Program-made: the position numbers and the translations under genes
The notes under the pieces: generated by a model
Database searches by the model: none
The model's input: the letters and a program-made list of their open reading frames with translations, nothing else
What the model was told of the DNA's origin: nothing
Source of the DNA: Promethearchaeota archaeon
GTDB taxonomy: Archaea; Asgardarchaeota; Hermodarchaeia; Hermodarchaeales; Hermodarchaeaceae
DNA: 64,000 nt
Direction: 5' to 3'
Assembly: GCA_048939245.1 (NCBI GenBank)
Contig: JBHLPR010000003.1
Location: 14,266 to 78,265 of the forward strand
Part shown: positions 1-64,000 of the stretch, piece by piece
Layout of the letters: each line of letters opens with the position of its first letter
How positions within the stretch are numbered: the stretch's first letter is position 1

Positions 1-1
1 C

Positions 2-190
2 ACTTTAATTGATAGCTTCGATCAACTAGATCTGATACGTGAATGGGTGGGACCGAAACATTATGTTCTTCAATATTTTCGTCCCAGTAAGACGGTCATA
101 GATTCGACTCTCACTTCATCATTTAGTAAGAATCAACTGGATCAATTTCAACAATACGCACAAAAACACGGCATAACTACTCGATTTTAA
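2..190 (+). CDS. 3' end of a gene truncated by the window start; hypothetical protein
   Basis: Open frame 2 runs from the window edge to TAA at 188-190 (translation ...LIDSFDQLDLIREWVGPKHYVLQYFRPSKTVIDSTLTSSFSKNQLDQFQQYAQKHGITTRF*). No recognisable motif. Confidence 0.3.
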   Translation, partial: TLIDSFDQLDLIREWVGPKHYVLQYFRPSKTVIDSTLTSSFSKNQLDQFQQYAQKHGITTRF

Positions 191-273
191 CACCTTTCGA
201 ATGCAGTGGTCAAGAAGGCTTTAATTTGAAGCCCTCATGTATGATGTAGAATTCAGAAAGCTTTGGGTTTTGT

Positions 274-681
274 ATGTCTGAGTGGATCATAAAACTTGTA
301 AACAATTCCATACATCATTTTGTCGACTTACAAAAAGCCATCGGGCAATATTACGAACTTCAATCTGGTTGGATACATAAACTCCAAGCCTGTATTGAAA
401 CTGAGCCTGCATATTCTGCTCATATCAATCTCATTGACACAATAGCCGGACCAGGTAACGAAAAACTCCTTGCCCCTTTTCTACTGCTTCTTATTACAAA
501 AACACACCTAACCGTAACTTTTCTAGGGGAACTAACTGAAAATGAAACGGCCTACATCGTTGGCGTTTGGCCGAAAAAGTTCCTTCAGATTCTAAAAACG
601 GATAAGGATGCCATTCTTAACTTATTGTATATAATCACAGACCAACCTCAACTCGTAGACAACATTGATGTATATTTCTAA
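274..681 (+). CDS. hypothetical protein (135 aa)
   Basis: ORF in the six-frame track; no family motif recognised. Co-oriented with the next ORF. Confidence 0.4.
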   Translation: MSEWIIKLVNNSIHHFVDLQKAIGQYYELQSGWIHKLQACIETEPAYSAHINLIDTIAGPGNEKLLAPFLLLLITKTHLTVTFLGELTENETAYIVGVWPKKFLQILKTDKDAILNLLYIITDQPQLVDNIDVYF

Positions 682-800
682 GTCCCTTTCAATGTGACTA
701 TTTTCGGACCACTTTTCACCAAAACAGAGTCTAATCATGAAATTTAAAAGAAATCTATATATTATGAGATTCAATCTACTGCGTCGGAGACTCTCAAACC

Positions 801-1451
801 GTGCTTACTGCGCAATTACAACTACCCCGGGATGAACAACCTCAAGGAACATTTCGTATTCTTAGTGTCGAACAAAGACACGAACGCAGTGGACGGGTCG
901 TAATGCTCATTGATGCTGAAAGTATGGGCGAAACAAAAACAGATCTCCGCAAACGCCAATTTACTTATCGAATCCTCGGTGTCACTGATATCCCAATAAA
1001 ACCCGGCTCTTGGCTTCTGAGTCCTCGTGAAGATGTCGGAACGATTACCGAAGTTCAAGAAATAACAAAAAGAAAATCTAGAAAGAATTCGCCCAAACGA
1101 ATTGTACTCAGGGTCCGATTCGATGAAACGGGCCTTATCCGCTTAAACGAAGAGTGGGTGATCTTTAAAAAACAGCCAATCACTCGACGGGAAATGAATC
1201 GTTGGGAAAATCGAATGACCGAAAGTGCATCACAGTACTTTCGCCAAGTTCTTCCAGGTGTATTAGATTCTATTCTCTTTGAACCCACTGAAGGAGTTAA
1301 TGGAGAACAGGTGAAAAGAATCAGACATCTTCAAGATCAAATTCTATATTGGGCCATCAAATCGGCGAAATCTAAGGAATCTGTTAGGTTGACGAGCACT
1401 CATCTTGTTGATGCTACCCGTAAGATTCTCGAACCTTTCGAAAAGAAGTAG
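801..1451 (+). CDS. hypothetical protein (216 aa), basic and charge-rich
   Basis: Long ORF with no confident family assignment. Antisense ORFs 822-1058 and 1055-1288 lie wholly inside it and are presumed spurious. Confidence 0.45.
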   Translation: MLTAQLQLPRDEQPQGTFRILSVEQRHERSGRVVMLIDAESMGETKTDLRKRQFTYRILGVTDIPIKPGSWLLSPREDVGTITEVQEITKRKSRKNSPKRIVLRVRFDETGLIRLNEEWVIFKKQPITRREMNRWENRMTESASQYFRQVLPGVLDSILFEPTEGVNGEQVKRIRHLQDQILYWAIKSAKSKESVRLTSTHLVDATRKILEPFEKK

Positions 1452-1504
1452 GGCATAATACGAAAGGTTTAAGAGTCTAATATTCGCGGCATCCCACGCA
1501 ATGA

Positions 1505-1792
1505 AATTTCCGGGGGGTAACAATCATTCAGTTCTGTCCGAAATGTGGTAGTCTCCTGCGCCCGGAGAAAAATAAAGCTGGTAAAACTATCCTTAAATGC
1601 TCCTGTGGCTACAAATCATCATCTAAGGAGGCAGAAGGGTACAAGGTGAAGTTTCCCATTCGTCACACAGAACGGGACTATATTGTCGTTGTAGAGGAGG
1701 AAGAGGGAAAGAAGCGTAAGAAACGCGAAATTGATGAAGACGAACGACAAGAAATGCTTGAGCTTATGCTGGACCATTTTCCAGATGATTAA
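1505..1792 (+). CDS. possible small zinc-ribbon protein (about 90 aa) lacking a canonical in-frame start codon
   Basis: Frame-2 open frame translating ...IIQFCPKCGSLLRPEKNKAGKTILKCSCGYKSS... (CPxCG...CxCG zinc ribbon) followed by an acidic/lysine-rich tail ending DHFPDD*. No in-frame ATG, GTG or TTG follows the upstream stop at 1502-1504, so the ORF track missed it. Confidence 0.3.
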   Translation, partial: NFRGVTIIQFCPKCGSLLRPEKNKAGKTILKCSCGYKSSSKEAEGYKVKFPIRHTERDYIVVVEEEEGKKRKKREIDEDERQEMLELMLDHFPDD

Positions 1793-1885
1793 TTGTGCAT
1801 CTTTTTTTCCTCTTCAATGAATAACGACTGTCCACCTTGGTACTAGGAATTTCACTCCTCTTTAACTAAAATAACCCACCTACCC

Positions 1886-2671
1886 TCAGACATAGAACGG
1901 AATAGGTCGGTACCCATGATCCTGTGCTACTTGCTCTTCTCTTCGTGCCTCTTTAGCTAACTCGTTTAACTGAGCTTTAATGGCTGATTTATTTTGGATT
2001 AATGATTGGATGCTTACATCAACATCGAGAAATCGATTAATAGCTGAAACCATATTCGCTGCAGCTTCTGGATCAGGGGCTTCTGCAGTAGCTGTAGCTA
2101 ATAAGCAGTATCCATCTAACTGTCGGATAAGGCATTCGTTTAAAATTGCTCCTGCAATTCCAACCACGAGTCCTTTTTGAACCCGAGGTACAGAATACTT
2201 TTCGAGTTCTACCAGAAGATGGGGTTCAGCGGCACCAAAGACTTCTGGAGCTTCAGTCCGTTTCTCTACTCCTATTCCCTCAATGCATACAACTTTTTTC
2301 ACACCTTGTTCTGTTGCCCAATCCAAAATCTTGCTGGCAACAAAGAAGATAGTCTCCAGGGGTAAGGGGAACTCAGAAATTACCGTAATGAGTTGCCCAT
2401 CGTCAGTTGCGTGAATACGGATTGGTAATCGAAGAATTCCACCAAAGAAGGGGGTTACTGGTGGGATGAGAGGTGAACGGATTGCTCCAATCAATTTCAT
2501 GTCCAATCCCTCAATCATCCGACTCGCAGCAATCATTCCTACTAAACCAGGACCTGGAAATCCTATTACTAGGATAGGTTCCTTAGCTAGTTTGATTTTC
2601 TCGACGGTTGATACAATCTGAATAAACGGTTCTCCTGAATGTGTTTTTGGGGTTGGTGGTTTTTTAGACAA
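1886..2671 (-). CDS. PAC2-family (proteasome assembly chaperone 2-like) protein
   Basis: 261 aa. Pattern typical of archaeal PAC2 proteins (ILVIGFPGPGLVGMIAASRMIEGL..., glycine-rich core, coiled C-terminus). Confidence 0.55.
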   Translation of the reverse strand: MSKKPPTPKTHSGEPFIQIVSTVEKIKLAKEPILVIGFPGPGLVGMIAASRMIEGLDMKLIGAIRSPLIPPVTPFFGGILRLPIRIHATDDGQLITVISEFPLPLETIFFVASKILDWATEQGVKKVVCIEGIGVEKRTEAPEVFGAAEPHLLVELEKYSVPRVQKGLVVGIAGAILNECLIRQLDGYCLLATATAEAPDPEAAANMVSAINRFLDVDVSIQSLIQNKSAIKAQLNELAKEARREEQVAQDHGYRPIPFYV

Positions 2672-2765
2672 AGTTTCTCCTTCCTATAAATCCAAATCAA
2701 ACGAGGTTCTTCTAACGGGAGATAAGGATTCCTTTATTCGACTTGAATGTTTCTTTGTACTGCAC

Positions 2766-3053
2766 TTATCCTCTTTGTTCTTGAAGCCAACGTTGAATGG
2801 TGGCATCTTGGTAACCACAATTAGGGCAAGTACTTTTCATCACTCTAATATTGGTGATGTTTACGCGAGTTAACAGGTTATGGCATTGTGGACATGCAAA
2901 GTGTTTCTCTCCGCAAGTTTCGCATTGTCTGACGATGCCATCAGCAGTCCACGGTATTGACCGACGCATCCACTCATCGGTTACTCGACGAAAACTGGTG
3001 CCACCACATTTATGACAGGTCATTTCATCAGATGCCATTGTTCGAAACCACAT
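2766..3053 (-). CDS. double zinc-ribbon protein (four CxxC pairs)
   Basis: 95 aa with CHKCGG, CETCGEKHFACPQC and CPNCGY motifs. Immediately downstream of and co-oriented with nrdD. Confidence 0.5.
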   Translation of the reverse strand: MWFRTMASDEMTCHKCGGTSFRRVTDEWMRRSIPWTADGIVRQCETCGEKHFACPQCHNLLTRVNITNIRVMKSTCPNCGYQDATIQRWLQEQRG

Positions 3054-3132
3054 TATTTCCTTGGCTTCAACTGCGTCATTTGTAAAATTAAAGGGTTTGT
3101 CTTGCCTCTCTTTTAAAAAATGGAGTTGAAGA

Positions 3133-5478
3133 TTACTGAGTGGATTGAGTGCTGGAGGGAATACGAATCTGTTCTTGTTGAGAAGAAGTTGATGAAAGGT
3201 CGCTTGTTAATGGTGCGGGTCCGTTTAACACACGATGCCTTCGTTTCAGTTCCTCGCGTTTACCTGCGTTCCATCCGGATACATTCTGATAGTAGCCAGT
3301 AATTCGGCTAAACCAATCAATATCTGTATGTCCACATTTTGGACACACATCTAGTAAACCACTTGCAGTATTATGGCACCGTTTGCACACGGATAAATCA
3401 CGAGTGTAACTATAATAGCCTAACTGGGTATTCATAGCAATCCGTTGATTCAATTTCATTAATGCATTTGTATCAGGTGCAGCTTCTCCAAGGAACACAT
3501 GGAATATGTTACCACCGGATAGTAGAGGAAACGCCTTCTCCTCAATTGCTATTTTCTTAGCCAAGGAGACCTGTGAGTCGTAATTAACCATAAACCCATT
3601 AGTGTAATAAGCAGGAACAGCTGTTCGCCCTGCTTCTTCCAATTGGTTACGCCAGTTTGATATGTCTCCCTTAACAACTGATTTTGCTTGGCCATTATAA
3701 TGAAGTAGGTCCATTATCGCTAAACGTGTGGAGCATGATTCTGCAGGAGTTCGAGCAACAGCGAATGGCAATCCAGTTTCTTCACTGTAAATCTTCCGAA
3801 TATGTTCCATCTCTGCAATGACGCGTAATCCAAATCGCAAAGCTTCTTGACTCTCATGTAGTTGAGTTCCTGTGTGGTATTGGACCATCTCATTAACTCC
3901 AACAAAGCCGAAAATCGGTGATGAGTTGAGAATGTCAAAAAGTGGTGGAGCTGTGTCACCATTAAATCGTGGTTGTTGGTTGAGAAATGGAAGCATACCA
4001 TTATCCAATTGCTGTTTTATGAACTTGCGTTTAATCATCAGCACACGTCTGGCTAACTCCATTTGTCCGCGAAGGTTCTCAAATAATACAGTATCATCCC
4101 CATTCGCGATATACGCCAAACGTGGCAAATTCAATGTTACGACCTGAAGGCCACCCATAGAGAAATGCGCACCATCTTCAAACATGATCTTCTTTTGAAA
4201 TTCTTCAGAACTAATATCCTCCTCAAGTCGAAAAGCGCAACACTGGTAACAATCTTGTCCTTCGGAATCCCTGTATCCCGGAATTACATTATCGAAGTAA
4301 CTACTACCAAATTTTGCGGAGAGTTTAGTGGCTAAATACATGTTTTCTTCATGTTCGCTTTTAGTGAAATACTCTCGACGAACTCGAATTTCGGGTTTGG
4401 GGAAGCTAAACATCTTTCCCCACGCATCCCCTTCGAGATAGGTCTCAAGTATAGTTGTCATGAATGTTCGAGCCTCATCCTCGTACTCCCCATATGAATC
4501 CGGTCCAACTCTTCCACGATAGACTACAGGGGCATCACGCCAGATTTTGGGAATGCCTGATTCAAGTTGAATGCTCGAGAAGACTAGTTGCCCGCCTCGA
4601 GAGACGTATGTTTCGTTGGCTTCGAAGAGGATTGTTTGAGCAAGCTGTTTAATCTCTCGAGGAGACTTTCCGCGGAGGAAAGGCGCCAAGAATACATTAA
4701 AATTGAAGAGTCCTTGACCGCCGGCGCAGTTTGTTTGGCCGGCTGCCAAGACTTTGATGAGGTGCAATATAGCCACCGTTGGGTACGACGCTGGTTTAGC
4801 AACTGCTGTTCTTTCACCAAGACCATCACACATCAATCCGTATTTGAAGAAGTATCTTGCATCGTAGTCTGCACAGAAGGGTCGGGTCCCAAAGTATTCA
4901 AGGTCATGTATATGAATATCTCCTGCAAGATGCGCGTCAGAAAGTTCAGGTGGGAGCATTAGAAGGTATGCTTCCTTACAAAGCCGATCTGCAATCTTTT
5001 TATGGATTGTTTCAGGGTTAGGCTGCATATTCGCATTTTCATGGGCCTCATAGCCATTTCCGCCAATGATATGACTAAAGTCCCACATAGGAACACCAAC
5101 ACGGGTCAAGGCATTACGATAAACTGCAAATCGTGGGTCCTGCTTTGCTTTTTCAAGAAGTACTTGGTTTTGTATTTCTCGGATTAGAGGAGCACTGACA
5201 AAGGGAAGCTGCATTTGCTTGATTCGCCGCTCTACCTCATTTGCGATGCCCTTGGCTTCCTTTTGACTAATTGAGGGGATTTTAAAAAGTTCCTGGACTA
5301 ACAGCGTTTCTCGGACGAGGGCATCAACAATTTTCTTGGGATTCCAACTGCGAATTAATGCGTCGCTGGTGCGTACCATAGGCATGCCCGCTGCCTCTTT
5401 GCGAACCGCTTGAATCCAACGATCTAGTGATAACGTTCTCTGCGTTGAATCTGTTGCTCTCCTCCTACGCCGGGCCAT
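3133..5478 (-). CDS. nrdD: anaerobic ribonucleoside-triphosphate reductase (class III RNR, glycyl-radical enzyme)
   Basis: 781 aa. N-terminal ATP-cone-like segment. C-terminus shows the class III hallmark zinc site CKRCH...CPKCG followed by SRITGYYQNVSGWNAGKREELKRRHRV (glycyl-radical loop). The true start may be the internal MPMVRTSD (about position 5385), since the annotated start overlaps the upstream gene by 14 bp. Confidence 0.85.
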   Translation of the reverse strand: MARRRRRATDSTQRTLSLDRWIQAVRKEAAGMPMVRTSDALIRSWNPKKIVDALVRETLLVQELFKIPSISQKEAKGIANEVERRIKQMQLPFVSAPLIREIQNQVLLEKAKQDPRFAVYRNALTRVGVPMWDFSHIIGGNGYEAHENANMQPNPETIHKKIADRLCKEAYLLMLPPELSDAHLAGDIHIHDLEYFGTRPFCADYDARYFFKYGLMCDGLGERTAVAKPASYPTVAILHLIKVLAAGQTNCAGGQGLFNFNVFLAPFLRGKSPREIKQLAQTILFEANETYVSRGGQLVFSSIQLESGIPKIWRDAPVVYRGRVGPDSYGEYEDEARTFMTTILETYLEGDAWGKMFSFPKPEIRVRREYFTKSEHEENMYLATKLSAKFGSSYFDNVIPGYRDSEGQDCYQCCAFRLEEDISSEEFQKKIMFEDGAHFSMGGLQVVTLNLPRLAYIANGDDTVLFENLRGQMELARRVLMIKRKFIKQQLDNGMLPFLNQQPRFNGDTAPPLFDILNSSPIFGFVGVNEMVQYHTGTQLHESQEALRFGLRVIAEMEHIRKIYSEETGLPFAVARTPAESCSTRLAIMDLLHYNGQAKSVVKGDISNWRNQLEEAGRTAVPAYYTNGFMVNYDSQVSLAKKIAIEEKAFPLLSGGNIFHVFLGEAAPDTNALMKLNQRIAMNTQLGYYSYTRDLSVCKRCHNTASGLLDVCPKCGHTDIDWFSRITGYYQNVSGWNAGKREELKRRHRVLNGPAPLTSDLSSTSSQQEQIRIPSSTQSTQ

Positions 5479-5950
5479 ATCCGTTGCTCCTCAGAAATGT
5501 TGTAAGAGTTGATTCGTTAAACTGATTATTTGCGAATAGTTCTGATTGATGTAAGACCTTCTGATCAATGACCAGTGCGGGTGTGTTGTAGATATTCAGC
5601 ATCAGTGCATCGACTTGCGCGTCGGGTTCCTCTACCATGCGTACTGTATGCTCAATATTGTGGTCTTGCAGATATTGTTTCAGTGCCTCACATCGAGGAC
5701 ATACACTGCTAGAGTAGACCACACAGACCACGAAAAGATCCCGCCTCCCATCTAATTTCACATCATTCCATAAAAATGCTATTTTAAGTCGGTAGTGATT
5801 TGAATACGCAAATAGCTGGGAAGTCAATTTTTGATTTGGAGAATTCTTGTCTTCGAACGATTCCAGCTTCCCCTTATTGCACCATAGCGCACTCTCACAA
5901 ATTCTATTGTTAGAAAATACGAAAACTCCGCTTATTCGATGATTCATCAA
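5465..5950 (-). CDS. glutaredoxin/NrdH-like thioredoxin-fold protein
   Basis: C-terminal half has VVYSSSVCPRCEALKQYLQDHNIEHTVRMV...PALVID (CPxC redox motif in a Grx-like context). Overlaps the nrdD start and is co-oriented. The N-terminal about 80 aa are uncharacterised and the true start may be internal. Confidence 0.55.
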   Translation of the reverse strand: MMNHRISGVFVFSNNRICESALWCNKGKLESFEDKNSPNQKLTSQLFAYSNHYRLKIAFLWNDVKLDGRRDLFVVCVVYSSSVCPRCEALKQYLQDHNIEHTVRMVEEPDAQVDALMLNIYNTPALVIDQKVLHQSELFANNQFNESTLTTFLRSNGYGPA

Positions 5951-6189
5951 TTAAGATAGATTTTTGCACTGGTGATTTAATGGAAAATGACAAGAAAATA
6001 CGCGCGCTTTGAATTGAAAGAAGCCAAATTAGCCGCTCACTCGCTCTAGGTAACTATGATAGTTCATCCCGCGAGTGCGGTCACACAAATGCCTTCCTGT
6101 CATCGCGGATAAGCGACCAGAGACTTTTCAGCCTATCGATGCACATAAACCTACCGATACCTGATTTCTAATTTAAGGCGAGGAAAATC

Positions 6190-7068
6190 ATGAACGCTGA
6201 TCCATGTATCCACTTTAGTCATCAACTCTATGATTTACTAACTAAGATGATTTCACAAAATCTTACCTCTTCTATTGAACTGGGTGTATTATTTTCGGGA
6301 GGACTTGATAGTAGTGTAATAACTGCAATACTTACCAAGCTTCATCCAGCACCATTTCAACTCTTTGTAGCCGGTATTGAAGCAGCCAAAGATATCAACT
6401 TCGCTAGGAAAGCTGCCGAGGCTTTGAATCTTCAACTTACAATACAATTGTTTACTGCAGCAGATGTAGAAGAGGCCCTCCCAACGATATTGTCTGTTCT
6501 AGAAACTGTTGATGTTTTACATGTGGAATTAGCTATCCCACTTTTCTTTGCAGCTAAGTGTGCTAGCCAATTTAAGATTACAACACTTTTCAGTGGACAG
6601 GGTGCTGACGAGCTTTTTGGAGGATATGCCAAATATGAAAAACGCTTTCTTAACTCAGAAGAATCCACACTTAATGAAATGAAATCCGATCTCCTAACAC
6701 TCTATGATAAAACCCTTCCCTCAATGACCGCCATAGTTTCTCACTTCAATGCACGATTAATTGTTCCGTTTTGTGAACAACCAATCAAGAACTTTGCTGA
6801 CCTAATTCCCTTCTCATGTAAAATAGCTCAAATCTCTAAGAAGGTCATACGCAAACGAATTCTTCGGCTTCTTGCCAGAAATTTGAACCTTCCTTCCCAA
6901 ATAGCTGATGCCCCCAAGCGGGCCCTTCAATATGGATCCGGTACTCATCGTATCCTAAGTCGATTAGCTACTAGCTATTGGCTTAAAAAAAACCCAAAAC
7001 TCTCAAAACGTAAAACAAGAACCCATGCGCGAATTGAGCAATATCTAACTCAGTTTACTGATACCTGA
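6190..7068 (+). CDS. asparagine synthetase-domain protein (PP-loop ATP pyrophosphatase, no glutaminase domain)
   Basis: SGGLDSSV PP-loop motif and GQGADELFGGY motif typical of the AsnB C-terminal synthetase domain. 292 aa. Confidence 0.6.
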   Translation: MNADPCIHFSHQLYDLLTKMISQNLTSSIELGVLFSGGLDSSVITAILTKLHPAPFQLFVAGIEAAKDINFARKAAEALNLQLTIQLFTAADVEEALPTILSVLETVDVLHVELAIPLFFAAKCASQFKITTLFSGQGADELFGGYAKYEKRFLNSEESTLNEMKSDLLTLYDKTLPSMTAIVSHFNARLIVPFCEQPIKNFADLIPFSCKIAQISKKVIRKRILRLLARNLNLPSQIADAPKRALQYGSGTHRILSRLATSYWLKKNPKLSKRKTRTHARIEQYLTQFTDT

Positions 7069-7109
7069 TTTTCCATATCAATAAGCGCATGAAGCCAATT
7101 CATTACTCA

Positions 7110-7499
7110 TCATTTCAGCATTCGCTTCAAACGCTTGGTCATCAAATCGATGATTAATGTAATTGCACCTAACGGAGCATTCCGATCGGCTATCAATGCC
7201 AACACATTGGCTTCGCTGATTCTTCGTACTAGCAAATGCCCTCGTCCACACCGTAGCATCAAATCATTATATTTCCCGATTTTAAGGCTGCTCGCTGTTT
7301 GTTCGGATAGCGCACCAAGTGAAGCTATTGCTGCAGCTAATTCTAATTTCTCTACTTCCCCTTTACCCATAAGCACAATGAGCGGTAATCCGTCAGCTGT
7401 CATGACCGCAGCACTATAAATAAAGGGTTCCCGGCCCACCATTTCCTCTAAATAATTCTCTACTGTCGACATAGCTGAGGCATCGGAAGGTGATTGCAT
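7110..7499 (-). CDS. Roadblock/LC7 (MglB-like) domain protein
   Basis: 129 aa. Matches the Roadblock profile (AAVMTADGLPLIV..., LAAAIASLGAL..., GHLLVRRISEANVLALIADRNAPLG). Confidence 0.7.
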   Translation of the reverse strand: MQSPSDASAMSTVENYLEEMVGREPFIYSAAVMTADGLPLIVLMGKGEVEKLELAAAIASLGALSEQTASSLKIGKYNDLMLRCGRGHLLVRRISEANVLALIADRNAPLGAITLIIDLMTKRLKRMLK

Positions 7500-7655
7500 A
7501 CTTGTCTTCCCTCACTGTGAAGCTTTTAGTGTTTCCCGAAATATAGAACCCCAAAAATAAAGACAAAGATTCTACACCCAATCTTTACATTGTTATTTCA
7601 GTCTGCCAATACTTTTATTAATCACTCTGAATTTTCCTTGTCTACCCGTGCTTAG

Positions 7656-8156
7656 GTGGTTAACTTGTCAGAGAAAGGATCTAAATCCAAGGCGAAAACG
7701 AAGACCGCTAAGAAGTCTAGTGCGAAGGCGAAAACGAAGACCGCTAAGAAGTCTAGTGCGAAGGCGAAAACGAAGACCGCTAAAAAAACAACCAAGACTA
7801 AAAAGACAACTGTCAAAAAAACCAAGAAAAAGCGAAAAACTCAACCACCAACGAAGGCCAAACCCAAAAAGTCCCGCCGATTACCCTTGGAAGCACCGGT
7901 TAAAGGGGTGTTAATGAATTATCAACGTGGAACAGTTACTCAACGACCTCATTATGGGTTAATTCAATTGGAAGGGATAACCTCAGTATCTGACGCTGCT
8001 AAATACATTGGACGGTCCGTTATTCTACATTTCAACGATCAAAAATCCACTCAAGGGCGTATTATTTCTGCACATGGGCGTAATGGAGTGCTCCGAGCTC
8101 GTTTTCGACGTGGTTTAGCTGCTGAAGCGATAGCGAAGGAAGTTTTGGTTTACTAA
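7656..8156 (+). CDS. rpl35ae: ribosomal protein eL33 (L35Ae) with an N-terminal K/A-rich repeat extension
   Basis: C-terminal 85 aa align with eukaryotic/archaeal L35Ae (GRIISAHGRNGVLRARFRRGLAAEAIAKEVLVY versus the canonical [27 protein letters not shown]...). N-terminal about 75 aa is KAKTKTAKKSSA x3 plus a further lysine-rich stretch. Confidence 0.8.
   Translation: MVNLSEKGSKSKAKTKTAKKSSAKAKTKTAKKSSAKAKTKTAKKTTKTKKTTVKKTKKKRKTQPPTKAKPKKSRRLPLEAPVKGVLMNYQRGTVTQRPHYGLIQLEGITSVSDAAKYIGRSVILHFNDQKSTQGRIISAHGRNGVLRARFRRGLAAEAIAKEVLVY
7690..7788 (+). repeat. three perfect or near-perfect 33-bp tandem direct repeats inside the eL33 N-terminal extension
   Basis: aaggcgaaaacgaagaccgctaagaagtctagtgcg repeated twice identically, then a third copy diverging at its end. 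Encodes the repeated KAKTKTAKKSSA peptide. Confidence 0.85.
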
Positions 8157-8239
8157 ACTTTCATTTTCAGTACAAAGAAACCTTTTTTGGTCACTCACCC
8201 CACAAAAGGATATTATTGAAAATGCCTTCTCGAGAGTAG

Positions 8240-8629
8240 GTGCGACGGATGATTGAAAATGAGAATAAGGTGAAGCGCAAGATTCAGCTTAGACCTGTGA
8301 CAGTTAAACACCAAGAAATCTCATTACCTAAAGAAATCATCGAAAAAGCTGAAGCAGCAGAAGCTAAAGAGGCTGTTGAGGAAGAATCAAATCTATCTGC
8401 TGATCAACTCGCGATATTATTCGTCTGCCAACGGGGGCATCAATCATTCATTAGCGTTCTACAAGGGGTAAATAGCACCCGTATTCCCGTGGGTAAAAAA
8501 CCACTCAGAGAAGCTGAGGTTCGCGCCCTCTTAGATGACCTCGAAACACAGGGTTATCTAAAGAAAGCGGAAATACATGACCAACCTACCTGGGCGGCAA
8601 CTGAAAAAGCCCGAGCCTTGGAAACCTGA
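8240..8629 (+). CDS. hypothetical protein, possible DNA-binding (winged-helix-like) protein
   Basis: 129 aa, charged N-terminus. No strong motif. Confidence 0.35.
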   Translation: MRRMIENENKVKRKIQLRPVTVKHQEISLPKEIIEKAEAAEAKEAVEEESNLSADQLAILFVCQRGHQSFISVLQGVNSTRIPVGKKPLREAEVRALLDDLETQGYLKKAEIHDQPTWAATEKARALET

Positions 8630-8720
8630 GTAACATTGTTAATCAAGGCTTTTCAAATTTCTCTAAATGACTATTGTTACTGCTACTAAGGCAGCAATTT
8701 AATAGTCAAGTTCTTGCATC

Positions 8721-8960
8721 CTAAAATTCGGCTGCAATTCGTTCGCCGTAATCGGTCAAGAAGTAAAAAGAGTGATATACTCCTCGACGCTGTTCGACGA
8801 GTCCCGCAGAAAGTAGCCGCTTTAGATGATATGCAGCGGTACTTGGAGGGATATCTAATGCTCTTGCGATATCTCGCAAAAATGTTCGTTGCCCATTTAG
8901 GGTTGTTAAAATTTCTCGACGAGTGCGATGACGTAATACTTTTTCTGTGATCGGAGTCAT
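8721..8960 (-). CDS. winged helix-turn-helix transcriptional regulator (ArsR/Lrp-like HTH)
   Basis: 79 aa: RREILTTLNGQRTFLRDIARALDIPPSTAAYHLKRLLSAGLVEQ is a classic HTH-plus-wing pattern. Confidence 0.55.
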   Translation of the reverse strand: MTPITEKVLRHRTRREILTTLNGQRTFLRDIARALDIPPSTAAYHLKRLLSAGLVEQRRGVYHSFYFLTDYGERIAAEF

Positions 8961-9222
8961 ATTTTCTACCGTCCAGGAATCTCCGCCAACTCGAATGACA
9001 TTTATTTTACGCTCTTAAATATATACTTTGCGGCATAAATACGTACATTACTCGTTATGGGCGTTATATACACTTCATGTCACCTATTCACCAAATCCGG
9101 TTGTGTCCTGATTTGCTATGGCTTAGTGCTGATAAAAACTCATAAGAACAGGAAGGCAGAGTTAAACTAAACATCTTAGTGCACCATGATAGACTTAGAA
9201 ATACCCGCTGGCTGGGGTAGGC

Positions 9223-9594
9223 GTGTCGAAGAATCGAGGAAAAGATGCATATGACTTACTTATGTCCCTTCTTTCTCTAAGTGAGATTCAAAGGCGAATT
9301 CTCATTTCTCTCGCCCATATCTACCCACGTGCAGCCTCAGGTAAGCAGCTCATCACTTTGATTGGATATAGTGGAAAAGCGAAATCCTTGTATCGTGGTC
9401 CCCTTGAACGTCTCGAAAAAGAAGAGCTAATTCTTGTTGATCGATTGACTCCACGTCTTCACTCAATTCGAGTAAACCATCTGCATCCTCTAATATCGTA
9501 TCTACTCGAACTCATTGAAGCTCATGGAAAGAAAACGATGGAACTTTACACAAAAGCTCTCGAGGAGGGAACATCTGTTGACCGAGAAGAATGA
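9223..9594 (+). CDS. putative winged-helix regulator (MarR/TrmB-like)
   Basis: 123 aa: RRILISLAHIYPRAASGKQLITLIGYSGKAKSLYRGPLERLEKEELI resembles a wHTH. Confidence 0.4.
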   Translation: MSKNRGKDAYDLLMSLLSLSEIQRRILISLAHIYPRAASGKQLITLIGYSGKAKSLYRGPLERLEKEELILVDRLTPRLHSIRVNHLHPLISYLLELIEAHGKKTMELYTKALEEGTSVDREE

Positions 9595-10195
9595 GCAAGT
9601 GCTTACAAGCATGGTTAGGGAACAATACATCATGGAATGGGGATTATTAGGCGTTCTTTGGACAGTGAGCATTATCTGTTCCTATATTCTTGTAATTAAT
9701 CTGCTGCTTCTGCCTTCATTAGGTCCTCCTTGGACTCCCACCCCAGAGCAAACTTGGTGGCAGTGGTTACTTCTAGCTTTTCAACACCAGTATATTTGGC
9801 CTGCTGGGTTAGCAACAACCCTCGCTTTGGTTTTGACAATTAGTGTGACTATTTATTTCGCCTTTTGGATCCCGTCACGGGTTGATAAGACAATTCAAAT
9901 CGAGTTACACCGAATAGGACCAACAACCAAACTAAGACTTCACAGACAATATGTAACAAAAATCAATTCAAAGGGGCTTCTTGTTACTAGGTTGCTGGCA
10001 AAAACGACGAGTTCAGGAGAATATGGGCTAGTTGTGCTAAGGGCTTCATTTCCGAATGTGTCATATGATGAGATAGAATCTGTAGCACAACGGAATTTCT
10101 TAGCCTGGGATAAAAATTCAATCGCGACCGTTTCTTCTGTCGATGAACTTCACTTCAAAATTACTCAACTTGCCCGTGCATTCGCTGAGCTATGA
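9515..10195 (+). CDS. membrane protein (3-4 predicted TM helices); true start probably near 9611
   Basis: Hydrophobic stretches WGLLGVLWTVSIICSYILVINLLLL and LATTLALVLTISVTIYFAFWI. The annotated start overlaps the upstream gene by 80 bp in another frame. Confidence 0.4.
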   Translation: MKLMERKRWNFTQKLSRREHLLTEKNEQVLTSMVREQYIMEWGLLGVLWTVSIICSYILVINLLLLPSLGPPWTPTPEQTWWQWLLLAFQHQYIWPAGLATTLALVLTISVTIYFAFWIPSRVDKTIQIELHRIGPTTKLRLHRQYVTKINSKGLLVTRLLAKTTSSGEYGLVVLRASFPNVSYDEIESVAQRNFLAWDKNSIATVSSVDELHFKITQLARAFAEL

Positions 10196-10207
10196 AACTA
10201 GTATTAA

Positions 10208-11866
10208 TTATCGGATAAGTTCGGTTACGGTTCCAATACATCGTGTATTGGCTTCTCGAGTTACAATCCGATCACCGATACGAAGCATCTCAGGTCCTTT
10301 TTTAAAGACCATGCGGACTCTAGCTACATCACCGACAACTAGATACTCTTTATCAAAGATTTTTTCGTAGATAACCGGTTGTTGGATAGTGGAACTATGG
10401 AAGACCGGTTCGTAGCCTGTTCGGATTCGTGTAGGGTGTCGTGTTACGATGATGGTAGAATCGAATGCTTGAATTGCTTTAACATCCGCATCTTTGTCGC
10501 ATATGATTTGCCCACGACGGATTTTTTCTGGGGTAAGGCGTTTGAGATCAAAGCCAAATACATCTCCCGCTTTTACACGTTCAACTCGTTTTTTGAATAC
10601 TTCAATTGAGCCGATTCTCCCTTTCATGAATCGTCCTTCGTTATCAGGACCACATAAAATTGGTTGACCTGGTTTGAAGATTCCTTCTTGCACTGTACCT
10701 GTAATCACCACATTGGTTCCTCGTATTCCTCGATAGACCTTATCGATGTAAGCAAAGGCTGGTCTTTCGATACGTTCATTGGGGATTCGGGAGGGCAGAT
10801 CAACGAGGGTTTTTCGAAGCAGCTCTAATCCATCACCCGTCACACAACTAACTTCAAAAACAGGGACAATTACTTTGTGAGCGATTTCCCGAAAGATGAT
10901 GGAGATATCATCTTCCGATGTGACCCGGAGCGGTACATGCCCAATTTCTTTGATGGTTTCGAATACGAGATTGCGAACATGATTTCGTGTGGATTCATCG
11001 CAATCATCGATTTTGTTTATTACAACTAGGAAAGGCAGCTCTTGGTTTGAAACTAATAATAGGTGCTCTCGAGTGATATCATCTAAACGGAGTATCCCAC
11101 TTCGTTGTTCTTCAGCAATTGCTAGTTTATATTCGTCGAGGGAGGGAACGAGAACCATACTGTATTGTGCTGAAGCACCTAGTACGCTTCTAATCATGGT
11201 TTTGGCATATTCTTTGTGGCCAGGGGCGTCAAAGATTGTTATTATTCGGTGAGCTTGATCTAGAATCCGGGCACGTTTTGACTTGTCCAATGGTGCTTGC
11301 ATAGCGATGAATTTACCTTCTTTGTCTATCGCGGCAAACGTAACATGAAGATCCGCTGTTTGCCCTCTCTTCAATTCTTGGGGATACGTTAGGAGTACTG
11401 CTCTGGCATACCCACTTCCATCATCGAGTTTACCTTGGATCAGAACACCAGCTAGGGTTGTTTTTCCACTGTTTACCCGTCCAACTAAGTTTATACCCAA
11501 TGTTTCGGGAACCATCGGAGTAATAACTCGGGCTAAGGTGAAACTTGTGACAATTCCTTGCTCGGTATTGTAATGTGTTTCTTCTAGAATCTCAATTCCC
11601 GCTTCCTTACATAGAGTTTTGAGGACGGATTTACTGATTTCTACTTCATCGTTTGTGAGTCCATATACTTCCCATTTCTTTCCGTGAAGATCTTCGATTC
11701 CCACGACGAATTGTCCTAGCCCCTCGCTAGTAATTAATTTTAATTGGGCAATCAGTTTTGCCCCACGATCTCCAGCCTTGTCTTTATCAGTTAGTGAACG
11801 TTTAAACTCAGTATTTCGTGTTTCTCCATTCTTTAGAAGTTGTTCGAGATTAAAATCCGATGTCAC
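10208..11866 (-). CDS. EF-Tu-like translational GTPase of the GTPBP1 family
   Basis: 552 aa. G1 GRVNSGKTTL, G3 DAPGH, G4 NKID. N-terminal extension of about 110 aa and C-terminal beta-barrel domains, as in GTPBP1-family proteins. Confidence 0.6.
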   Translation of the reverse strand: MTSDFNLEQLLKNGETRNTEFKRSLTDKDKAGDRGAKLIAQLKLITSEGLGQFVVGIEDLHGKKWEVYGLTNDEVEISKSVLKTLCKEAGIEILEETHYNTEQGIVTSFTLARVITPMVPETLGINLVGRVNSGKTTLAGVLIQGKLDDGSGYARAVLLTYPQELKRGQTADLHVTFAAIDKEGKFIAMQAPLDKSKRARILDQAHRIITIFDAPGHKEYAKTMIRSVLGASAQYSMVLVPSLDEYKLAIAEEQRSGILRLDDITREHLLLVSNQELPFLVVINKIDDCDESTRNHVRNLVFETIKEIGHVPLRVTSEDDISIIFREIAHKVIVPVFEVSCVTGDGLELLRKTLVDLPSRIPNERIERPAFAYIDKVYRGIRGTNVVITGTVQEGIFKPGQPILCGPDNEGRFMKGRIGSIEVFKKRVERVKAGDVFGFDLKRLTPEKIRRGQIICDKDADVKAIQAFDSTIIVTRHPTRIRTGYEPVFHSSTIQQPVIYEKIFDKEYLVVGDVARVRMVFKKGPEMLRIGDRIVTREANTRCIGTVTELIR

Positions 11867-11944
11867 TCCGCTTCCTCACATAGTATATTTTCGTAATGAA
11901 AATAAATTGGGTGTCTGCATATCAGCCTTTTGTTTGCGTTCCAA

Positions 11945-12628
11945 CTAGTCGTCCATCAGCTTCTGTTCTCGAAGATAGGATATAATCGGAGTCAATGTTG
12001 AAAAAATTGCGATTGCCCCCTCAGCTCTAAGTTCTTTCTCGGTACGAAGTTTTGAACGCCGTGCAATACAGCGTATTCCTAGCTTATTTGCAGTCATGAT
12101 ATCGATGGTAGAATCACCAATGAATATTGTTTGTTCAGCAGGAATATCAAAATGGTTAAGAATTAATTCTAGCCCCGCAGTAGCTGGTTTCATGTGGGGC
12201 GCCTCTTCACGGGTAATTAATAAATCAACATATTCCATCAATCCAAATTTTTCCAAGAGATATTTGGCAACGGCTTTGTTGTCATTGGTTAAGATCGCAA
12301 TATTGACTTGATACTGTTGTAGGGCTTTGAGAATCTCCTTGGCACCAGAAACTAACTGGGCTTTTTTTGCTCCTTCCCATTCGAATTTCACCGCCTCTAA
12401 ATAGACCTCATCACGTAGTTTGCTTATCTCAATTGGAGTAAACCCTTTTTCACCCGCGTAGGCAAAAGCACTGCGGAGCAAGTCCTGCGTACTGTTCATT
12501 GGAAGAACGTGTGTCGGAAATTCATGTTCAATGAGTAGATCTCGAATAGCTTGTCGCATAGCCTGAAAATCAATCTCTGCCGTAACTAGAGTGCCATCTA
12601 AATCAAATACGACAAGCTCGATTGCCAT
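11945..12628 (-). CDS. HAD-superfamily hydrolase (phosphatase)
   Basis: VVFDLDGTLV motif I, a second motif around ILTND, a late GDS..D motif. Confidence 0.75.
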   Translation of the reverse strand: MAIELVVFDLDGTLVTAEIDFQAMRQAIRDLLIEHEFPTHVLPMNSTQDLLRSAFAYAGEKGFTPIEISKLRDEVYLEAVKFEWEGAKKAQLVSGAKEILKALQQYQVNIAILTNDNKAVAKYLLEKFGLMEYVDLLITREEAPHMKPATAGLELILNHFDIPAEQTIFIGDSTIDIMTANKLGIRCIARRSKLRTEKELRAEGAIAIFSTLTPIISYLREQKLMDD

Positions 12629-12669
12629 AAGAGCATTACTCCACTCTTTTGATTTGAATGTGGGCTCTG

Positions 12670-13758
12670 CTAAAGGTCTGTGAAACTTTTAACAGTCTTT
12701 GAATCCAAGCCTTTCACTACTTCTACGAGCAAATCAATGGTTTGCTCAACGTCGTTTAGGTTTAGAATACCAACGTGGCTGTGGATGTGGCGTGTTGGCA
12801 CACCAATAACCAAGCTGGGGCATCCCACTCGATCTAGGTGAATGACACCCGCATCTGTTCCGCCACCATACATTTGAGATAATTGGTAAGGTATTTTGGC
12901 TTTCTTCGCAGTTTTTATTACGAAGTCGAGTAAGGGTTGGTTGGGAATCATTGATCGATCCATGGTGCAAAATGCTGGTCCCTTGCCCAATTTTGTAGCA
13001 GCTTGTTCGGGTTTGATTCCAGGCATGTCGCCGGCGAGGTCAACTTCTAGAGCGAAACCAACATCTGGTTCAATGAGATGTGCAGTTGTCCGTGCGCCTC
13101 GTAGACCAACTTCTTCTTGTACTGTGGCCGCTCCAATTACGGTATTCGGATGGCTAATCGATTCTTTCTTCAGTTGATAAACAACCTCCATAGCGATGAA
13201 TGCTCCAAGACGGTCATCGAAAGCCTTTGCAGCAGCTAATTTCCCATCCCGAATCAATTGGAAAGATGAATCAGGAATTATGGGATCTCCGATTTGAATT
13301 CCCATTTCTTTGATGTCGTCTTCAGATGATGCCCCTACGTCGAGGAACATTTGATCGAGTTCTACGAGCTTCTTTCGTTCGTCTGGTTTTAGAATGTGGG
13401 GAGGCTTGGCTCCAAAAACGCCGAAATATTGCTCATTTTTACGCGTTTTGATAATTACCCTTTGGGCGAGAACAACCTGGCTCCACCATCCACCCAAAGG
13501 ATTTACTTTGAGAAATCCATCTTTGGTGATTCCTGAGACGATGAATCCTACCTCATCAACGTGGCCTGCAAAAAGTATTCGCGGTGTTTTCGCTGTTCCT
13601 TTTTTGATGAACTGAACACTTCCGAGTTTGTCAATGGTGATTTCATCGGCAATTGGACGCATTGTCTTAGCAACGATGGCAGAGGCTTCTCGTTCGAAAC
13701 CACTTGGTCCAAATGCATCTACCAGGGTTTGTAATAGTTTTATCCGTCTTTTATTCAT
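12670..13758 (-). CDS. M42-family metallo-aminopeptidase (TET/FrvX-like)
   Basis: 362 aa: GHVDEVGFIV..., central PDZ-like insert, DDRLG, C-terminal HS.. metal ligands. Typical M42 architecture. Confidence 0.8.
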   Translation of the reverse strand: MNKRRIKLLQTLVDAFGPSGFEREASAIVAKTMRPIADEITIDKLGSVQFIKKGTAKTPRILFAGHVDEVGFIVSGITKDGFLKVNPLGGWWSQVVLAQRVIIKTRKNEQYFGVFGAKPPHILKPDERKKLVELDQMFLDVGASSEDDIKEMGIQIGDPIIPDSSFQLIRDGKLAAAKAFDDRLGAFIAMEVVYQLKKESISHPNTVIGAATVQEEVGLRGARTTAHLIEPDVGFALEVDLAGDMPGIKPEQAATKLGKGPAFCTMDRSMIPNQPLLDFVIKTAKKAKIPYQLSQMYGGGTDAGVIHLDRVGCPSLVIGVPTRHIHSHVGILNLNDVEQTIDLLVEVVKGLDSKTVKSFTDL

Positions 13759-13905
13759 GAGATGGCACCTAACACGAATTCATCTCATTAGTTAGATAAG
13801 CTTTTTTCAGGCTGCAGAACTTTATCAAGAACCGGGTCTTTTTCTAGGAAGAAACAAGTTTATCCTTCATGAGGGGACAATTCAGGTGTAACGGAGTGTT
13901 CAAAG

Positions 13906-14727
13906 ATGACTTTGAAAGTTGAGGAGCTCGCTAAACTAATTGATCATACACGACTCAAACCGGAGACAAAACAAGCTAAGATTTCGGAACTCTGCGAAGA
14001 AGCAATAGCTTACGATTTCGCATCAGTATGCATCAACCCCGTGCATGTGAAGTATGCCGCGGAGTTATTACAAGACTCTTCAGTAGCAGTTTGTGCTGTT
14101 GTGGGATTTCCCTTAGGTGCCACATTTTCGAAAGCCAAAGCATTTGAGGCAAAGGAAGCGCTTGATAAAGGCGCTTCCGAGCTTGATATGGTAATTAACA
14201 TCGGAGCGCTTAAAGACAAACACTATGACTTGGTTCAATCGGATATCGAAGCCGTTGTAAGTGTAGCTGATGGAGCAATAGTGAAAGTCATTCTTGAAAC
14301 GGGCTTCCTCATCGATGATGAAAAACGGCAAGCCTGTCTTCTTTGTAAAGATGCTGGGGCAGATTTTGTGAAAACATCTACTGGATTTGGGCCAATGGGC
14401 GCTACACCATATGATGTGAAGTTAATGCGAGAAACTGTAGGTAACAAAATGGGTGTAAAAGCAGCGGGAGGCATTCGAACCTTCAAGGATGCGTTACGCA
14501 TGGTTGATGCAGGCGCAAACCGTCTGGGCACCAGTTCTGGTGTAGCCATAATAGAGGGCTTTCGTTGGGCAGGTTATAGTGATACATTTCTTGAACCTGA
14601 CAAACCATGTTGGACTTGCCCAAGTCGACAAGCGAGTCTGGCCAAACAACCCAAGGAAGTGTATCTCTGGTATAAACAAAGATGTGTCACATGTCCGCAT
14701 CGTGATCAAAACGTTTTCAATGATTAG
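13906..14727 (+). CDS. deoC: deoxyribose-phosphate aldolase with a C-terminal CxxC...CxxC extension
   Basis: [11 protein letters not shown], ...[11 protein letters not shown]... (Schiff-base lysine region), [10 protein letters not shown]. The last roughly 50 aa carry CWTCP...CVTCPH. Confidence 0.85.
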
Positions 14728-14738
14728 GAGGCTTTCAG

Positions 14739-16526
14739 ATGGCAAACAAATCAAGTCAAGCATATGCTAACACGAAACTGCTTTGGGTTTCACTCACCAA
14801 ACAAACCACTCAAGAAAAAACCCTTTCGCAGCCTCTTTTCACCCAATTCTTGGGGGGTCGTGGACTTGGAGTTAAAATCGTCTATGATCACGTTACTCCT
14901 GATATCGCACCTCTCGCTCCAGAGAATCTTTTGATATTTGCGATTGGTCCTCTGACGGCGACTGCTGCACCTACTGGAGGACGATTTGCAGTGGTTACAA
15001 AGTCTCCGTTAACTGGAACAATGTTTGATTCGAATTGCGGGGGGCATTTTGGTCCCCAGCTACGTAAAGCGGGATATGCGGGATTAGTCTTAGAGGGGCG
15101 GGCTCAATCACCCACCTATTTATGGATTAATAACGAAACTGTTGAGTTTCGATCAGCTAAAGATATATGGGGTCAGGAGGTCAGTCCCTCCACCGATTAC
15201 CTACTTGATGAAACCGATCAAAAAGCTCAAGTTGCATGCATTGGACCAGCTGGAGAGAACCAAGTCAGGTTAGCTGCCATCATTAATGATAAACATCGTG
15301 CAGCTGGTCGGGGTGGCGTTGGCGCTGTAATGGGTTCCAAGAATTTGAAGGCACTTGTTATTCGTGGTACAAACCAAGTTTCAATTACAAATCCTGAACA
15401 GCTTGATCTGGTTGTAAATCGTTTACGGCGGCTTATCAAGAAGGATTCCGTCACGAACAAATCCCTCCCCGTTTATGGAACTGCGGTCTTGGTCAATCTA
15501 ATAAACGAATATGGAATGCTACCAACATACAACTTTCAGGAGGGCACCTTCAATGATGCTGAGGGGGTTTCAGGGGAAAAACTGTTAGAACGGTTCTTTG
15601 TTAAGAGGTATCATTGTTTTGGTTGCCCAATAGGTTGCGGTCGAATCACTGAAGTTCGTGGTGAAACAATTGGTGGTCCTGAATATGAAACAATTTGGGC
15701 ATTAGGGCCTGAATGTGGTATCAACGATCTTGAATGGATTACAACCGCCAATCATCGATGCAATGAGCTTGGGATGGACACCATCTCAGTGGGAAGCACA
15801 ATTGGTTGTGCAATGGAACTTGCTAAGACTGGTAACCTTAAAGCTGAATTAAAATTCGGTAAAACGAAGGGATTACTTGAACTCGTTGAGGATACTGCTT
15901 ATGCTCGGGGTTTGGGGGCAGAAATTGGACAAGGATCTAAAATTTTAGCTACAAGATACAACGCTCCGGATTTAGCTATGCAAGTGAAAGGGCTAGAACT
16001 TCCGGCTTATGATCCAAGAGGAGTTCAAGGACACGCATTGGCCTATGCTACTTCTAATCGTGGCGGCTGCCATCTACGGGCATACTTAATTGGCCCAGAA
16101 ATTCTCGGGTCTCCTGTTCTTGTTGATCGCGACCGAATTGATGGGAAAGCTGAACTCGTTATTCTATTTCAGAATCTATCGGCAGCTATGGATTCCTTAG
16201 TCCTTTGCCGATTTACCACCTTTGCCTTCAGCGTCGAAGACTATGCAGACTTAATTAGTGCAGCCACCTCCTTGACGGTGACCGGAAAAGACTTTCTCCA
16301 AATTGGGGAAAGGATTTGGAACTTGGAACGGTTGTTTAATCTCCGTGAAGGATTTACTGCTGAAGATGACTGCCTCCCTCCACGATTTTCCAGTCCATTA
16401 CCTGAGGGAGGTTCTCGAAACCGGATAGCTCATTTAGACAAAATGCTTCCTAAATACTATAAACTTCGAGGCTGGGACACTAAAGGGCAACCAGAAAAAT
16501 CGCGTCTAAACCAGCTTGAGCTCTAG
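14739..16526 (+). CDS. aor: tungsten-containing aldehyde:ferredoxin oxidoreductase (AOR family)
   Basis: 595 aa. AOR N-domain, 4Fe-4S cysteine motif CFGCPIGCGR, pterin-binding domain motifs. GGAGG RBS 8 nt upstream. 11-bp gap after deoC. Confidence 0.85.
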   Translation: MANKSSQAYANTKLLWVSLTKQTTQEKTLSQPLFTQFLGGRGLGVKIVYDHVTPDIAPLAPENLLIFAIGPLTATAAPTGGRFAVVTKSPLTGTMFDSNCGGHFGPQLRKAGYAGLVLEGRAQSPTYLWINNETVEFRSAKDIWGQEVSPSTDYLLDETDQKAQVACIGPAGENQVRLAAIINDKHRAAGRGGVGAVMGSKNLKALVIRGTNQVSITNPEQLDLVVNRLRRLIKKDSVTNKSLPVYGTAVLVNLINEYGMLPTYNFQEGTFNDAEGVSGEKLLERFFVKRYHCFGCPIGCGRITEVRGETIGGPEYETIWALGPECGINDLEWITTANHRCNELGMDTISVGSTIGCAMELAKTGNLKAELKFGKTKGLLELVEDTAYARGLGAEIGQGSKILATRYNAPDLAMQVKGLELPAYDPRGVQGHALAYATSNRGGCHLRAYLIGPEILGSPVLVDRDRIDGKAELVILFQNLSAAMDSLVLCRFTTFAFSVEDYADLISAATSLTVTGKDFLQIGERIWNLERLFNLREGFTAEDDCLPPRFSSPLPEGGSRNRIAHLDKMLPKYYKLRGWDTKGQPEKSRLNQLEL

Positions 16527-16555
16527 AACCATATGGTGCATTTAGAGGTAATTGA

Positions 16556-17176
16556 ATGGTAAATCCTACAAATTCTACGGTTTCTATCCTGTTTGCTCGA
16601 ATTCTTTCTAATCTTCTATCTCCGCCTATTATTGCACTTGGTGCGGTTTTGGTCCTTGCGTTTTATTCTCCCATCGGAACTGGTATTATCTTTCCTTGGC
16701 ATTCGTTTCTCATCGGACTCATTTTCGTCGTCATTGGTCCCGTCGTTCCTCTCTCTTTCATGGTGGCGTGGGGCAGAATTACTTTCGATGTCAAAAATCG
16801 CCGTGATCGTCCTCTCCTTTATCTTGCTGCCATTATTGTCTACATTACGGGAGCGATGGTTGCATGGTTTTATCAGAATCATACCATGGCTGTTATTGCG
16901 GTTGCATATGCCGCTGTTACCTCAGCAATAACCTTGGTAAGCCTTTTTTGGAAAGTTTCCGCACACGCGGCAGGAGTTACGGGACCAATCACCAGCTTAA
17001 TTTGGGTGTACGGTTTTATTCTGATTCCCTTCATGCTTTTGGCTGGAATCGTAGCTTGGGCACGATGGAAACTAAAACTCCATACTCCTTTACAGTTACT
17101 TAGCGGCATTCTCATCGCAATAGTGGTTACTGCGTGTGTTTATCTGATTTTCTGGGGTTTTCCAGTTGCTCTTTAG
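16556..17176 (+). CDS. polytopic membrane protein (about 6 TM helices), function unknown
   Basis: Highly hydrophobic 206 aa. Internal overlapping ORFs 16593-16931 and 16616-16882 are presumed spurious. Confidence 0.4.
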   Translation: MVNPTNSTVSILFARILSNLLSPPIIALGAVLVLAFYSPIGTGIIFPWHSFLIGLIFVVIGPVVPLSFMVAWGRITFDVKNRRDRPLLYLAAIIVYITGAMVAWFYQNHTMAVIAVAYAAVTSAITLVSLFWKVSAHAAGVTGPITSLIWVYGFILIPFMLLAGIVAWARWKLKLHTPLQLLSGILIAIVVTACVYLIFWGFPVAL

Positions 17177-17188
17177 ATTCTGAGCAGT

Positions 17189-20100
17189 TTAAGCAATCTC
17201 TATGTTCATAGTAATTGTATCTGGCAATCTGTTGGTTAAGTTCAGCTCATAGATTAGAATTCCTTTTGCTTCTCGATGTTCTGCAACAACAGGCAATCGA
17301 GGCAATTCAACCTGTGCTCCCGGAATTTGAATCATCACAGCTTCAGGGTCTTGTGAAAGTGCGTCGACTCCTAAAATTTGTAGTGTTACTGTTGCAGCCA
17401 AATCCTCAGTAGTGATTAACCAGAATCCAATAGACACATTGTTTTCACTAGGCTTTTGGAGTGTGAGCCAACTTTGAATTTTATCGCCTTTGTAGGTGCT
17501 GCATAAAATTGGGGTTATTTCGTACCAAATAAGATCAGTAGGTTTTGTTGATGGACGAAGATTAGAGAAAGTGCGCGTTTTCATCTGTATTTGTCCGTCA
17601 ATGGAGATTTCGGGTTCAATTTGGAGGCTGATTCGAAACTGTTCATCAGCTAGAGTAAAACTTGTTTCAGCGTCCTCGAGTCGAAAACCAGAATCGAGGA
17701 TAGACTCGTCACCCAGTTGGAAAGCCCATTGCCGTTCTAATTGTGTCGCTAACTGGGCTTGTTCTTTCGAACCGATTTGACTTGCCTCACGAAGTAGTTC
17801 GGTTAATTGTCGTCGAACCGAATCAAGCTTGTCTTTGCCTTGAGCTAGACTTGTAAATGTCAAAGGAACTTGGGTGTTCAATATCCTTGAAGCTTGTAAC
17901 CGAGTAGCGGCTTCAGTTACGTCGATACTTTCTAAGGCTTCGATTCCCTCTTGATAGACTAGATCCCATTCTTTGAAAATAAGAATTTGTGTGGATAGCG
18001 TCGGATTTGTTCTTAGGCGTGTCTGCATTAATTGGTTGTATTGAGATAATGCCGCTTCGATTGTGATGGGGTTCTCTTCCTTTGCTGCTGCTTTGAGTGC
18101 TTTTTCAATTTGGGTTGTTGCTCTTCGTAATAGGCGGTGTTGGGCACCTGCAGATGTTGACAGAGTTGCCAGTTTTGCTGTGGCGCTTCCTGCGGCACTT
18201 AAAGCCAGAATTTCATTGTGTGTATCACCTTGGGCTGCAGCAGCTTTCGCTAGTGTCTGAGCAAGGTTTTCGCTTTTTGTCAATAGGGTTTCCCATTGTG
18301 AATCTTCTGCTGGGTGTTCATCATGAACTAGGGCGTTGATATTTCGCAGTAATAGGAATGCAAAGGGATACGTTGTTTTCGTTATCTTGTCAACGGCAGG
18401 CATAAACGTGAGGGTCTGCTCCACAAACTCTTGTGCGTCTTTTTTCAATTTATATGCGTCTTGAACATCAGTTACCTTTGATATACGCTGGAGAAGAATC
18501 CAAATTAGAAGCGATCCAGCTTTCAAAGCCTTTGCTTGATGTCGTCCTTTTACCTGTGCCACCATTGCCGTGGTTGCATAATCTTCCAATTTATCCAGAT
18601 CCTTTGTGGGAAAGGATGCACTAATTTTTCCTGAGGAATCTGGCGTTACAGTTGAAATTAAGAGCTGCAAGGCTAATTGTGCACGTATTTTGGGGTCTTT
18701 GGTTTGAAAATAGAGGTGTTCGTTAAGTTGATTACTTCGTTCCATCAGCAGGTGTGCTGACTCACTTATGGTTGCAACTGGTCTCTGTGAGAGTTGTTGG
18801 GTTATCTTCGATACAACCTCAAGATCTTGGTCGTTGATTTTGGTCGATGGGGAAATCTCTGGAATCAATTGAGTTGCGTATTTCGCTGCCGTGCTTAGAA
18901 GGCTATCCTTCTCTGCGTCAGGGGCCGCTTCAGTAAGGCGGAGTATGGCTTTTATCAATTCACGGTGAATTGCCAGGGAAGCTTCAGGTTCCGTATTAAG
19001 TTGTTGCAATTGATTAAGTGCGATTTGTTGGAATTTCACATGTAATTTTGCCAACACATAACGAGCTTCAGAGGCTTCAATTTTTGGCATTAATCTGGCG
19101 AGAAGTCTGTCCAGCTGCTTTGACATGCGAAGAATGAGATTTTGGTCTATGGGACGATCCAATAAGGGTATTGTGCTGATGAGTGTTTTGAGTGTGCCCG
19201 TGGTCGCTTCTTCAAGGATTTCTGGTGAGTCTGAAGAAATCTCGCCAGTTAAGCGGAGAATATAGTCAAGCTGTTTGACAGCTCTGGCTATATCATCAAG
19301 TGCCCGATAATTGAATACCGCGGTGCGTGCAAATCGTAGACTTCGTAATAGATCATCTCCGAACGCTTTATCCGATTTTCCCTGTGCCATTTCAAACCAG
19401 AGTGTGCTTGCCCGTGTTGCCAATTTCGCGGTTGAGTAGGCATCTCGAAGTTCAATTGCTGCGTTCATTGCAGTCGTTAGATGCTTAAGCTGTGACTGAC
19501 GCAGTTTCTGGGTTGACATGGTTTGGTGTAGGCGATCTTTCAAATGCTGTTCGCTGATGTCCAAAACCTTCAGATCATCAATCGATTGAAGCGCTGTTAC
19601 GATGATCTTTCCTGTTTCTCTCCCTCTGTCCTCCATTATCTTATGAAGGGCTTTCCAATTTCTTGTGAGTTTACGTAATAGGGCAATTTGTTTTGTGGGG
19701 TCATCCTCTTGTGTGAATTCATTGATTGTGTCTTTGGCTTTGGCTGTCTGGTAGGCAAGAAGTGAGTTTCGCTGAAACTTTTCAGCAAATTCAATGATTT
19801 GCTCTAATTCCGCTTTCATTGTGGTTTCAGGAATAATGAGAAGGCGGTGTAATAGTATTTGTAAGACTGTTTCTATTGTTGAGGCATTCGTATCTTCTAG
19901 GGTTTCCAGAATCGTGGCTATTGCTGAAGCTTCAAGCGCAATTAACTCTTTTCGGAAATCTCCGTCTGGGACAATCCCTAAAAGCCAATGGCTTTTCCAT
20001 AGAAGTTCTACGGGTTCGACTTTGCGTTTAGCTGTGATATCTGCCAAAGTGCTTTCTAGGTGGTGTCGACCAAAATAGCGCGTTTCAAGGGCCTCATGAA

Positions 20101-20284
20101 TCGTAAGATCCGTATTCTTTGCTAACGTGACTGCATCTTGAAGTTTCTTTTCATAAAGAAAGATTTGGCTTAAATTATTGATTCCCCGCTTGTCAAGTTT
20201 CTTTTGAAGTTTTGTAGGAAGGCTTGATAAATCTGATAAAGAAATGGAAAGGTCAATGCCAACCATTTTATTCACCACTTTCAC
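17189..20284 (-). CDS. large (1031 aa) predominantly alpha-helical protein of unknown function
   Basis: Uninterrupted 3.1-kb ORF, no TM segments, mostly helical/coiled sequence with a beta-rich C-terminal 200 aa. No recognisable catalytic motif. Confidence 0.5.
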   Translation of the reverse strand: MKVVNKMVGIDLSISLSDLSSLPTKLQKKLDKRGINNLSQIFLYEKKLQDAVTLAKNTDLTIHEALETRYFGRHHLESTLADITAKRKVEPVELLWKSHWLLGIVPDGDFRKELIALEASAIATILETLEDTNASTIETVLQILLHRLLIIPETTMKAELEQIIEFAEKFQRNSLLAYQTAKAKDTINEFTQEDDPTKQIALLRKLTRNWKALHKIMEDRGRETGKIIVTALQSIDDLKVLDISEQHLKDRLHQTMSTQKLRQSQLKHLTTAMNAAIELRDAYSTAKLATRASTLWFEMAQGKSDKAFGDDLLRSLRFARTAVFNYRALDDIARAVKQLDYILRLTGEISSDSPEILEEATTGTLKTLISTIPLLDRPIDQNLILRMSKQLDRLLARLMPKIEASEARYVLAKLHVKFQQIALNQLQQLNTEPEASLAIHRELIKAILRLTEAAPDAEKDSLLSTAAKYATQLIPEISPSTKINDQDLEVVSKITQQLSQRPVATISESAHLLMERSNQLNEHLYFQTKDPKIRAQLALQLLISTVTPDSSGKISASFPTKDLDKLEDYATTAMVAQVKGRHQAKALKAGSLLIWILLQRISKVTDVQDAYKLKKDAQEFVEQTLTFMPAVDKITKTTYPFAFLLLRNINALVHDEHPAEDSQWETLLTKSENLAQTLAKAAAAQGDTHNEILALSAAGSATAKLATLSTSAGAQHRLLRRATTQIEKALKAAAKEENPITIEAALSQYNQLMQTRLRTNPTLSTQILIFKEWDLVYQEGIEALESIDVTEAATRLQASRILNTQVPLTFTSLAQGKDKLDSVRRQLTELLREASQIGSKEQAQLATQLERQWAFQLGDESILDSGFRLEDAETSFTLADEQFRISLQIEPEISIDGQIQMKTRTFSNLRPSTKPTDLIWYEITPILCSTYKGDKIQSWLTLQKPSENNVSIGFWLITTEDLAATVTLQILGVDALSQDPEAVMIQIPGAQVELPRLPVVAEHREAKGILIYELNLTNRLPDTITMNIEIA

Positions 20285-20306
20285 TAGTTAGGGGCGCAAA
20301 ACAAGA

Positions 20307-20406
20307 ATAAGAAATTTTGCAGAATGGCATTACTCGCCCTTCACTCTCAAAGATTCAATACGTTAGTTAAGCCCCGTTACAAGTTCCTCAACTGCCTCAT
20401 CTGGAA
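20307..20406 (-). pseudogene. orphan copy of the metG 3' end (about 100 bp, about 75% identical to 27381-27480)
   Basis: aagaaattttgcagaatggcattactcgcccttcactctcaaagattcaatacgttagttaag...caactgcctcatctgg aligns with the real metG terminus aagaaattttactgaagggcgttacttagcttttgctctcgcagattcaatacgttggttgag...caactgcctcatctga. Confidence 0.65.
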
Positions 20407-20467
20407 TCCTTGAAATCATTACTATAGGTTGGGGAAATTCTTATCCTAGGTAAACTGGATCCTTCTT

Positions 20468-20932
20468 TCACCTCTCCTCAGTTATTTTAGTAGAGGTGAG
20501 CTGCTCACTTTGATGAATACCTTCACCTACCCAATAATTGCCCTGTTTCACGATAGTTTTTCCTTCTCTGTGTTCCCAGTATAGTTGAGTCAAGAGGAGG
20601 GGCCAGGACCCAAGAACAAGGACACCCAAAATGAAAGTGACGAATCCGGCAATTAGGGTTGCTACTATCCCGAGTCCAACAGGGAAGTACAAATGGAGCC
20701 ACGATATTCCATACTGAATTAGGAAAGTCTGGATTAACACCAAAGGTATCAAGATTAACAAGTGCCACCATCGAATATGTCTGATTTTTTCACGGGAAGG
20801 AATCTCTGCAGGAAGCCTAGCAGACCAACCTAATTCATAGTGTACTTGAGGTATGCCACTCAGTAAGAAGCTAAGCGAGAGACTAATCAACCCTGGAACG
20901 CTGATTAAGAAAAACCTCCAAGGGGTCGTCAC
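20468..20932 (-). CDS. small membrane protein (4 TM helices)
   Basis: 154 aa hydrophobic ORF between metG-fragment copy A and the 21040-21295 repeat. Confidence 0.4.
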   Translation of the reverse strand: MTTPWRFFLISVPGLISLSLSFLLSGIPQVHYELGWSARLPAEIPSREKIRHIRWWHLLILIPLVLIQTFLIQYGISWLHLYFPVGLGIVATLIAGFVTFILGVLVLGSWPLLLTQLYWEHREGKTIVKQGNYWVGEGIHQSEQLTSTKITEER

Positions 20933-21039
20933 TGCAAGCCATATTAATAGAAAAGCAATTGGAGTCCAACCAAGAGTAATGGTTAGGCGTCGATTGCGAA
21001 GGACATTCCACCGTGAAATCGAAGCACTAACGGATATGG

Positions 21040-21295
21040 TCTATTCCCTCTATCTGGACTAGGTGATTCCAAGACCAAAAATATTACTAAATCAGAAGCT
21101 AACTTGATTCTTGTATAGCCATCTAGTGCATTTACCGAAGATGTAAGATCCGTTATCCATCGAAGTAGAATGGTGGTTTTTTATCATAGCGCTGCATAAT
21201 GAAAGGTTGTTTGAACAACAGGCTAAGAAATTTTGCGGAATGGCGTTTCTTGTCTTTTTCTCTCAATGATTCAATATTTTAGTAGGTTTGCTTTA
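21040..21295. repeat. copy 1 of a roughly 200-bp direct repeat (21040-21245) fused to a second orphan metG 3'-end fragment (about 21227-21295)
   Basis: ctattccctctatctggactaggtgattccaagaccaaaaatattac...gcataatgaaaggttgtttgaacaacaggctaagaaatttt matches 27180-27395. It is followed by gcggaatggcgtttcttgtctttttctctcaatgattcaatatttt, which resembles the metG terminus. Confidence 0.7.
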
Positions 21296-21739
21296 GCAAA
21301 AACGAAAAGAAGGGAAGAATGAAAAACGAGGAAGTTGATGATAATTCACTTTTGGAGGGAAATTCGGTGTATTGGAAACGTGTGCCTGTTTGGGTTCCAG
21401 GCGCGTTGATCACAATTATTGTATGGCTTGTTGTACTTTACATCATTCTCACTTTTTTTTCCAATTGCGCCCGAACAGCAACCCATACTTGTATTAGTCA
21501 CCGTAATGATATTCCTGATATGTTCGGGGTCAGTGCTCTATTACTGGCTTCAACGGCTTTTTGGGACCCGATACAATCCCGACATTTAGAGTAGGAGCTT
21601 TAGTAACCTTTTTGGTCTCGGATTCACCTAATCCAATTAGAGGGAAAAAACAAATTCTAGCAAAGAATCTCGGACGAACTATAGTGAACCTATCTACTTC
21701 CTTATCTTCATTGTATCACCACTACTCCTTGTCTTTCTT

Positions 21740-22081
21740 ATGCTGGCCACTTTGATAGCTAACGCCTTGTGGATCATTATCTATGCGATACCCTATGTTA
21801 TCGTAATGCCGCTTTGGTTTTACATCGATACCCGAATACGCCGTAAATTACTAGGAGACGGAGCAAAATACGCTGTTTTATTGGTTGTCCATGGCATATC
21901 CATTATTTTACTAACTTTCAATTGGATGCTGGCGACACCTGAACCTCTGCCGTTCTGGCCTCTTTTCGTGTGGGGGTTTTGGGTGGTTTTCATCTTATTC
22001 ATTAGTTCTGTCATTTGTGAGCGGTTCTTAAAACCCAAGTTTCGTTCATTGTATGAGCAATCAGAACCAGGTCATTTCTAG
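21740..22081 (+). CDS. small membrane protein, paralog (inverted orientation) of 26782-27231
   Basis: C-terminal CERFLKPKFRSLY versus CERFLKPKLESGG. The upstream short ORF 21561-21755 shares ...SDSPNPIRGKKQ... with the paralog N-terminus ...ESPSPIRGNRV..., suggesting a frameshifted or diverged duplicate. Confidence 0.4.
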   Translation: MLATLIANALWIIIYAIPYVIVMPLWFYIDTRIRRKLLGDGAKYAVLLVVHGISIILLTFNWMLATPEPLPFWPLFVWGFWVVFILFISSVICERFLKPKFRSLYEQSEPGHF

Positions 22082-22098
22082 TTTTTTTCCACCGTAGA

Positions 22099-22935
22099 TT
22101 AAGTTTTTCGCTTTAAGAGAATAACAATAACAATAACTACTATGCTAATGCCAATACTGATTGCTACTATCTTAAGAGTCTGGTCAGATAGAGCGCCCTC
22201 AATGCTATCACTAACAACAATATTATCAATCGAGGAATTCCCCTGAAAAGAAACAAAACTGAATGTTTCCGATGTGGTGACTCTATCATCCGTTATCTCG
22301 ATAACTAATTCTGAATTGAGATTGATTTGAAACTGGCCTGGTAAATCTCGTATGATTTCAAAATGAAATACCTCATTAGCTCTTGTGATGATAGGGTGTC
22401 TAGCTAATATGTAACGCTCCAATCCTTGGAATAACTCAAAGTAGATCTCACCATTAACAAATGAGTCTAAAATTAATGCATAACCATCCATATTAGGAAC
22501 CTGGGATACTCCAGATAAATTGTAATTGTTTTCTAAATCTGTATATACAAAATTAACAGAATCGAAGGAAACATTACTACTGGATACATGCCAATCAAAA
22601 CTCCAAGTACCATATGCCGTACTACTATTATGGATAGCTCTTCTTAGATGGGTCAGGTCTCCGTGGTATCCAACATTAGGCCAGTAGTAATAGACATCTT
22701 CAGCTGTCAGCGTTCCATTCTCAATAGTGAATCCATGATCAACTTCACAAAATACATCATCAACTAGTTCGTATCCCTGGAGAATCCAATCGTCCAAGGA
22801 ATCTATATTATCAACCTCAAAATCTTCACTCCAAAATTGTCCTGCAGATACTGTGATAGGAAAGAGAGTGGAAAGGACTAAGAATAATACAGTGGATAAA
22901 ACAAGTATTCGAAATGAGATAGATCTATGAACCAA
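22099..22935 (-). CDS. secreted, C-terminally membrane-anchored surface protein (paralog A)
   Basis: 278 aa. N-terminal signal/TM, C-terminal TM anchor IVAISIGISIVVIVIVILLKRKT. Shares blocks with 22975-23796 (WSEDF.V...LDDW.LQGYE..D..F..VDHGFTI.NG.LTAEDVY, AYGTWSFDW.VS, FVSFQGNSSIDNIVVSDS). Confidence 0.5.
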   Translation of the reverse strand: MVHRSISFRILVLSTVLFLVLSTLFPITVSAGQFWSEDFEVDNIDSLDDWILQGYELVDDVFCEVDHGFTIENGTLTAEDVYYYWPNVGYHGDLTHLRRAIHNSSTAYGTWSFDWHVSSSNVSFDSVNFVYTDLENNYNLSGVSQVPNMDGYALILDSFVNGEIYFELFQGLERYILARHPIITRANEVFHFEIIRDLPGQFQINLNSELVIEITDDRVTTSETFSFVSFQGNSSIDNIVVSDSIEGALSDQTLKIVAISIGISIVVIVIVILLKRKT

Positions 22936-22974
22936 AGTTCCACCACAATTTCTCTCTGTTCCTTTAATCTAATC

Positions 22975-23796
22975 TTATTTCTTCCATTTAAAAAAGATAA
23001 CAATAGCTACAACAATGACACCTATTCCAATCCCGATTACAATAAGTTCAATAGTTAGTCCAGATTGAGTAACATCAACACTATCACTAACGACTATATT
23101 GTCAATCGAGGAGTTCCCTTGAAATGACACAAAATTGAATTTCTCACAAGAGGTGACATCATTATCTATCACATTGAGTACTAGTTGTGTATCAAAATAC
23201 ACATTAAACTCTCCTTCCAAAGAGCGTGTTATATCTATATGATGTTGGCCAATTAAATCAGAAGGAAAATCATGTCTAACAAGGATAACGCCGTGTGTTA
23301 CAGCGAACTTCTCAATGTACATCTCATCATTCATAACTGTGTCCAAAATAAGAGTATATCCTGTCATTGCATATGATGTGAATTCTCCTGTTAGATTGTA
23401 TTCATTTCGCAAGTCAGTAAACATGAACTCCACTCCATCATAACCATTCTGACTTCCACTAACACGCCAATCAAAACTCCAAGTACCATATGCCACGGTA
23501 CTATTATGAATCGCTCTTCTCACTTGGGACATGTAGATTGACCATGGAACATACACGTCCTCTGCAGTCAACTCTCCATTCACAATGGTGAAACCATGAT
23601 CCACTTGGTAGAACGTAGAATCAATCATTTCATATCCTTGAAGGACCCAATCGTCCAACTCTTCAACAGGAGAAACCGCGAAGTCTTCACTCCACACAAT
23701 TGCAGCAGATACTTGCATTTGATTTAAAGGAATTGCGATTAAGATTGTAACTGTAATCACAGATATTATTCTAAGCAACTGGAATAGTGTAGACAT
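22975..23796 (-). CDS. secreted, C-terminally membrane-anchored surface protein (paralog B)
   Basis: 273 aa, same architecture and conserved blocks as 22099-22935. Tandem duplicates. Confidence 0.5.
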   Translation of the reverse strand: MSTLFQLLRIISVITVTILIAIPLNQMQVSAAIVWSEDFAVSPVEELDDWVLQGYEMIDSTFYQVDHGFTIVNGELTAEDVYVPWSIYMSQVRRAIHNSTVAYGTWSFDWRVSGSQNGYDGVEFMFTDLRNEYNLTGEFTSYAMTGYTLILDTVMNDEMYIEKFAVTHGVILVRHDFPSDLIGQHHIDITRSLEGEFNVYFDTQLVLNVIDNDVTSCEKFNFVSFQGNSSIDNIVVSDSVDVTQSGLTIELIVIGIGIGVIVVAIVIFFKWKK

Positions 23797-23949
23797 GAAT
23801 CCACCTCCCTCTATCTTCTATTTAAAAGGAACTTCAACCCTTCGCAATGCCTTAGTGAATAAATCTGGATCTTGTCTCACGAGAGACATGTTACGTTGCC
23901 TGTAATGATACGGCTTGAAGGTTCACTAGTAGGTTATTACGAGAAGATA

Positions 23950-23988
23950 GCATAATGAGAGGTTGTTTGAACAACAGGCTAAGAAATT
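23950..23988. repeat. third partial copy of the gcataatga-aggttgtttgaacaacaggctaagaaatt element
   Basis: gcataatgagaggttgtttgaacaacaggctaagaaatt matches 21196-21234 and 27346-27389. No metG fragment follows here. Confidence 0.6.
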
Positions 23989-24290
23989 ATACAAATACAA
24001 CTCGTAAACGAAAAGATTGGTACGCCTAGATAGACGCTATGGAAGTAATCGAAACCAATAAGGATGGTAGAATCGTCGATGAACTAATTTATGGACTGCA
24101 GAGCAATGATGAGGACACTAAATCATGTATTCCAACCTTACTAGCAAGTCAAGGCGATCAGTGACCAATCCAAATCATTGGCCATCTGCTTGAGAACTTC
24201 CTGCTTCCTTAAAGGGAAGGTGCTCAAATAAATACCAAGTTGAATGGAAAAGCGTAAATCCGAACACGCTGGTTCAGATTTAGGCTCAAT

Positions 24291-26615
24291 TTGACTAGTC
24301 AGAAGCAGGATTCATTACTTGCTAGGCTGCTCAATTATATCTTAGTGAATTTTTATTCCGAACGTGAGGAATTTTTGAGCAATGTGATAAGTATGATTCT
24401 GCCTGTGAGTCGTAGGCGTGTATGGACTACAGCACTACTACTTTTTTTTCTATTCCCAGTGCCAGCTTATGTAAGACATCAATGGACATACAATTCTTCT
24501 TCCGGTCTAAGTAATAATCTCACAGTACCAATAATACCTAATCTTCTTAATTATGAAATCAACATAGTCTTCCTAGGCATCAATGAAACAAGAATAGATC
24601 AAGATTCGTTGTTGGACCAGCTACCAAAATGGTATGCCCCGGTCGATGGCATGTGGTGGCGCCAGGAGTTTGACATGAACTTCACTCTAGCATACAGCCT
24701 TAGCTTTACCGAACAAGTTCAAATAGATGATTATCGAATGTTCTTGCACCAGAACTCTGTAGAGGATAGGTCACCGTTCTTCATACAGCCTGAACATCCA
24801 ATGGCTAAATACATTCACTCGGATATGGTTGAGTCATACTTAGCTGAGAACGTGATCGACAAATCGTCAGCAACTCTTGTAATCATTGATACCTACTCCT
24901 TTGATCCGACTGGACATGTTCCCTATTACTACAATGCGACCTATAACGAACTGGATGCAGAACTTGAGGGATGGGTCATCAACCCACTTCCTTGGGCTTC
25001 AACTTACCAGATAGCTGGAGGTGGTGAGAACTCAAGACTACTCTGGCTAGATCTTTCAGCAGGTCCGACTGTCTATCATTCGACCTTCGATTCGAGTACG
25101 GGAGGTGTAGAAGAGATCTTGCCCATCTGGACCTACGAAGAACTAGTAAATCCTGTGGAACAACTAACAGAAGATCTTGTAAAATACATTACTCAAGCAG
25201 TCGAATGCCGGTTCTCGCCATCAACTTACCTTCGAGCCACTATTGGGGTGCCTCTAATCCATTCACCCACCACTGAAATTGCAATGGAAGTTCTTCTTGT
25301 AGATCTGGCCAATACTAATTTCAGATTTGAGGAAAGACTCAAGCTCGACTATATAGCATCCGAGTACGAAAGAGTGAATCCTTTCGTGGAATGGACATAT
25401 AGTGTAACGGATTGGGATTGGGAATCAGATCTGAGTTTTCTCTCAGTCCTTGAAGCTTCGCAAGATGATCAAGCGATGACCTATGACCCGAGGATTCTAG
25501 TGGAGTTTTTTGACCTAAAATACATGAGCCTCTTCAATTCGAGTTCGCATAATAGATTAGTATTACCAATCTTCTTGTTGACACTTCCTGTAGGTTGGAA
25601 CTTCAATCCTGAGTGGGGTGGAATGGCTCAATGTATCGATGGCGAGTTTGCCTACATTTATGGGAAGCAAAGTCTGGACTTAGTTGATCCTAGCTACATC
25701 GATCAGGCGATCATCCCGCTTGAAGGTTTGCAGATTGAGAGTGGAGACTCCTTCAATATTTCGGGATACTTGGGGGATTTTATTGGTTCTATCGATTTTT
25801 CGATGAATGTTCTTAACAGCAGGATTAGTGTCTATTTTCTAGATGAATATGGTTACAATCAATATGAGCAGGCTTTACCATTTGTGGATCTTTTAAATCA
25901 CTCATTTGAGAATGTCTCTGCCGGGTCGGGCATGGTGGTTTCGAACTTCGAATGCACGATTTATGGAAGATATTATCTGGTGATCGAGAATAACGAAAAC
26001 GAGACAGCAACCGTTGATATCACATTGAATATAGAGGTAGACCATTGCTATGGGTACACTTGGAAAATCATGCATGAGATTGGACATGCTTTGGGGTTAA
26101 ACCATCCCCATGATGCATACTCTTGGGGTAACTATAACCACCCGGCTGCAAATGTAGGGGTTTACCTAAATTGGCTTTGGGATATGTCGTATTCTCAGAT
26201 GAATTACGCGAACCAGGTTCCAACGATTTCCTTGATGGATATTGACACGCTTCAAAGAGAGTCCATAACAAGATATTGGGCAGATGCTGTGAACATCTGG
26301 AATGATATTGTTAATAATTCTACAATCAAATATGGTGGAGTTTCATCCATCATAGAAATGCATCTAGTAAACGCTTCCCAGCATTTCAATCAGAGCGTGG
26401 ACTATTACTCAAATACTAACAGTCTAGACAATTACCAAAATTCATTACATGAGGTTTTTAGCATGTGGAAGGAGCTTAGGTTGGCCTTAGCTGAACTAGC
26501 CTTCTATTCCCTGTTAGAGATTCAAAACATTCTGTTTATTGTTTTTGTGGTGGCTGTCATCATCTTAATTGTTGTGATCTATGTAGTAATGCGAAGAAGG
26601 AGAATGAGGGAGTAG
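24291..26615 (+). CDS. large membrane-anchored extracellular protein with a metzincin zinc-protease motif
   Basis: 774 aa. Probable signal peptide at the internal MILPVSRRRVWTTALLLFFLFPVPAYV. HEIGHALGLNHPHD (HExxHxxGxxH) near residue 590. C-terminal TM anchor ILFIVFVVAVIILIVVIYVV followed by MRRRRMRE. Confidence 0.6.
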   Translation: MTSQKQDSLLARLLNYILVNFYSEREEFLSNVISMILPVSRRRVWTTALLLFFLFPVPAYVRHQWTYNSSSGLSNNLTVPIIPNLLNYEINIVFLGINETRIDQDSLLDQLPKWYAPVDGMWWRQEFDMNFTLAYSLSFTEQVQIDDYRMFLHQNSVEDRSPFFIQPEHPMAKYIHSDMVESYLAENVIDKSSATLVIIDTYSFDPTGHVPYYYNATYNELDAELEGWVINPLPWASTYQIAGGGENSRLLWLDLSAGPTVYHSTFDSSTGGVEEILPIWTYEELVNPVEQLTEDLVKYITQAVECRFSPSTYLRATIGVPLIHSPTTEIAMEVLLVDLANTNFRFEERLKLDYIASEYERVNPFVEWTYSVTDWDWESDLSFLSVLEASQDDQAMTYDPRILVEFFDLKYMSLFNSSSHNRLVLPIFLLTLPVGWNFNPEWGGMAQCIDGEFAYIYGKQSLDLVDPSYIDQAIIPLEGLQIESGDSFNISGYLGDFIGSIDFSMNVLNSRISVYFLDEYGYNQYEQALPFVDLLNHSFENVSAGSGMVVSNFECTIYGRYYLVIENNENETATVDITLNIEVDHCYGYTWKIMHEIGHALGLNHPHDAYSWGNYNHPAANVGVYLNWLWDMSYSQMNYANQVPTISLMDIDTLQRESITRYWADAVNIWNDIVNNSTIKYGGVSSIIEMHLVNASQHFNQSVDYYSNTNSLDNYQNSLHEVFSMWKELRLALAELAFYSLLEIQNILFIVFVVAVIILIVVIYVVMRRRRMRE

Positions 26616-26781
26616 TTTCTACGTGTTGAAGATGCAAATTTTGGGTGTAGAAGGAAGTCTTTGAGGAGTTGTGCGTCATTCATCGCACGTTGGAACATAC
26701 TCACTGATTGGTTAAAGTTTATCGTCCTGTCGACTTTTCTACGGTTTATTTCAGATAAGAAACACAACTGCGACTTTGCTC

Positions 26782-27231
26782 CTATCCACCTGATTCGAGT
26801 TTTGGTTTTAAGAATCGCTCACAAAGCATGGAAGTCAAGGTTCCAAGGAACATGGCTGTGAATACAAATGAGAAACTAGCTAGGAAAAAATAGGGCGTCC
26901 AAAATGGACCAAACGACGTCATTAAGAACACCGTAATGAAACTGAATATTAAAGCCACCACAAGTTTCACTCCTCCTCTAACGAGCCCGGGTTTTATACG
27001 AGCATCAACGTAACACCAGATTTGCTTTACGATAACCCATGGTAGGGCAAATGCAATGGCAAACAATAAATTAGATAAGAATGCAAATACAAGAATTCCA
27101 CCGAAAATCAGTGGTGAGACGACAAAGCTAATGAAAAATGGGTTCACTGAAGTCTCTCCGCGACTCATTTTCAGACATACTCTATTCCCTCTAATTGGAC
27201 TAGGTGATTCCAAGACCAAAAATATTACCAA
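26782..27231 (-). CDS. small membrane protein (paralog of 21740-22081); true start probably the ATG near 27165
   Basis: Hydrophobic 4-TM protein. The annotated TTG start lies inside the 27180-27395 direct repeat. In-frame ATG (MSRGETSVNPFF...) sits about 66 bp downstream. Confidence 0.4.
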   Translation of the reverse strand: MVIFLVLESPSPIRGNRVCLKMSRGETSVNPFFISFVVSPLIFGGILVFAFLSNLLFAIAFALPWVIVKQIWCYVDARIKPGLVRGGVKLVVALIFSFITVFLMTSFGPFWTPYFFLASFSFVFTAMFLGTLTSMLCERFLKPKLESGG

Positions 27232-27395
27232 ATGAAAGTCAACACGATTCTTCTATAACCATTTGGGCTTCAAACCAGCGCATTTACAGAAGATGTAAGA
27301 TCCATTAGCCTTCGAAGCAAAATCGTGGATTTTTTTGGTCATAGTATTGCATAATGAGGTATGGTTTAAACAACAGGCTAAGAAATTTTACTGAA
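27180..27395. repeat. copy 2 of the roughly 200-bp direct repeat, abutting the stop codon of the real metG
   Basis: About 80% identical to 21040-21245 over roughly 205 bp. Confidence 0.7.
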
Positions 27396-27400
27396 GGGCG

Positions 27401-29125
27401 TTACTTAGCTTTTGCTCTCGCAGATTCAATACGTTGGTTGAGTCCAGTTGCTAATTTTTCAACTGCCTCATCTGATATCTTCGCAAACAGCACTTTAGGC
27501 TTAGATAATTCAGTGCCAGGACTAAGTGCTTCTAAACAGCTATCCACCTTCACATCATGCACACTTCCGGATTGGCTTAATTGTTTCCAAATTTTTTCTG
27601 CGGTGGCTGGTATTGCTGGTTCAATTAGTATGGCAATCGCTTTCAGCAGTTGTAAGCATTGATACAAATCGTTTTGACAGCGATCCGCATCCTCTTTGAT
27701 GGTTTTCCATGGTTCGTTTTGTTGAAAGAAAGTGTTTCCGAATGAGGCAAGGTGCATAGCAGCGTCAACAGCTTCTTTGAACTTAAAATCTTGAACAGCT
27801 TCATCAATCTCCTCTATTGTCTTTTCAATTTGCTCAGTAATTAGAGAGGAGATTGCACCTTCAGGGATTTTTTTTAAATTCCTATGAATAAACAGGAGTA
27901 CGCGGTATGCATAGTTTCCTAAAATTCCAACAAGTTCATTGTTCAATTTGGATTGGAATTCATTCCAAACGAAATCTAAATCTCTTGTATGGCCTGTATA
28001 GGAGAGGATGTAATAGCGCACAGCATCGAGATTAATTCCCTGCTTAATGAAATCTTCTTCAATATCAATTACAAAACCGCGGCTCTTTGAAAGGCCGTGG
28101 CCTTCAACTTTAACCATGCCACTGGCCACAATTGCATATGCTGTGTTATAGTTAACACCTTTTAGAATGGCAGGCCAGAAGACAGCATGATGATAGACGA
28201 TGTCTGCACCGATGAAGTTAATGATTTTTCCATCGCGAATCCAATAGTCCTTCCAATCAGCTCCGGTTTGTCGTGCCCACTCTTCTGTAAAGGATATGTA
28301 ACCTGCATAATTTTCAGCCCATACGTAGAGGACCAGATCCTCGTCACCTGGATATGGAATTCCCCATTTCAAATCTCGTGAAATACCCCAATCCTTTAGT
28401 CCTTGCCGAATCCATCCCAGGGCGTAATTCCGCGCCAAGGCTGTTCCTTTTAATTGTTCATTAAATTTGATGAGAAAATCAGTAAACATTGGTAATTTAA
28501 AGAAGTGGTGTCGGGTTTTTCGCTTAATTGCCGGTGATCCGCAGGTGACACATCGGGGATTGATCAATTGATCAGCATCGAGATAGCGTTGGCAGCCTTG
28601 ATCGCATTCATCACCACGCGCTAGAGCTCCACAATAAGGACAGGTTCCAATAAGAAAGCGGTCTGCAAGAAAGGTCTGGCAATTCTTACAGTAGGGTAAT
28701 GCTACCTCCCGGGCTTCAACATATCCGTTCTTCTCAAGAGTGCGGATTATAGTTTGTACGCGTTTGTAATGGTAAGGCGCTTCTGTTGTCCCGTACAAAT
28801 CAACGCCAATGTCCATTTTTTCAAAGATGCTTTTAAAATGTTCATGATATTTGTCTACTAGTTCTTTCGGAGTTATTCCTGCTTGTTCAGCAGCCAGTTC
28901 GATTGGGGCACCATGGGTGTCGGACCCGCATACAAATCTCACATCGTAGCCAAATCGTTTTAGGTACCTTACGTAGGCATCACCAGGAATATAGGTACGC
29001 AAGTGACCAATATGGGCCGTTCCATTCGAATAGGGAAGCCCACACGTTACTAAGATTTTATCAGTCTTGGTTAGGGACATATGGAATCCCTCCTTAGCAT
29101 TTTGGTGAGAGCATTCTTTGACCAA
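27401..29125 (-). CDS. metG: methionyl-tRNA synthetase
   Basis: 574 aa. Class I HIGH motif (AHIGHLRTYIPGDAYVRY), zinc knuckle CPYCG...C..C, KMSKS-type GLSKSRG, anticodon-binding helical C-domain. Confidence 0.9.
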   Translation of the reverse strand: MVKECSHQNAKEGFHMSLTKTDKILVTCGLPYSNGTAHIGHLRTYIPGDAYVRYLKRFGYDVRFVCGSDTHGAPIELAAEQAGITPKELVDKYHEHFKSIFEKMDIGVDLYGTTEAPYHYKRVQTIIRTLEKNGYVEAREVALPYCKNCQTFLADRFLIGTCPYCGALARGDECDQGCQRYLDADQLINPRCVTCGSPAIKRKTRHHFFKLPMFTDFLIKFNEQLKGTALARNYALGWIRQGLKDWGISRDLKWGIPYPGDEDLVLYVWAENYAGYISFTEEWARQTGADWKDYWIRDGKIINFIGADIVYHHAVFWPAILKGVNYNTAYAIVASGMVKVEGHGLSKSRGFVIDIEEDFIKQGINLDAVRYYILSYTGHTRDLDFVWNEFQSKLNNELVGILGNYAYRVLLFIHRNLKKIPEGAISSLITEQIEKTIEEIDEAVQDFKFKEAVDAAMHLASFGNTFFQQNEPWKTIKEDADRCQNDLYQCLQLLKAIAILIEPAIPATAEKIWKQLSQSGSVHDVKVDSCLEALSPGTELSKPKVLFAKISDEAVEKLATGLNQRIESARAKAK

Positions 29126-29298
29126 ATACGTGAAGATTGATTGATTTCCAATGCATTTCGTAAGTTTTGAAGTTTTGCATTTATTGATCTTGGCAAGTAT
29201 TCTATATCACGGATTCAAAGCTTTTTGTTAGAATTGCTTATAAGGAACATTGACAGGAACTGAATAGTCGATTAATTATCGTCGAGGGATTTCAAAGT

Positions 29299-29547
29299 AT
29301 GACCCTTAGAGCAATCATTTTGATAGATGTTGACCCTCCCCTCACTGATTCTGTATTCGATTCACTCAAAGACTTGGCTGTCGTTAAAGAGATTTCATCA
29401 GTGTATGGAATCCATGACATCTTTTGCCTTATCGAGGTGGCTGACGAAGAAAAATTGAATGATTTCATATTCAAGAGACTCCGTCCAACTGAAGGAGTAA
29501 AAGAAACATTAACCCTTATGGTGTCAAACAGCATCCGAAAGGACTAA
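29299..29547 (+). CDS. stand-alone Lrp/AsnC C-terminal (RAM-like) ligand-binding domain protein
   Basis: 82 aa. The pattern resembles the AsnC C-terminal domain. Confidence 0.4.
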   Translation: MTLRAIILIDVDPPLTDSVFDSLKDLAVVKEISSVYGIHDIFCLIEVADEEKLNDFIFKRLRPTEGVKETLTLMVSNSIRKD

Positions 29548-29689
29548 TCTAACAGCTAGTCAGCCTTTGTTTTTTATGATTGCAAAGAATGCGGAATATC
29601 AAGGGAAAAGAATGTAGGTTTTTTCTTCATAATTGCGGAGTTTAAATAATTTCTACTAGTCTCCCTTCTGAAGGAAGCGAAGGGATAAG

Positions 29690-29790
29690 GATGTAATGTT
29701 GTGTCCGCATCGTTCCTCGCCCTCCCCTCGCTCCCCCTACCTCCCCTACCTTCCCCTCTTTTCAATCGCACCTTCGCTTCCTTCTCTAAT
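29690..29790. promoter_or_regulatory. pyrimidine-rich (C/T) low-complexity tract, G-run-rich on the complementary strand, in the 5' region of the small GTPase gene
   Basis: cctcgccctcccctcgctccccctacctcccctaccttcccctc. The complement carries GGGG/GGGGG/GGG runs (G-quadruplex potential). Overlaps only a presumed-spurious antisense ORF (29574-30029). Confidence 0.35.
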
Positions 29791-29883
29791 TTCTTCAAAC
29801 CATTTTCCCCAGCTTGATTGTCATCTTGAATATTCTTTAGACATAAGACTATTAGATATGCTGTAGCACAGTGGGACATTGAG

Positions 29884-30471
29884 GTGCGGTCAATCTCACA
29901 AAATCCTGAAAATTCCAACTCCCCGAATGTGGTAGCTGCAGAGAAAGCAGGCTTCGTTGTGAAAGTAATTATAGTGGGGGATTGGGGTGTGGGAAAAACG
30001 AGTCTTATTCGAAGATTTGCTGAAAACAAGTTCGACCATGACTACAAACCCAGCATCGGCGTTAACATCGTCACCAAAGTTGTCGATGTAGCTGGAAGAA
30101 AATTAAAACTGCAACTATTCGATACAGGTGGACAAGAACGCTTTCAATCCCTTCGACAAAGGTATTACAAAGGGGCAAACGCAGTCATATTCGTCTTTGA
30201 CATAACAAGGCCTTCATCAGCATCAGCGATTGAATCCAAATGGTTAGATGAGGTGAAATCAATTCTCGGTGAAGATTTTGTACGGGTGGTTTTAGCGAAT
30301 AAAACGGATTTAGAATCTGGCCGAGCCGTATCTGAATATGCCGCTCAACAAGCCACTGATCGAATTCAAGGCAAGTATTATGAAACCAGTGCCTTAGATG
30401 GCCGGAATGTCACCGAGGCATTTTCTGAATTAGCTGCCGAATTAATGGAAAAACTCTTTCCGGAGGTATAA
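29884..30471 (+). CDS. Ras-superfamily small GTPase (Rab/Ras-like)
   Basis: G1 GDWGVGKTSL, switch II/G3 DTGGQERF, G4 NKTDL, G5 ETSAL. About 170-aa G-domain. N-terminal about 25 aa uncertain (true start may be internal). Confidence 0.8.
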   Translation: MRSISQNPENSNSPNVVAAEKAGFVVKVIIVGDWGVGKTSLIRRFAENKFDHDYKPSIGVNIVTKVVDVAGRKLKLQLFDTGGQERFQSLRQRYYKGANAVIFVFDITRPSSASAIESKWLDEVKSILGEDFVRVVLANKTDLESGRAVSEYAAQQATDRIQGKYYETSALDGRNVTEAFSELAAELMEKLFPEV

Positions 30472-30475
30472 CTCT

Positions 30476-31699
30476 TTGAAATCCCGAATTTCGGAGATAG
30501 GTGAAGAATATATCCAACTAGCCTTTCAAGTCGATTATTTCCTCAAAAACCAGATTGGAGAGGACACTATAATTGTCGATAGTTATTTTGGTCCACCCGA
30601 ACTCAAACCCGAAATACACACTGTGGACCCAGATCTCTTACTAAAATCAATCCATCAGCTCCGCGAAAAAATCAAAAAACGAATAAAAGAACATCCGCAA
30701 AGAACCTATCTGATTAAACAATTAGATGCTCTAGCCCTTCTTGTGAAATATGGTCTTAATGAAAAGGTCACCTTCAGCGAAAGAGTAAAGACGGGATTAG
30801 ACGTCGATGTCGTCGTTATTTCAAATGAACGCATCGATGAGCTAAATGAACAGGCATATCGCGCCCTTCGAAAAGAGGTCCTGAAAGGGGACCTTACTAC
30901 CATGGCGACCAGCTGGCGAAGACGAGCAATGACGACAGGCGCTGAGATTGTTCCTCTTGCACAGGATGTGGCAGCAGAGGCTAGACAAGCCACAGAACAA
31001 GTTCTTTTCAAACTACCTAGAGAAGAAGCGGTCGAGTTTCATGCAGTGCCCACCGCTCCGTGGAGCGCTTATAACTATTATAAGGGAAATTATAAGGCAA
31101 TTATTGAAATTAATATCGAGTTACCACGGAGCAAATACACTATTTGGAAATGGGTAACCCACGAAACCTATCCAGGGCATCAAACCCAATTAGTCCAGCG
31201 AGAAGCAGGTTTTCATAAAGACTTACATAATCTCGAAGCAACGATTGCAATAATTAATACTCCTGAATGCACCATAGCTGAAGGATTAGCTGAAGCTGGC
31301 TCAGATCTCCTAAGTACAGCTCGTCCACTGACAAAACCTGAAACGGTTTCATCCTATCTGTTACAACTTCGACGAGCCGTAGGTATCAATGCATTGGTAA
31401 TGCTTCAGGAAAAACAAACTAGTGAATCCGAAGTTGTGGAATACATCAAAGATCTTGGAGCTTATGAAGAAGATTATGCAAAGGCTCGAATACCCTTCAT
31501 GACGGATCCAATGTGGGCTCCCTATGGATACACCTACCTTATCGGAGCCTGGTTAGTACGTGGTTTCTTCAAAGCTGCGCAAGAAGCTCACCTCATTGAT
31601 GAATTCATCAAAGCCCTCTATTTGGAAGTCCACACTCCTTCAACACTCAAATCACGGATTTCCAAACTTGAATTAAAACTACCCAAGCAAATCATCTAA
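30476..31699 (+). CDS. hypothetical protein with a DUF885-like HExxPGHxxQ motif (putative metallo-hydrolase)
   Basis: 407 aa. WVTHETYPGHQTQLV resembles the conserved motif of the DUF885 family. Starts 4 bp after the GTPase stop (likely operon). Confidence 0.4.
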   Translation: MKSRISEIGEEYIQLAFQVDYFLKNQIGEDTIIVDSYFGPPELKPEIHTVDPDLLLKSIHQLREKIKKRIKEHPQRTYLIKQLDALALLVKYGLNEKVTFSERVKTGLDVDVVVISNERIDELNEQAYRALRKEVLKGDLTTMATSWRRRAMTTGAEIVPLAQDVAAEARQATEQVLFKLPREEAVEFHAVPTAPWSAYNYYKGNYKAIIEINIELPRSKYTIWKWVTHETYPGHQTQLVQREAGFHKDLHNLEATIAIINTPECTIAEGLAEAGSDLLSTARPLTKPETVSSYLLQLRRAVGINALVMLQEKQTSESEVVEYIKDLGAYEEDYAKARIPFMTDPMWAPYGYTYLIGAWLVRGFFKAAQEAHLIDEFIKALYLEVHTPSTLKSRISKLELKLPKQII

Positions 31700-31757
31700 A
31701 ACTTCGAAGGGAAGACCCAAATACCAGTTTAACCGTCATTTCAATTGAAGGATTAAT

Positions 31758-32663
31758 ATGGCTATTGAAGGGGTTTCACCAGTCGTCAACACTTTCTTTG
31801 GGACAACAACAGACCCTTCATCAGCAGTTTTTGTGTTCATGGGAGTGCCATTTGATAAAACCAGTACTCACCGTCTTGGAGCAAAACACGGTCCTGCGGC
31901 AATCCGTACAGCCTCACAGGCGATTGAAAGTTTTTGTTTACAAGAACAAAATACTATTGATGCTGCTCTTCTCCCAATCGCTGATATCGGTGACGTCATA
32001 TTTGGCCAGAACTCAGTCCAAAGCATGCTGCGTGCCGTAGAATCAGTAGTGGGACAAATCACTCAACAAGAAAAGACCCCACTTCTCCTTGGAGGCGAAC
32101 ACACCCTCACCCTCGCAGCAGTTCGCGCCTTACCACGTGATATTATATTACTTCAATTTGATGCTCATATGGATTTACGCGACCGCTTCAATGACCAAGA
32201 GTTTTCTCATGCTTGCGTACAACGACGAATTGTCGAGCAACTGGGTCCTGATCATCTCATCCAAATCGGCGTAAGAGCTGTGTCTGAAGAGGAATACGAT
32301 TATGCTCAGGAACACAATATTACATTTTACACCTGTGATGCGATTAGAAAGGAAGGGGCTGCTACAATAGCCCATCGAATTAATGAGGCAATTCCTCCCG
32401 GTCCACCGATATACCTTTCTATAGACATGGACGTCTTAGATCCAGCTTATGCTCCCGCAGTAGGGAACCCAGAAGCCGGAGGAATATCAACCTCCCAATT
32501 ACTTACAATCCTCCGCGTTATCGCGCCACGTGCTAAGATTTTTGATATCTCTGAAATTACTCCTCAATACGATCAAGGTATCACCGCTATTGCTGCTGCT
32601 CGAATTATCACCACATTCCTTTGTGTTCAAGCCAACCGTCTTAGCCAAGCTTCTTCGAAATGA
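31758..32663 (+). CDS. speB: agmatinase/arginase-family ureohydrolase
   Basis: GGEHTLT, DAHMDLRD, SIDMDVLDPAYAP motifs (binuclear Mn site). Confidence 0.8.
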   Translation: MAIEGVSPVVNTFFGTTTDPSSAVFVFMGVPFDKTSTHRLGAKHGPAAIRTASQAIESFCLQEQNTIDAALLPIADIGDVIFGQNSVQSMLRAVESVVGQITQQEKTPLLLGGEHTLTLAAVRALPRDIILLQFDAHMDLRDRFNDQEFSHACVQRRIVEQLGPDHLIQIGVRAVSEEEYDYAQEHNITFYTCDAIRKEGAATIAHRINEAIPPGPPIYLSIDMDVLDPAYAPAVGNPEAGGISTSQLLTILRVIAPRAKIFDISEITPQYDQGITAIAAARIITTFLCVQANRLSQASSK

Positions 32664-32769
32664 TATTTACTTTTAGCATACAGTTTTTTTATCTCATTAA
32701 ATTTCAGTGGGGAAAAGCCTTAAAGTTCAAAACCATAGGAGCAAACCAATCAAGAATGGGTGAAATTCG

Positions 32770-33783
32770 GTGTCAGATATTCTTGGTGTATTAGGTCAGC
32801 TAGGATCACAAGTAGATGAAAAAATGCTCGAACTTCTTGCTGTAGGTGCCTCAAAGGACTTCCAGGAGGTGGTCTTTCATCAGGTTCAAGCTGGCGGAAA
32901 ACGTATTCGACCGGCCTTGACACTTCTATTTTGTCAAGCTGTAGGTGGGGATATTAATGATGCCTTATCTACAGCCGCGGCTATCGAATTAGTCCACAAC
33001 TACTCACTGATCCTCGACGATATCATCGATGATGCTTACATACGACGAAATCTCCCCACGACATGGACCAAATACGGTCTCAACTTTGGTGTTTTAGCAT
33101 CGACTCATTATCGGGAAGCCATTGAGGAAGGCGTGCTTCAATCTCCTAACCACTCAGCAATCTCACGAATTATCGCAGATACTATTCGCGAACTAGTCGA
33201 AGGCGAACGACTAGATGTTCTATTCGAACAACTACCAAGCGAAGAAGAATATACGGAGAAACACCGCTATCGTGATGTCAGCTTAGATGATTATGAAACC
33301 ATGATAGGATACAAAACAGCCTCATTAATCCGCGCCGCATGTGAAGTTGGAGTAATCTGTGCAGGAGGTTCAGAAAAACAACAAGAAGCTGCAAGAGAAT
33401 TTGGCTGGAAGGCTGGCATCGCCTTTCAGCTAGCTGATGATGTACTCGATCTTTTTGCCGAAGAAATGAAACTTGGAAAAAAATTGGGTAAAGATATCTA
33501 TGAACATAAACTGGGTAATGCTGTGATTTTGCGAGCTCTTCCTCTTCTGTCTCCTGATGACCGCGGCTTCGTTCTCAAGGTTCTTCGCTCTCCAAAACCT
33601 AATGAATCCGATGTTAAAGAAGTGATCAAACTCTTTAAACAAACTAAGGCTAGTGAACAAGTACGAGAACTAGCAAAACAGCTGGTTGAAGAAGCAAAAA
33701 AGGCACTCAAACATTTTCCAAATAAAGATGCAACCGCGTTACTTGAAAATCTAGTCGCCTTTATCTATCAACGCTCCTTCTAA
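32770..33783 (+). CDS. trans-isoprenyl diphosphate synthase (GGPP synthase-type)
   Basis: First aspartate-rich motif LILDDIIDD, second QLADDVLD, and KR.RP substrate lysine/arginine motif. Confidence 0.8.
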   Translation: MSDILGVLGQLGSQVDEKMLELLAVGASKDFQEVVFHQVQAGGKRIRPALTLLFCQAVGGDINDALSTAAAIELVHNYSLILDDIIDDAYIRRNLPTTWTKYGLNFGVLASTHYREAIEEGVLQSPNHSAISRIIADTIRELVEGERLDVLFEQLPSEEEYTEKHRYRDVSLDDYETMIGYKTASLIRAACEVGVICAGGSEKQQEAAREFGWKAGIAFQLADDVLDLFAEEMKLGKKLGKDIYEHKLGNAVILRALPLLSPDDRGFVLKVLRSPKPNESDVKEVIKLFKQTKASEQVRELAKQLVEEAKKALKHFPNKDATALLENLVAFIYQRSF

Positions 33784-33799
33784 GGATTTGAAATGGGGG

Positions 33800-34852
33800 T
33801 TAATCCAATCCATCGGTTTCCATCAGTGCTCGAAGCTCTTGCATACTTAGTTTCTGTCCTGCTTGCTGCTTCGCCTTAGCTTGTTCAGCCATTTTTTCCA
33901 TCACAACTTTCTCTCGTGCCTGGCGAGACGCTTTACGTTTGTTTCGAATTGCATCCAATTGGGTTTTCAGTCTATTTTCTTGTCCTCGTAAGACCTCCAA
34001 TCGGTCACGCATCTCATCTGCTTCTTGGAGGCATTTAACATACATTTGATGAGCCTCATCAATCTCTGTTCGAGCAGGACCAAGACCTTGCGATAGTTGA
34101 ATGATGCTCTGATGAGTTTGTTGCGCCTCTTCCACGAGGGCTATCATTTTTTCATGATGCTCTTGGGCTCTATCTCTAATTTCCTGTATCTCCTGCCATA
34201 GTTGGCTCATTTCATCTGTATAGTTTGATGTCATTGATTCTTGCGGAGAGGCAGTTTCCATTGCCTTCGATAACCGTTGCAATTCCTCTAAGAGGGCTCT
34301 TTCTTCATCTACCGTGAGTGAAGTGGTCTGTTGTTGCCATTCTAACTCTCGAAACTGCTGTTGCAAATCTTCCAATGGGATTAAATCACCCTGTTTTTCG
34401 CGCTGAGATTTTAATTTCTGTAGTTGTTCCTGTAATTGGTGAGCCTGTTCATTGGCTTCATCTCGTAACGTTTTTTGCCGTTGAACTTCTGCATTCAATT
34501 CATCTCTTTTTGTTCGTTGATCGGACATTTCATTATGGGCTACTGGGGTTTCAGATCGTAGCTCATCTCTTCTATCACGCCATTCCCAGGCTCTATTTCG
34601 AGCATCTTTAATTCCACGTAACAACACACGTATCGCTGCTTGCACTTTTCGAAGTTGATCCAGAATGATCCCAAATTCATCTTTTTCCGTCTCGGAATCC
34701 TTGGCCATATTATCCACATTAGTCTTGATTATATGCTGTAATGATTCTTGTAGCACAGGACTACTTTGCCTAAATCTTTTTGGTCTCAGAAATAAGTAGA
34801 CCTGAAAAGGGGCTAATTCAATGACAATCCCTCTCTTAAATATGGACGACAA
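33800..34852 (-). CDS. coiled-coil protein of unknown function
   Basis: 350 aa, Q/E/R/L-rich heptad-like sequence throughout. 3' overlap of 32 bp with the start of the divergent M24 gene ORF. Confidence 0.4.
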   Translation of the reverse strand: MSSIFKRGIVIELAPFQVYLFLRPKRFRQSSPVLQESLQHIIKTNVDNMAKDSETEKDEFGIILDQLRKVQAAIRVLLRGIKDARNRAWEWRDRRDELRSETPVAHNEMSDQRTKRDELNAEVQRQKTLRDEANEQAHQLQEQLQKLKSQREKQGDLIPLEDLQQQFRELEWQQQTTSLTVDEERALLEELQRLSKAMETASPQESMTSNYTDEMSQLWQEIQEIRDRAQEHHEKMIALVEEAQQTHQSIIQLSQGLGPARTEIDEAHQMYVKCLQEADEMRDRLEVLRGQENRLKTQLDAIRNKRKASRQAREKVVMEKMAEQAKAKQQAGQKLSMQELRALMETDGLD

Positions 34853-35969
34853 AATTCAACTCGTCAGACAGTATATGAACGACTTCAACATTGATGGCTG
34901 GCTTATAATTGATTTTAGAGGAACTGACCCAACGGGACCAGCATTGCTCGGAAATCTTGCTCCCCATTCGCGCTTATATGCAATTCTCATCACGGCTTCC
35001 GGTCCTATTACCATAATCAAATCTCCTGTCGAAGGGAACGAATTAATCGATCTCCACCCCTCGATCAACACCATTGACACCCTGACCCAAACAGCTTTCA
35101 TGCAGGCTATCCGACAACAGGTCAAAGGCTTTGAACGTATTGCATTGAACTGTGGTAAGAATCCTCAAACAGATGTCTTACCCGCAGGTAGATTCATCCA
35201 CCTTCAACAAGTGCTACCTAAAATGAATTGGGAAACCGGAGAAAACTTGATGCAAATAATCCATTCAGTGCTTACGCCAGCGCAAATGGAAAGTCACAAA
35301 CATGCCGCTCATACACTCACCAATATTATGGGACAAACATTCGATTTCATCAAAGATCGAATCGGTTCTATTACAGAAGCCCAGGTTGCTAATTACATGC
35401 ATGACCTTCTCCGAAAAGAAAAATTAACCTTCCTTGAAGGACCAATGGTTGCAGTGCAAGCTAATGCTGCGAATCCACATTACACTCCGGGAAATGTTAG
35501 GATTAGGAAGAACCAGATACTAATGATTGATCTTTGGGCAAAATGGGACATATATGCTGATATCACACACATGGCTTTTACCGGATCGAAAGTTCCCACC
35601 AAGATTCAGACTGTCTGGGATACAGTCCTTGAAGCTCGAAATACAGCAACAGCAGCTATTAAACCAAATATTCCTGCCAGTATTCCCGATGAGCTGGCTC
35701 GTGAAGTCATTATCGCCGCAGGGTTCGAAAAAGAGATACTACATCGAACAGGACATAGTATCGATACTAGATCTCATGGTCAAGGAGCAAATTTAGACAG
35801 CTATGAAATGCCCGAAACACGTCTTTTACTCCCCAATACACTCACATCCGTTGAACCTGGAATCTATCTAAAAGGACGGTTTGGAATTCGAAGTGAAATC
35901 AACGTTGCAGTCACAGATACAGGGCACCTTGTTACAACTCCCCCACAAGAAAACTTATTGTGCTTGTAA
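34821..35969 (+). CDS. M24-family metallopeptidase (Xaa-Pro aminopeptidase/prolidase-like)
   Basis: Pita-bread C-domain motifs: DLWAKWDIYADITHMAF, HRTGHSID, EPGIYLKGRFGIRSEINVAVT. Confidence 0.75.
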   Translation: MTIPLLNMDDKIQLVRQYMNDFNIDGWLIIDFRGTDPTGPALLGNLAPHSRLYAILITASGPITIIKSPVEGNELIDLHPSINTIDTLTQTAFMQAIRQQVKGFERIALNCGKNPQTDVLPAGRFIHLQQVLPKMNWETGENLMQIIHSVLTPAQMESHKHAAHTLTNIMGQTFDFIKDRIGSITEAQVANYMHDLLRKEKLTFLEGPMVAVQANAANPHYTPGNVRIRKNQILMIDLWAKWDIYADITHMAFTGSKVPTKIQTVWDTVLEARNTATAAIKPNIPASIPDELAREVIIAAGFEKEILHRTGHSIDTRSHGQGANLDSYEMPETRLLLPNTLTSVEPGIYLKGRFGIRSEINVAVTDTGHLVTTPPQENLLCL

Positions 35970-36027
35970 TATAATATGGGAACGTTAGTTGCTATTCAAA
36001 TAATAGCATCCGGCGGGATGATGTATC

Positions 36028-36819
36028 ATGGCGGATAAATTTGTTTTATTGCTCGAGTTTTCTTCGGGAATCATCGAACCCCTTCCCCTTTCGGTTGGAG
36101 CCCTCACAGAAGATCGAATTGTGATAGTGATTGATGAAATCAAAGAACGTGTCTGGTTATGGCAAGGGACTACAACCACTCTTGTCGAACGCCGAGCAGC
36201 ACAACGTAAAGCACGCTCGCTTGTCAGTGCGGGATACCAACTTGGTCCATATCGAATTGGACGGGATGTAACCGATATCGAAATTATCGATGGTGATATT
36301 CTTGATGACCCTGAAATAAAAGGGTACTACGACCAATTAGTTCATACTCTAAGCCAAAATTTTAAAATCACCGAAGGTGTCCTTGGCAGGTTCAGTGGAA
36401 CCCTCTCTCCTGCTCCACAACCAACAGAAGGCGTGTCTGCGCCAACACCGAAACCCGCATCAACACCTACACCCATAGAAAAAAGTGTTCCAGCTCAAGA
36501 AGAGGTAATAAAAGTCGCTCCTGCTGCATCAACGACGGAAGTTGTTGCTCCGAAGCCGACTCGTGAATTACAGGATCTTGGGGTGATTCGGGTCGGAATT
36601 CTCATCTCTTCCATTCTCGACTTCTTCCCCATGTGTTATGTTAGTGCCACTAAAATCGAGGATGGTACACGCTATTCAATAGAAGACCCTGAAGGCATCA
36701 TCTGTCAAATTGAAGTGGCTAACGGTTCGGTTCATTTTCTCCAACGGTATGATTTTCGTGGAAGGCGCAAAGACATTCTTGGGATGCTCCGTGACCGATT
36801 AGCTGCCGCAGATCTTTAG
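36028..36819 (+). CDS. gelsolin-like domain protein (single N-terminal gelsolin domain + P/T/A-rich linker + unknown C-domain)
   Basis: RIVIVIDEIKERVWLWQGTTTTLVERRAAQRKARSLVSAGYQLG fits the gelsolin-repeat signature. Linker PAPQPTEGVSAPTPKPASTPTP. Confidence 0.5.
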   Translation: MADKFVLLLEFSSGIIEPLPLSVGALTEDRIVIVIDEIKERVWLWQGTTTTLVERRAAQRKARSLVSAGYQLGPYRIGRDVTDIEIIDGDILDDPEIKGYYDQLVHTLSQNFKITEGVLGRFSGTLSPAPQPTEGVSAPTPKPASTPTPIEKSVPAQEEVIKVAPAASTTEVVAPKPTRELQDLGVIRVGILISSILDFFPMCYVSATKIEDGTRYSIEDPEGIICQIEVANGSVHFLQRYDFRGRRKDILGMLRDRLAAADL

Positions 36820-36926
36820 CACATCCCTCTCAAAGGAAAATTTTTGCAGGAACTGTATTCAATACAACACGCAATTCAAGCACAGGGTCAACTTAATAAA
36901 TACGGTAACAAATTCTAAACCGACCC

Positions 36927-37766
36927 TTGACACAAAATACACTCTGCAGGTACCGAGCTAGTAATTCGGGGGTCAAAATTCCTCAAAGTAAGCAGCGCTT
37001 CGAACCCTTTTGGGTCAATCGGGATGTTATAAACATGACACGAATTATAATGTTGGAAATTGGAGGTCTAGGCTTTGTTCGATCTATTCGTCCTGGAGCT
37101 CGGAAGCTCCAGGGTGATGTCTGTGTCGCAGTGGTAGATGAACAAAATAAAGCCCTTTGGTTTTGGATGGGGAGCGGTGTTCAATACGATAAACGCCGGA
37201 CAGCGAAGGCAAAAGCTGAACAAATCACTTCGGAAGGGCATCGAATCGGGGATGAACATCTAGCTCGTGGATATACTCTTGTTCCCATAGACCAAGATAA
37301 GCTCGAGGACCCCACAACCTCCAATAACTACAATAACCTTATTGCACTCCTTGAAGCACCAATGGAAATCAATACGGTTGCTAATCCTAAAGGAACGCTA
37401 ATCATAGGGCAACTTCAAGTAGGTATTTCATCTGCTCCTGTATCCACAAGTACTCAAGCGCCTGCAGAAACTGCTCCCTCTCAAGTAAGTATTACTCCAG
37501 GGAAACCTGCTGTTCCAGCCACCACTAAAAAAACCACTAAATTAGATTTGGAAGCCGCTTTGATGGCTGTTATTCGTGTTCATCAACAGGTGCACATCGA
37601 GTATAAAAGCAAGGATGATACTGAAGAAATTACCATCGAAGGTATTGATGGGCTTACTCACAAAATGAAACGGAGCAAAGGAAAACTCACCTTCAAATGG
37701 GATTCAAAAACTCCGAAAGAGCTCAAACAATTGGTTGCCCATGAGCTCAAACGCATCGCAGGCTAA
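36927..37766 (+). CDS. gelsolin-like domain protein, paralog of 36028-36819
   Basis: VCVAVVDEQNKALWFWMGSGVQYDKRRTAKAKAEQITSEGHRIG. Similar S/T/A/P-rich linker and C-terminal domain. True start likely an internal Met (about 37036). Confidence 0.5.
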   Translation: MTQNTLCRYRASNSGVKIPQSKQRFEPFWVNRDVINMTRIIMLEIGGLGFVRSIRPGARKLQGDVCVAVVDEQNKALWFWMGSGVQYDKRRTAKAKAEQITSEGHRIGDEHLARGYTLVPIDQDKLEDPTTSNNYNNLIALLEAPMEINTVANPKGTLIIGQLQVGISSAPVSTSTQAPAETAPSQVSITPGKPAVPATTKKTTKLDLEAALMAVIRVHQQVHIEYKSKDDTEEITIEGIDGLTHKMKRSKGKLTFKWDSKTPKELKQLVAHELKRIAG

Positions 37767-37793
37767 TGCAGCATTGATTAAAGGCATGAAATA

Positions 37794-38366
37794 ATGAGCT
37801 CTCTTCTTTTTGCCTTGCTATTAATTGCTTCATATTCCCTCGTCGGGGGAGCTATCAAAGTACTGGACCAACTAACAGATCATCCAGAATCTTATCAAAG
37901 TCGCCACATCTATCTGTGGTTGCTAACAGTTATTCTAGTTATTCTAGTCAATATCTGTGTCTTCCTTGATGTCTATACTGCTGTCCTAGCAATTGGAGTA
38001 ATCTTAGGATTAATTGTGACACACAAAGTCGATAACAGATATTTCGTCGTTTTAACAATCACCATATTACCTCTAAGTATACTTCGGGTCTTAGGATTCG
38101 CATTTACTTCGTTCATTCTCCTAACTCTCCTCGCAGTTTTTATTGCCTCACTCTTTGATGAATTATTACACGAAAAAGCATCAAAGGTTTCAACCACTGC
38201 CTTACACACTCTTCTAACGTATCGCCCTATCTTGAAAATCTTGGTGTTAATCCTTCCTTTCTGGAATTTATTAACCTTCATTCACACTTTAGGATTCTGG
38301 GGGTTTGATTTTGCATATGAATTGGTTGCATACTACTTTCGCGCCTCTTCCCTTCCAGAAGCTTAA
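37794..38366 (+). CDS. polytopic membrane protein (about 5-6 TM), unknown function
   Basis: 190 aa hydrophobic ORF directly downstream of the gelsolin-like pair. Confidence 0.4.
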   Translation: MSSLLFALLLIASYSLVGGAIKVLDQLTDHPESYQSRHIYLWLLTVILVILVNICVFLDVYTAVLAIGVILGLIVTHKVDNRYFVVLTITILPLSILRVLGFAFTSFILLTLLAVFIASLFDELLHEKASKVSTTALHTLLTYRPILKILVLILPFWNLLTFIHTLGFWGFDFAYELVAYYFRASSLPEA

Positions 38367-38468
38367 GTTCACATAGATTAAACCTCCAAATCGAGTCCTT
38401 CTCTCCTGGTTTGGAAAGGTTTAAGTCGGCTCAATTGCCAAAGAAACACACAAAGGTGAGGCTAAACC

Positions 38469-38711
38469 ATGAAAGCAAATATCTCGCTTTCCTATAGGGG
38501 ATCAAGTCGTGAAGAGAATGCAACTAAGACTGGCTGGATTAATTTACTACTAAACCAACATGGACGGATAATTAGTAAATTACCTCTGGGGGAAGGACGA
38601 TATCATTTTGTCATTGAACTCGAGGACTTGGAACGATTTACCCAGTCCCTTTTTGAGTTCACACGGCAAAATCCTTGGCTACGTGTAGAAAAAGTCTCAA
38701 CTCACGCTTGA
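38469..38711 (+). CDS. hypothetical small protein (80 aa)
   Basis: ORF only; no motif. Confidence 0.3.
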   Translation: MKANISLSYRGSSREENATKTGWINLLLNQHGRIISKLPLGEGRYHFVIELEDLERFTQSLFEFTRQNPWLRVEKVSTHA

Positions 38712-38726
38712 GACCCTACAGGATTT

Positions 38727-40133
38727 TCAACCGAGAATGAACCGTTGACCAATTCTAGGGGCTATTGCAGGGCATCTAAGAAGACCTTTGGCAGTATTTG
38801 CTAGACTCTTACAGGCTCCAGGACTCCCATGAATACAAAACACGGTTTGTGGAGGATTTCGCCGAAGGGAAGCAAGAAATTCCTTTAATTCATTCTTATC
38901 CGCGTGAGCTGAAAACCCGTACAAACGTTCAACTTGCGTCTTTACCCTTTTTTTGCGTCCATATATTGTTACAGTTCTAGCACCGCGAACTATCTGCTGA
39001 CCCAGAGTTCTAGGGGCTTGAAAGCCGATTACCAGTAAGTGGGTGTTTTTGTTTTCGATGCGACGATAAAGGTGCCTAAGGATGCGTCCTCCGTTCATCA
39101 TTCCCGAACCTGCAACAATCATGATTGGTCCTTGTTGCTGGCTAAGCTGGTCGCTTTCATATTGGCGTTCCACAAACTGGAGACCTTTAAACTCCAGAGG
39201 GGCGTCACCAGATTGTATCAAATCCCAGGTTTCTTCATCAAAACATTCTCTATGGTGTGTGAAAATCTCTGTGGCCCTAATAGCTAAGGGGGAATCAATA
39301 GCAACTGGAATAACTGGGACACGAGCATTTTCTACAAGTAAGTTGAGTGCATAGATGAGCGCTTGGGTCCGGCCAATAGCAAAAGCGGGAACCAAAATGT
39401 GGCTTCGATGACGATACGCTTTTACAATAATTCGCTCAAAACGTCTAATGGTTTTTGAAAAAGGTTCATGAGTACGATTAGCATATGTCGATTCGCATAG
39501 AAGGTAGGTCGCACTATCAGGAAAATCCGGATCTCGAATTATTGGTGCATTCTTCCGTCCAATATCTCCCGAATCAACAAGATGGATAATTTTTCCTCGC
39601 TCTTCTGCCCACACTTCAATAATGGATGATCCCAGTATGTGTCCGGCATCTCGAAATCGGAGCGTCACATTTCCTGGAAGACTCTTCTTTTCACCATATT
39701 TCAGAATACGCAATTTGTTGATAGTTCGTTCTACATCTCGAATTGTAAATAATGGCTCAATTGAAGGATGATGGTTGCTCTTCGACTCGCTCTGATGAAT
39801 TCTGGCTCTGGCAGCATCTTCTTCCTCGCTTTCTGCAACATCTTGAAGAAGCATTGAGCAAAGCTCCGCGGTCGCTGCAGTCACATAGATCGGTCCTTGA
39901 AAACCTAATCGAACAAGAATTGGTAAGCGACCGCAATGATCGAGGTGTGCATGGGATAGAATTACAAAATCAATTTCAGATGGATCGAATTCAAAGGAAC
40001 TGTTCCGTTGGTATTGTTTTGCTGGGTTACCTTGGAAGAGTCCACAATCAATAAGAAACGAAGTTGATTTTGTCTTAATGTGGTAAAGACTCCCAGTTAC
40101 AGTCTGTCCAGCCCCATGAATCACTAGTTCCAA
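38727..40133 (-). CDS. beta-CASP ribonuclease of the metallo-beta-lactamase fold (aCPSF/RNase J-like)
   Basis: ILSHAHLDHCGRLP (HxHxDH), later D and H metal ligands, C-terminal beta-CASP/RMMBL pattern. 468 aa. Confidence 0.75.
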   Translation of the reverse strand: MELVIHGAGQTVTGSLYHIKTKSTSFLIDCGLFQGNPAKQYQRNSSFEFDPSEIDFVILSHAHLDHCGRLPILVRLGFQGPIYVTAATAELCSMLLQDVAESEEEDAARARIHQSESKSNHHPSIEPLFTIRDVERTINKLRILKYGEKKSLPGNVTLRFRDAGHILGSSIIEVWAEERGKIIHLVDSGDIGRKNAPIIRDPDFPDSATYLLCESTYANRTHEPFSKTIRRFERIIVKAYRHRSHILVPAFAIGRTQALIYALNLLVENARVPVIPVAIDSPLAIRATEIFTHHRECFDEETWDLIQSGDAPLEFKGLQFVERQYESDQLSQQQGPIMIVAGSGMMNGGRILRHLYRRIENKNTHLLVIGFQAPRTLGQQIVRGARTVTIYGRKKRVKTQVERLYGFSAHADKNELKEFLASLRRNPPQTVFCIHGSPGACKSLANTAKGLLRCPAIAPRIGQRFILG

Positions 40134-40175
40134 GATATCTGGCTCCTCTCAGGTGTAGTAGATAGTACTGAGAAA

Positions 40176-41129
40176 TTAGCCAAAAAGGTCAAACTCAGAG
40201 GATCCACCATTGTTGCCATTCTCTTCTTCATTATCCACAGCTTCTTCCCTTTCTTCTTGTTCTTCTTCTTTGGTCTCATCATTTTCTTTGGGAGGATTCT
40301 GGCTAATCTTGGATAGTTGTTCACGCATGGATTCCATCACAGAAACCGGTTTGTCCTCAGTGGAAGGAGTAACCCCCCTTTCCAGCTGAGTGGATGCAAT
40401 GAATATCTGTCCTTCCGCTGCCAGTTGAGGTTGTTGACCGAAGCATCGAGAAAACGCCTCGATATCTTCTTGAGCTTCTGCTCGAATCTCTGAGAAAAGG
40501 ATAGCATCTCCTTGACAGAAAAACCGCATTTGTAAACGTATAACTGAAACCTGAAATTCATTGGGGCCAATTGGGTTCATAGTGGCCTGTCCGTAACAGT
40601 CAGCTACAGCGAAAAGAACCTTAGTTGCTAGTTGTTCCTCATAGGTTAGTATCCGGCGACGAATTGGAGTTACTTTCCGCACAGGTTCAGGCATAATTGT
40701 CTGCTCAATAACCTCAACCTTATCTTTGAAGGCTTCTTCAAATGTTGATATCTTCTCTTCTTCTTTAACAACAACCAGATACTCTGAAGTCTTCTGATGG
40801 GTATCAAGAAGCTTCTGAAGAAGAGTGGCTTTTGGGCTTTTTAGTTCCCCCGGAACTTCAATGAAGGTCGTACATTTTGTGCCAAAGTGCGTGTCTTCGA
40901 CACGGGTTCCATTCTTCATTATAAATCGCGCTTGACGAAGAGCTGTTGTACGTTGTAGCATTGAAGTTCCTCGTCCGAGCCACACCCAAACGATACCCTC
41001 TGGTTCATCGACAATAAGGATAGATCTTCCATCGACGAGGTGGTTAGGATTCCAGTGGAGCGCTTGCATTTCGCCTCCTTCACCTAGGATTTCAATCATC
41101 CCAATGAATTGTTTCATTTCTCGTATCAC
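40176..41129 (-). CDS. gelsolin-like domain protein with acidic C-terminal tail
   Basis: SILIVDEPEGIVWVWLGRGTSMLQRTTALRQARFIM gelsolin-like signature. C-terminal EEEQEEREEAVDNEEENGNNGGSSEFDLFG. Confidence 0.5.
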   Translation of the reverse strand: MIREMKQFIGMIEILGEGGEMQALHWNPNHLVDGRSILIVDEPEGIVWVWLGRGTSMLQRTTALRQARFIMKNGTRVEDTHFGTKCTTFIEVPGELKSPKATLLQKLLDTHQKTSEYLVVVKEEEKISTFEEAFKDKVEVIEQTIMPEPVRKVTPIRRRILTYEEQLATKVLFAVADCYGQATMNPIGPNEFQVSVIRLQMRFFCQGDAILFSEIRAEAQEDIEAFSRCFGQQPQLAAEGQIFIASTQLERGVTPSTEDKPVSVMESMREQLSKISQNPPKENDETKEEEQEEREEAVDNEEENGNNGGSSEFDLFG

Positions 41130-41214
41130 CGGAAGAAAATATCACGCTTATGCAGCCACACATGGTGAACCTTCACTACATATCAGGGAACGAGGTCTAT
41201 AAGAAATTGTTGTG

Positions 41215-42504
41215 TCACGCTTTTTTCTTTCGAACCTCAGCAAGGATTTCTTGGGCTCGATCAAATCGAACACGTTTTTCAGCAATCATCTGCTTTGCAA
41301 CTTGGTCAACTTCTTCACCCGCGGCTCCGGCTGCTACTGCCACATTTCGGGCATGAAGTTTCATGTGTCCAGTTTGAATTCCTTCTTGACTTAGCGCTCG
41401 TAAAGCCGCAAGGTTTTGTGCTAATCCCACACTAGCAATAATCTGTGCGAGTTCAGTTGCTTTTTTCACACCTAATATTTTTACACAAAGCTTGGCTATT
41501 GGGTGGGTTCTGGTCGCTCCACCCACTAATCCAACTGCCATTGGCAACTCGATGGTTCCCCGTAAATCACCTTCTGGCGTTTTATTGTACTGGGTAAGCG
41601 ATTGATAACCTCCCTCTCGTGTTGCGGCGTAGGTATGGGCTCCCGCTTCAATAGCTCGGAAATCTTGACCAGTGGATAACAAGACGGCATCGATTCCATT
41701 CATGATGCCCTTATTATGAGTGGCACATCTGTAGGGGTCAGCCTGGGCAAAAGCGTAAGCCTTCAGGATCCCATCAACCCCCTTCGAACCGCCAAGAGTC
41801 TTGGCGGGGAATATTGCTTCGGCTTTCGCAAGTCGATAGACGGCTAGATTGGACAAAATTCGAAGGTAGACCTTCCCCTTTGTGAGCTCCTCGATTATGG
41901 GCGCTAATGCTTCACACATCGTATTCACTGCATTTGCCCCCATCGCGTCGCGCGTATCAACCAATAGATGAATAATAAGCATAGGGCCCATCATCGATTC
42001 CAAAGTTCGTAACTGTAAATCCAGTGCGCCTCCCCCAAATTTCACTAAGATAGGATCTTGTCTATTTGCCACCATTAACAAATTCTCTTTCTGTTTAAGA
42101 ATCGCTTGTTTAGCAACTTTCACATCGGGTAAGTCGGCGACTTGGATTTGTCCTATCATCACTGGATCCGTGGTTCTTGCTGTAAATCCTCCAGTTTTAC
42201 GCGCCATTCGTGCAGCATTTGATGCTGCCGCAACAACGGATGGTTCTTCCAATGCCATTGGTATGAGGTAGTCTTTTCCATTTATCTGGAAATTTGTCGC
42301 TATGCCCAAGGGAAACGCGTAGGAACCCACTACGTTCTCAATCATCCGATCAGCGGTAGCTGCGTCTAGGCCACCAAAGGCCTTTAACAGAGCCACTTCC
42401 TCATCCGAAAGATCTGCAAAGGTACGAAGCTTTTCAAGCCGTTCTTGGATGGAGAGACGGTAGAATCCACTAATAGCGGAGGTTTTTTTTGACACGATAT
42501 TCAC
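41215..42504 (-). CDS. hmgA: HMG-CoA reductase, class II
   Basis: ENVVGSYAFPLGIATNFQINGKDYLIPMALEEPSVVAAASNAA closely parallels the class II (P. mevalonii-type) ENVIG...NFQING...EEPS block. DAMGAN present. 429 aa. Confidence 0.85.
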   Translation of the reverse strand: MNIVSKKTSAISGFYRLSIQERLEKLRTFADLSDEEVALLKAFGGLDAATADRMIENVVGSYAFPLGIATNFQINGKDYLIPMALEEPSVVAAASNAARMARKTGGFTARTTDPVMIGQIQVADLPDVKVAKQAILKQKENLLMVANRQDPILVKFGGGALDLQLRTLESMMGPMLIIHLLVDTRDAMGANAVNTMCEALAPIIEELTKGKVYLRILSNLAVYRLAKAEAIFPAKTLGGSKGVDGILKAYAFAQADPYRCATHNKGIMNGIDAVLLSTGQDFRAIEAGAHTYAATREGGYQSLTQYNKTPEGDLRGTIELPMAVGLVGGATRTHPIAKLCVKILGVKKATELAQIIASVGLAQNLAALRALSQEGIQTGHMKLHARNVAVAAGAAGEEVDQVAKQMIAEKRVRFDRAQEILAEVRKKKA

Positions 42505-42599
42505 TTCATCGTGTCTCTGCTATGGGTTGACTTATCAAACTTTCTTCCTGTGCTACAGAATCAACTTATTCAGAGAATGTCGATGAACGAGAAAGGTTT

Positions 42600-43109
42600 C
42601 TATTTTTCTCGGAGTTCCCAAATACAAGAATCTGCGCCCCAGGTTTTGCACTGAACCTCTTCGCATTCACTACTAAACCCGCGGAGTGTGAGTACGTGTT
42701 GAAATACACCACTTAGAATATTGCAATACTTCAATCCATCAAATTCCTCAGACATCCGAATATTTTGACAGATTGGGCAGTCTTTGAAGATGTAGACGAT
42801 TTTCCTTTCGGCTTCATCATAATATGCCTCATCGAAGGCTCTGCCCAACATTACTCGCGTTGCAAGGGTAAAGGTATCAAGGAAACCATCAAAGGTAGTG
42901 GCATGCTGGCCAATAGTATCGCTATATTCAAATAGTAAAGTCTCAGCCATGGCATTGCCTAAGCGTAGTAGCTTCTCATTTGCGAGGTTAACGTCGCCTT
43001 TAGTCGTAAGCAAAATGTCGTCAATCACTGCTGCAACCAAAGCTTGGAATGCATTAAGTGAGGTTTTTTCCATCTTAAAATGCCAACCGATCCAACCTTT
43101 GACACCCAT
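42600..43109 (-). CDS. V4R-domain protein (Bet3/TRAPP-like fold)
   Basis: C-terminal ...DCPICQNIRMSEEF...YCNILSGVFQHVL...CKTWGADSCIWEL matches the V4R cysteine pattern (C..C ... C..G.d.C.fe.). Confidence 0.5.
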   Translation of the reverse strand: MGVKGWIGWHFKMEKTSLNAFQALVAAVIDDILLTTKGDVNLANEKLLRLGNAMAETLLFEYSDTIGQHATTFDGFLDTFTLATRVMLGRAFDEAYYDEAERKIVYIFKDCPICQNIRMSEEFDGLKYCNILSGVFQHVLTLRGFSSECEEVQCKTWGADSCIWELREK

Positions 43110-43174
43110 TTAATTCACCACATATTTGTTCTTCACAATTAGCGTTATCAATCATTCGTTCATGGGGTTTGGTA

Positions 43175-43699
43175 CTAAACACGTTTTTCGAAATCTACAA
43201 GACCCCGCTTTTGCAGGTCTAAAAGCATCCGCATGGCAATGAAAAACTGTAATCCCATTTTTTCTCCAATCTCTTGGAGGGTTGCTTTTCCATCACATAA
43301 ACTAAGCATACGAAATTCTGTAATCGACAGTTTCTGCTTCTCCAAATCGGCAATAACCCGAGGGACAATTCGTCGGCTTTTTGTTCCCACCATGGGGGGT
43401 CTTGTTGGAGGTGCTGGTTGAGGTACAGCACCGGGTTGGGCTTTTGTTATTTCTACCTCATTTGCTGCATGAATCTCAGATACTTCATGACCCCGTTCGA
43501 CAAGATCCTGATCTAGGTAAATGGTGATGACATGGGACGGCTCACCATGAACATATGAATAGGGGAATGGAAAGACTGTTTGTCGCTCAATGATATCCGG
43601 CGGGACGTCTATCGCAATGTATGCCTTACACATCTCACAATAGGTGTAAACGACTGGCATCGACGAGCTCCCAGGATTTTTACCGAGTATATAGCACAA
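43175..43699 (-). CDS. hypothetical protein with probable C-terminal winged-helix domain
   Basis: 174 aa. C-terminal LSITEFRMLSLCDGKATLQEIGEKMGLQFFIAMRMLLDLQKRGLV is HTH-like. Pro-rich linker. N-domain unknown. Confidence 0.35.
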   Translation of the reverse strand: MCYILGKNPGSSSMPVVYTYCEMCKAYIAIDVPPDIIERQTVFPFPYSYVHGEPSHVITIYLDQDLVERGHEVSEIHAANEVEITKAQPGAVPQPAPPTRPPMVGTKSRRIVPRVIADLEKQKLSITEFRMLSLCDGKATLQEIGEKMGLQFFIAMRMLLDLQKRGLVDFEKRV

Positions 43700-43787
43700 G
43701 AACCGTTCTTAACGTTTCCTTCTAAAATACTTTAAGTCGGTAGAAATTCCAGTAAATCTTGAAAGTGCAAGAAGACGAATGCTCGTA

Positions 43788-45083
43788 TTAATCAGTTGCA
43801 TAGACAGCAATTTTATTGGCATCATGAAAGACGTGGATTTTCGATGCAGAATCATTTTCGAGCCACATATCAACAATCTTCTGTGGCTTTGTTACATAAG
43901 AAATATGAGCCGTTTCCACTTGTGTTTGATTTAGCGTGGTGTATAGCCAAATATGACGTAATCGCTGAATGAGCTCACCAAATTTCCAGCTCTTGTGAGT
44001 GTATAGGCGGTACTGTTTTCGAATTTTCGCCATCATTTCTGGAAGGGGCATAATGAGATAATCATAGAAGAATTCGCGAGCCGTTGGAGTCGGAGCAATC
44101 CCCTTTGGGCATTCAGCTAAAAGAAGCACTTCTCCATTATCACGAACCGCGTTCTTAGTGAGTTCAAGTCCCCGTTGTGCATTATATAGACTCTCGTCTT
44201 GGGGACTTCCCCCTGGAGTGACAATGATATGATCTGTCGCTGGGACGGTAAAAGAGGCCGTTTTGTCAATGGTCTGGAATCCTTCACTAGTGACTCGTTG
44301 TAATTCACCACTTTTCGACCATATGATATAGGGTCCGCTAGTCACCATTGCCAGAAGAAACGCTGGTCGGTCAGTCAGAATCATATTCATTCCTTCTAGC
44401 ATATCCTCGGCTACTGGATTTGTTCGACGGTTCGGGTTGGGGTGAAACGGATGTCGGCCAAATGTGGATTCGGGTTCTAAAGCGAGGCTATGGTTGGCTT
44501 CAATTGTATTAAAATCACAAATGCCTGGCAAGAAGTTCTTGAGAACATTAGAGTATCCGGCAAAATAATGATTCTTCATATCTGCTGCGATAACAAACGC
44601 GTCGGTTTCAAGCGCTTCTTTATTAACACGAACCTCTGTTCCACGACTAGTGGTACCCATAAGCTCACATGGTGATCGAAGGGCGTCATGAACTATGACA
44701 CGATAGCTGTCAAGATCATTAGTTTTACAGCTGCTATGAATCGCTTGAATAATTTCTTGATTGCGCGCGCTATGAGGTTCATGCGAACCTGTTGCTAATA
44801 TGAAGTTAACAGCCTTTGCACTCTTGAAGTGCGGGGTTAGTTCTTTGAGGATGATTTCGTGAGGTTCTGCTCGTGTTCCATCTTCTACTAAAACACACAC
44901 GCGACGATTTGCTACAGTTTCTGCGAGAGAAATACCGATTGGTGTCTCGAGGGAGGTTCGAAGGGATCCCGCAATATCTTTCGATGCATCCTGCTTGCGT
45001 GGTTGAATAACCTCACCAATATTTTCATCAGGGATTTGTAACTGGATATTTCCTTGACCATAACGAAGTTGAAGCTCTGGCAT
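43788..45083 (-). CDS. LarA-family (lactate racemase-like, DUF2088) nickel-pincer enzyme homolog
   Basis: N-terminus MPELQLRYGQGNIQLQIPDENIGEVIQP follows the LarA start pattern (M.v.lpyG.g...v.iPd.n...v..p). 431 aa, typical size. Confidence 0.6.
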   Translation of the reverse strand: MPELQLRYGQGNIQLQIPDENIGEVIQPRKQDASKDIAGSLRTSLETPIGISLAETVANRRVCVLVEDGTRAEPHEIILKELTPHFKSAKAVNFILATGSHEPHSARNQEIIQAIHSSCKTNDLDSYRVIVHDALRSPCELMGTTSRGTEVRVNKEALETDAFVIAADMKNHYFAGYSNVLKNFLPGICDFNTIEANHSLALEPESTFGRHPFHPNPNRRTNPVAEDMLEGMNMILTDRPAFLLAMVTSGPYIIWSKSGELQRVTSEGFQTIDKTASFTVPATDHIIVTPGGSPQDESLYNAQRGLELTKNAVRDNGEVLLLAECPKGIAPTPTAREFFYDYLIMPLPEMMAKIRKQYRLYTHKSWKFGELIQRLRHIWLYTTLNQTQVETAHISYVTKPQKIVDMWLENDSASKIHVFHDANKIAVYATD

Positions 45084-45089
45084 AAGCTC

Positions 45090-46646
45090 TCAGGTGTCCA
45101 GTGCGCTCAGTTGTGAAAAAACCTTTGCCTTATCTAAGGCTTGGTAAGTCGCCGTTTGAACCCGATAGAGTTTATCGTAGCGTTTCGCGAGGGCCTTCGA
45201 AGGTTGATAGTGCTCTCCAACTGCGATCATCGCCTCAGCTGCCTGACTAACATCCCGATAGATGCCGCCGCCGGTGGCGGCAAGAACAGCTGCTCCTAAG
45301 GCCGTTGCTTCTTCTATTTGGCTTCGTTGGACTTGCAATTGAGTGATATCTGATTGAATCTGATTCCAGATTGTGCTGCGAGTTGCTCCACCTGTCAATC
45401 GTAGCTCTTTCACCTTAATCCCTAAACTCTGCATAGTTTCAAGGTTACGGCGAACTTCAAACGCGGTTCCTTCCATAATTGCCCTAATGATATCTGAACG
45501 TGAATGGCCTAAGGCGAGCCCAGTAATTACACCGCGTGCCTCTGGATTCCAATATGGAGCCCCTGCACCCACAAAATGCGGTAAGATCACAATCCCTCTT
45601 GCTCCTGGCGGAGACTGGCTTGCTTGATTATTCATGAGCTCATAAGCATCTGAATCCAATAATTTGGCTAGCTGTTTCTCTTCTTGCCCAAACTGATCTC
45701 GGAACCAGCGATAGATAATACCGGTGGTGAAAATACTTGCTTCGATCACCCAGCGGTCAGGAACAGCATGGCAACTACATAAGAGACGGTGTTGTGGGTC
45801 AAAAAGGGGCTGTTTTTCAAAGGCTAGAATAAAGGTTCCAGTTCCAATGGTGGCTTTCACACGGCCTGGTTTGACTACGCCTACACCCACTGCTCCACAT
45901 TGTTGATCGCCACCTCCTACAATGACAGGCAATCCTTTGGGAAGTCCTGTGGTTTTTGCTGCACTATTAGTAATTTCAGAAAGGTTTGTACCTGATGGAT
46001 ACGCTTTTGGAAGTTTCTCTTTCGGGATTTCAAGCTGGTCACACATCAAATTAGACCAGTCTAATTTTTGAACCGAAAAGAGCATTGTTCGTGAAGCGTT
46101 ACTATAATCTGTTGCAAATTCTCCTGTTAATCGATGTAGAATAAAATCGTGTACCAGGAGGAATTTGTGAGTTTTTTGAAAGAGTTGAGGTGTTTCATGT
46201 TTGAACCAGAGAATCTTTGGTGCGGAAAAATAGGGGTCGATGGTTAAGCCGGTCTCATTATACACCGTATCAATTCCAAGTTCACTCCGAATTTTCTGGC
46301 ATTGGGGGGTTGTTCGTCGATCCTGCCATACCAGCGCTTTATGAAGTGGGGTTCCGTGTTGATCTACGGGAACTATGGTCTCGCGTTGATTCGTGATACT
46401 TACGGCTATGAGGGCATCAACCTTTTTGCCAAGGTGGCTTACAGTGGCTTGAGTGGTGCTGCAGGTGGTTTGCCACCAATCCTCTGCATTCTGTTCTACC
46501 CATGCTGGACGGGGGAAAAACGAAGAATATTCCTGGTGGGTCTGTGTAATGAGTGCTCCTGTCTTTGCATCGAATACGGCGGTTCGAGTCCCACTCGTAC
46601 CCACATCAATCGCCATCACAAGCTGTGAATTGGTCAACCTGAACAC
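45090..46646 (-). CDS. FGGY-family carbohydrate kinase (glycerol kinase/xylulokinase-like)
   Basis: MAIDVGTSGTRTAVFD N-terminal phosphate-1 motif, GGGDQQCGAVGVG, C-terminal GGATRS.IW motif. Confidence 0.8.
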   Translation of the reverse strand: MFRLTNSQLVMAIDVGTSGTRTAVFDAKTGALITQTHQEYSSFFPRPAWVEQNAEDWWQTTCSTTQATVSHLGKKVDALIAVSITNQRETIVPVDQHGTPLHKALVWQDRRTTPQCQKIRSELGIDTVYNETGLTIDPYFSAPKILWFKHETPQLFQKTHKFLLVHDFILHRLTGEFATDYSNASRTMLFSVQKLDWSNLMCDQLEIPKEKLPKAYPSGTNLSEITNSAAKTTGLPKGLPVIVGGGDQQCGAVGVGVVKPGRVKATIGTGTFILAFEKQPLFDPQHRLLCSCHAVPDRWVIEASIFTTGIIYRWFRDQFGQEEKQLAKLLDSDAYELMNNQASQSPPGARGIVILPHFVGAGAPYWNPEARGVITGLALGHSRSDIIRAIMEGTAFEVRRNLETMQSLGIKVKELRLTGGATRSTIWNQIQSDITQLQVQRSQIEEATALGAAVLAATGGGIYRDVSQAAEAMIAVGEHYQPSKALAKRYDKLYRVQTATYQALDKAKVFSQLSALDT

Positions 46647-46725
46647 ACCATCTTACCCTGCTCTGTTAAAAGATATAACTTGTATTGGCCCCGAACCACC
46701 CACAGGTTTATGTCTACTCATGTGA

Positions 46726-47511
46726 TTGGCTTGTTTAACAGGTGTCTGTTCGTTGATAAGCAACCAAATCCAACAGGCCGCTGAGATAATTATTCGTTCA
46801 AGGTCCGCTGTTGCCCTTACTGGTGCAGGGGTGTCAACGAGAAGCGGGATTCCAGATTTTCGTGGTCCAACTGGTCTTTGGACGAAAGTTAATCCTGCAA
46901 AATTTGCTAGTATAGACGGATTCATGAATGATCCCAAGGCTTGGTGGGAAATGGCATTAGAGTTGGCACCTACATTTATGAATGCTAAGCCAAACCCCGC
47001 TCATTTGAAATTAGCAGAGCTCGAGAAAATGGGTTTCTTGGACTGGGTTATTACACAGAATGTAGATGGGTTACATCAACAGGCAGGAAGCCAAAATGTG
47101 CTTGAAGTCCACGGAAGCCTATTTAGTGGCACATGTACTCTCTGTTGTTATCAAGTGGACCGTAAGTTCTTAGAAAAAGCCATGAAAAAACGGCAAATCC
47201 CGGTAATGTGTCCTAGTTGTGGTGGGTTAGTGAAGTTAGATGCAGTGTTTTTTGGCGAAGCTTTACCGCAAAAAGAATTAGCCACTGCCATTGAATCCGT
47301 GCGAAAGTGCCAGTTAATGTTAGCAGTAGGTTCGTACTTAGTTGTCTATCCTGTTGCTTCTCTTCCCACAATCGCCCAGCAAAGTGGGGCGCAGCTCATT
47401 ATTATTAATCAGGAACCTACTCCCTTTGATTCGGTTGCCAATCTTGTTTTTACGGCTGAGGCTGGAGAAACCTTATCCGCTATTGTGGAGGCAGTTCGAA
47501 AACTCAAATGA
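46726..47511 (+). CDS. cobB: Sir2-family NAD-dependent protein deacylase (sirtuin)
   Basis: GAGVSTRSGIPDFRG, QNVDGLHQQAG, zinc ribbon CTLCC...CPSCGG, VLEVHGS. Confidence 0.85.
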   Translation: MACLTGVCSLISNQIQQAAEIIIRSRSAVALTGAGVSTRSGIPDFRGPTGLWTKVNPAKFASIDGFMNDPKAWWEMALELAPTFMNAKPNPAHLKLAELEKMGFLDWVITQNVDGLHQQAGSQNVLEVHGSLFSGTCTLCCYQVDRKFLEKAMKKRQIPVMCPSCGGLVKLDAVFFGEALPQKELATAIESVRKCQLMLAVGSYLVVYPVASLPTIAQQSGAQLIIINQEPTPFDSVANLVFTAEAGETLSAIVEAVRKLK

Positions 47512-47516
47512 ATTTA

Positions 47517-49241
47517 TTATCGACGTAACTGATATTGGGTTTGATGATTGGCATACTGCATTTCTCGAGGAACATCCTCGCTTCCTGGAACAACAGGTAA
47601 TAGGCTTAATTGCCTTGTACGCCGCTCTTTGATGCTTGTAGGTAATTCTCCGCCTTTCGGATGCTCAAAGGGCAGCAAGAAACGGTAGTCTTTGCCTAAA
47701 ATTCCTGAAATTCGCGTAAGCATACGTTTTGATCGTCCCCCATGTTTATGCCGATAATAAGTTAGGTAAAGAAATCCACCGATGAGCTTTACCATTTGGC
47801 GGTTTATCCATGTATTCTTGATGTCACCAAGCCACGCATCGCGCCAGTGATGGAGGTTGTGATCCCAGCATTCAATGAATATTTCCCATTGTAACTCGGT
47901 TAAACGGCTAAGGTTCAAGGTCTTTTCTTGTCGCAATGCACAATCTTCAAGGGAGACGAAGAATAGGGGTACAAAGAACGTCTTATACCGTCGCATTCGA
48001 TGAATTAAATCGAGGGTCAGCAAGACATCCTCTTCTTTTTCTTTCGGCAAACCCGTAACCAAAGTGCACAAAGGCACCCAATTGGCATCATTGAGAATAC
48101 CGTACGCTTCACACACGATTTCGGGCCACTCACTCACATTATATGGTAAGGCTTTCCCACGCATGTGTTCTTGCATTAATCGTGGGCTACCCGTTTCCAC
48201 ACCCACTTCTACTGTGACCACAGGGTTGCCCTTGTACTGGTAACGACATTTATCACCGATTATCTCTGTAATTTGATGAACCATTTCAGGTTCTATTATG
48301 GCTGGAGCTAAAGAGGCATGCGCGGTTTGAATGTAATCAACGCCTGGCTCGTTAACGACCGCTTTATAAACTCCGAGGACAGCGTCACGATTAGGTAGGA
48401 ATCGTTCTTTGGAGCCGTATAAGAAGACATCATCGGTGTTTAATAGAATCATGTCAGCGCCACAGCTGATATTGGCGCGGACTTCTTGGAGAATTTTGTC
48501 GATTGAGAAATTGCGTCGATACTTCATTGTGGGTGAACAGAACTGGCATCCTCGACCACACCCTCTCGATATTTCAACTGCGCCATAAACTGCTCCCTTT
48601 TTGATAGGAACGATATCCTCATCGGCTGGTCGCTTCGCTCTTACTATGGGAGGTAATTTATCACCGCGAATGGCTTTTTCGAATAATTGGGCAGCAGTAC
48701 TCTCTGCTTCTCCCATTACAATGCAGTCGAGTCCGAATTTTTCACGGAGTTTCGGATTCTTCAGTTGCCAGGATCCAGCACCTCCCAGAATGCGAGGAAC
48801 CTTATAACGGTTAAGCGAGGAATTCTGAGATAGCCGCCAAAATTCTAATCCAGTAGCGGGCACATACCCAAGGCCGGTCAACGAAGTATACGTCACGCTA
48901 ACATAGGCCATCCCTAATGGATCCATACTTGATAAGCCAACTACTTTGGTTTTTGGACCCATCACATGGTTCAGTTGATTTGGATGAACAGTAATAACAT
49001 CCTCGTCATCGAAGCCATTCTCCAATAGAACCGCTTCGATTTTCCGTAGACCATAGGGGGCAAAAGGTGCTGAGTGATCAGTATTTGGTTTGTCTGGTTT
49101 ATACATACGTCTTAGTAGGAACTTAGGGAATAGTCGGCCAGGAAATCCACCTGCAAATGCCATGAATGGATCAGCATCCCATCCAGCCATTTCAGCCACT
49201 GATGCAGTTAGAACAACTTTCTTGCCACCGTTTTTTCCCAT
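47517..49241 (-). CDS. radical SAM enzyme with an N-terminal B12-binding-like domain
   Basis: EISRGCGRGCQFCS (CxxxCxxC) after an N-terminal Rossmann-like segment. 574 aa. Confidence 0.7.
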   Translation of the reverse strand: MGKNGGKKVVLTASVAEMAGWDADPFMAFAGGFPGRLFPKFLLRRMYKPDKPNTDHSAPFAPYGLRKIEAVLLENGFDDEDVITVHPNQLNHVMGPKTKVVGLSSMDPLGMAYVSVTYTSLTGLGYVPATGLEFWRLSQNSSLNRYKVPRILGGAGSWQLKNPKLREKFGLDCIVMGEAESTAAQLFEKAIRGDKLPPIVRAKRPADEDIVPIKKGAVYGAVEISRGCGRGCQFCSPTMKYRRNFSIDKILQEVRANISCGADMILLNTDDVFLYGSKERFLPNRDAVLGVYKAVVNEPGVDYIQTAHASLAPAIIEPEMVHQITEIIGDKCRYQYKGNPVVTVEVGVETGSPRLMQEHMRGKALPYNVSEWPEIVCEAYGILNDANWVPLCTLVTGLPKEKEEDVLLTLDLIHRMRRYKTFFVPLFFVSLEDCALRQEKTLNLSRLTELQWEIFIECWDHNLHHWRDAWLGDIKNTWINRQMVKLIGGFLYLTYYRHKHGGRSKRMLTRISGILGKDYRFLLPFEHPKGGELPTSIKERRTRQLSLLPVVPGSEDVPREMQYANHQTQYQLRR

Positions 49242-49400
49242 CGTATCATCTCATGGAAGCTATGAACACTATCTCAGCTGTTAATCATAAAATGGTGAGT
49301 TAGTTCTCGGCGATTTCAAGCTTATTATGTTTTTCGCCACTTTCTATGCTCCTTCCATCCTATCCTTATAAATGGCTCCTGAAAAGGTGTTTTTAGATTA

Positions 49401-50774
49401 TCATTGGGTTGCGGCGGTCATGGGCACATCTTTGACACGTACGAAAGGAATGATTGTTGGTGTTTCAACTTCCCACCATTGAACCTGTCGGGATGATTTG
49501 CCTAACGCTTCAATATTGGCATATATTCGTAGCAGATTATCTGAGATACGGAGCTTTTGAACCGGTTGGCTAATTTCACCCTTTTCGATTAGGAACATTC
49601 CGTCTCGTGGAATCGTTGAGAACGTGCCTTCGAGTTGATTTGTATATCGTAAGTACCAATTTGACGTCACATAAATCGTCGGTCTCTGAGGTTCTAATAG
49701 CTCTTCAAAGGAAGCATCACCTTCAGAAAAGACAACATTGGTTGGCGCTGGAACAAGCAGTTTTGAGCCCATTCCAAAGCTAACAAGTTGGCAATTACCG
49801 GTGCTCTTTGTCTGTAACATCTGGGCTGTTGATGCATTATGAACAACCCCTTGAAGCGTACCCTCCACAAAAATTGGCGATTTTTGCGTGGGAGTACCTT
49901 CAAAATCGAAAGGTGCACTCGCCAATCCATTAGGCAATCGTCCGTCATCCCATATGCTCACTGAATCGGGAGCTAATTTCTCTCCGATTTTGTCTTTCAA
50001 TGGGCTCATTCCGAGCATCATCAATATTGGATTAGCTGACTCTGCAAGGCTGCCTAACACTGATGCTGCCACCGTCGGATGCAAGATTAAGTCGTAAGTA
50101 CCAGCCTTTCCCTGCTTACCTCCCTGGGCAAGTTTCGCAATCTCGCCTGATTCCTGACCTGCTTGTGAAATCTGTTTTTCAATCTTATCCAAAGTCCGCC
50201 CTACTACAACTCCTTGCCCGGAACTTTCGGCATCGACAAAACTTCGCAACGTAATTCGATAAGACGATGTAAGATAATTTCCGCTAAAGCCTTGTGACGT
50301 CTCTAATAAATAGCGTTTTTCATCGAAGAAAAACGACCCAGCTATTCGCTTTGCACCAGCCTTTTGTGCGCGATGTACTGCCGCGGTCATTATATCAGGA
50401 GCTTTCGAAGGGAAATCACGAATTCCTTTATCATATAGTTGATCTACCTTCGTTGGCGGTTGAATTTCCTCCTGTAACCCTGAAAACATCGGCGTTGGCT
50501 GCAGACCTCGAACAAACTTAGTCAAACGCTTCAATTCAGCATCAAGTGTTTTCTTTTTCGGATTATAGATCTCTGTGGTTCCTATTCGCCCATCAATCGC
50601 AACAAACGCTTCTAGCACGGTATACTTCCACTGTTTGAAAATATCAATCTCAGAATTACTAACTCGAATCTGATGCTCCAATACTTCTCGGCCTTGAACG
50701 ACGGCTTCGCCTTCAGCTGAAGCAAACTTTAACGCCTGATTAACAATCTCTTGTAAATTCTCCTGCTTAGTCAT
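49401..50774 (-). CDS. pmbA: TldE/PmbA-family metallopeptidase partner
   Basis: PmbA-family fold. Listed ORF extends to 50903, but the probable start MTKQENLQ at about 50774 gives a 4-bp overlap with tldD. Confidence 0.7.
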   Translation of the reverse strand: MTKQENLQEIVNQALKFASAEGEAVVQGREVLEHQIRVSNSEIDIFKQWKYTVLEAFVAIDGRIGTTEIYNPKKKTLDAELKRLTKFVRGLQPTPMFSGLQEEIQPPTKVDQLYDKGIRDFPSKAPDIMTAAVHRAQKAGAKRIAGSFFFDEKRYLLETSQGFSGNYLTSSYRITLRSFVDAESSGQGVVVGRTLDKIEKQISQAGQESGEIAKLAQGGKQGKAGTYDLILHPTVAASVLGSLAESANPILMMLGMSPLKDKIGEKLAPDSVSIWDDGRLPNGLASAPFDFEGTPTQKSPIFVEGTLQGVVHNASTAQMLQTKSTGNCQLVSFGMGSKLLVPAPTNVVFSEGDASFEELLEPQRPTIYVTSNWYLRYTNQLEGTFSTIPRDGMFLIEKGEISQPVQKLRISDNLLRIYANIEALGKSSRQVQWWEVETPTIIPFVRVKDVPMTAATQ

Positions 50775-50776
50775 CT

Positions 50777-52213
50777 TTACACACCCCCTAAGCGAATTCC
50801 ACGCAATCTTACCGCATCCGGACCTGCTGTCCAAACCGGAACCCCCTGAGCTGGATCCGATTTCCCACAAATCGACTGCCAAGCTTCGAACCCTTTCGAA
50901 CACGCATCAATTGCCTCAAATAATGCACGAGAGGTAATCTCTAATGCTGGTCTCCGAACAAGCTTGTCGGTGAGCTTACCATCCTTTATCACTCGGGCAT
51001 ATGATCCCACATATTTCGACTGATACCGCCGATCATCGATATTCCACTCGGTGAAGCTGTACATGTATATGCCTGTTTTGACATCTTCGACGATTTCATC
51101 GAAGGTGTAGTCGCCTGGGGCGATGTAGGTGTTGGACATCCGGGGGATTGGTTCGCGGTTATAGTGTTCAGCTCGGGATGCCCCGTTTGATTGGGTGCCC
51201 GCGTGACCGGCTGATAGTCGGTCGTGAAGCATTTCATTGACGATGCCTTGTTTGATAAGGTAACGTGGGCGTGCTTTGACGCCTTCGTCATCGTAGAGGT
51301 AGAATCCGCCACTTTTCGGGAGCGTGGGGTCATCGATGACAGTCACTGCTGGGTTTCCAATTTGGGTTGTGCCCACCTCGATGTCCATCCAGAAGGATTC
51401 ACCGGCGTTCATTCCCTCGCGACCTTGAATTCGGTCAGCTTCGGAAGGATGTCCACAATTTTCATGAGCGATAATCCCGGCGACTTCGGGGCCAACGACG
51501 ACATCGATTGGTTTATCAAAAGTAATTTTTTCAGCTTTGTCCACAATTTCCTTCAGATCTTTTGCTTCTTGAATGAGAGTCTGGATGAAGTCAGGTGATT
51601 CAAGGAATTCCCAGCCAGCTGATTCACCGTGAGACAAATAACGCTGTTCGGTGCCTTTGGTTCCTTGAACTGTAAGAATTGAACCATATCGAACGAGACT
51701 GTGATCTGATTCTATTTGGGTTCCTTCATTATTGGCGAAATATTTCTTCTGCGTCTCTAAAGCTGCAACGATAACTCGATAGGGAAGGCTCTTTTCATCC
51801 AAAGTTTCTTTGAGTTTTTTGTCTGCTTCGAGTACACGATTCAGCTTATCTTCAGAAGCGATATCCGCGAATGGTGTTTTAACTGGAACTTTCCATCTAG
51901 TTTGGATGCTGGGTTCTTCCGAGAGAACCAAGGGCGTTTTTCGCTTGGATGATTTCGCGAGTCGAATGGCGGTATCTACTGCCCGTTCAATTTCACGCTT
52001 GTCCAGTTTGGGGATAGCGACAAACCCGATGCCACCGTTCGCTAGCGCACGGATTCCTATTCCCGCGGTCTCTGTCGTACCCGCTGCCAGAATATCACCA
52101 TTTCGCGTACTATACCCTTCTTCTACAAATTTTACGTAGCGGAGTTCAATGTATTTTGCGCCCTGAGCGCTGCCATACTCAACACCATGGTCTACCAAGT
52201 CATGAAATGTCAT
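50777..52213 (-). CDS. tldD: TldD-family zinc metallopeptidase
   Basis: GIIAHENCGHPSEADR HExxxH motif in the TldD context. 478 aa. Confidence 0.8.
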   Translation of the reverse strand: MTFHDLVDHGVEYGSAQGAKYIELRYVKFVEEGYSTRNGDILAAGTTETAGIGIRALANGGIGFVAIPKLDKREIERAVDTAIRLAKSSKRKTPLVLSEEPSIQTRWKVPVKTPFADIASEDKLNRVLEADKKLKETLDEKSLPYRVIVAALETQKKYFANNEGTQIESDHSLVRYGSILTVQGTKGTEQRYLSHGESAGWEFLESPDFIQTLIQEAKDLKEIVDKAEKITFDKPIDVVVGPEVAGIIAHENCGHPSEADRIQGREGMNAGESFWMDIEVGTTQIGNPAVTVIDDPTLPKSGGFYLYDDEGVKARPRYLIKQGIVNEMLHDRLSAGHAGTQSNGASRAEHYNREPIPRMSNTYIAPGDYTFDEIVEDVKTGIYMYSFTEWNIDDRRYQSKYVGSYARVIKDGKLTDKLVRRPALEITSRALFEAIDACSKGFEAWQSICGKSDPAQGVPVWTAGPDAVRLRGIRLGGV

Positions 52214-52305
52214 AAAATCGCGTTCAGTAGCGTTCTCTTTCCATAAAAGGCGTATTCATCTCCAACTTTATTGATGAAAAAATGAGAACACATTCTCATC
52301 GCAAT

Positions 52306-53379
52306 CTATTTTTCCCAGAAATATTTGCCTTTTTCATAGATGGTAAAATCGCCTGCGAGGATTTTTCCATCTTCTTTCATGCTTTTGATGATATCCACGT
52401 GTACCGCACTTTGATTCGTCCCTTTGCATTCGGGATATGCGTTGCCTAAGGCACAGTGAATGGTGTCCCCTATTTTTTCGTCGAACAGCATATTCAGGGT
52501 ATATTGCTGGATTCCGCGGTTTGTTCCGATTGCCATTTCTCCTAAGTATCGGGCTCCCTCATCAACGTTTAACAAGGCGTCTAAAGCCTCTTGTCCCTTT
52601 TCTGCGGAGTATTTGACAACTTGTCCCTTTTTAAATTCCAAGCGGACCCCTTGGATTTCCGTACCCGCATAAAGAAAGGGGATGTCGAAATAGATATGTC
52701 CTTCAACGGATTTTTCCAAGGGGCTAGTAAATACTTCTCCACTGGGCATGTTATGGGTGCCTTCTGATGCCACCCAAACCCGGTTCTTCGTGGAAGCCTT
52801 CAAATCGGTTTCTTTTCCAAGGAATTGGATTGTTTGGCTTTCCTGGAGCTTATCTCGGAGCTTCCGCATGAGTTTTGCTTCTTTCTCCCAATCCAGGAGG
52901 GTCGCCCCATAGACGAAATTCTGGTAATCCGTTAAACTCATTTTTGCTTCCTGAGCCAGCGCTTGATTGGGATGGATGGTCAAACACCAACGTTTTGTCA
53001 AGACTTCTTCGGAAATGGGCTTTGTGGTTTTTTGTCGGCGCATGAGCCGTTTCGGATCCAATCCAGCAAAGGCGCGTGTGTTCGAAGGGGATCGTAGCCG
53101 GATAAGTACATCTGAGGCCTTGATAGCTTCCATTTGGTGTTTGGGAAACAAATCTAAGGCTTCATCTGTTGCTGCATCCATATACCCCCGGCTGAGTTCC
53201 GATGAGTCCATAATCGTGAGAGTAGCTGCTCCTCGCTTTGCAATCTGTTTCACAACTTCAACTGCAAGTGGGTGTGCATCCAAATCAGAGATTATGTAGA
53301 CCATCTCGCCCGTTCGAACATTCGTTGAATACTCGATGAGAATCCGAGCATGTTCTTTAATTCGTGGGTCAGTCATCAT
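52306..53379 (-). CDS. M29-family aminopeptidase (AmpS/PepS-like)
   Basis: N-terminus MTDPRIKEHARILIEYSTNVRTGEMVYI and overall 357-aa architecture typical of M29. Confidence 0.7.
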   Translation of the reverse strand: MMTDPRIKEHARILIEYSTNVRTGEMVYIISDLDAHPLAVEVVKQIAKRGAATLTIMDSSELSRGYMDAATDEALDLFPKHQMEAIKASDVLIRLRSPSNTRAFAGLDPKRLMRRQKTTKPISEEVLTKRWCLTIHPNQALAQEAKMSLTDYQNFVYGATLLDWEKEAKLMRKLRDKLQESQTIQFLGKETDLKASTKNRVWVASEGTHNMPSGEVFTSPLEKSVEGHIYFDIPFLYAGTEIQGVRLEFKKGQVVKYSAEKGQEALDALLNVDEGARYLGEMAIGTNRGIQQYTLNMLFDEKIGDTIHCALGNAYPECKGTNQSAVHVDIIKSMKEDGKILAGDFTIYEKGKYFWEK

Positions 53380-53469
53380 AATGCACTTTTCTGTGGTGAT
53401 TCTCTAACTAGATTGGATATATAATATCAATCAAATCACTCAAAAATCGATTAGGATAAACCAGATTAT

Positions 53470-54801
53470 GTGCTTAGCATAAGCCTTTATAGGGCATCTT
53501 ACTCAAAACGAGGGAATAACCTGCTGAGATTAGGTGAATTAAGAGTGACACGTAAAGTTTGTATGATCGGTGGTGCAACCACACCTTTCGATTATCCTCT
53601 TCATTCTACGACTGAAAATGGAATCGCTGAATGCGTTCGAGAACTCCAAAGAGATCTCCCCCATTTTAGCCTACGTGATCTTGATCTGATGATTTACAGT
53701 CATTTCAGCGTTCACTTCGAAAAACAACTTTGCCCTGAGTGGATTGTTCATGATCATTTGGGTCTTGTTGGGCTTCCTCACTATAGGGTAGAAAACGGTG
53801 GAAACACTGGGGGTTCTGCCCTCTATGCTGCTTTCCTTGCGGTTCGATCAGGGGTTCACGACGTAGTTGGAATTGCGGGATGGGAATCAATGGATTCAGT
53901 TACACAGAGTCAGGGAGCTGAGTTCATTGCTATGGCTTCAGATACAAGATATGAACTTTTAGCCGGGGGTATTTACCCAATTTATTATGCCGCCATGGCT
54001 TACCTCTTCATGAAGCAACACAACATGACCGAAGAAGACTTTGCCTTGGTTGCTATGAAAAATCGTAATAATGCAATGGACAATCCAAAGTCTCAATGGT
54101 ATCGCAACGAACACATGTACGTTACTGTGGATGATATCATGAATTCTCGACTCATTTCATATCCCATCAAGAAGTATGACTGCTGTATGATGACCAAAGG
54201 TGGTGCATTCGCTGTCTTCTGTACAGAAGATTATGCTAAAAAAGTAGCTCCAGGACAGTACATTGAGGTTACTGGTGCGGGTTTAAGTAGCTGTACAATC
54301 CGTGCAGGTGATCGACTAGCCTTCCCAGGATGGACAGAACGGTACGGTCCTGGTTACCCGGATATGTCTGAATTTGGTGCGTGTCGGGCATCAGGTGAGA
54401 TGGCATATAAAATGGCAGGAGTCAAGAACCCATTGAAGGAAATTGACGTGGCTGAATTACACGACGCCTTCTCAACATCTGAAGTTCAAATTTACAAAGC
54501 TTTGAACTGGTGCACAAAAGAGAATGTAGGTGAATTTGTCAGGAATAAAGAAACTTTCATGGGTGGCTCTATTCCTAGTAACCCTGGTGGTGGTTTGATG
54601 GGCTTTGGACATCCTGTTGGTGCTACCGGCATAATGTCTGCTGTTGAATGTTATTACCAGCTTGCAGGTATGGCGAAAACGAAGCATTTGAGTAAAAAAA
54701 CCCAGGTTCCAAGTGCTCAAAGGGGACTAGTCAATAGTCATGCTGGGACAGGGACAAGTATCTCGAACTTTATTTTTGAAGTACCCTCAGGAGGTCGATA
54801 G
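53470..54801 (+). CDS. thiolase-superfamily protein (SCP-x/archaeal-type), partner of DUF35; canonical N-terminal Cys nucleophile not evident
   Basis: C-terminal thiolase signature NPGGGLMGFGHPVGATG. Probable start MIGGATTPF (about 53563). Region where the nucleophile Cys is expected reads VENGGNTGGSALYAAFLAVRSGVHDVVGIAGWESM. Confidence 0.6.
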   Translation: MLSISLYRASYSKRGNNLLRLGELRVTRKVCMIGGATTPFDYPLHSTTENGIAECVRELQRDLPHFSLRDLDLMIYSHFSVHFEKQLCPEWIVHDHLGLVGLPHYRVENGGNTGGSALYAAFLAVRSGVHDVVGIAGWESMDSVTQSQGAEFIAMASDTRYELLAGGIYPIYYAAMAYLFMKQHNMTEEDFALVAMKNRNNAMDNPKSQWYRNEHMYVTVDDIMNSRLISYPIKKYDCCMMTKGGAFAVFCTEDYAKKVAPGQYIEVTGAGLSSCTIRAGDRLAFPGWTERYGPGYPDMSEFGACRASGEMAYKMAGVKNPLKEIDVAELHDAFSTSEVQIYKALNWCTKENVGEFVRNKETFMGGSIPSNPGGGLMGFGHPVGATGIMSAVECYYQLAGMAKTKHLSKKTQVPSAQRGLVNSHAGTGTSISNFIFEVPSGGR

Positions 54802-54804
54802 CAA

Positions 54805-55449
54805 ATGGATGATTTTCGTGGTGATAAAGACTCCACACTGGTTAATCGAAAAATAGTCCGTCCTCCAGATACAAAGGAAGTCGGCTTTCAATTTGTCGAT
54901 TATGCATATACCAAAGATAAGGAACTCTTTGTTCAACACCTGCATTACGATCAGCTATACGCAATTCGCTATGGAGATCTTTCTCCATATGCTAAAGGGC
55001 TCGTTGAAGGAAAACTCATGGGCACACGTTGTCCAAAATGTGGAGACAAGTTCTTTCCCGCTCGAGTCCATTGTTGGAATCTCGATTGTAATTTAGAACC
55101 CACCGAGTGGATTGAGTTAAAGCCTGAAGGGCGTGTACACACCTACACGCAAGCAGGTTGGGCTGCAAAATCTGTGCTCAAAAAACTCCCATTCATTTTA
55201 GCGTATGTAGTTGTTGATAATTGTAAAACTGCCATCGCTAATGATCTCAAAGGTCTCAAGCCATGGGATGCGGAATTCGGCATGCCTGTCATAGTGAAGT
55301 TCAAACCCAAAGTAGAACGTGTTGGTAGCATCACCGATTTTTGGTTTGAACCTGCACCAGACTGGAAGCCTTCTCCTATGAATGCTGAGAAAGAGCGCAT
55401 CAAACAACTATGTGAGCCAGTTTATAAATGGGTGAAAACCCTCAAGTAG
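54805..55449 (+). CDS. DUF35 zinc-ribbon/OB-fold protein (thiolase-associated scaffold)
   Basis: CPKCGDKFFPARVHC...C rubredoxin-like ribbon followed by an OB-fold region. Starts 4 bp after the thiolase-like gene. Confidence 0.7.
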   Translation: MDDFRGDKDSTLVNRKIVRPPDTKEVGFQFVDYAYTKDKELFVQHLHYDQLYAIRYGDLSPYAKGLVEGKLMGTRCPKCGDKFFPARVHCWNLDCNLEPTEWIELKPEGRVHTYTQAGWAAKSVLKKLPFILAYVVVDNCKTAIANDLKGLKPWDAEFGMPVIVKFKPKVERVGSITDFWFEPAPDWKPSPMNAEKERIKQLCEPVYKWVKTLK

Positions 55450-55565
55450 CTTATGGGTTTCATTTCCATTTTTTGAAAATGTGTTCAACCCTGTAAAGTC
55501 ATCTAAATTCAAATTGGCTTAACTCTGCATTCGGAAAATATAATGGTAATTGATAATTGCACCTA

Positions 55566-55856
55566 TTAGCGGGCACAGCTTGGTTTCTGATAAGTGAGGC
55601 GATATCGCACCTGAAAAGTCACGTCATCTTCTGCTTCAAAATCAACGACTGCAAGACTAATCGGTGATCGGTTATCCAGTTCGAAAATTAGGTCCTCAAA
55701 ATAATCGAGCACACCACATGTGCGACAAAAGGAGCCGGTGAATCGGACAAAGACCTCGTTATTATCAAAGCCGATGAACTCGGCAAAAGCTTCTGGGCTG
55801 CGGAGCCGGTTGAAACTAGCAATGGCACGAGCAATAGCATCCGGTGGTGCAGTCAT
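55566..55856 (-). CDS. hypothetical small protein (96 aa)
   Basis: ORF only. Acidic C-half. Confidence 0.3.
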   Translation of the reverse strand: MTAPPDAIARAIASFNRLRSPEAFAEFIGFDNNEVFVRFTGSFCRTCGVLDYFEDLIFELDNRSPISLAVVDFEAEDDVTFQVRYRLTYQKPSCAR

Positions 55857-55922
55857 AGATTACATCTTTCTCCAGTTCTGGTTTTGAGGTCTTCGGTTTT
55901 ACCAATTTTAGAAAAAAATCAC

Positions 55923-56843
55923 TTACTGGCTCTCTGGAAAAAGACTTCGAGAAAACCCCTGCGCCATAATCTGGATGAATAGGGGGCGCGCATTAGGAGG
56001 GAAGACTTCTAGTTGTTGGAGAAATCGTTCACGAATGGCTGCAATAATCGACGCTTGTGAGGGTTCATCTTGCCATGCCTGTTCAACGGTCTCTTTCCAC
56101 GAATCTAAGGTGGTGAGTGCTCGACTAAAAATCACAGGAATATCAGACCCCGTGACTGCACCGAAATGGGAGAATACGAGAAACGCAGGATCATACTCTC
56201 GCAGTTTTTCAATGGAAGCCTTATATGTGTCGAACCTAAAACTGGGTGGAAACGAGGTTGGAATCACTGTAAAATTCTCCGGACCCAACAATCCCATAGC
56301 ATCACCCGTATATATAGTCCGAGAACTGGTTTCGAAATACGCCAGATGGTCAGAGGTATGACCTGGTGTACCAATGATTTCTAAATCAATGTTATTGCCT
56401 AGCTCTATTCGGTCTCCATCAACGACCTCCCAAATGGGAACTGTGTCAGGAAGGGCATGTATGTCTTGTGCATATGCTCCAAACAATTGGCGGGCGCCTT
56501 GATTTAACCGACTGGGTTCTCGAAGTGTTGCTATTGTATACTTGTGTCCAACTACCGTCGGATTTGGCAACTTCGATGCTAGTGGTGTAGAACCACCACA
56601 ATGATCACCATGCCGGTGGGTCACGCAAATAAAGCGTACGTTATCAAACGCAATTGACCGTGTCTTCAAAGCTTCGAGAATTTGTTCACCACACCTATGA
56701 TGTCCGGTTTCAATAATCGCTGTCTCCCGCCCTCGAATAATGAGGCTGGTGGTGGTGTGCTTAAAATCCCATCCCTGAATATCTATCATATCGATTGAAT
56801 CCGTTAAGGATTGGGGTTGCATGATAAATGGCATAGCATTCAC
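55923..56843 (-). CDS. metallo-beta-lactamase-fold hydrolase
   Basis: ICVTHRHGDHCGG (HxHxDH). Confidence 0.7.
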   Translation of the reverse strand: MNAMPFIMQPQSLTDSIDMIDIQGWDFKHTTTSLIIRGRETAIIETGHHRCGEQILEALKTRSIAFDNVRFICVTHRHGDHCGGSTPLASKLPNPTVVGHKYTIATLREPSRLNQGARQLFGAYAQDIHALPDTVPIWEVVDGDRIELGNNIDLEIIGTPGHTSDHLAYFETSSRTIYTGDAMGLLGPENFTVIPTSFPPSFRFDTYKASIEKLREYDPAFLVFSHFGAVTGSDIPVIFSRALTTLDSWKETVEQAWQDEPSQASIIAAIRERFLQQLEVFPPNARPLFIQIMAQGFSRSLFPESQ

Positions 56844-56934
56844 ATTCGTTCAGGAATTGTCAAGCAACCTTGAAGCTAGAAAGGCTTTTTGCTTTTCGCA
56901 TCCCTGAAACACCATAATCCTTCCTATCATTGAA

Positions 56935-57636
56935 TTGAGGGAAATACTCGTGGAAAATGCCCCACAGCGAATCACACGCCACACCTACTGTATCGGTGGT
57001 CCCAATATCACAGACCCCGATGATTGTTACATATATCTTGCCGATTTAGAAAATCACCTTGTATTGATTGATGCAGGTATAGGTCGAAGCACCGACCGCC
57101 TCCTTGCTAATATGAACAAACTGGGTATAGACCCAGCGAAACTCGAACTCCTCATTCTCACCCATGAACATGTCGACCATATTGGAGGCGCTATCCCCCT
57201 CCATTCACGCTTAAAATTCAAGATAGCAGCACACGAAAAAGCAATTTCCACCATCAGTCAAGGAGACCCAATTGCCACGGCTGCCAACGCCTATCGAGTT
57301 GATGTTCAACCAACACCCATCGATGTGATTCTTGACAAGGATGCAGGGGTAGTTCCAATTGGAAAAAAACAACTCCATTATCTTCACACACCCGGACACA
57401 CACCAGGAAGCATCGTGTTATATTTCACTGATGGGAACCGCCGAGTGCTCTTCGGGCAGGACCTCCATGGTCCCTTCAATTCCTCTTGGGGAAGTGATAT
57501 TTCTCAATGGCGAACTTCCATGAAGTTAGTTCTTGCTTTGGAAGCTGATATCCTCTGTGAAGGGCACTATGGCGTATACCATGGAAAATCAGCAGTCCGA
57601 CAATTTATCCTTGGGCTGCTAGCACAAACCTCCTAA
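56935..57636 (+). CDS. metallo-beta-lactamase-fold hydrolase
   Basis: LILTHEHVDHIGG, TPGHTPG. Confidence 0.7.
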   Translation: MREILVENAPQRITRHTYCIGGPNITDPDDCYIYLADLENHLVLIDAGIGRSTDRLLANMNKLGIDPAKLELLILTHEHVDHIGGAIPLHSRLKFKIAAHEKAISTISQGDPIATAANAYRVDVQPTPIDVILDKDAGVVPIGKKQLHYLHTPGHTPGSIVLYFTDGNRRVLFGQDLHGPFNSSWGSDISQWRTSMKLVLALEADILCEGHYGVYHGKSAVRQFILGLLAQTS

Positions 57637-57804
57637 TCCAAAGGTGTACAAATATCATTGGTCTTTCTCATTCAGGCTGTCCACTTCAATCCGCTCCGTG
57701 AAGTTGATAAGCACTACCGGCTTCATTTCTGATGGGTGTAATTTTCAACCGTTTCGCCTTTGTATCCACACTGCTAGTACGAATCGAGTGTAGAAAGCAC
57801 TAAC

Positions 57805-58974
57805 CTATTTTTCCCTTTCAATTATTGTTGCAGTTCCAAGACCCAAACCACAACAGAAAGTTGCCAGCCCATACTGACTATTCTGGTGTTCCATGACATT
57901 GAGTAACGTGGTAATCACTCGGGCACCGGAAGCTCCTAAGGGATGCCCTAACGCAATAGATCCGCCGTGAACATTGAGTCGGGGATCGGCAAGTGGGTCA
58001 AACCCCAGCATCTTCCCTGCAGCAATTACCACGCTAGCAAAAGCCTCATTCACTTCAATGGTGTCTAACTCTTCGATGGTGAGATTCGCTCGTTCTAAGC
58101 ACGGTGGAGTCGAATATATTGGTCCCTCCAAGCAGAGGACAGGTTCTGTTCCCACTACGGCCTGTGCTTTCACCACTGCCCGAGCTTTCAGCCCATGTTT
58201 TTCCGCTTTGTCACGGGACATTAACATCACAGCTGCTGCGCCATCATTAATCGGACAGCTGTTCCCAGCGGTAACTACTCCTCCGAATAGTGGTGGAAGC
58301 TTCGCTAATTTCTCCATTGATGTAGTTGGACGAGGACTTTCATCCTTCTCAACCGTTACCCAACTCCCATCCTCTTGACGCGCTGGCGTTGGAACTACCT
58401 CATTTTTAAATTTCCCAGTCTCCCATGCAGCAACAGCTTTCTGATGACTCCATAGAGCAAATTTGTCAAGATCTTCTCGTGGGATCTCATATTTTTCTGC
58501 CATCCTTTCCGCACTCATGGGCATCGGGATAAACTGATATTTCTTGACCAATTCGGGGTTGAACACCGCATAACCTTCACCAAAGTCAGCACCAATAGGG
58601 AGCCAGGACATATGCTCAACGCCTGCAGCAATAACGATGTCAGCATTATCTGTGGCAATTGATTGTGCAGCAAAATTGACGGCTTGCTGAGAGGAACCAC
58701 AGGCACGATTTATTGAACAACCAGGAACCGTGTAAGGAAAATCTGCTCCTAAGAGAGCTAGACGCCCAATATTTCCACCTTGCCAAGCAGTTTGGGTATT
58801 ACATCCCATCATAACATCGTCAACGTGTTTAGGATCCACTTTAGTTCGTTTTGTGATCTCACGCAGGACATGGGAAGCTAATTCATCAGGGCGCGTGTGA
58901 GCAAAGGCTCGGTCTTTCCGCCCTATGGGTGTCCGAATAGCATCAACAATAACTGTTTCGCGGAGTGTTTTCAT
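57805..58974 (-). CDS. acetyl-CoA C-acyltransferase (thiolase I/II type)
   Basis: VIVDAIRTPIGR, active-site NRACGSSQQA (Cys), C-terminal GHPLGASGAR and CCGLGLG. Confidence 0.85.
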   Translation of the reverse strand: MKTLRETVIVDAIRTPIGRKDRAFAHTRPDELASHVLREITKRTKVDPKHVDDVMMGCNTQTAWQGGNIGRLALLGADFPYTVPGCSINRACGSSQQAVNFAAQSIATDNADIVIAAGVEHMSWLPIGADFGEGYAVFNPELVKKYQFIPMPMSAERMAEKYEIPREDLDKFALWSHQKAVAAWETGKFKNEVVPTPARQEDGSWVTVEKDESPRPTTSMEKLAKLPPLFGGVVTAGNSCPINDGAAAVMLMSRDKAEKHGLKARAVVKAQAVVGTEPVLCLEGPIYSTPPCLERANLTIEELDTIEVNEAFASVVIAAGKMLGFDPLADPRLNVHGGSIALGHPLGASGARVITTLLNVMEHQNSQYGLATFCCGLGLGTATIIEREK

Positions 58975-58989
58975 GTCTATTCACCTATT

Positions 58990-59778
58990 TTATTCGCCTT
59001 TGTAGTTGGGTTTTCGTTTCTGCAAAAATGCCGTGATTCCTTCAAAAATATCTTTTGTTGTGAAGGTTTTAGCAAAAGCCTGTGCCTCATATGCGAGACC
59101 AATTTCTAAAGGAACTTGTGTTCCATAGTTTAGACACTGTTTGACCAATTTGAGTGCGATAGGCGCCTGGGAGGCTAACGTTTGCGCAAAAGCACGCACT
59201 TCCTTTTCAAACGAGGCATTTGGGAAGACTCTATCCACTAAGCCAAGTTCCAGCGCTTCATCAGCAGTATATTGTTTACCAAACATAATCGCTTCCCGTG
59301 CTTTTGCCAATCCAATAACCCGTGGCATACGTTGCGTTCCTCCCCAAGCAGGAATAAGTCCCAGATTGACTTCTGTAAGACCAATCTTTGCTCGTTTGGT
59401 AGCCAAGCGGAAATCACACGCTAATGCAATTTCGCAACCCCCACCATAAGCATACCCGTTAATGGCTGCAATGACGGGTTGGGGTAATCGATCAATCATG
59501 GCAAGAATCTCGTGCCCTTTCCCCGCAATATATTGGGCATAAATAGGAGTGACACCACTCATAAACACGGATAAATCTGCACCCCCCGAGAAGGCTTTTT
59601 CTCCCGCCCCGGTGATGATAAGAACCCGTATTTCCTTATCCTGTTCGACTTCTGCAAGGGTTTGTTGTAATTCTCTTGTGAGATCCTCGTTGATTGTGTT
59701 CAATTTTTCTGGGCGATTCAAAACGAGCCAGGCAATCTTTTCTTTTGGCTCCTTTTTCAAAAGAACGGTATTGACCAT
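58990..59778 (-). CDS. enoyl-CoA hydratase/isomerase (crotonase) family
   Basis: LNRPEKLNTI, GAGEKAFSGGADL, catalytic Glu-containing AAINGYAYGGGCEIAL. Confidence 0.85.
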   Translation of the reverse strand: MVNTVLLKKEPKEKIAWLVLNRPEKLNTINEDLTRELQQTLAEVEQDKEIRVLIITGAGEKAFSGGADLSVFMSGVTPIYAQYIAGKGHEILAMIDRLPQPVIAAINGYAYGGGCEIALACDFRLATKRAKIGLTEVNLGLIPAWGGTQRMPRVIGLAKAREAIMFGKQYTADEALELGLVDRVFPNASFEKEVRAFAQTLASQAPIALKLVKQCLNYGTQVPLEIGLAYEAQAFAKTFTTKDIFEGITAFLQKRKPNYKGE

Positions 59779-59925
59779 AAATAATTCCTCACTAGTTGCT
59801 TCATTCGATGGGTAATTATTTGCAATTATTAGCCTGCTTCGAAAGGAAAAGCCTTACGAAAGCCCACAAAATCGTGGAGTGCTCTCTTCACCAGCATTTA
59901 AAATGAATGCCAACGATTCAATGAG

Positions 59926-61602
59926 ATGTTAATGTGTTCTATGGGGTGTTTAATTGTGAACCGGTTTTGGCATAAAAGCTGGCCTAAGGACTTTCCTTTC
60001 GATATCGAAATACCAACAACGACCATTCATGACACCTTAACCGCGACGGCACACCGATACCCCGATAATCCTGCCTATCACTTTCAAGGTAACACGGTCA
60101 CCTTCAAGGAGGTAGACTTGCTTTCCAATCAGCTTGCCAATGGATTATTAGAATTAGGCGTGAAAAAAGGAGACCGCATCGCTTTCATGCTCCCCAATGT
60201 TCCTCAGGCGCCCTTGTCACTTTTCGGAATTCTCAAAGCAGGCGGTATCGTTACCCCCATTAATCCACTCTTCAAACAACACGAGTTGAGATATCAACTT
60301 GACTCGGCTGAGGTTAGACATCTTATTGCCCTTGATCTTTTCCATGAAGTAGTTGAAGCGGGGAGACAAGGGACATCCCTGGAATCTGTAATCTATACAC
60401 GAACAGGGGAATACCTAGGCAAACTCAAAGAATTTCTCGCCCGGATAACTAGGAAAATCCCTCACCCCGCACTTCCTACAAGTCCAGATGTGCACCTCTT
60501 CCAAGATTTAATAAAGCACCAATCCACCATAACCCCTTCAATTCCTGTTGCTTCAGATGACACTGCTGCATTGCTATATACCGGGGGAACTACTGGACCC
60601 CCAAAGGGGGCAATGCTTAGTCATCAAAACTTCATGTTTAACGCCAAGGTCGGGAGTCAGTGGTTCAAAGTACGAGAAGGGGCAGAATCTTTCATCGGAA
60701 TACTGCCTGCTTTTCATGCCTTTGGTTTTTCATGTATTATCGTTCTCTCTGCACTAATTGCTGCTTCTGTGGTACTGATTCCTCGTCCTGACATGAAAGA
60801 AATCCTGAAGAGCATCCAACATTACCAAGCTACGGTGCTTGTCGGGGTCCCCACGCTTTATGTCTCAATACTAGCCAGCCCTTGGCTCAAAAAATATAAT
60901 ATCAATAGCCTAGAAAATTGCTTTTCCGGGGCCGCTTCACTACCTGTTGAGGTTCTGAAGCAATTCGAACAGGAGACTGGTAGTTATATCGTCGAAGGCT
61001 ATGGGATGACTGAAACCTCCCCAATCCTCACTCTCATTCCCCAAGGGATTCTTCGTCCAGGGTCCGTCGGGATTCCTACCTTTAATACTGATATCAAAAT
61101 CGTCAACCAAACCGATGACACAAAAGAACTACCCATTGGCGAGTGGGGGGAAATCTTAGCGAGAGGACCCCAAATTTTCCAAGGCTATTGGAATGCGCCA
61201 GAAGCAACTGCAGACACACTTCGAGGTGGATGGATACATACTGGTGATGTGGGGCGATTTGATTCAGATGGCTACCTATACATTGGTGACCGAAAGAAAG
61301 ACCTCATCAAACGCAGCGGCTACTCAGTATTTCCTGCCGAAGTAGAATCTCTGCTTTATCGCCATCCCAGCATCGCTGAATGCGCCGTTATCGGCGTCTC
61401 TGCTCCTCGTGTGGGAGAAGAGGTCAAAGCGTTCATTGTGCTTAAACCTGAAAATAAAGGAAAAATCACCGAAGACGAGATCCGAAATTGGGCAAAACAA
61501 CAAATGGCTGCCTATAAGTATCCTCGCGTCATTGAGTTCCGAGAGGAATTGCCCAAGTCTGCAGTCGGGAAAATCCTACGCCGTGAACTCCGCGAAAGCT
61601 AA
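59926..61602 (+). CDS. AMP-forming acyl-CoA synthetase (fatty acid-CoA ligase)
   Basis: AMP-binding motif LLYTGGTTGPPKGAML, GYGMTE, TGDVGRFDSDGYLYIGDRKKDLIKRSGY. Confidence 0.85.
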   Translation: MLMCSMGCLIVNRFWHKSWPKDFPFDIEIPTTTIHDTLTATAHRYPDNPAYHFQGNTVTFKEVDLLSNQLANGLLELGVKKGDRIAFMLPNVPQAPLSLFGILKAGGIVTPINPLFKQHELRYQLDSAEVRHLIALDLFHEVVEAGRQGTSLESVIYTRTGEYLGKLKEFLARITRKIPHPALPTSPDVHLFQDLIKHQSTITPSIPVASDDTAALLYTGGTTGPPKGAMLSHQNFMFNAKVGSQWFKVREGAESFIGILPAFHAFGFSCIIVLSALIAASVVLIPRPDMKEILKSIQHYQATVLVGVPTLYVSILASPWLKKYNINSLENCFSGAASLPVEVLKQFEQETGSYIVEGYGMTETSPILTLIPQGILRPGSVGIPTFNTDIKIVNQTDDTKELPIGEWGEILARGPQIFQGYWNAPEATADTLRGGWIHTGDVGRFDSDGYLYIGDRKKDLIKRSGYSVFPAEVESLLYRHPSIAECAVIGVSAPRVGEEVKAFIVLKPENKGKITEDEIRNWAKQQMAAYKYPRVIEFREELPKSAVGKILRRELRES

Positions 61603-61675
61603 CTTGCTGTGAATTGAAAAATCCCTAATCTTTCTTTTTATTGTGGGTGCTATGGGTGTTTTCTTCACTCAAGTA

Positions 61676-62989
61676 CTAATTAAACGTCAATGACTGTCCA
61701 CAAATTGCAGCTTTAGCTGTAAATCCAAACTGTTCACGCAATGTCTGAGCAAGATTTTCACATGAGGCGGCTTCCCCGTGCATTGTGAGAATAGTGGGAT
61801 TTCCTTGGGTTTGTTTCAGATAGTTCAATACCTCTTTACGACCCACATGGCAGGAAAAATCAAATGAAGCTACTTTTGCCTTCACATGATAAGTCTTAGG
61901 TTGATCATGATATCCCCCGAGATTAATTATTCCGCTTTCAAGTAGTTCAGCACCAGGAGTACCTGGTAACTGCTTTCCGACAAGCAACACACTGCTCTTC
62001 TTGTCTGCAGCGATTCTTCGCAGATATAATTGTGCTGTTCCACCCTTCAACATCCCCGCAGGTGCAATAACAATTGCTGGCTCATTGAGTGCACTTTTCC
62101 GCTCGGAATTATTTTGAATAAAAGAAGTTTCTTTGGTTGCTTGATTAAGGTTGGAACCACCGGTGAAAGCTTTTGCATGTTGTTGCATAATTCGGGTAAC
62201 TTGGCGTGCCATGCCATCGATAAAAATTGGATAGTCTAATCCTCGATGGCGGTGCTGATTTAGCACTGTAAGAATTTCTTGTGCTCGCCCTACAGCAAAG
62301 GACGGAACTAATACGGTGCCACCTGATTCCAACGTCGATCGACTCATATCAACAAAGGTCTTCTCTACTGTTTGACGAGATGGGTGCTCTTCACGGGCAT
62401 AGGTACTTTCGATGATTATGAGGTCAAGCTCGCCCAATGAACGAAGCCCTGGTGCTCCTTTAACCAATCGCGTATTGGTCGTGTTTATATCTCCAGTGTA
62501 TAGGATGCGGGCGGCTCCACCTCCGTTAGCTTCTGTTTCAACTAAAATTGAGGCACTCCCCGGGATATGACCCGCATCGTGGAGGGTAAATTGAAGCTTG
62601 GGGTGTACCCGTATTGGTTCACCATAATTGACTGTGTGCGTGTTACGAAGAAGCGTCTTTACCTCTTTGGTTTCAAATCCTAAGGATTCTCCGTTTATTC
62701 GGAGCATATCTTTCAGAAGCAGCCTAGCCAATTCCTTAGTTAATTTAGTTGAATACATTGGAACCCGCTGGGTTTGACTACCGCTGATAAACGGCAGGCT
62801 TCCACTATGGTCTAAGTGGGCGTGAGAAAGAACGCTTGTGAGGTTTCGTGTAGATGTTGGAAGGGGGACACGTTGGGTCCCTCTGAAGGCGGTGCCATAA
62901 TCCATGACAATTCGAGCTCCTGCCTGTTCCACGAGAACAGCTGAGGCTCCAACTTGGTGGCAGCCACCGAGAAAAGTTACTTTCGTCAT
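61676..62989 (-). CDS. beta-CASP ribonuclease of the metallo-beta-lactamase fold (second copy)
   Basis: VLSHAHLDHSGSLP, beta-CASP and RMMBL C-terminus. 437 aa. Confidence 0.75.
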   Translation of the reverse strand: MTKVTFLGGCHQVGASAVLVEQAGARIVMDYGTAFRGTQRVPLPTSTRNLTSVLSHAHLDHSGSLPFISGSQTQRVPMYSTKLTKELARLLLKDMLRINGESLGFETKEVKTLLRNTHTVNYGEPIRVHPKLQFTLHDAGHIPGSASILVETEANGGGAARILYTGDINTTNTRLVKGAPGLRSLGELDLIIIESTYAREEHPSRQTVEKTFVDMSRSTLESGGTVLVPSFAVGRAQEILTVLNQHRHRGLDYPIFIDGMARQVTRIMQQHAKAFTGGSNLNQATKETSFIQNNSERKSALNEPAIVIAPAGMLKGGTAQLYLRRIAADKKSSVLLVGKQLPGTPGAELLESGIINLGGYHDQPKTYHVKAKVASFDFSCHVGRKEVLNYLKQTQGNPTILTMHGEAASCENLAQTLREQFGFTAKAAICGQSLTFN

Positions 62990-63266
62990 TTTCTTTCATT
63001 CCCTCTATTTGGGTAAATATGACAAGTTGACCCGTATCTCCGAATCGTGCTCTGCTGATTCGGGTTGGTCGGGTTAGCTAGGTGTTTCGTTCACTCTGCC
63101 TCATCTGAAGATTTCAGTTCATAATCGAAGTCTTCGCGCAGGTGAATTATCGTCGTTTCGTCTCAAATCCAATCATAGGAAATTATATGATCGAGACACG
63201 ACGTGGAACACGTATCTCTTGTCTGACTGTGAGACATTAACACAGGTTTTTAAATCTTGCTAATAA

Positions 63267-63902
63267 TTAGGCAGGTCCGCTAGGAAAGGGGAGCATTCCG
63301 AATAAGTCCTTATAACGACGGCGAAGCATTTCAAGGGTCTCAACGGGGACTGGAACAGAACCTAACTCTGCTTTCTCTGGGCTCGGTCCGTGGTAATCGG
63401 AGCCTCCTGTGAGCGTCAAGTTATACCTTTTTGCCAGCGTCATGAGTTCAGCTAGTCTTGACTCGATGCTGGTATACCAGTCTGGAGCTTTGCCTGCTAC
63501 CTGCTCATAAGGATAGTAGTATTCAAGGCCTTGAAGGCGGCTGTTGATAAGGTCGGTAATTAACACGTTGGGTTCCACATCAACGGTTAAAGGATGTGCG
63601 ATGACCGGAACGCCTTTTGCGTGTAAAATTGTCTCAATTCCCTGCTCGACGCTAGGTCGGGGGCGGTCAACATATGCAGGGCGACCATAGCCGAGATATT
63701 TGTCAAAAGCTTCTTCAATTGAATTCACGTGGTTATGGCGAAGGAGGACTCGGGCAAGATGTGGACGCCCGGAGGATTCCCCTTTTGCCTCGGCTTCAAC
63801 TTCACGTTGATCTACTTCAATACCCAGTTCTCGGAGTTTGGCAATCATCTTAGGTAAGCGCTGTTCACGACCAACCCGCATCCATTCAAGGAGAGAACAC
63901 AA
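63267..63902 (-). CDS. PHP-domain phosphoesterase (possibly N-terminally longer)
   Basis: C-terminal ...LTGGSDYHG... motif and H/D/E ligand pattern of the PHP (histidinol-phosphatase-like) fold. Confidence 0.55.
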   Translation of the reverse strand: MCSLLEWMRVGREQRLPKMIAKLRELGIEVDQREVEAEAKGESSGRPHLARVLLRHNHVNSIEEAFDKYLGYGRPAYVDRPRPSVEQGIETILHAKGVPVIAHPLTVDVEPNVLITDLINSRLQGLEYYYPYEQVAGKAPDWYTSIESRLAELMTLAKRYNLTLTGGSDYHGPSPEKAELGSVPVPVETLEMLRRRYKDLFGMLPFPSGPA

Positions 63903-64000
63903 ATCAGCCTGTTGGGTGTCGAGGTAGAAACCAAGAAGATGGACGTGCTTGTCTTGCCAATTGCAGCTAATTTCAACACCGGGTACAACCTCAATTCCAA

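Follow-up and report, generated by a model that had tools for sequence, protein, structure and literature searches.

The locus considered here, a stretch of 64,000 nucleotides analysed as a whole (hereafter the window), raises the question of why several genes of eukaryotic signature should stand together with archaeal housekeeping genes, and whether their company means anything beyond the lineage that carries them. The reading favoured here, with a probability of roughly 0.85, is that of an ordinary Asgard chromosomal stretch in which several eukaryote-signature families are found amid archaeal housekeeping and metabolic genes.

The initial annotation had attributed the DNA to an Asgard archaeon, and the window is indeed a stretch of an already-deposited Asgard genome (Promethearchaeota, Hermodarchaeia-like). 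Of ten window proteins tested, over a span from 1.9 kb to 59 kb, seven are present as exact sequences in a public protein collection. Six of them lie on one 81,894-bp GenBank contig labelled "MAG: Promethearchaeota archaeon", under consecutive accessions (MFX1575747...MFX1575800), and the same contig carries a shorter cluster mate of the seventh, the xylulokinase ORF. Moreover, the block between 27 and 47 kb is syntenic with loci of 18 species-level genomes, mostly labelled Hermodarchaeota or Promethearchaeota, with protein identities of 41-90% to the relatives' MAGs across the collinear block. The shared order runs from MetRS through the Rab-like GTPase, a 407-aa protein, arginase, polyprenyl synthase, DUF7121, an M24 peptidase, Gel1, Gel2 and a membrane protein, and continues with beta-CASP, Gel3, HMGR, the TRAPPC3-like gene, wHTH and LarA. 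The deep-branching loci L013-L015 are without the beta-CASP gene and the polyprenyl synthase gene is missing from L013, L014 and L017, the other genes being kept. The annotation had named best matches of the housekeeping genes outside Asgard as the result that would count against its call; their named homologs are all Asgard, as are those of the eukaryote-signature genes. GC content is even along the window (0.39-0.47). The host is an Asgard archaeon of the kingdom Promethearchaeati and its nearest relatives are MAGs labelled Hermodarchaeota, a lineage call based on the submitters' MAG labels together with synteny; a few of the syntenic MAGs carry Thor or Odin labels.

The housekeeping genes that had been recognised from the start were all confirmed by Pfam/NCBIfam:

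3133..5478, minus strand: class III (anaerobic) ribonucleotide reductase NrdD (Pfam NRDD 494 bits; TIGR02487 503 bits)
14739..16526, plus strand: aldehyde:ferredoxin oxidoreductase, AOR (Pfam AFOR_N and AFOR_C)
27401..29125, minus strand: methionyl-tRNA synthetase, MetRS or MetG (Pfam tRNA-synt_1g 454 bits)
41215..42504, minus strand: class II HMG-CoA reductase, HMGR (Pfam 381 bits; TIGR00532 471 bits, cut-off 260)
53470..55449, plus strand: thiolase-like protein (53470-54801) and DUF35/ChsH2-type OB-fold protein (54805-55449) (Pfam Thiolase_C_1, zf-ChsH2, OB_ChsH2_C)

NrdD and AOR are among the exact matches (MFX1575749.1, Promethearchaeota, and MFX1575761.1, respectively), and MetRS is 82-89% identical to its counterparts in the syntenic MAG loci L006, L012 and L016. 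The Rab GTPase, Roadblock, V4R/Bet3, gelsolin and eL33 genes were likewise found at, or very near, the places first assigned to them. Leaving the gelsolins for later, these genes and the partner of the GTPase are the following:

7110..7499, minus strand: Roadblock/LC7 domain protein, 129 aa
7656..8156, plus strand: ribosomal protein eL33 (L35Ae)
29884..30471, plus strand: Rab-like small GTPase, 195 aa
30476..31699, plus strand: conserved protein of unknown function, 407 aa
42600..43109, minus strand: TRAPPC3/Bet3-like (V4R-fold) protein, 169 aa

The Rab/Ras-like nature of the GTPase is borne out by a Pfam Ras score of 165 bits (cut-off 21.6), by its best 60 PDB matches, all of them Rab, and by its GenBank name, "Rab family GTPase". 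Like the Asgard Rab-like GTPases described previously (Klinger 2016; Tran et al. 2024), it has canonical G1-G5 motifs, with GDWGVGKT, DTGGQE, NKTD and ETSA being read from the sequence. The eukaryotic proteins most similar to it are Rab1, Rab14, Rab30 and Rab43. A C-terminal cysteine prenylation motif is absent from its sequence, and Asgard GTPases are usually devoid of prenylation cysteines. Unlike those Asgard Rab-like GTPases that have a Roadblock or longin partner, the window GTPase is paired with the 407-aa protein of unknown family, whose gene begins 4 bp past it, adjoins it in all loci covering that region and is probably co-transcribed with it. Searches with the 407-aa protein in Pfam, NCBIfam and PDB returned nothing. 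The Roadblock/LC7 assignment also held, with a Pfam Robl_LC7 score of 25.7 (cut-off 23) and PDB matches to Roadblock/LC7 chains at E-values of 3e-6 and 4e-6 (7yh1 at 1.5e-3); the protein is a single domain, as are the Asgard Roadblock/LC7 proteins.

The V4R/Bet3-fold protein could be refined to TRAPPC3/Bet3-like by its PDB match (E 4e-9). Its Pfam V4R score (21.7) falls under the cut-off of 31, and it is nearer to Thorarchaeota TRAPPC3 than to the Pfam model, matching the crystal structure over its full length (residues 28-167; 7yh2, E 3.9e-9; 7yh3, E 6.9e-9) at low sequence identity; eukaryotic TRAPPC3 (6aq3) was matched at 1.4e-3. The alignment keeps DC-x2-CQ, YC and DSCIW, and four cysteines occupy the positions of the four in the aligned region of the Thorarchaeota protein, which binds Zn through four Cys (Tran et al. 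2024, PMC10933270). As for eL33, initially described with an H1-like tail, both the ribosomal protein and its Lys-rich part are real, the latter being N-terminal and not C-terminal. The Pfam L35Ae match (65 bits) covers residues 82-165, the canonical core begins at Met87 (7914), and the stretch before it (residues 1-86; 7656-7913) is an extension of repeats rich in Lys, Ala, Thr and Ser. The homologs (n=40, 113-218 aa) are Hermodarchaeota, Promethearchaeota or Thorarchaeota where named, and in all 15 inspected out of the 40 a K+R-rich (31-41%) N-terminal extension was present with a conserved junction.

The remaining eukaryote-signature genes, together with a neighbour, form a cluster (Gel1 > Gel2 > membrane protein > < Gel3) that is conserved class-wide:

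36028..36819, plus strand: Gel1, gelsolin-domain protein, 263 aa
37035..37766, plus strand: Gel2, gelsolin-domain protein, 243 aa from the corrected start
37794..38366, plus strand: membrane protein, 190 aa, hydrophobic and apparently multi-pass as read from its sequence
40176..41129, minus strand: Gel3, gelsolin-domain protein, 317 aa

Gelsolin-like proteins had been proposed at 36028-36819, 36927-37766 and 40176-41129. All three stand, with the start of the second moved to 37035, where orthologs begin at the corresponding Met (MTR...) and from which gene callers give 243 aa. They are mutually paralogous (BLASTP against Gel1: Gel2, 7e-17; Gel3, 3e-8). Gel1 comprises a gelsolin domain (residues 1-125; 36028-36402), a Pro-rich, disordered linker (residues 126-180) and a "domain X" of alpha-beta4-alpha topology (residues 181-263; 36568-36816). 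In Gel2 the N-terminal gelsolin domain is followed by a linker of Ser/Thr/Pro/Ala and then by a C-terminal region with weak similarity to domain X of Gel1. In Gel3 the gelsolin domain (about 40755-41117) is followed by an unrelated middle region and a tail (40179-40370), kept in 12 orthologs and composed of an amphipathic and an acidic stretch and the terminal ...SSEFDLFG. The membrane protein begins 28 bp past Gel2 and comes directly after it in 13 of the 13 loci reaching beyond Gel2 (39-57% identity); it had no match in Pfam or NCBIfam.

No Pfam match was obtained for Gel1, Gel2 or Gel3, none of which passes PF00626, and even weak matches to this model occur in only 8 of 109 family representatives. 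The Pfam searches that had been suggested as a check upheld the GTPase and Roadblock and failed for the gelsolins, which were upheld by family profile and fold; because Pfam alone misses them, such calls need one or the other. The AlphaFold (AF2) model of Gel1 has a pLDDT of about 90 in both domains. Its first Foldseek match is Thorarchaeota ProGel (7c2f_B; TM 0.73 normalised to target, 84/88 columns), and the best 50 are all gelsolin folds, the Sec23 gelsolin-like domain included. Gel3's own best PDB match is villin, at E 0.096. A profile spanning the three paralog groups matched villin (2.3e-7), Loki 2DGel (1.3e-6) and gelsolin (4e-4) in the PDB, with 28 of 29 matches in the gelsolin superfamily. 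When 1.8 billion proteins were searched exhaustively, the profile retrieved 128 representative clusters and reached eukaryotic gelsolin/villin, ten out of ten long multi-stretch tail matches tested being gelsolins or villins with PF00626 x3-6. Gel1 has 68 homologs, the named ones all being Asgard, and its D36/W45/G47 are invariant; in all three paralog groups, which have a WxWxG core in common, W43/W45/G47 are invariant and D36 is found in at least 90% of sequences. In Gel1-3 the N-terminal ~120 residues make up a true, if divergent, gelsolin/cofilin-type domain that bears the D...WxG signature, and the three proteins belong to an Asgard-wide clade, unrecognised by Pfam, with one N-terminal gelsolin domain plus an extension.

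The resemblance to 1DGelX that had been suggested holds for this architecture. Thorarchaeota 1DGelX (Akil et al. 2020) has the same single N-terminal gelsolin/cofilin-type domain, D...WxG signature and non-gelsolin C-terminal extension, and like Gel1-3 it is Asgard-restricted, with several paralogs per genome (two in MKD1 and three in Loki GC14_75; PMC9433394). The window profile also finds Asgard proteins in which the linker is charged and the C-terminus is helical and heptad-like, as published for 1DGelX. The resemblance fails elsewhere, the comparison being with the published description: Gel1 is about 18% identical to ProGel, the 1DGelX gelsolin domain 35%; domain X is a predicted coiled coil in 1DGelX (PMC7444086) and a compact globular module in Gel1; and the C-terminal parts of Gel1-3 are dissimilar to one another. 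A structural search with domain X of Gel1 gave nothing significant (best E 0.18). With hhalign, the C-terminal regions of Gel1 and Gel2 align at E 0.018 over 28 columns, and sharing of domain X by Gel3 could not be demonstrated. No BLASTP match at E <= 10 was found between Gel1-3 and a 50-residue ProGel fragment. With ProGel (7c2f), the Asgard 2DGels (7c2g/7whf/7whg) and eukaryotic gelsolin/villin (PF00626), Gel1-3 share the fold and a core of central strands and a long helix, "hhhD-x6-(W/Y)-x-W-x-G...(E)...A". They differ in having one domain plus an unrelated extension, where ProGel has one bare domain, 2DGel two and eukaryotes three to six, and, unlike the PF00626 repeats, they escape the Pfam model.

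Could the Asgard assignment or the gelsolin calls be artefacts of chance motifs in spurious ORFs or of a mis-binned or chimeric non-Asgard contig? Single-sequence searches did give non-significant gelsolin matches (E 0.1-1.2), and the submitter-assigned labels are partly inconsistent, with Thor and Odin among the syntenic loci. However, each of the three ORFs keeps its full length in as many as 18 independent genomes, the model of the structure is both confident and specific for gelsolin, profile E-values go down to 1e-7, the named homologs are all Asgard, and GC content is even. Fold, synteny, profile, exhaustive search and exact GenBank matches effectively refute this reading, which retains hardly any probability. 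That Rab, TRAPPC3, Roadblock and the gelsolins form one co-regulated trafficking/cytoskeleton island is also improbable, if less drastically so. The order from MetRS to LarA persists across the lineage, including loci whose Gel1 is no more than 41-45% identical, and the TRAPPC3-like gene, HMGR and Gel3 form one co-directional string with spacers of 42-95 bp. Yet the genes lie on both strands, interleaved with arginase, polyprenyl synthase, M24 peptidase, HMGR and beta-CASP; Roadblock and the GTPase are 22 kb apart; and the interleaved beta-CASP and polyprenyl synthase genes can be absent while the rest is kept. Housekeeping neighbours are equally conserved in order, and the synteny is therefore general within-class collinearity, not specific to eukaryote-signature genes. 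The eukaryote-like genes make up neither a single operon nor a single machine, and their co-occurrence mainly reflects the richness of Asgard genomes in such genes.

The function of the gelsolin-domain proteins is a separate matter. An actin role like that of Thorarchaeota ProGel, 1DGelX and 2DGel is inferred by analogy, the biochemistry of Thor and Loki gelsolins supporting an actin function (PMC7444086, PMC9433394); with about 18% identity to ProGel, the extrapolation to actin binding is a long one, and no actin, profilin or Arp genes are present in the window. It is conceivable, though the less likely option, that the fold serves here as a protein-protein interaction module without regulating actin, as in the Sec23/24 gelsolin-like domain, possibly by joining the neighbouring membrane protein in a membrane-associated complex or as an adaptor through the Gel3 docking motif. 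The divergence from characterised Asgard gelsolins that also hides the family from Pfam would fit this possibility, as would the presence of Sec23 among the fold matches, some gelsolin-fold domains not being known to bind actin; so would the conserved membrane protein past Gel2 and the terminal linear motif of Gel3, typical of docking peptides. In addition, Gel1 alone has Glu at the position aligned with a glutamate of Heimdall 2DGel domain 2, presumably the type II Ca2+-coordinating residue; Gel2 has Lys there and Gel3 Gln. Against it, actin-binding gelsolins, villins and Asgard ProGel/2DGel, rather than Sec23, lead the matches in both sequence and fold, the D...WxG signature by which actin-binding gelsolin domains are recognised is intact (PMC9433394), and characterised Asgard single-domain-plus-extension members sever and nucleate actin (PMC7444086). 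With an actin role, the gelsolin domains of Gel1-3 would bind in the cleft that separates actin subdomains 1 and 3 and would modulate filament dynamics. The paralogs may then owe distinct activities or partners to their differing C-terminal parts, namely the globular domain X in Gel1 (and perhaps in Gel2) and, in Gel3, the acidic tail with its terminal F-D-L-F docking motif.

In summary, the gene combination is the one expected for an Asgard lineage and is nothing new in kind. The new details are modest, among them the conserved Gel1/Gel2/membrane protein/Gel3 cluster, the Gel3 acidic tail ending in "FDLF" and the Lys-rich N-terminal extension of eL33.

On the combined evidence of sequence profiles and a structural model, the N-terminal domains of three proteins encoded in the window (Gel1, Gel2 and Gel3) are genuine, very divergent gelsolin domains, part of an Asgard-wide clade that is missed by standard annotation, since paralogy, the fold of Gel1, a family profile and an exhaustive search all agree. 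The corresponding genes and their neighbours are the following.

36028-36819 (+): Gel1, 263 aa
36403-36567 (+): Gel1 linker joining the gelsolin domain to domain X, 22% Pro
37035-37766 (+): Gel2, 243 aa, with the start at 37035 corrected from ortholog starts
37794-38366 (+): hydrophobic, apparently multi-pass membrane protein, 190 aa, beginning 28 bp after Gel2
38727-40133 (-): beta-CASP gene, between the membrane protein and Gel3
40176-41129 (-): Gel3, 317 aa
40179-40370 (-): Gel3 tail
41215-42504 (-): class II HMG-CoA reductase (HMGR)
42600-43109: TRAPPC3-like protein

None of the three Gel proteins had a Pfam match at E <= 0.01 or attained the PF00626 gathering score, and none matched NCBIfam. 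Single-sequence PDB searches placed a gelsolin-family protein on top for two of the three ORFs, at non-significant E-values (0.1-1.2), and when the N-domain profile was used in a word-seeded search of a database, the uninformative outcome was three fragments. Given the lack of Pfam and NCBIfam matches and the weak single-sequence E-values, profile and structure approaches were used. Gel1 proved paralogous to Gel2 (E 7e-17) and to Gel3 (E 3e-8), and was aligned over its full length with 68 homologs, the named ones all from Asgard metagenome-assembled genomes (MAGs) and none of the 68 carrying a precomputed Pfam domain. An AlphaFold (AF2) model of Gel1, obtained from an alignment of 25 homologs, presented two confident domains (pLDDT ~90) separated by a disordered Pro-rich linker. 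In the gelsolin fold, one long and one short helix flank a mixed beta-sheet at the centre; in the Foldseek comparison of the model with the PDB, all of the best 50 matches were gelsolin-fold domains, headed by Thor ProGel (7c2f_B, target-normalised TM 0.73, 84 of 88 columns) and including gelsolin, villin, adseverin, severin, fragmin, CapG, Asgard 2DGels and the gelsolin-like domain of Sec23. Moreover, a Gel1-only profile ranked Heimdall 2DGel, Loki 2DGel and ProGel first to third in the PDB (E 0.013-1.2), and a profile spanning the orthologs of the three paralogs reached villin at 2.3e-7, Loki 2DGel at 1.3e-6, gelsolin at 4e-4 and adseverin at 7.6e-4, with 28 of its 29 PDB matches belonging to the gelsolin superfamily. 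The signature by which gelsolin domains are recognised is D...WxG (PMC7444086, PMC9433394). D36, W45 and G47 are invariant in Gel1 homologs (n = 25), and among 21 sequences from all three paralog groups W43, W45 and G47 are invariant, with D36 present in at least 90%. The gelsolin membership of Gel2 and Gel3 rests on their homology to Gel1, the protein to which the fold model refers. The three gelsolin-like ORFs proposed in the initial annotation were thereby borne out by the family profile and the Gel1 fold despite the Pfam miss. Profile searches had been suggested as a check of these calls; those against Pfam and NCBIfam failed and the three-paralog profile was significant, so that the calls are not refuted. 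The miss by PF00626 reflects the limited sensitivity of that model, and the evidence from profiles and fold carries more weight.

To determine the extent of the family, 1.84 billion representative proteins were searched exhaustively with HMMER, the profile being built from window proteins and from further proteins found in the analysis. The threshold E <= 1e-3 gave 128 clusters and E <= 1e-10 gave 92; almost all are proteins of 200-330 aa that match at their extreme N-terminus. The significant tail was composed of long proteins with several matched stretches; all ten that were tested, matched by the profile at E 6e-6 to 1e-3, contained three to six PF00626 repeats, three of them with a villin headpiece. 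PF00626 weakly matches only 8 of 109 core family representatives, and the named members, from Hod-, Odin-, Hel-, Loki- and "Asgardarchaeia" MAGs, are all annotated as hypothetical. Because the clade is invisible to Pfam, PF00626-based tallies of Asgard actin regulators are underestimates.

In the literature, the term 1DGelX designates one gelsolin domain with a domain X of unknown nature after it, with several such proteins per genome (PMC7444086, PMC9433394). The AF2 model of Gel1 and the family-wide N-terminal match indicate that Gel1-3 have exactly one gelsolin domain plus a non-gelsolin extension, an architecture in common with Thor 1DGelX. To this extent the 1DGelX likeness claimed in the initial annotation holds; it fails in sequence and in the nature of the extension, Gel1 being ~18% identical to ProGel and its domain X an alpha-beta4-alpha domain, whereas for the characterised Thor SMTZ1-83 1DGelX the identity of the gelsolin domain to ProGel is 35% and a coiled coil is predicted for domain X (PMC7444086). 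Likewise, Gel1-3 gave no BLASTP match at E <= 10 to a 50-residue ProGel fragment that most other family representatives do match; a charged linker and a helical C-terminus, as expected of published 1DGelX, are present in other family members. Orthology with the SMTZ1-83 protein, which was compared via its published description, was not upheld. Gel1-3 are most aptly seen as new representatives of the single-gelsolin-domain-plus-extension class, their extensions being different.

When modelled alone, domain X (Gel1 residues 181-263) formed a compact alpha-beta4-alpha sandwich (pLDDT 92) that had no significant neighbour among PDB structures, the best being the spermine synthase N-domain (E 0.18). 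A domain X common to all three paralogs was rejected as an established feature: Gel1C and Gel2C aligned in hhalign at E 0.018 across 28 columns, Gel3C matched neither, and the modelled part is Gel1C. By sequence, the C-terminal parts of the three proteins are thus not demonstrably homologous. The linker of Gel1 may be a poly-proline ligand site, since it is Pro-rich and PPP runs occur in 42 of the 60 Gel1 homologs parsed. The Gel3 tail, conserved in 12 orthologs, begins with the amphipathic segment SV(V/M)(D/E)SMR(E/Q)QLS(Q/K)(I/L), proceeds through a variable acidic run and terminates in (S/D)(D/E)(F/Y)(D/E)(L/W)F-x; the window's Gel3 ends in SSEFDLFG. Only one representative out of 125 from the wider family has a tail of this type. 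The tail looks like a docking peptide, with an extreme C-terminus resembling that of the ribosomal P-stalk (F-G-L-F-D); the resemblance to a WCA region is only loose.

The genomic setting supports an Asgard, Hermodarchaeia-like origin of the window, the class level resting on the submitters' MAG labels and on synteny, with a few labels being Thor or Odin. Exact matches in a public protein collection were obtained for seven of ten window proteins tested, over a span of 1.9 kb to 59 kb. Six of them are encoded, under consecutively numbered accessions in the series MFX1575747-MFX1575800, by one 81,894-bp contig labelled "MAG: Promethearchaeota archaeon" in GenBank, and for the seventh, a xylulokinase ORF, a shorter member of its cluster lies on the same contig; the exact Gel1 sequence was additionally found in two SRA-derived assemblies. 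A scan of species-representative genomes retrieved 18 loci, mostly from Hermodarchaeota, some with a generic Promethearchaeota label and single ones labelled Thor and Odin, in which the order MetRS-Rab-unk407-arginase-polyprenyl synthase-DUF7121-M24-Gel1-Gel2-TM-betaCASP-Gel3-HMGR-TRAPPC3-wHTH-LarA is conserved (TM, the membrane protein). Both the exact proteins and this synteny sustain the Asgard origin put forward in the initial annotation. The beta-CASP gene is absent from this position in the deepest loci (L013-L015, Gel1 41-45% identical), where Gel1, Gel2, the membrane protein and Gel3 follow one another without interruption. Two genes of the beta-CASP/metallo-beta-lactamase RNase type are present in the window, the other one at 61676-62989 (-). 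The membrane protein had no family match; in each of the 13 loci reaching beyond Gel2 it comes next after that gene, with 39-57% identity.

The density of eukaryote-signature proteins (ESPs) could be taken to mean that the window is one functional ESP island. This is unlikely, because synteny is as strong for the housekeeping neighbours as for the ESPs, genes lie on both strands and metabolic genes are interleaved; for the same reasons, the density is ascribed to general Asgard richness together with one real local cluster, that of the Gel genes. For these, fold, homology, conservation and clustering are established. By analogy with the crystal complexes of ProGel and 2DGel, the Gel domains would bind actin, and their extensions would diversify this activity as proposed for 1DGelX (PMC7444086). 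No actin gene was found within the 64-kb window. Gel1 residues D29 (strand B) and E54 (start of the long helix, residues 52-68), which we take to be at the positions of the type II Ca2+ ligands in gelsolin, are invariant in 25 homologs. In Heimdall 2DGel domain 2, a Glu stands at the position aligned with E54. The E54 column holds Lys in Gel2 and Gln in Gel3, a hint that regulation may differ.

The main rival to actin binding is a gelsolin-fold module with a non-actin role, which seems unlikely, if a possibility to be taken seriously. Going further than actin binding as such, the conserved arrangement Gel1 > Gel2 > membrane protein > < Gel3 might encode a lineage-specific, multi-part system for regulating actin, in which one divergent gelsolin domain is joined to different effector modules. 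In such a system, profilin-actin might be recruited by the Pro-rich linker of Gel1, whose orphan alpha-beta4-alpha domain might serve in oligomerisation; Gel2 would act in connection with the membrane protein, and the tail of Gel3, with its amphipathic helix, acidic run and aromatic F-D-L-F end, could act as a WCA-type or P-stalk-type docking peptide recruiting, for example, an Arp-like protein or a GTPase. This elaborate scheme is speculative and quite improbable; if true, it would represent a prokaryotic forerunner of modular factors for nucleation promotion or severing.

The remaining features considered are listed below; the window is densely coding (GC 0.39-0.47) and no tRNA genes were found in its 64 kb.

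7110-7499: Roadblock/LC7 protein
7656-8156 (+): eL33, with an N-terminal repeat extension at 7656-7913
10208-11866 (-): GTPBP1-like ORF, 552 aa
17189-20284 (-): ORF of 1031 aa
22099-23796 (-): tandem paralogous ORFs, 278 and 273 aa
24291-26615 (+): 774-aa protein adjoining the tandem paralogs
29884-30471: Rab-like GTPase
30476-31699 (+): unk407, 407-aa ORF beginning 4 bp after the GTPase

All the genes named in the initial annotation are present. The Rab/Ras-like GTPase was corroborated by Pfam Ras (165 bits) and by its best 60 PDB matches, all of them Rab proteins; the motifs GDWGVGKT, DTGGQE, NKTD and ETSA, read in translation, cover G1-G5, and the identical GenBank protein is named "Rab family GTPase". 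Its C-terminus (ELMEKLFPEV) has no Cys and so lacks the eukaryotic Rab-type prenylation motif. The adjoining unk407, which contains a HETYPGH motif, had no match in Pfam, NCBIfam or the PDB. It neighbours the GTPase in every syntenic locus covering the region and may be a lineage-specific partner of it; no evidence supporting a GAP or GEF role was found. The Roadblock/LC7 call was confirmed (Robl_LC7 25.7 bits against a cut-off of 23; PDB Roadblock/LC7 chains at E 3e-6). The V4R/Bet3-fold protein scored below the Pfam V4R cut-off (21.7 vs 31), though the claim was vindicated by a full-length match to Thor TRAPPC3 (7yh2, E 3.9e-9, residues 28-167), with eukaryotic TRAPPC3 (6aq3) at E 1.4e-3. 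Thor TRAPPC3 binds Zn through four Cys (PMC10933270), and four Cys of the window protein (DC-x2-CQ, YC, DSCIW) align with Cys of the Thor protein and would form an Asgard-type Zn site.

The eL33 protein has an 86-residue Lys/Ala/Thr/Ser-rich repeat extension, (AKTKTAKKSSAK)x3, upstream of its canonical Met87 start. The H1-like "tail" attributed to it thus exists as a Lys-rich segment with a histone H1 tail-like composition, and is misnamed as to position, which is N-terminal. Homologs (n = 40, with Hermod, Promethearchaeota and Thor labels) have 113-218 aa; the 15 inspected carry extensions of 35-140 aa with 31-41% K+R. Given these comparable extensions and the conserved junction KKKRK...PRRLPLExPVKGVLMNYQRG, the extension is real and lineage-wide.

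The housekeeping genes NrdD, AOR, MetRS, class II HMGR and thiolase/DUF35 were confirmed, as was a PAC2 gene. HMGR, flanked by Gel3 and the TRAPPC3-like gene, with which it shares its direction at spacings of 42-95 bp, scored 471 bits with TIGR00532 ("hydroxymethylglutaryl-CoA reductase, degradative"), the class I model TIGR00533 not being reached. By similarity, the ORF at 10208-11866, unflagged in the initial annotation, is a GTPBP1-family translational GTPase, far nearer to GTPBP1 (PDB 9ypg, E 2e-62, residues 31-551) than to aEF1A (2e-22) or SelB, and with an N-terminal extension of ~124 residues. The 1031-aa ORF had no match in Pfam or NCBIfam; by eye its sequence appears mostly helical with a different C-terminal region, and it coincides with the strongest AT skew of the window (-0.20). 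Each tandem paralog has a hydrophobic segment at the N-terminus and a hydrophobic anchor at the C-terminus, and the adjoining 774-aa protein contains the metzincin-type motif HEIGHALGLNH as well as a hydrophobic segment that is C-terminal; all three are probably surface proteins.

The eukaryotic-signature set is thus confirmed as an observation and supported in its interpretation; the ESPs are of a known kind, the MAG is already public, and the result mostly confirms prior knowledge that Asgard genomes are rich in ESPs. The new detail, modest but usable, is the Pfam-invisible gelsolin-domain clade, an Asgard-wide group of single-gelsolin-domain proteins (128 representative clusters) annotated everywhere as hypothetical. 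Three paralogs of this kind form a conserved cluster in the Hermodarchaeia-like genomes examined, and their distinct C-terminal modules, among them an orphan domain and a conserved terminal linear motif, offer constructs for studying gelsolin diversification before eukaryogenesis.

Follow-up and report, generated by a model that had tools for sequence, protein, structure and literature searches.

The interval of about 7.1 kb between metG and a conserved 1031-aa gene in this Asgard archaeon holds a pile-up of small cassettes, which we interpret, with moderate confidence, as integrase-less (CIME-like) units that accreted one after another at a metG–1031 hotspot. The pattern itself is known in bacteria and other archaea, though not described before for these cassettes. 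Decayed CIMEs without an integrase can form stacks at gene 3' ends, in which decay is greatest at the position most distant from the target gene (PMC7563491). In archaea, integrated elements are documented in protein genes, at their 3'-distal regions, as is repeated tandem use of a single site (PMC6563490). In the stretch of 64 kb analysed here (the window), the smallest of three segments is the one furthest from metG. The features are listed in Table 1.

Table 1. Features of the metG–1031 interval, in order from metG to the 1031-aa gene (window coordinates).
Feature	Position	Strand	Remarks
metG (methionyl-tRNA synthetase)	27401–29125	−	Conserved anchor; 3' end is the template for the orphan copies
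Segment 1	27389 to 23991		U1, smp149, inverted 774-aa protease-like gene
J1 11-mer (AAAATTTCTTA)	27379–27389	−	11 nt past metG stop; segment 1 start
U1, smp-module upstream region	27171–27389	−	44-nt core 27346–27389, spacer, 52-nt leader 27181–27232
smp149/128, small multi-pass membrane protein	26782–27168	−	First module M gene; 105-aa partner absent here
774-aa membrane-anchored protein	24291–26615	+	HExxH zinc-protease motif; island cargo on the opposite strand
Segment 2	23990 to 21235		Solo core, block Y, inverted smp copy, orphan 2
Core 4, solo core	23947–23990	−	Carries J2; segment 2 start
J2 11-mer	23980–23990	−	Inside core 4; segment 2 start
Block Y	22025–23869	−	yggU-like orphan 3' end, 273-aa gene, 278-aa paralogue, 3' flank
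Orphan 3' end of DUF167/YggU-like gene	23819–23869	−	Block Y edge
273-aa gene	22975–23796	−	Block Y
278-aa paralogue of 273-aa gene	22099–22935	−	Block Y
Inverted partial module	21599–22081	+	Leader 3 (21599–21651) and smp113 (ORF 21740–22081)
ORF91, hypothetical small membrane-protein ORF	21319–21594	+	Between orphan 2 and leader 3; from ORF list only
Orphan 2, decayed metG 3'-end copy	21235–21330	−	About 70–95 nt; right end of metG-proximal island part
Segment 3	21234 to 20319		U2, smp154, x, orphan 3
J3 and U2	21020–21234	−	Core 2, spacer, leader 2 at 21039–21091, about 20 nt more
J3 11-mer	21224–21234	−	Segment 3 start
smp154, different small membrane-protein ORF	20468–20932	−	In the smp + 105-aa position of segment 3
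x region, palindrome-rich, non-coding	20441–20515	−	Precedes metG-like arm; also present in L016
Orphan 3, metG-like arm with in-frame stop	20319–20440	−	Directly adjoins 1031-gene promoter; 75% to real metG end
J4 11-mer	20308–20318	−	Doubles as TATA-like box of native 1031-gene promoter
1031-aa conserved gene, function not assigned	17189–20284	−	Second hotspot anchor

The metG–1031 gap is an insertion hotspot in related Asgard genomes, and its occupancy differs between relatives. Both anchors are conserved: metG (Pfam tRNA-synt_1g, E 4.5e-136, plus Anticodon_3) has 71–77% nucleotide identity to metG of the compared loci L001, L002, L012 and L024, and the 1031-aa gene, for which a Pfam search matched no family, has 65–73% nucleotide identity to its homologues in L001, L002 and L012. 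Empty sites, predicted by an earlier sequence-only reading of the window, were found in two loci, where the 1031-aa homologue comes immediately after metG: L002, with a gap of 346 bp, and L006, with one of about 150 bp. A single module of 0.96–0.98 kb separates the two genes in L012–L015, whereas the 2.5 kb in L001 encode a PHO4 transporter and an acyltransferase, an insert that has shrunk to a remnant of about 330 bp in L008. In L005 a solo core after metG is followed by an ABC-transporter locus. The GC content is lower in the island (0.399 vs 0.439), with 0.365 in block Y.

Self-BLASTN of 20.0–27.8 kb against the whole window recovered the three metG 3'-end copies and the direct repeat with its third core noticed previously, and gave no copy of the island repeats elsewhere in the window. 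The real metG end and the region upstream of smp149 (27181–27431) match 21040–21276 with 77.8% identity over 252 nt (E 3e-53), and the shared core recurs at 23950–23988 (97.4% to 21194–21232 over 39 nt). Orphan 2 lies within this 252-nt repeat and is more decayed than orphan 3, whose extent in the self-comparison is about 120 nt (27379–27499 vs 20308–20428, 75.2% over 121 nt, E 2e-17). The two orphans also match each other (21224–21283 vs 20308–20367, 81.7% over 60 nt, E 9e-10), and the suggestion that they are closer to each other than to the real end holds locally (gccattcYgc, TTGAGAG) but not over the 67 nt common to all three copies, where 49, 52 and 49 identities make them about equidistant. 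Two repeats had been missed before: an inverted copy (21599–21723 vs 27232–27110, 73.6% over 125 nt) and a pair of tandem paralogous genes (22104–22852 vs 22979–23713, 64.5%). Orphan 3 is a pseudo-fragment, as judged from an in-frame TAA and an indel read from the sequence. Compared with the arm of L016 it extends over some 150 nt of metG coding sequence, through the stop and 22 nt beyond it; it is 75% identical to that arm, with an identical 5' boundary, and 65% identical to the window's own metG. Together with the x region the similarity to L016 is 78% over 206 nt (window 20515–20310 vs L016 10788–10993). The repeats are only 75–82% identical, and the events are therefore old and att identity is unusable as proof.

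The motif AWAATTTCTTA occurs exactly four times in the 64 kb, against 0.17 expected, and all four copies (J1–J4) are at junctions or segment starts. The J1-type copy is also present after metG in L005, L012 and L024, and at the other end the 11-mer precedes the 1031 homologue in L001, L012 and L023, about 25–50 nt before the start, a position as for a TATA box. Homology to L001 and L012 resumes at J4, the L001 match beginning at window position 20319 (L001 4353). In the other loci exact 11-mers are located at module or core boundaries (L012 2949 and 3911; L023 314 and 905; L024 953 and 1924), with the sole exception of L021 13539. The L020 copies carry mismatches (left ATAAGATC/TTA, right TTAATTTC/CTA), which are consistent with crossing over around position 8/9 of the 11-mer. 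The junction begins 11 nt past the metG stop, and there is no sign that the metG 3' end itself is cut and reconstituted, which had been supposed earlier.

The repeat of about 200 bp, previously taken for an anonymous att arm, corresponds to the conserved promoter and 5' part of a mobile module of two membrane-protein genes. This module, M, taken as the founding unit of the array, is about 1 kb long; a 44-nt core, a spacer of about 150 nt and a 52-nt leader precede the smp gene and a gene of 105 aa, and some copies end with the x region and a metG-like arm of about 150 nt. The U region has a mean column identity of 81% (8 copies, 7 genomes). U1 and U2 are 78% identical by self-BLASTN, and their cores are recognised by an nhmmer profile (E 9e-14 and 1.3e-15), as is core 4 (E 6e-16), which is 97% identical to core 2 and 44/44 identical to the core after metG in L004/L005. 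The U1–U2 identity of 82% compares with 84% to copies from other genomes; mutually they are no closer, so a recent in-situ duplication is unlikely. Homologues of smp149/128 are 67–84% identical, each behind a U region (the identical protein P0001 is encoded on the 81.9-kb source contig), and its inverted paralogue smp113 has no ATG and is fused at the C-terminus to the block Y flank.

Module M is a discrete unit that recurs in other genomes with unrelated flanks. The copies at L020 4710–5691 and L024 950–1934 are 90.7% identical over 985 nt, a homology that begins 3 nt ahead of the left 11-mer and ends with the right one, while the flanks are unrelated (an acetyltransferase and a 177-aa gene vs metG and a second core). 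In L024 the module is trailed by a solo core of the core 4 type, and between L024 and the window the module is 87.7% identical, compared with 71.0% for the adjacent metG. In L016–L019 the order core–U–smp156–104aa–x–metG-like arm is found between unrelated genes, with metG absent within 10 kb. L021 and possibly L016 have apparent remnants of the 1031 promoter, and may have arisen by rearrangement from the metG locus instead of by separate insertion events.

Block Y is a second, independent mobile case within the same island. It holds two genes for lectin-fold surface proteins, the 273-aa product being TM-anchored with a concanavalin-A-like lectin/glucanase fold, and is 94.5% identical to L026 9927–11772 and 94.7% to L030 3862–4854, copies that are 99.1% identical to each other. 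Its left edge, T/CCAGATTTATTC, is the same in these three contexts. In L026 the block is located inside a YggU-like gene, in its 3' end, and contributes the last 16 codons, and a candidate for the orphaned original 3' end is located 2.0 kb downstream; spliced back, it would give a protein ending in IENMTPELVIAALNA before the stop. This candidate attR is weakly similar, and Pfam cannot tell the two C-termini apart. The arrangement resembles that of phage 21 and e14 in E. coli icd, where the element brings a diverged version of the last 50–165 nt and an orphan 3' end remains; these are bacterial, integrase-encoding prophages with the crossover inside the gene. A lone block-Y-family gene, 62% identical and without a core, is present in L027/L028.

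The island cargo consists of membrane and surface proteins, in agreement with the earlier proposal. The 774-aa translation contains HEIGHALGLNH and a C-terminal hydrophobic helix, and shows a weak match to Pfam Peptidase_M66 (E 1.5e-4, 21.3 bits vs a cut-off of 20.6), with no relative in viral_contigs. A weak match of smp154 to DUF1673 is below threshold, and smp154 has no nucleotide similarity to the module coding regions. For ORF91 there was no Pfam match, nor a nucleotide match in any compared locus. As the sequence-only reading had stated, no integrase was found, and no transposase or other recombinase either, among the 55 window ORFs scanned with Pfam. These comprise the 91- and 113-aa island ORFs and the ORFs of 120 aa or more, 59 in total, with the exception of five (7110–7499, 8240–8629, 9223–9594 and two antisense ORFs nested in larger genes). 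Precomputed Pfam lists within 10 kb of the related copies contained no integrase or transposase, with one exception, a gene of IS605 OrfB/TnpB type at the outermost end of L027/L028 and about 9.5 kb from the block-Y-family gene. Searches for a parent element in IMG/VR, PLSDB and INPHARED gave no matches.

In the accretion mechanism that we favour, modules would join the chromosome at AWAATTTCTTA, 11 nt past the metG stop, and each insertion would leave an 11-mer copy on either side. Where the incoming DNA carried a metG-like arm, this would remain on the far side as an orphan metG 3' end (attR-like). We infer that recombination is site-specific at the 11-mer/core and catalysed in trans, probably by a tyrosine recombinase that the host or a helper element provides, and segments 1 and 2 would later have been scrambled by inversions, deletions and a nested insertion. 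The integration proposed from sequence is hence partly supported: repeat-bounded units stand, but the island is a mosaic with a yggU-edged block, an inverted smp copy and fusions, rather than a simple attL–element–attR array. Its own alternative, recombinational shuffling of a surface-protein cassette, is partly true and compatible with accretion. Several observations count against accretion, besides the low identity of the repeats, the apparent promoter remnants in L021 and possibly L016, and the weak candidate attR of block Y: the internal boundaries of segments 1–2 (22025, 23869 and 26767) are away from the 11-mer, the metG side of the L001 insert is without it, the 11-mer and core could be conserved simply as an operon promoter, and the analysis detected neither a recombinase nor a circular form or complete parent element. 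None of the compared genomes has exactly the site predicted for the state before insertion, with the order metG stop, 11 nt, 11-mer and 1031 promoter.

Homologous recombination without a site-specific recombinase is the foremost of the other explanations, although we consider it unlikely. DNA from relatives, circular or linear and acquired by transformation, vesicles, cell fusion or as excised circles, would carry a metG 3'-end arm of about 170 nt, and one Campbell-type crossover within the metG 3' end would duplicate this arm, the 11-mer being the mere end of donor–recipient homology. The duplication indeed covers the whole homology block (about 120–150 nt of metG, the stop and 22 nt) with no short core, a recombinase is missing from the scanned window ORFs, and variable contents between retained core genes are the usual signature of flanking-homology hotspots. 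However, L020, L023, L024 (second core) and core 4 of the window are bounded by the 11-mer and have no metG arm, the L020 and L016 copies are at loci without metG homology, and arms of 75% identity are poor substrates, though they were perhaps more alike at the time of the event.

Rather improbable, and ranked below this, is a history with no mobile element, in which an ancestral metG–U–smp–105aa–1031 locus underwent local segmental duplications starting inside metG, and afterwards deletions, an inversion between smp copies and illegitimate insertion of foreign DNA, with core and 11-mer kept as a promoter (TATA/BRE plus palindromic operator). Tandem duplication would place U behind every metG fragment, whereas orphan 3 adjoins the 1031 promoter. 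The smp gene is directly behind metG in L012–L015 and L024/L025, the U region is conserved like a functional promoter and 5' UTR, the 11-mer has a TATA-like position ahead of the 1031 start, and the mosaic structure with an inverted smp copy and gene fusions also agrees with such a history. Opposed to these are the U1–U2 divergence, equal to that from the copies of other genomes, the presence in L016 of a metG-like arm that has the same boundary but lies away from metG, and the 985-nt module with exact 11-mer-to-11-mer ends in unrelated contexts; the 11-mer is also no general promoter motif, with no other exact copy in the 64 kb. We give least weight to the decay of large integrative elements (proviruses, plasmids or ICE-like) that carried a tyrosine integrase, once targeted the metG 3' end and lost all backbone genes, leaving cargo and att scars, the small modules never having been self-moving. 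This very doubtful scenario is the classical origin of CIMEs (PMC7563491), array-forming archaeal elements that integrate far into the 3' part of protein genes are known (PMC6563490), and the attL–attR-like topology with orphan 3' ends matches it. Yet neither the island nor the surroundings of roughly ten related copies showed a backbone gene or pseudogene, viral, plasmid and phage relatives were searched and none found, and independent decay of large elements would hardly yield a unit of about 1 kb that has the same ends in five contexts or more.

Modules that lack a recombinase and are moved by a host tyrosine recombinase acting on short flanking sites are known as Xer-dependent modules (IMEXs and the pdif modules of Acinetobacter plasmids), with 28-bp dif-like sites that have inverted 11-bp arms. 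In the present case the 11-mer and its flanks are non-palindromic and the locus is no known dif site. The metG–1031 cassettes also resemble the CIMEs (cis-mobilizable elements) and accretion arrays that streptococci have at the 3' ends of fda, rpsI, rpmG and rplL (PMC7563491), with which they share small cargo units (1.2–13 kb in CIMEs), att-type direct repeats, the lack of own recombination genes and a tandem stack beside the 3' end of a housekeeping gene, the most reduced unit being furthest from the target. CIMEs are bacterial and derive demonstrably from ICEs or IMEs, whose integrases act on CIMEs in tandem with them (PMC7563491), whereas the present units are from an Asgard archaeon, neither a parent element nor an integrase was found, the junction is just past the stop codon and the units have a conserved promoter/leader of 230 nt. 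Archaeal integrated elements likewise target and duplicate the 3' end of conserved protein genes, in arrays verified by empty vs occupied sites (PMC6563490). Those elements encode an integrase or casposase and measure 5–100 kb, with short att/TSD sequences (median 17 bp), and metG is absent from the targets named in the passages considered; the units here are 1–3 kb without a recombinase, with arms of up to about 150 nt. Integrons and CALINs, including archaeal ones, likewise consist of arrayed small cassettes that are each delimited by a copy of one recombination-site-like sequence, and in CALINs the adjacent integrase gene is often absent (10.1101/2022.02.06.479319). In contrast to integrons, the metG–1031 array has no intI, attC architecture or GTTRRRY core, and its cassettes carry their own promoter and one to three genes in mixed orientation.

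Comparison with related genomes indicates that the interval between metG and the gene for a 1031-aa protein is an insertion hotspot, with empty and differently filled states. The Asgard placement of the window comes from the relatives of its metG (83% amino acid identity to locus L001, Ca. Hermodarchaeota YT1_028), and the DNA outside the island, as the filled interval is called here, is of housekeeping type, with nrdD, AFOR, an M42 peptidase, a Ras-like GTPase, arginase and HMG-CoA reductase among others. The sequence-only reading had predicted an empty site, with metG followed directly by the 1031-aa homologue, which does exist in two of the comparison loci (L002 and L006), and the arrangement varies among relatives, with empty, single-module and differently filled sites. 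The homology of the window to L001 and L012 begins again precisely at 20319 (sequence AWAATTTCTTATTG...CCCCTA..TAGTG), which is the native promoter region of the 1031-aa gene. The GC content is 0.399 in the island and 0.439 in the rest of the window, with the lowest value (0.365) in block Y, a unit discussed below.

In L008, closely related to L001, the PHO4 gene is missing and no more than a 180-nt remnant is left of the acyltransferase gene (L008 1173-1509 against L001 1805-4362). The interval therefore gains and loses genes also in lineages without the small membrane protein (smp) module. The metG of L002 (669-2358) is split into overlapping ORFs (669-1613 and 1402-2358), through a frameshift or an assembly error. 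In the window, about 760 bp separate metG from an upstream gene of a Ras-family small GTPase, a type of gene that is typical of Asgard genomes.

Features of the island, its repeats and the comparison loci (L001-L030, from other genomes)
Feature	Locus	Position	Description
metG	window	27401-29125 (-)	Pfam tRNA-synt_1g, E 4.5e-136
1031-aa gene	window	17189-20284 (-)	
Island	window	20319-27400	7.1 kb in interval
Segment 1	window	27389->23991	
Segment 2	window	23990->21235	
Segment 3	window	21234->20319	
11-mer AWAATTTCTTA	window	27389, 23990, 21234, 20318	
Core 4	window	23947-23990	Solo core
Orphan 2	window	21235-21330	Stray metG 3' end
Orphan 3	window	20319-20440	Stray metG 3' end; in-frame TAA, indel
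x region	window	20441-20515 (-)	Palindrome-rich, non-coding, before metG-like arm
Repeat pair	window	27181-27431, 21040-21276	77.8% over 252 nt, E 3e-53
Repeat pair	window	27379-27499, 20308-20428	75.2% over 121 nt, E 2e-17
Repeat pair	window	21224-21283, 20308-20367	81.7% over 60 nt, E 9e-10
Repeat pair	window	23950-23988, 21194-21232	97.4% over 39 nt
Inverted repeat pair	window	21599-21723, 27232-27110	73.6%
Tandem paralogous genes	window	22104-22852, 22979-23713	
U copies, ~230 nt, non-coding	window	27171-27389, 21020-21234	U1, U2
	L012	2949-3160	
	L016	9792-10005	
	L020	4713-4925	
	L021	9750-9975	
	L023	314-530	
	L024	953-1166	
Block Y	window	22025-23869 (-)	
	L026	9927-11772	94.5% to window
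	L030	3862-4854	94.7% to window
yggU-like 3' ends	window	23819-23869 (-)	
	L026	9927-9978, ~11925-11965	
	L030	3862-3912	
Small membrane proteins	window		smp149, inverted paralogue smp113 (21599-22081, +), unrelated smp154, ORF91
774-aa HExxH protein	window		C-terminal anchor
273/278-aa proteins	window	22975-23796, 22099-22935 (-)	Two paralogues
nrdD	window	3133-5478 (-)	
Ras-family GTPase gene	window	29884-30471 (+)	
metG-1031 interval	L002		346 bp to 1031-aa homologue; empty site
	L006		~150 bp to 1031-aa homologue; empty site
	L012-L015		Single 0.96-kb module, smp141 + 105-aa gene
	L024/L025		metG, module, second core; contig ends there
	L001		PHO4 transporter + acyltransferase, 2.5 kb
	L008 (relative of L001)		L001 genes shrunk to ~330-bp remnant
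	L004/L005		Solo core directly after metG, then unrelated ABC-transporter locus

Self-comparison by BLASTN (20.0-27.8 kb against the whole window) recovered all the repeats that had been listed by eye, together with an inverted copy and a tandem paralogous gene pair that had not, and detected no further copies of the island repeats elsewhere in the 64 kb. The real metG end and two stray copies of it (orphans 2 and 3) flank inserted DNA as direct repeats, one of them abutting the 3' end of the target gene. The orphans had been described as closer to each other than to the real end, which holds only locally; across the 67 nt that all three ends have in common they are about equidistant (49-52/67). 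That the target is not a tRNA gene is borne out by ARAGORN, which finds no tRNA in the window; a tRNA target was rejected, the sole tRNA association being that of L030, where a tRNA-Met gene precedes block Y by 93 nt, and the resemblance of the 44-nt core described below to a tRNA T-arm is too weak to use. We also rejected an assembly artefact, because the repeat copies are just 75-82% identical and each has unique flanks. At this level of identity, all the events are old. Undoing the inversion between the two smp copies does not yield a simpler map.

The '200-bp repeat' is the upstream region (U) of an operon of the smp gene and a 105-aa gene. It consists of a 44-nt core (AWAATTTCTTAGCCTGTTGTTCAAACAACCTCTCATTATGC..), a spacer of about 150 nt and a 52-nt leader, whose terminal GAGGGA precedes the start codon, and the eight copies, from seven genomes, have a mean identity of 81%. 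U is conserved above the neighbouring metG, since between the window and L024 U plus smp are 87.7% identical and metG 71.0%. A known RNA family or riboswitch appears unlikely: no Rfam family matched anywhere in the window, single-strand DNA folds are weak (z +0.9 to -2.0), and RNAalifold with the eight copies gives a weak fold of -10.0 kcal/mol with compensatory changes in 4 of 42 pairs. Because this structure is only weak, we take U as a promoter and 5' UTR rather than as an established RNA element. The weak fold includes a possible pairing of the core (UGUUGU, UCUC) with the GAGGGAACA ribosome-binding region.

The junctions of the island are marked by the 11-mer AWAATTTCTTA, of which the window has exactly four copies (0.17 expected by chance), always on the metG strand; the first three occurrences continue as core and the last as the 1031 promoter. 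A generic promoter motif was rejected, as the exact 11-mer is absent from the remainder of the 64 kb and one-mismatch matches are at chance level. In other loci exact 11-mers lie at module or core boundaries, with the sole exception of L021 13539, and L012, L023 and L024 have one at either module end. The strongest single result is the match of L020 4710-5691 to L024 950-1934 (90.7% over 985 nt), which runs from 3 nt before the left 11-mer through the end of the right 11-mer. Outside the match the two loci are unrelated, L020 having an acetyltransferase and a 177-aa gene as flanks and L024 having metG and a second core, and the module (core, spacer, leader, smp and 105-aa genes) is therefore a discrete unit, differently placed in different genomes. 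Variants without smp are present in L021 (Hodarchaeota) and L023.

With an nhmmer profile, significant copies of the core are confined to module and core loci; 'degenerate cores' in L005 (~2778), L021 (~10340) and L030 (~3790) were not significant and were dismissed. Alignment support was not robust for reading the short right ends (..GTTTGAAT..TTTGCC, then the 11-mer) of L012, L020, L021, L023 and L024 as deleted metG remnants. L021, and perhaps L016 as well, may descend from the metG locus by rearrangement instead of being fresh insertions.

The module can also carry a metG-like arm. In L016-L019 the order core-U-smp156-104aa-x-arm, with the end AAAGTTTCT, has unrelated genes on both sides, and metG does not occur within 10 kb of these module copies. 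The L016 arm is 78% identical over 206 nt to the x region plus orphan 3 of the window, and the arm and orphan 3 have a common 5' boundary (GGATCCA..) and several derived substitutions in common. Orphan 3 is 75% identical to the L016 arm but 65% identical to the metG end of the window itself, and hence the arm travels with the module and was not newly copied from the resident gene. A circle arranged as 'arm-11mer-core-...-x', entering 'metG-11mer-1031 promoter' by crossover at the 11-mer, would yield segment 3 in one step. The arm might first have been acquired when an attP arm once replaced the gene end, or by pickup during imprecise excision. Conservation of the x region (GTGAGCaGCTCAC; CACCTCT..16 nt..AGAGGTG) extends in part to L016 (10788-10845), and the region could be a terminator or a protein-binding site.

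A second, independent example within the island is block Y, in which a 51-nt gene end is followed by the 273- and 278-aa genes and a 75-nt flank. The copies of L026 and L030 are 99.1% identical to each other, and the left edge (T, then CCAGATTTATTC) is common to these and the window. Block Y starts 93 nt after the tRNA-Met gene in L030 and 77 nt after core 4 in the window. In L026 it is embedded in the 3' end of a DUF167/YggU-like gene, whose last 16 codons it provides (PDLFTKALRKVEVPFK, then stop). From these contexts it follows that window 23819-23869 is an orphan yggU 3' end. About 2.0 kb downstream in L026, a 36-aa ORF ends in ...NPELVIAALNA and a stop; splicing it back would give a YggU-like C-terminus, which makes it a candidate for the original gene end. 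The Pfam YggU model stops short of this tail, and is hence silent on both L026 C-termini. GC content in the L026 block Y is 0.378, against 0.445 in the rest of that locus.

The sequence-only reading had, in its alternative explanation, spoken of a surface-protein cassette, and the gene types together with the structure matches of the 273-aa protein lead us to the same view of the cargo as cell-surface and membrane proteins. For the 273-aa protein AlphaFold predicts (pLDDT 85.7) a concanavalin-A-like beta-sandwich between an N-terminal helix and a C-terminal TM helix, with GH16 glucanases, CBM66 and L-type lectins as best PDB matches. The model thus shows a predicted membrane-anchored concanavalin-A-like lectin/glucanase domain. 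The 273/278-aa family has 53 hits in MAGs labelled Promethearchaeota, Hodarchaeales, Heimdallarchaeota and Thorarchaeota and no Pfam model.

Much of the picture is that of an att-flanked element: there are flanking repeats, the 11-mer at 4/4 junctions, empty sites and recurrence in other genomes (the module in L020 and L024, its armed copy in L016, block Y in L026, L030 and the window). An integrase or recombinase gene of its own is absent from the island by Pfam. The earlier claim of no integrase is upheld for the window, where 55 scanned ORFs (the 59 of at least 120 aa minus five, plus two smaller island ORFs) include no integrase, transposase or recombinase, and none appears in the precomputed Pfam lists beside other module or block copies. 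Like a cis-mobilizable element (CIME), the island keeps att-type sites and has no recombination or transfer genes. Neither a parent for such a CIME nor the module DNA itself was found in PLSDB or INPHARED, and a search of IMG/VR with the core pattern and the smp, 105-aa, 273-aa and 774-aa proteins gave neither relatives nor a parent; we therefore rejected a viral or plasmid origin. Accretion with a functional element is likewise not seen, as recombinase genes are missing from all three window segments.

Other element classes were considered and rejected. Integrons and CALINs have intI beside the array, whereas no tyrosine recombinase domain is present among the 55 ORFs; integron attC sites are imperfect palindromes (R''/L''/L'/R') with a GTTRRRY core, which fold in single-stranded form, but no GTTRRRY/RYYYAAC pair is seen in the core and junctions by inspection, and the folds of single-stranded DNA are weak. 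Integron cassettes are mostly promoterless, single-ORF and in one orientation, in contrast to the window segments, with 1-4 genes on both strands and the conserved 230-nt upstream region first. The lack of intI and attC features, the own promoters and the mixed orientation thus exclude an integron (10.1101/2022.02.06.479319). Casposons have a Cas1 casposase, PolB, terminal inverted repeats and a 14-15-bp target duplication; here Cas1 and PolB domains are absent by Pfam and no inverted repeat is present apart from the two smp gene copies. Xer/dif modules (IMEX, pdif) are flanked by 28-bp dif-like sites, in which a 6-bp spacer separates two inverted 11-bp arms, whereas the 11-mer with its flanks (TTTGCC-ATAATTTCTTA-GCCTGTT) is by inspection non-palindromic. 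Tn7-like elements, which can insert at an attachment site behind a conserved gene, have tnsA/B/C and tniQ genes and TnsB-binding end repeats; the corresponding Pfam domains are absent among the scanned ORFs, and Tn7 gives a 5-bp target duplication, not a 100-nt gene-end duplication. In one Promethearchaeota genome, nrdD has been described as an attachment site of the Tn7-like kind; this gene is present in the window, but no Tn7 genes are seen there. The text of an Asgard Tn7 survey (10.1101/2025.07.27.667033) does not contain 'metG', 'methionyl' or 'tRNA synthetase'.

The simplest account, to which we give somewhat better than an even chance, is that small integrase-less cassettes accreted at a docking site right behind metG and were then rearranged, by a recombination mechanism that we infer. 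Streptococcal CIMEs stack at the 3' ends of fda, rpsI and rpmG, with the most reduced unit furthest from the target (PMC7563491), as is also the case in the island. Archaeal integrated elements are likewise documented in 3'-distal parts of protein genes, where one site can be used repeatedly in tandem (PMC6563490), and the island resembles them in both respects. Unlike either group, it has no known parent element or recombinase, its units are tiny and have a conserved promoter/leader, and its junction lies just past the stop codon, in the TATA-like box of the neighbour.

Against accretion of cassettes we weighed three other explanations, each of which leaves at least one of three observations unexplained, namely the 11-mer-bounded copies away from metG, the arm shared with L016, and the position of orphan 3 directly beside the 1031 promoter. 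Homologous integration of the Campbell type by way of the metG arm is unlikely in our estimate, and purely local duplication with promoter conservation slightly more so: U1 and U2 are 82% identical to each other and 84% identical to the L020 and L024 copies, so that they do not derive from a recent local duplication, and a tandem duplication would place U, not the 1031 promoter, behind the last metG fragment. Decay of ordinary large elements appears the least probable of the three.

Beyond accretion at metG, the data might reflect an Asgard lineage with an integron-like yet unrelated system of ~1-3-kb membrane and surface-protein cassettes, with the 44-nt core and a trans-acting recombinase, which we regard as doubtful. 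In such a system the core would combine the 11-mer crossover with a nested palindrome, some cassettes would also have a gene 3' end borrowed from elsewhere, a host- or helper-encoded recombinase would excise and insert the cassettes, and the chromosome would offer a few docking sites, which lie behind metG, within yggU and close to tRNA-Met. It would allow a modular, promoter-equipped swap of cell-surface genes between lineages.

If accretion behind metG is the right reading, Asgard surface and membrane genes move between lineages as tiny promoter-equipped, integrase-less cassettes that dock behind housekeeping genes, a pattern familiar from streptococcal CIMEs and undescribed in the Asgard group. 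To our knowledge, very few Asgard archaeal mobile elements have been characterised, and gene exchange in these genomes bears on models of eukaryogenesis. The 44-nt core, the 11-mer junction and the orphan metG and yggU 3' ends form a searchable signature, which could locate the missing recombinase and gauge recent gene flow, as with the 99%-identical block Y copies in different contexts.

Orphan gene ends and the conserved 230-nt leader could also mislead annotation. The right edge of block Y, at 22025, falls inside smp113, whose last 13 codons derive from the block Y flank; smp113 also lacks the ATG of its paralogue smp149 (AAAGAATCT vs AATGAGTCG), and judging by these features is probably a remnant or fusion ORF. 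The same probably applies to smp154 and the 36-aa ORF of L026.

Follow-up and report, generated by a model that had tools for sequence, protein, structure and literature searches.

The stretch of DNA analysed here (the window, 64 kb of a Thorarchaeota (Asgard) genome) contains an insertion array of about 7.07 kb, which extends core to core from 20308 to 27389 between the stop codon of metG and the conserved 1031-aa gene g1031. The proximal anchor, metG (27401..29080, -), encodes methionyl-tRNA synthetase. The distal anchor, g1031 (17189..20284, -), is colinear in the related loci L002, L012, L014, L020 and L026, and profile searches with its product returned no Pfam domain and no family match. 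The metG-g1031 interval is a recombination hot spot of Thorarchaeota. The initial annotation had placed an island bracketed by repeats at 21.3-27.2 kb. The repeats were confirmed and this segment makes up most of the array cargo, but the real array is larger (20308-27389), and the small membrane protein (SMP) gene taken as its right-hand end belongs to the first block. Because the independent assembly GCA_016550425.1 contains the same 20.8 kb, including the island, at 99.9% identity, the array is not an assembly artefact.

Four copies of an 11-nt core, AWAATTTCTTA, delimit three blocks of 0.9-3.4 kb. In a scan of the window, the cores were found at 20308, 21224, 23980 and 27379, all on the minus strand, with no further copies in the 64 kb. 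Read in the direction of metG, block E1 (27378-23991) comprises a leader, the SMP3 gene and, on the other strand, the gene of a zinc-motif protein; block E2 (23979-21235) comprises the pair of lectin-fold paralogs, an SMP copy that is inverted and degraded, and a 91-aa ORF; and block E3 (21223-20319) comprises a leader and the gene of a 154-aa membrane protein. All cores but one are followed by an arm of ~39 nt, near-invariant in sequence, that contains the palindrome GTTGTTCAAACAAC (three copies of the arm observed in the window versus zero expected by chance). In each block the arm has the orientation of the first gene and lies 150-260 nt upstream of it.

A recognisable, decayed metG 3' end precedes three of the four cores, and the last ~110 nt of metG served as the template for two remnants. 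Remnant A (20308..20440, -) represents the pseudogenised last ~37 codons, contains in-frame stops, is 70-75% identical to 27379-27511 and has core copy 4 (20308-20318) at its end. The remnant directly adjoins the start region of g1031, and the same position in L014 is the genuine metG 3' end. Remnant B consists of ~60 nt of decayed metG 3' end before core copy 3 (21224-21234; both within 21224..21283, -). Core copy 2 (23980-23990) and its arm form the boundary between E1 and E2 (23947..23992, -). The E1 leader (27181..27389, -) is composed of a 5'UTR-like element, an intergenic segment, the arm (27349-27387) and core copy 1 (27379-27389). The E3 leader (21039..21236, -; arm at 21194-21232) likewise has an arm, an intergenic segment and a 5'UTR-like element, is 78% identical to 27181-27431 and is a duplicate of the region upstream of SMP3, E1 and E3 having the entire ~250-nt leader in common.

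The zinc-motif protein of E1 (24393..26615, +) is membrane-anchored and combines a DUF7906 domain with a metzincin motif. Its originally stated length of 774 aa is that of the ORF read from a TTG at 24291 (24291-26615, +), whereas the ATG at 24393, which is used by the public annotation and by all homologs, gives 740 aa beginning with MILPVSRRRVW. The proposed signal and anchor topology was borne out for this protein and for both paralogs described below: here, RRR and a 15-residue hydrophobic stretch are found at the N-terminus, and a C-terminal TM segment (701-738, KD peak 3.69) is followed by RRRRMRE. The zinc motif HEIGHALGLNHPHD was also confirmed, and the pattern M-HExGHAxGLxHPH is invariant across 27 homologs, but the Pfam M66 match is weak (21.3 bits versus a cut-off of 20.6, 56 of 306 profile positions) and the serralysin NCBIfam profile scores 17.6 bits versus a cut-off of 500. 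Candidate Met-turns are DMSY (M598, 19 of the 27 homologs) and SxMD (S613 in all 27, M615 in 22). In the structural model, the active-site helix comes after a beta-sandwich and a large DUF7906 domain at the N-terminus, and confidence is low around the Zn site (residues 572-597). With the M66 (StcE), M10B serralysin and M12 astacin metzincins the family shares HExxHxxGxxH with its invariant Gly and third His, and with the serralysins the string HEIGHALGL(N/S)HP; unlike these enzymes, the protein has only motif-level profile matches and carries the DUF7906 domain, the beta-sandwich and a C-terminal membrane anchor. Its sequence suggests a putative extracellular Zn-dependent endopeptidase tethered by the C-terminal helix.

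The best structural match of the model was PIGS, a pseudo-metzincin subunit of the eukaryotic GPI transamidase (7wld_S, E 1.8e-6, 752 aligned columns), which we treat as an unconfirmed lead. Residues 222-398 of PIGS were reported to have an AmzA-like metzincin fold with the active site missing (PMC9098846), and PIGS/Gpi17 and the zinc-motif protein both possess an N-terminal hydrophobic helix, a large extracytoplasmic domain and a C-terminal TM helix. However, the TM-scores are just 0.34-0.45 with an rmsd of 13 Å, the archaeal protein retains a full zinc site, and no sequence or profile similarity between the two was found. The gene is contained in a captured segment (24216..26722, +) that includes ~175 nt upstream and 107 nt downstream and matches only L001 6668-9177, at 83.3% nucleotide identity. 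The match is confined to the gene and these short flanks and the L001 locus is chromosomal; the gene was probably copied from an ordinary chromosomal locus. Elsewhere the family occurs alone, in three unrelated contexts.

The tandem paralogs of roughly 275 aa described earlier turned out to be 278 aa (22099..22935, -) and 273 aa (22975..23796, -) long and 49% identical (E 2e-90). In both, the N-terminus carries a hydrophobic helix, and the C-terminal TM segment leads into basic residues (K/R). The suspicion that they adopt a lectin or jelly-roll fold was upheld by model and fold search alike: the AF2 model of the 278-aa type-I membrane protein (pLDDT 80.7) has a ConA-like lectin/glucanase beta-jelly-roll ectodomain, and Foldseek matched it to CBM66, GH16, calreticulin and L-type lectins (Emp47/VIP36 among the superfamily members compared) at E 6e-8 to 1e-6. 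One member of the paralog family also matches Laminin_G_3. Unlike in the ConA-like superfamily, with which sequence identity is 9-16%, the paralogs are anchored in the membrane by a C-terminal helix, and the GH16 catalytic motif is absent from them. The modelled fold points to extracellular, putatively carbohydrate- or ligand-binding ectodomains. The family is restricted to Thorarchaeota and Kariarchaeaceae; the pair stands alone in L008, and L009 has a single copy. The pair and its own upstream region form a captured segment (22025..23869, -) that is 94.5% identical in nucleotide sequence to L008 9927-11772 only. The segment was copied from an ordinary chromosomal locus of the L008 type: it still includes the 3' end (last 16 codons and stop) of the PF1765-like gene found ahead of the pair in L008.

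The small 4-TM proteins had been described as inverted genes at both ends of the segment. The ORFs at 21740-22081 (+) and 26782-27231 (-) are indeed 36% identical (E 2e-19) and have CERFLKPK in common, but only one is intact. SMP3 (26782..27168, -; annotated start 27168), the first gene of E1, is a 128-aa 4-TM protein whose orthologs occupy the corresponding position in L002-L004 but a different one in L005-L007. SMP2 (21599..22081, +; 5'UTR element at 21599-21651) is an inverted, degraded copy that has lost its ancestral start codon (ATG to GAA) and first TM segment; at about 22025-22038 its C-terminal coding sequence runs into foreign DNA. In other genomes the SMP gene has a different partner, g104/g105. 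The 91-aa ORF (21319..21594, +) has one TM segment and is also annotated as a gene in the sister assembly; no homologs could be assigned to it, its similarity to g105 being at noise level. The E3 cargo (20468..20932, -) encodes a 154-aa polytopic membrane protein with a weak DUF1673 match and no similarity to the SMP proteins, and the entire block is 85% identical to L020 9140-9994. Array products are enriched in N-glycosylation sequons and have TM segments.

Every product is a predicted envelope protein, and the central genes lie between inverted repeats of 95-125 nt. The initial annotation saw in this a possible surface protease with substrate or adhesin partners in an invertible structure, that is, a co-functional, perhaps phase-variable module flipped via the inverted SMP genes. 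We regard such a module as improbable. The three gene families are never conserved together in any other genome, where they occur apart or with other partners; their co-location is specific to this one, and the genes lie on both strands. Sequence identity between the inverted arms is only 74-75% over 95-125 nt, one of the two SMP genes is a degraded copy, no invertase or other recombinase gene was found among the ORFs of at least 120 aa in the 64 kb, and the orientation is the same in two independent assemblies.

That the segment is variable, acquired envelope-protein DNA, as had also been proposed, agrees with its absence from the syntenic site of relatives and with genes far younger than the backbone. 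The array is AT-richer than its surroundings, as first noted (39.9% GC versus a mean of 44.0%; the lowest equal-sized window elsewhere has 41.8%), owing to the paralog block (38.0%) and its two paralog genes (36-37%). Identity at third codon positions is 68-76% for the tested cargo genes versus 38-47% for flanking backbone genes: 75.8% versus 39-47% for the protease and backbone genes of the same MAG in the L001 comparison, 73.9% versus 38-42% for the 154-aa gene, and 67.7-75.6% for SMP3. As the tested cargo genes are far less diverged at synonymous sites than the backbone, they have been exchanged horizontally among Thorarchaeota. The array offers a view of how these archaea may swap envelope proteins, its cell-surface genes being recently exchanged.

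Relatives either have no insertion at the metG-g1031 site or carry different cargo there, mostly genes of membrane proteins. In L014 metG directly abuts g1031; L002 carries SMP and g105, L012 PHO4 and Acyl_transf_3, L024 HTH_20 and an ABC transporter, L026 an arrestin-like gene, and L020 three cores and two blocks, including the E3 copy. Cores exceed blocks by one in four of five complete arrays, the exception being L012, which has cargo and just one core. The metG remnants range in length from 0 to 206 nt, and an AsnC-type gene always flanks metG. The proximal and distal metG copies of L020 are 100% identical over 93 nt, which suggests a recent event. L014 and L002, two near-identical strains, have no mismatches over 9,092 nt of backbone and differ by the presence or absence of a 962-nt block bounded by a 12-nt repeat. 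Their mismatches, 37 and 22, all lie within the 580 nt and 700 nt next to this block, which travels in a tract of homologous recombination extending into the genes on either side.

The best explanation, which we consider moderately probable, is a stacked insertion array at the hot spot, with core-directed entry, as we infer it, and extracellular products. Each block would first have entered at the core by site-specific recombination, pushing the previous metG 3' end distally; the arm would be a putative binding site of a recombinase encoded elsewhere, and the zinc-motif protein and the paralogs might act independently to vary the cell surface. Several observations speak against this explanation. 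No recombinase was found, nor any virus or plasmid contig with the site; integrase, transposase and invertase genes are absent among window ORFs of at least 120 aa, and the gene lists of the other arrays include no recombinase. The core may be a mere part of the metG terminator, and the palindromic arm a regulator operator, an AsnC-type gene always being next to metG. The varying remnant lengths and the single core of L012 fit poorly, and the interior of E2, where the inverted truncated SMP2 is joined to captured DNA, needs illegitimate recombination beyond a clean cassette mechanism. The sole directly observed transfer, between L014 and L002, took place by homologous recombination in the flanks and not at the core.

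Alternatively, no dedicated recombinase was involved, which we deem possible but rather unlikely. Circularised fragments bearing a metG 3' end would then have entered by Campbell-type single crossover, accompanied by unequal crossing-over between the repeats and by illegitimate recombination, and double crossovers in metG and g1031 would have spread the alleles; an SMP cassette would have undergone three duplications and then been overwritten by captured genes, core and arm being conserved as the metG terminator and the leader or operator of that cassette. The direct metG 3'-end repeats of 93-206 nt (perfect in L020), the leader common to E1 and E3, the SMP remnant in E2, the L014/L002 tract, the constant placement of the arm upstream of first genes and the lack of a recombinase anywhere favour this account. 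However, in a comparison of junctions at ten loci, empty and filled sites diverge in every lineage at exactly the same nucleotide past the core, and the 12-nt repeat of the L002 cassette is too short for efficient homologous recombination. Moreover, the region of core copy 2 and its arm is identical to L022/L024 in 44 of 44 nt although these backbones are 74-76% identical, and this arm also marks a block at a locus other than metG (L005-L007, L025).

AT-rich foreign DNA flanked by a duplicated target-gene 3' end could also be left by a decayed virus, plasmid or integrative mobilisable element targeting the metG 3' end. It recalls bacterial islands, sometimes in tandem, at protein-gene 3' ends or dusA, such as SGI1 at trmE and the dusA-specific islands (PMC2297512, PMC8409611). 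As far as those accounts describe them, these islands and the metG array share insertion right at the end of a housekeeping gene, direct repeats that include a copy of this end, an empty site in relatives, stacked units and accessory cargo. Unlike them, again as described there, the array units have no integrase or mobilisation genes and measure just 0.9-3.4 kb, copies of chromosomal genes are present in at least two of the three blocks, and the host is an Asgard archaeon. We found no integrase, replication, structural or transfer genes in the array, no PHROGs matches and no relatives among viral contigs; the paralog segment derives from a chromosomal locus and the only match of the protease segment is chromosomal. 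A decayed element is, accordingly, very improbable.

Least probable of all is an integron-type cassette array without an integrase (CALIN). Integrons and CALINs are reported to be enriched in Asgard archaea and to occur in about 8% of their MAGs (Ghaly et al. 2022, PMC9668308), and the array resembles them in its stacked blocks with a repeated, recombination-like site between them, its fixed chromosomal position and, as in CALINs, the lack of a linked integrase. However, the sites, read directly, are not attC: they lack the R''/R' pattern (RYYYAAC...GTTRRRY) and consensus ends, and form no hairpin, their single strands folding no better than shuffled ones (z +1.3 to -1.1). There is no IntI gene, the blocks are multi-gene and use both strands, at least one (with the paralog pair) brings along the upstream region of its genes, and relics of the adjacent gene are present at the boundaries.

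Pangenomes of marine bacteria contain replacement or additive flexible genomic islands, which are exchanged by homologous recombination in conserved flanks. The hot spot is similar in its two conserved genes with lineage-specific cargo, in the recombination tract demonstrated across its flanks and in the enrichment of its cargo in envelope and transport functions. It differs from such islands in the conserved core and arm at block boundaries and in the serial duplication of the flanking-gene end.

The island bears every feature that the initial annotation had described, once the length of its largest ORF is corrected from 774 to 740 aa. It is also low in GC, as had been proposed: the array has 39.9% GC, compared with a minimum of 41.8% and a mean of 44.0% for equal-sized windows elsewhere in the 64 kb. 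An independent assembly, GCA_016550425.1, contains the same 20.8 kb, island included, at 99.9% identity, and the island is therefore real sequence. The window belongs to a MAG of Thorarchaeota (Asgard archaea), and the island's proteins match the NCBI entries ACFFCF_01200, _01210 and _01215, labelled 'Promethearchaeota archaeon'. A comparison of repeats showed a structure richer than a simple bracket. The array, a ~7.07-kb insertion (20308-27389) between metG (27401-29080) and g1031, a conserved 1031-aa gene (17189-20284, minus strand), is described here in the direction of metG, along the minus strand. An 11-nt core, AWAATTTCTTA, is found at each of the four boundaries, and these are all its copies in the window, where a 10-nt version is expected 0.77 times by chance. 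Three of the four cores are followed by an arm of ~39 nt (GCCTGTTGTTCAAACAACCTCTCATTATGC...), for which the chance expectation is 0 and which contains the palindrome GTTGTT-CA-AACAAC.

Three blocks are stacked at a hot spot adjacent to metG to form the array, whose cargo is made up of envelope genes that have been exchanged horizontally. The genuine metG 3' end (27379-27511) lies upstream of the first core. A ~60-nt copy of this end, remnant B (21224-21283), precedes the third core, and a 133-nt pseudogenised copy with in-frame stops, remnant A (20308-20440), precedes the fourth. Upstream of the second core there is no recognisable metG copy; all that is seen there is a short stretch similar to the distal cassette end in a related contig, L002. 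Block E1 (23991-27378) comprises a leader, the small membrane-protein gene SMP3 and, on the opposite strand, the gene of the zinc-motif protein. Block E2 (21235-23979) contains two paralogs, an inverted SMP copy (SMP2) and a 91-aa ORF. Block E3 (20319-21223) repeats the E1 leader at 78% identity over ~250 nt and continues into an unrelated 154-aa membrane protein.

The two inverted genes for small polytopic membrane proteins have CERFLKPK in common and are 36% identical (E 2e-19). SMP2 is degraded: the codon aligned with the SMP3 start is GAA, the first TM segment is gone, and past CERFLKPK the frame enters DNA that arrived with the paralog pair. The left-hand 154-aa gene was considered as a third SMP paralog and rejected, as it shares the leader alone and has no similarity otherwise. 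The 91-aa ORF is likewise not a diverged form of g104 or g105, the partner genes of SMP elsewhere, its similarity to them being noise (E 0.18), and a search for g105 remnants beside the protease gene found none. In the 154-aa gene, the ancestral ATG of the related contig L020 (position 9688) is ATA in the window (20933-20945, minus strand), so that a GTG four codons downstream is the sole available start.

Several Thorarchaeota contigs are colinear with the window in the flanks, and the content of the metG-g1031 interval varies from contig to contig. It is empty in MAG H2M.135 (L014, one core), holds SMP and g105 in L002-L004 (GCA_048939215.1 and others, two cores), a PHO4 transporter and Acyl_transf_3 in YT1_028 (L012, one core), and an arrestin/Spo0M-like gene in SMTZ1 (L026, two or more cores). 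JGI metagenome contigs L020 and L019 (three cores) carry an ABC-2-like block with an E3 homolog, and a HAD gene with a Na/H exchanger, another metagenome contig with an incomplete locus carries HTH_20, an ABC ATPase and an ABC-2 permease (L024), and this MAG carries blocks E1-E3 with four cores. In every lineage, empty and filled sites part at the identical nucleotide after the core. The arm is not restricted to metG: a block of SMP and g104, with the arm and a 206-nt metG-like remnant, also stands at an unrelated locus (L005-L007), and in L025 the arm marks a membrane-protein gene in a further, different context.

Several observations concern the assembly and the neighbour of this site. Contigs L019 (6,354 nt) and L020 (13,118 nt) both terminate within repeated metG-end/core sequence, hence perfect repeats of ~100 nt break short-read assemblies at the hot spot, and arrays there are probably under-assembled in MAGs. 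GCA_016550425.1 has two versions of the metG locus, about 75% identical, one (L004) of the L002 type with SMP and g105 and the other (L030) with the full array of the window; the bin therefore mixes two Thorarchaeota lineages. The g1031 gene has no Pfam, NCBIfam or PHROG match and evolves much faster than its neighbours (57-70% versus 72-90% amino acid identity). The last core is 24 nt away from its start codon, so the promoter of g1031 must be located within the metG-end remnant, which could be the reason why that remnant has been retained.

One record of recent movement comes from L014 and L002, whose backbone is identical at the strain level (0 mismatches in 9,092 nt). The difference between them is the 962-nt block of SMP and g105, bounded by a 12-nt direct repeat; mismatches occur only close to the site, 37 in the adjacent 580 nt towards g1031 and 22 in 700 nt on the metG side. 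The mismatch tract is an import by homologous recombination that carried the filled or the empty allele. The tract (L014 689-1267 and 1-700) is sharply bounded, shows 3-6% divergence and extends from metG across the cassette site into the first ~570 nt of g1031; it is a clean example of such an import in Thorarchaeota. The metG-proximal copy in L020 does not differ from the distal one in the 93 nt available (100% identity).

The age of the cargo was measured as identity at third codon positions relative to that of backbone genes. Between the window and H2M.135, this identity is 75.8% for the protease and 39-47% for eight backbone genes; between the window and L020, it is 73.9% for the 154-aa gene and 38-42% for backbone genes; and between the window and L002, it is 67.7% for SMP3 and 46.6% for metG. 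Synonymous sites are saturated in the backbone but not in the cargo, and hence these cargo genes moved from one lineage to another long after the lineages had split. The protease is 86%, 90% and 76% identical at first, second and third positions, and such a relatively large number of first- and second-position changes would fit a fast-evolving surface protein.

The sources of the cargo are partly visible. The paralog pair matches L008 (GCA_016839365.1) at 94.5% nucleotide identity over window positions 22025-23869 only. This stretch keeps the last 16 codons and the stop of the PF1765-like gene found ahead of the pair in L008, as well as the pair's own upstream region, and thus the pair was copied from a chromosomal locus of the L008 type. 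The protease match to L001, a contig of H2M.135, the MAG with the empty metG site, is limited to the gene and flanks of about 175 nt and 107 nt. At each of these source loci, no core is present near the cargo gene. The proposal that the segment is a variable, acquired and surface-related one is borne out by these data, but its reading as a functional module of a protease with partners has to be given up, because the protease family occurs in three unrelated neighbourhoods and the paralogs in two others. The suggested invertible switch fares no better: phase variation would involve near-identical inverted repeats and an invertase, whereas the inverted arms are 74-75% identical, there is no invertase and the orientation is the same in two assemblies.

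How the blocks move is less straightforward. A Pfam search of the island ORFs and 40 further non-overlapping window ORFs of 120 aa or more gave no recombinase, and the gene lists of the other arrays examined include no recombinase or integrase. A viral or MGE origin was rejected, as PHROGs gave no match and viral contigs yielded nothing when scanned for the site, the metG remnant and the lectin and protease families. The window has no tRNA or tmRNA gene, and the array is therefore not tRNA-targeted. It shares direct repeats containing the metG end, and an empty site in relatives, with integrative elements at gene 3' ends, but an element-encoded integrase was not found in it. The stack is reminiscent of both tandem integrative islands and integron arrays, yet it does not fit either family. 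The sites lack the RYYYAAC...GTTRRRY ends of attC, shuffled sequences fold as well as their single strands do (z +1.3 to -1.1), and the island ORFs and scanned window ORFs (120 aa or more) include no IntI tyrosine recombinase. Aloposons (Wu et al. 2022, PMC8813620), which target tRNAs and carry giant genes, are unrelated to the array.

Two mechanisms are left, of which site-specific recombination at the core is favoured because the junctions are exact to the nucleotide, the 962-nt indel is clean with a 12-nt repeat around it, the arm is extremely conserved (44/44 nt identical in genomes that are 74-76% identical overall) and the arm is present at non-metG loci. The blocks would then be recombined by an enzyme acting in trans, to which we give a little less than an even chance. 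The other mechanism would combine Campbell-type and unequal homologous recombination between metG-end repeats with illegitimate recombination, the core being the metG terminator and the arm an operator or leader. In its favour are metG repeats that are long and sometimes perfect, and the tract observed between L014 and L002. Illegitimate events have to be invoked for the messy interior of E2 under both models.

To our knowledge, little is known about gene exchange and surface decoration in Asgard archaea, and the metG locus bears on both. It represents a compact exchange system, with a fixed hot spot, a short conserved boundary site and empty and filled alleles in near-identical strains. Its cargo is demonstrably younger than the hosts and encodes envelope proteins (a protease, lectin-fold proteins, transporters); genes of these kinds can be expected to respond to viruses, partners and substrates. 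Should the core and arm prove to be acted on by a recombinase, the system would constitute a platform for gene capture that differs from integrons. A literature search on Thorarchaeota islands, DUF7906 and archaeal PIG-S found nothing specific.

The zinc-motif protein, first described as a 774-aa ORF (24291-26615), starts at the ATG at 24393 (24393-26615, plus strand). Its N-terminus combines RRR with a hydrophobic stretch, its motif is HEIGHALGLNHPHD, and RRRRMRE comes after a TM helix at the C-terminus. The string HEIGHALGLNH agrees with the HExxHxxGxxH/D pattern of metzincins (clan MA(M)). H561, E562, G564, H565 and H571 are invariant among 27 homologs, as is M-HExGHAxGLxHPH, which is almost the serralysin string. 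Candidate Met-turns are M598 (DMSY, 19/27) and M615 (22/27), which follows the invariant S613; the model has low confidence at residues 572-597. The M66 profile scores 21.3 bits against a cut-off of 20.6, but covers only the zinc-motif region (profile positions 192-248 of 306) and not the full length, and the NCBI label 'M66 family' of the homologs rests on these 56 positions. The serralysin NCBIfam model gives 17.6 bits against a cut-off of 500, and PDB serralysins match over only 15 residues. For these reasons the protein is placed outside M66 (the StcE family) and M10B, and its sequence points to a probable membrane-tethered endopeptidase of the metzincin type. All 27 close homologs have a DUF7906 match in the N-terminal half, and metzincin families match the motif alone. 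An exhaustive profile search yielded 306 clusters (50% identity, representative search), and none of the distant members that were scanned has a curated peptidase domain scoring above threshold; the family is uncharacterised. An exact look-up of the window's protease returned no record. Directly before the active-site helix, the model shows a GOLD/CBM-like beta-sandwich (residues ~437-549) that matches p24 GOLD, ColH collagen-binding and SEC14L GOLD domains (E about 1e-4).

In a Foldseek search with the 740-aa model (pLDDT 79), the best structural match was PIGS, whose entries took ranks 1, 2 and 4 with E of 1.8e-6 to 8.6e-5 and TM-scores of only 0.30-0.45; the top entry, 7wld_S (E 1.8e-6), aligned over 752 columns with TM-scores of 0.34-0.45. 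PIGS is an essential subunit of GPI transamidase, and its luminal domain is a dead metzincin. Its residues 222-398 are reported to fold like the metzincin AmzA without the zinc site, and the protein to have one TM helix at each end (Xu et al. 2022, PMC9098846). The latter topology is the one predicted for the 740-aa protein, with which it is compatible. A link at the sequence level was rejected: no Pfam PIG-S match was found in 27 family members at E up to 1, a profile of the N-terminal domain found nothing among PDB sequences, and hhalign against human PIGS gave a probability of 0.1. A 2026 study assigns Asgard ancestry to the whole transamidase complex, its main text naming no subunits (PMC12872458). 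We regard it as possible, if on balance unlikely, that the 740-aa protein and its DUF7906 relatives are catalytically intact archaeal relatives of PIGS/Gpi17, a eukaryote-specific GPI-anchoring component having come from a membrane-tethered Asgard surface zinc protease. If so, a subunit of GPI transamidase would trace back to an Asgard protease, and this protease would still be moving between Thorarchaeota genomes as mobile cargo.

The 278-aa and 273-aa genes lie in tandem and share 49% identity, and both products have a hydrophobic N-terminal helix and a C-terminal anchor. Between the N-terminal helix and the C-terminal TM helix, the model (pLDDT 80.7) shows a ConA-like beta-jelly-roll with the two sheets typical of the lectin/glucanase superfamily. 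It has 486 PDB matches at E up to 1e-3, of which the top 50 all belong to this superfamily, the best being CBM66, GH16 lichenases, calreticulin and the L-type lectins Emp47/VIP36 (E 6e-8 to 1e-6). One family member has a Laminin_G_3 match. Both paralogs lack the catalytic ExDxxE motif of GH16 glucanases, and the ectodomain is most likely non-enzymatic, binding ligands or glycans. N-glycosylation sequons are enriched in the protease and paralog ectodomains, with 1.1-1.9 per 100 aa compared to 0.2-0.7 in cytoplasmic neighbours. A distant homolog of the 278-aa protein from Kariarchaeaceae (P0042) has the lectin-fold ectodomain and TM helix fused to a cytoplasmic winged-helix domain (HTH_34, E 1.4e-13), which suggests that such an ectodomain can serve as the sensor of a membrane-tethered transcription factor.

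The flanks also contain two eukaryotic-signature genes typical of Asgard archaea, which encode a Roadblock/LC7 protein (7110-7499, minus strand) and an Arf/Ras-family small GTPase (29884-30471, plus strand). Further away, two adjacent overlapping genes of the PmbA/TldD metallopeptidase family (500 and 478 aa; 49401-52213, minus strand) are followed by an M29 aminopeptidase gene (52306-53379).
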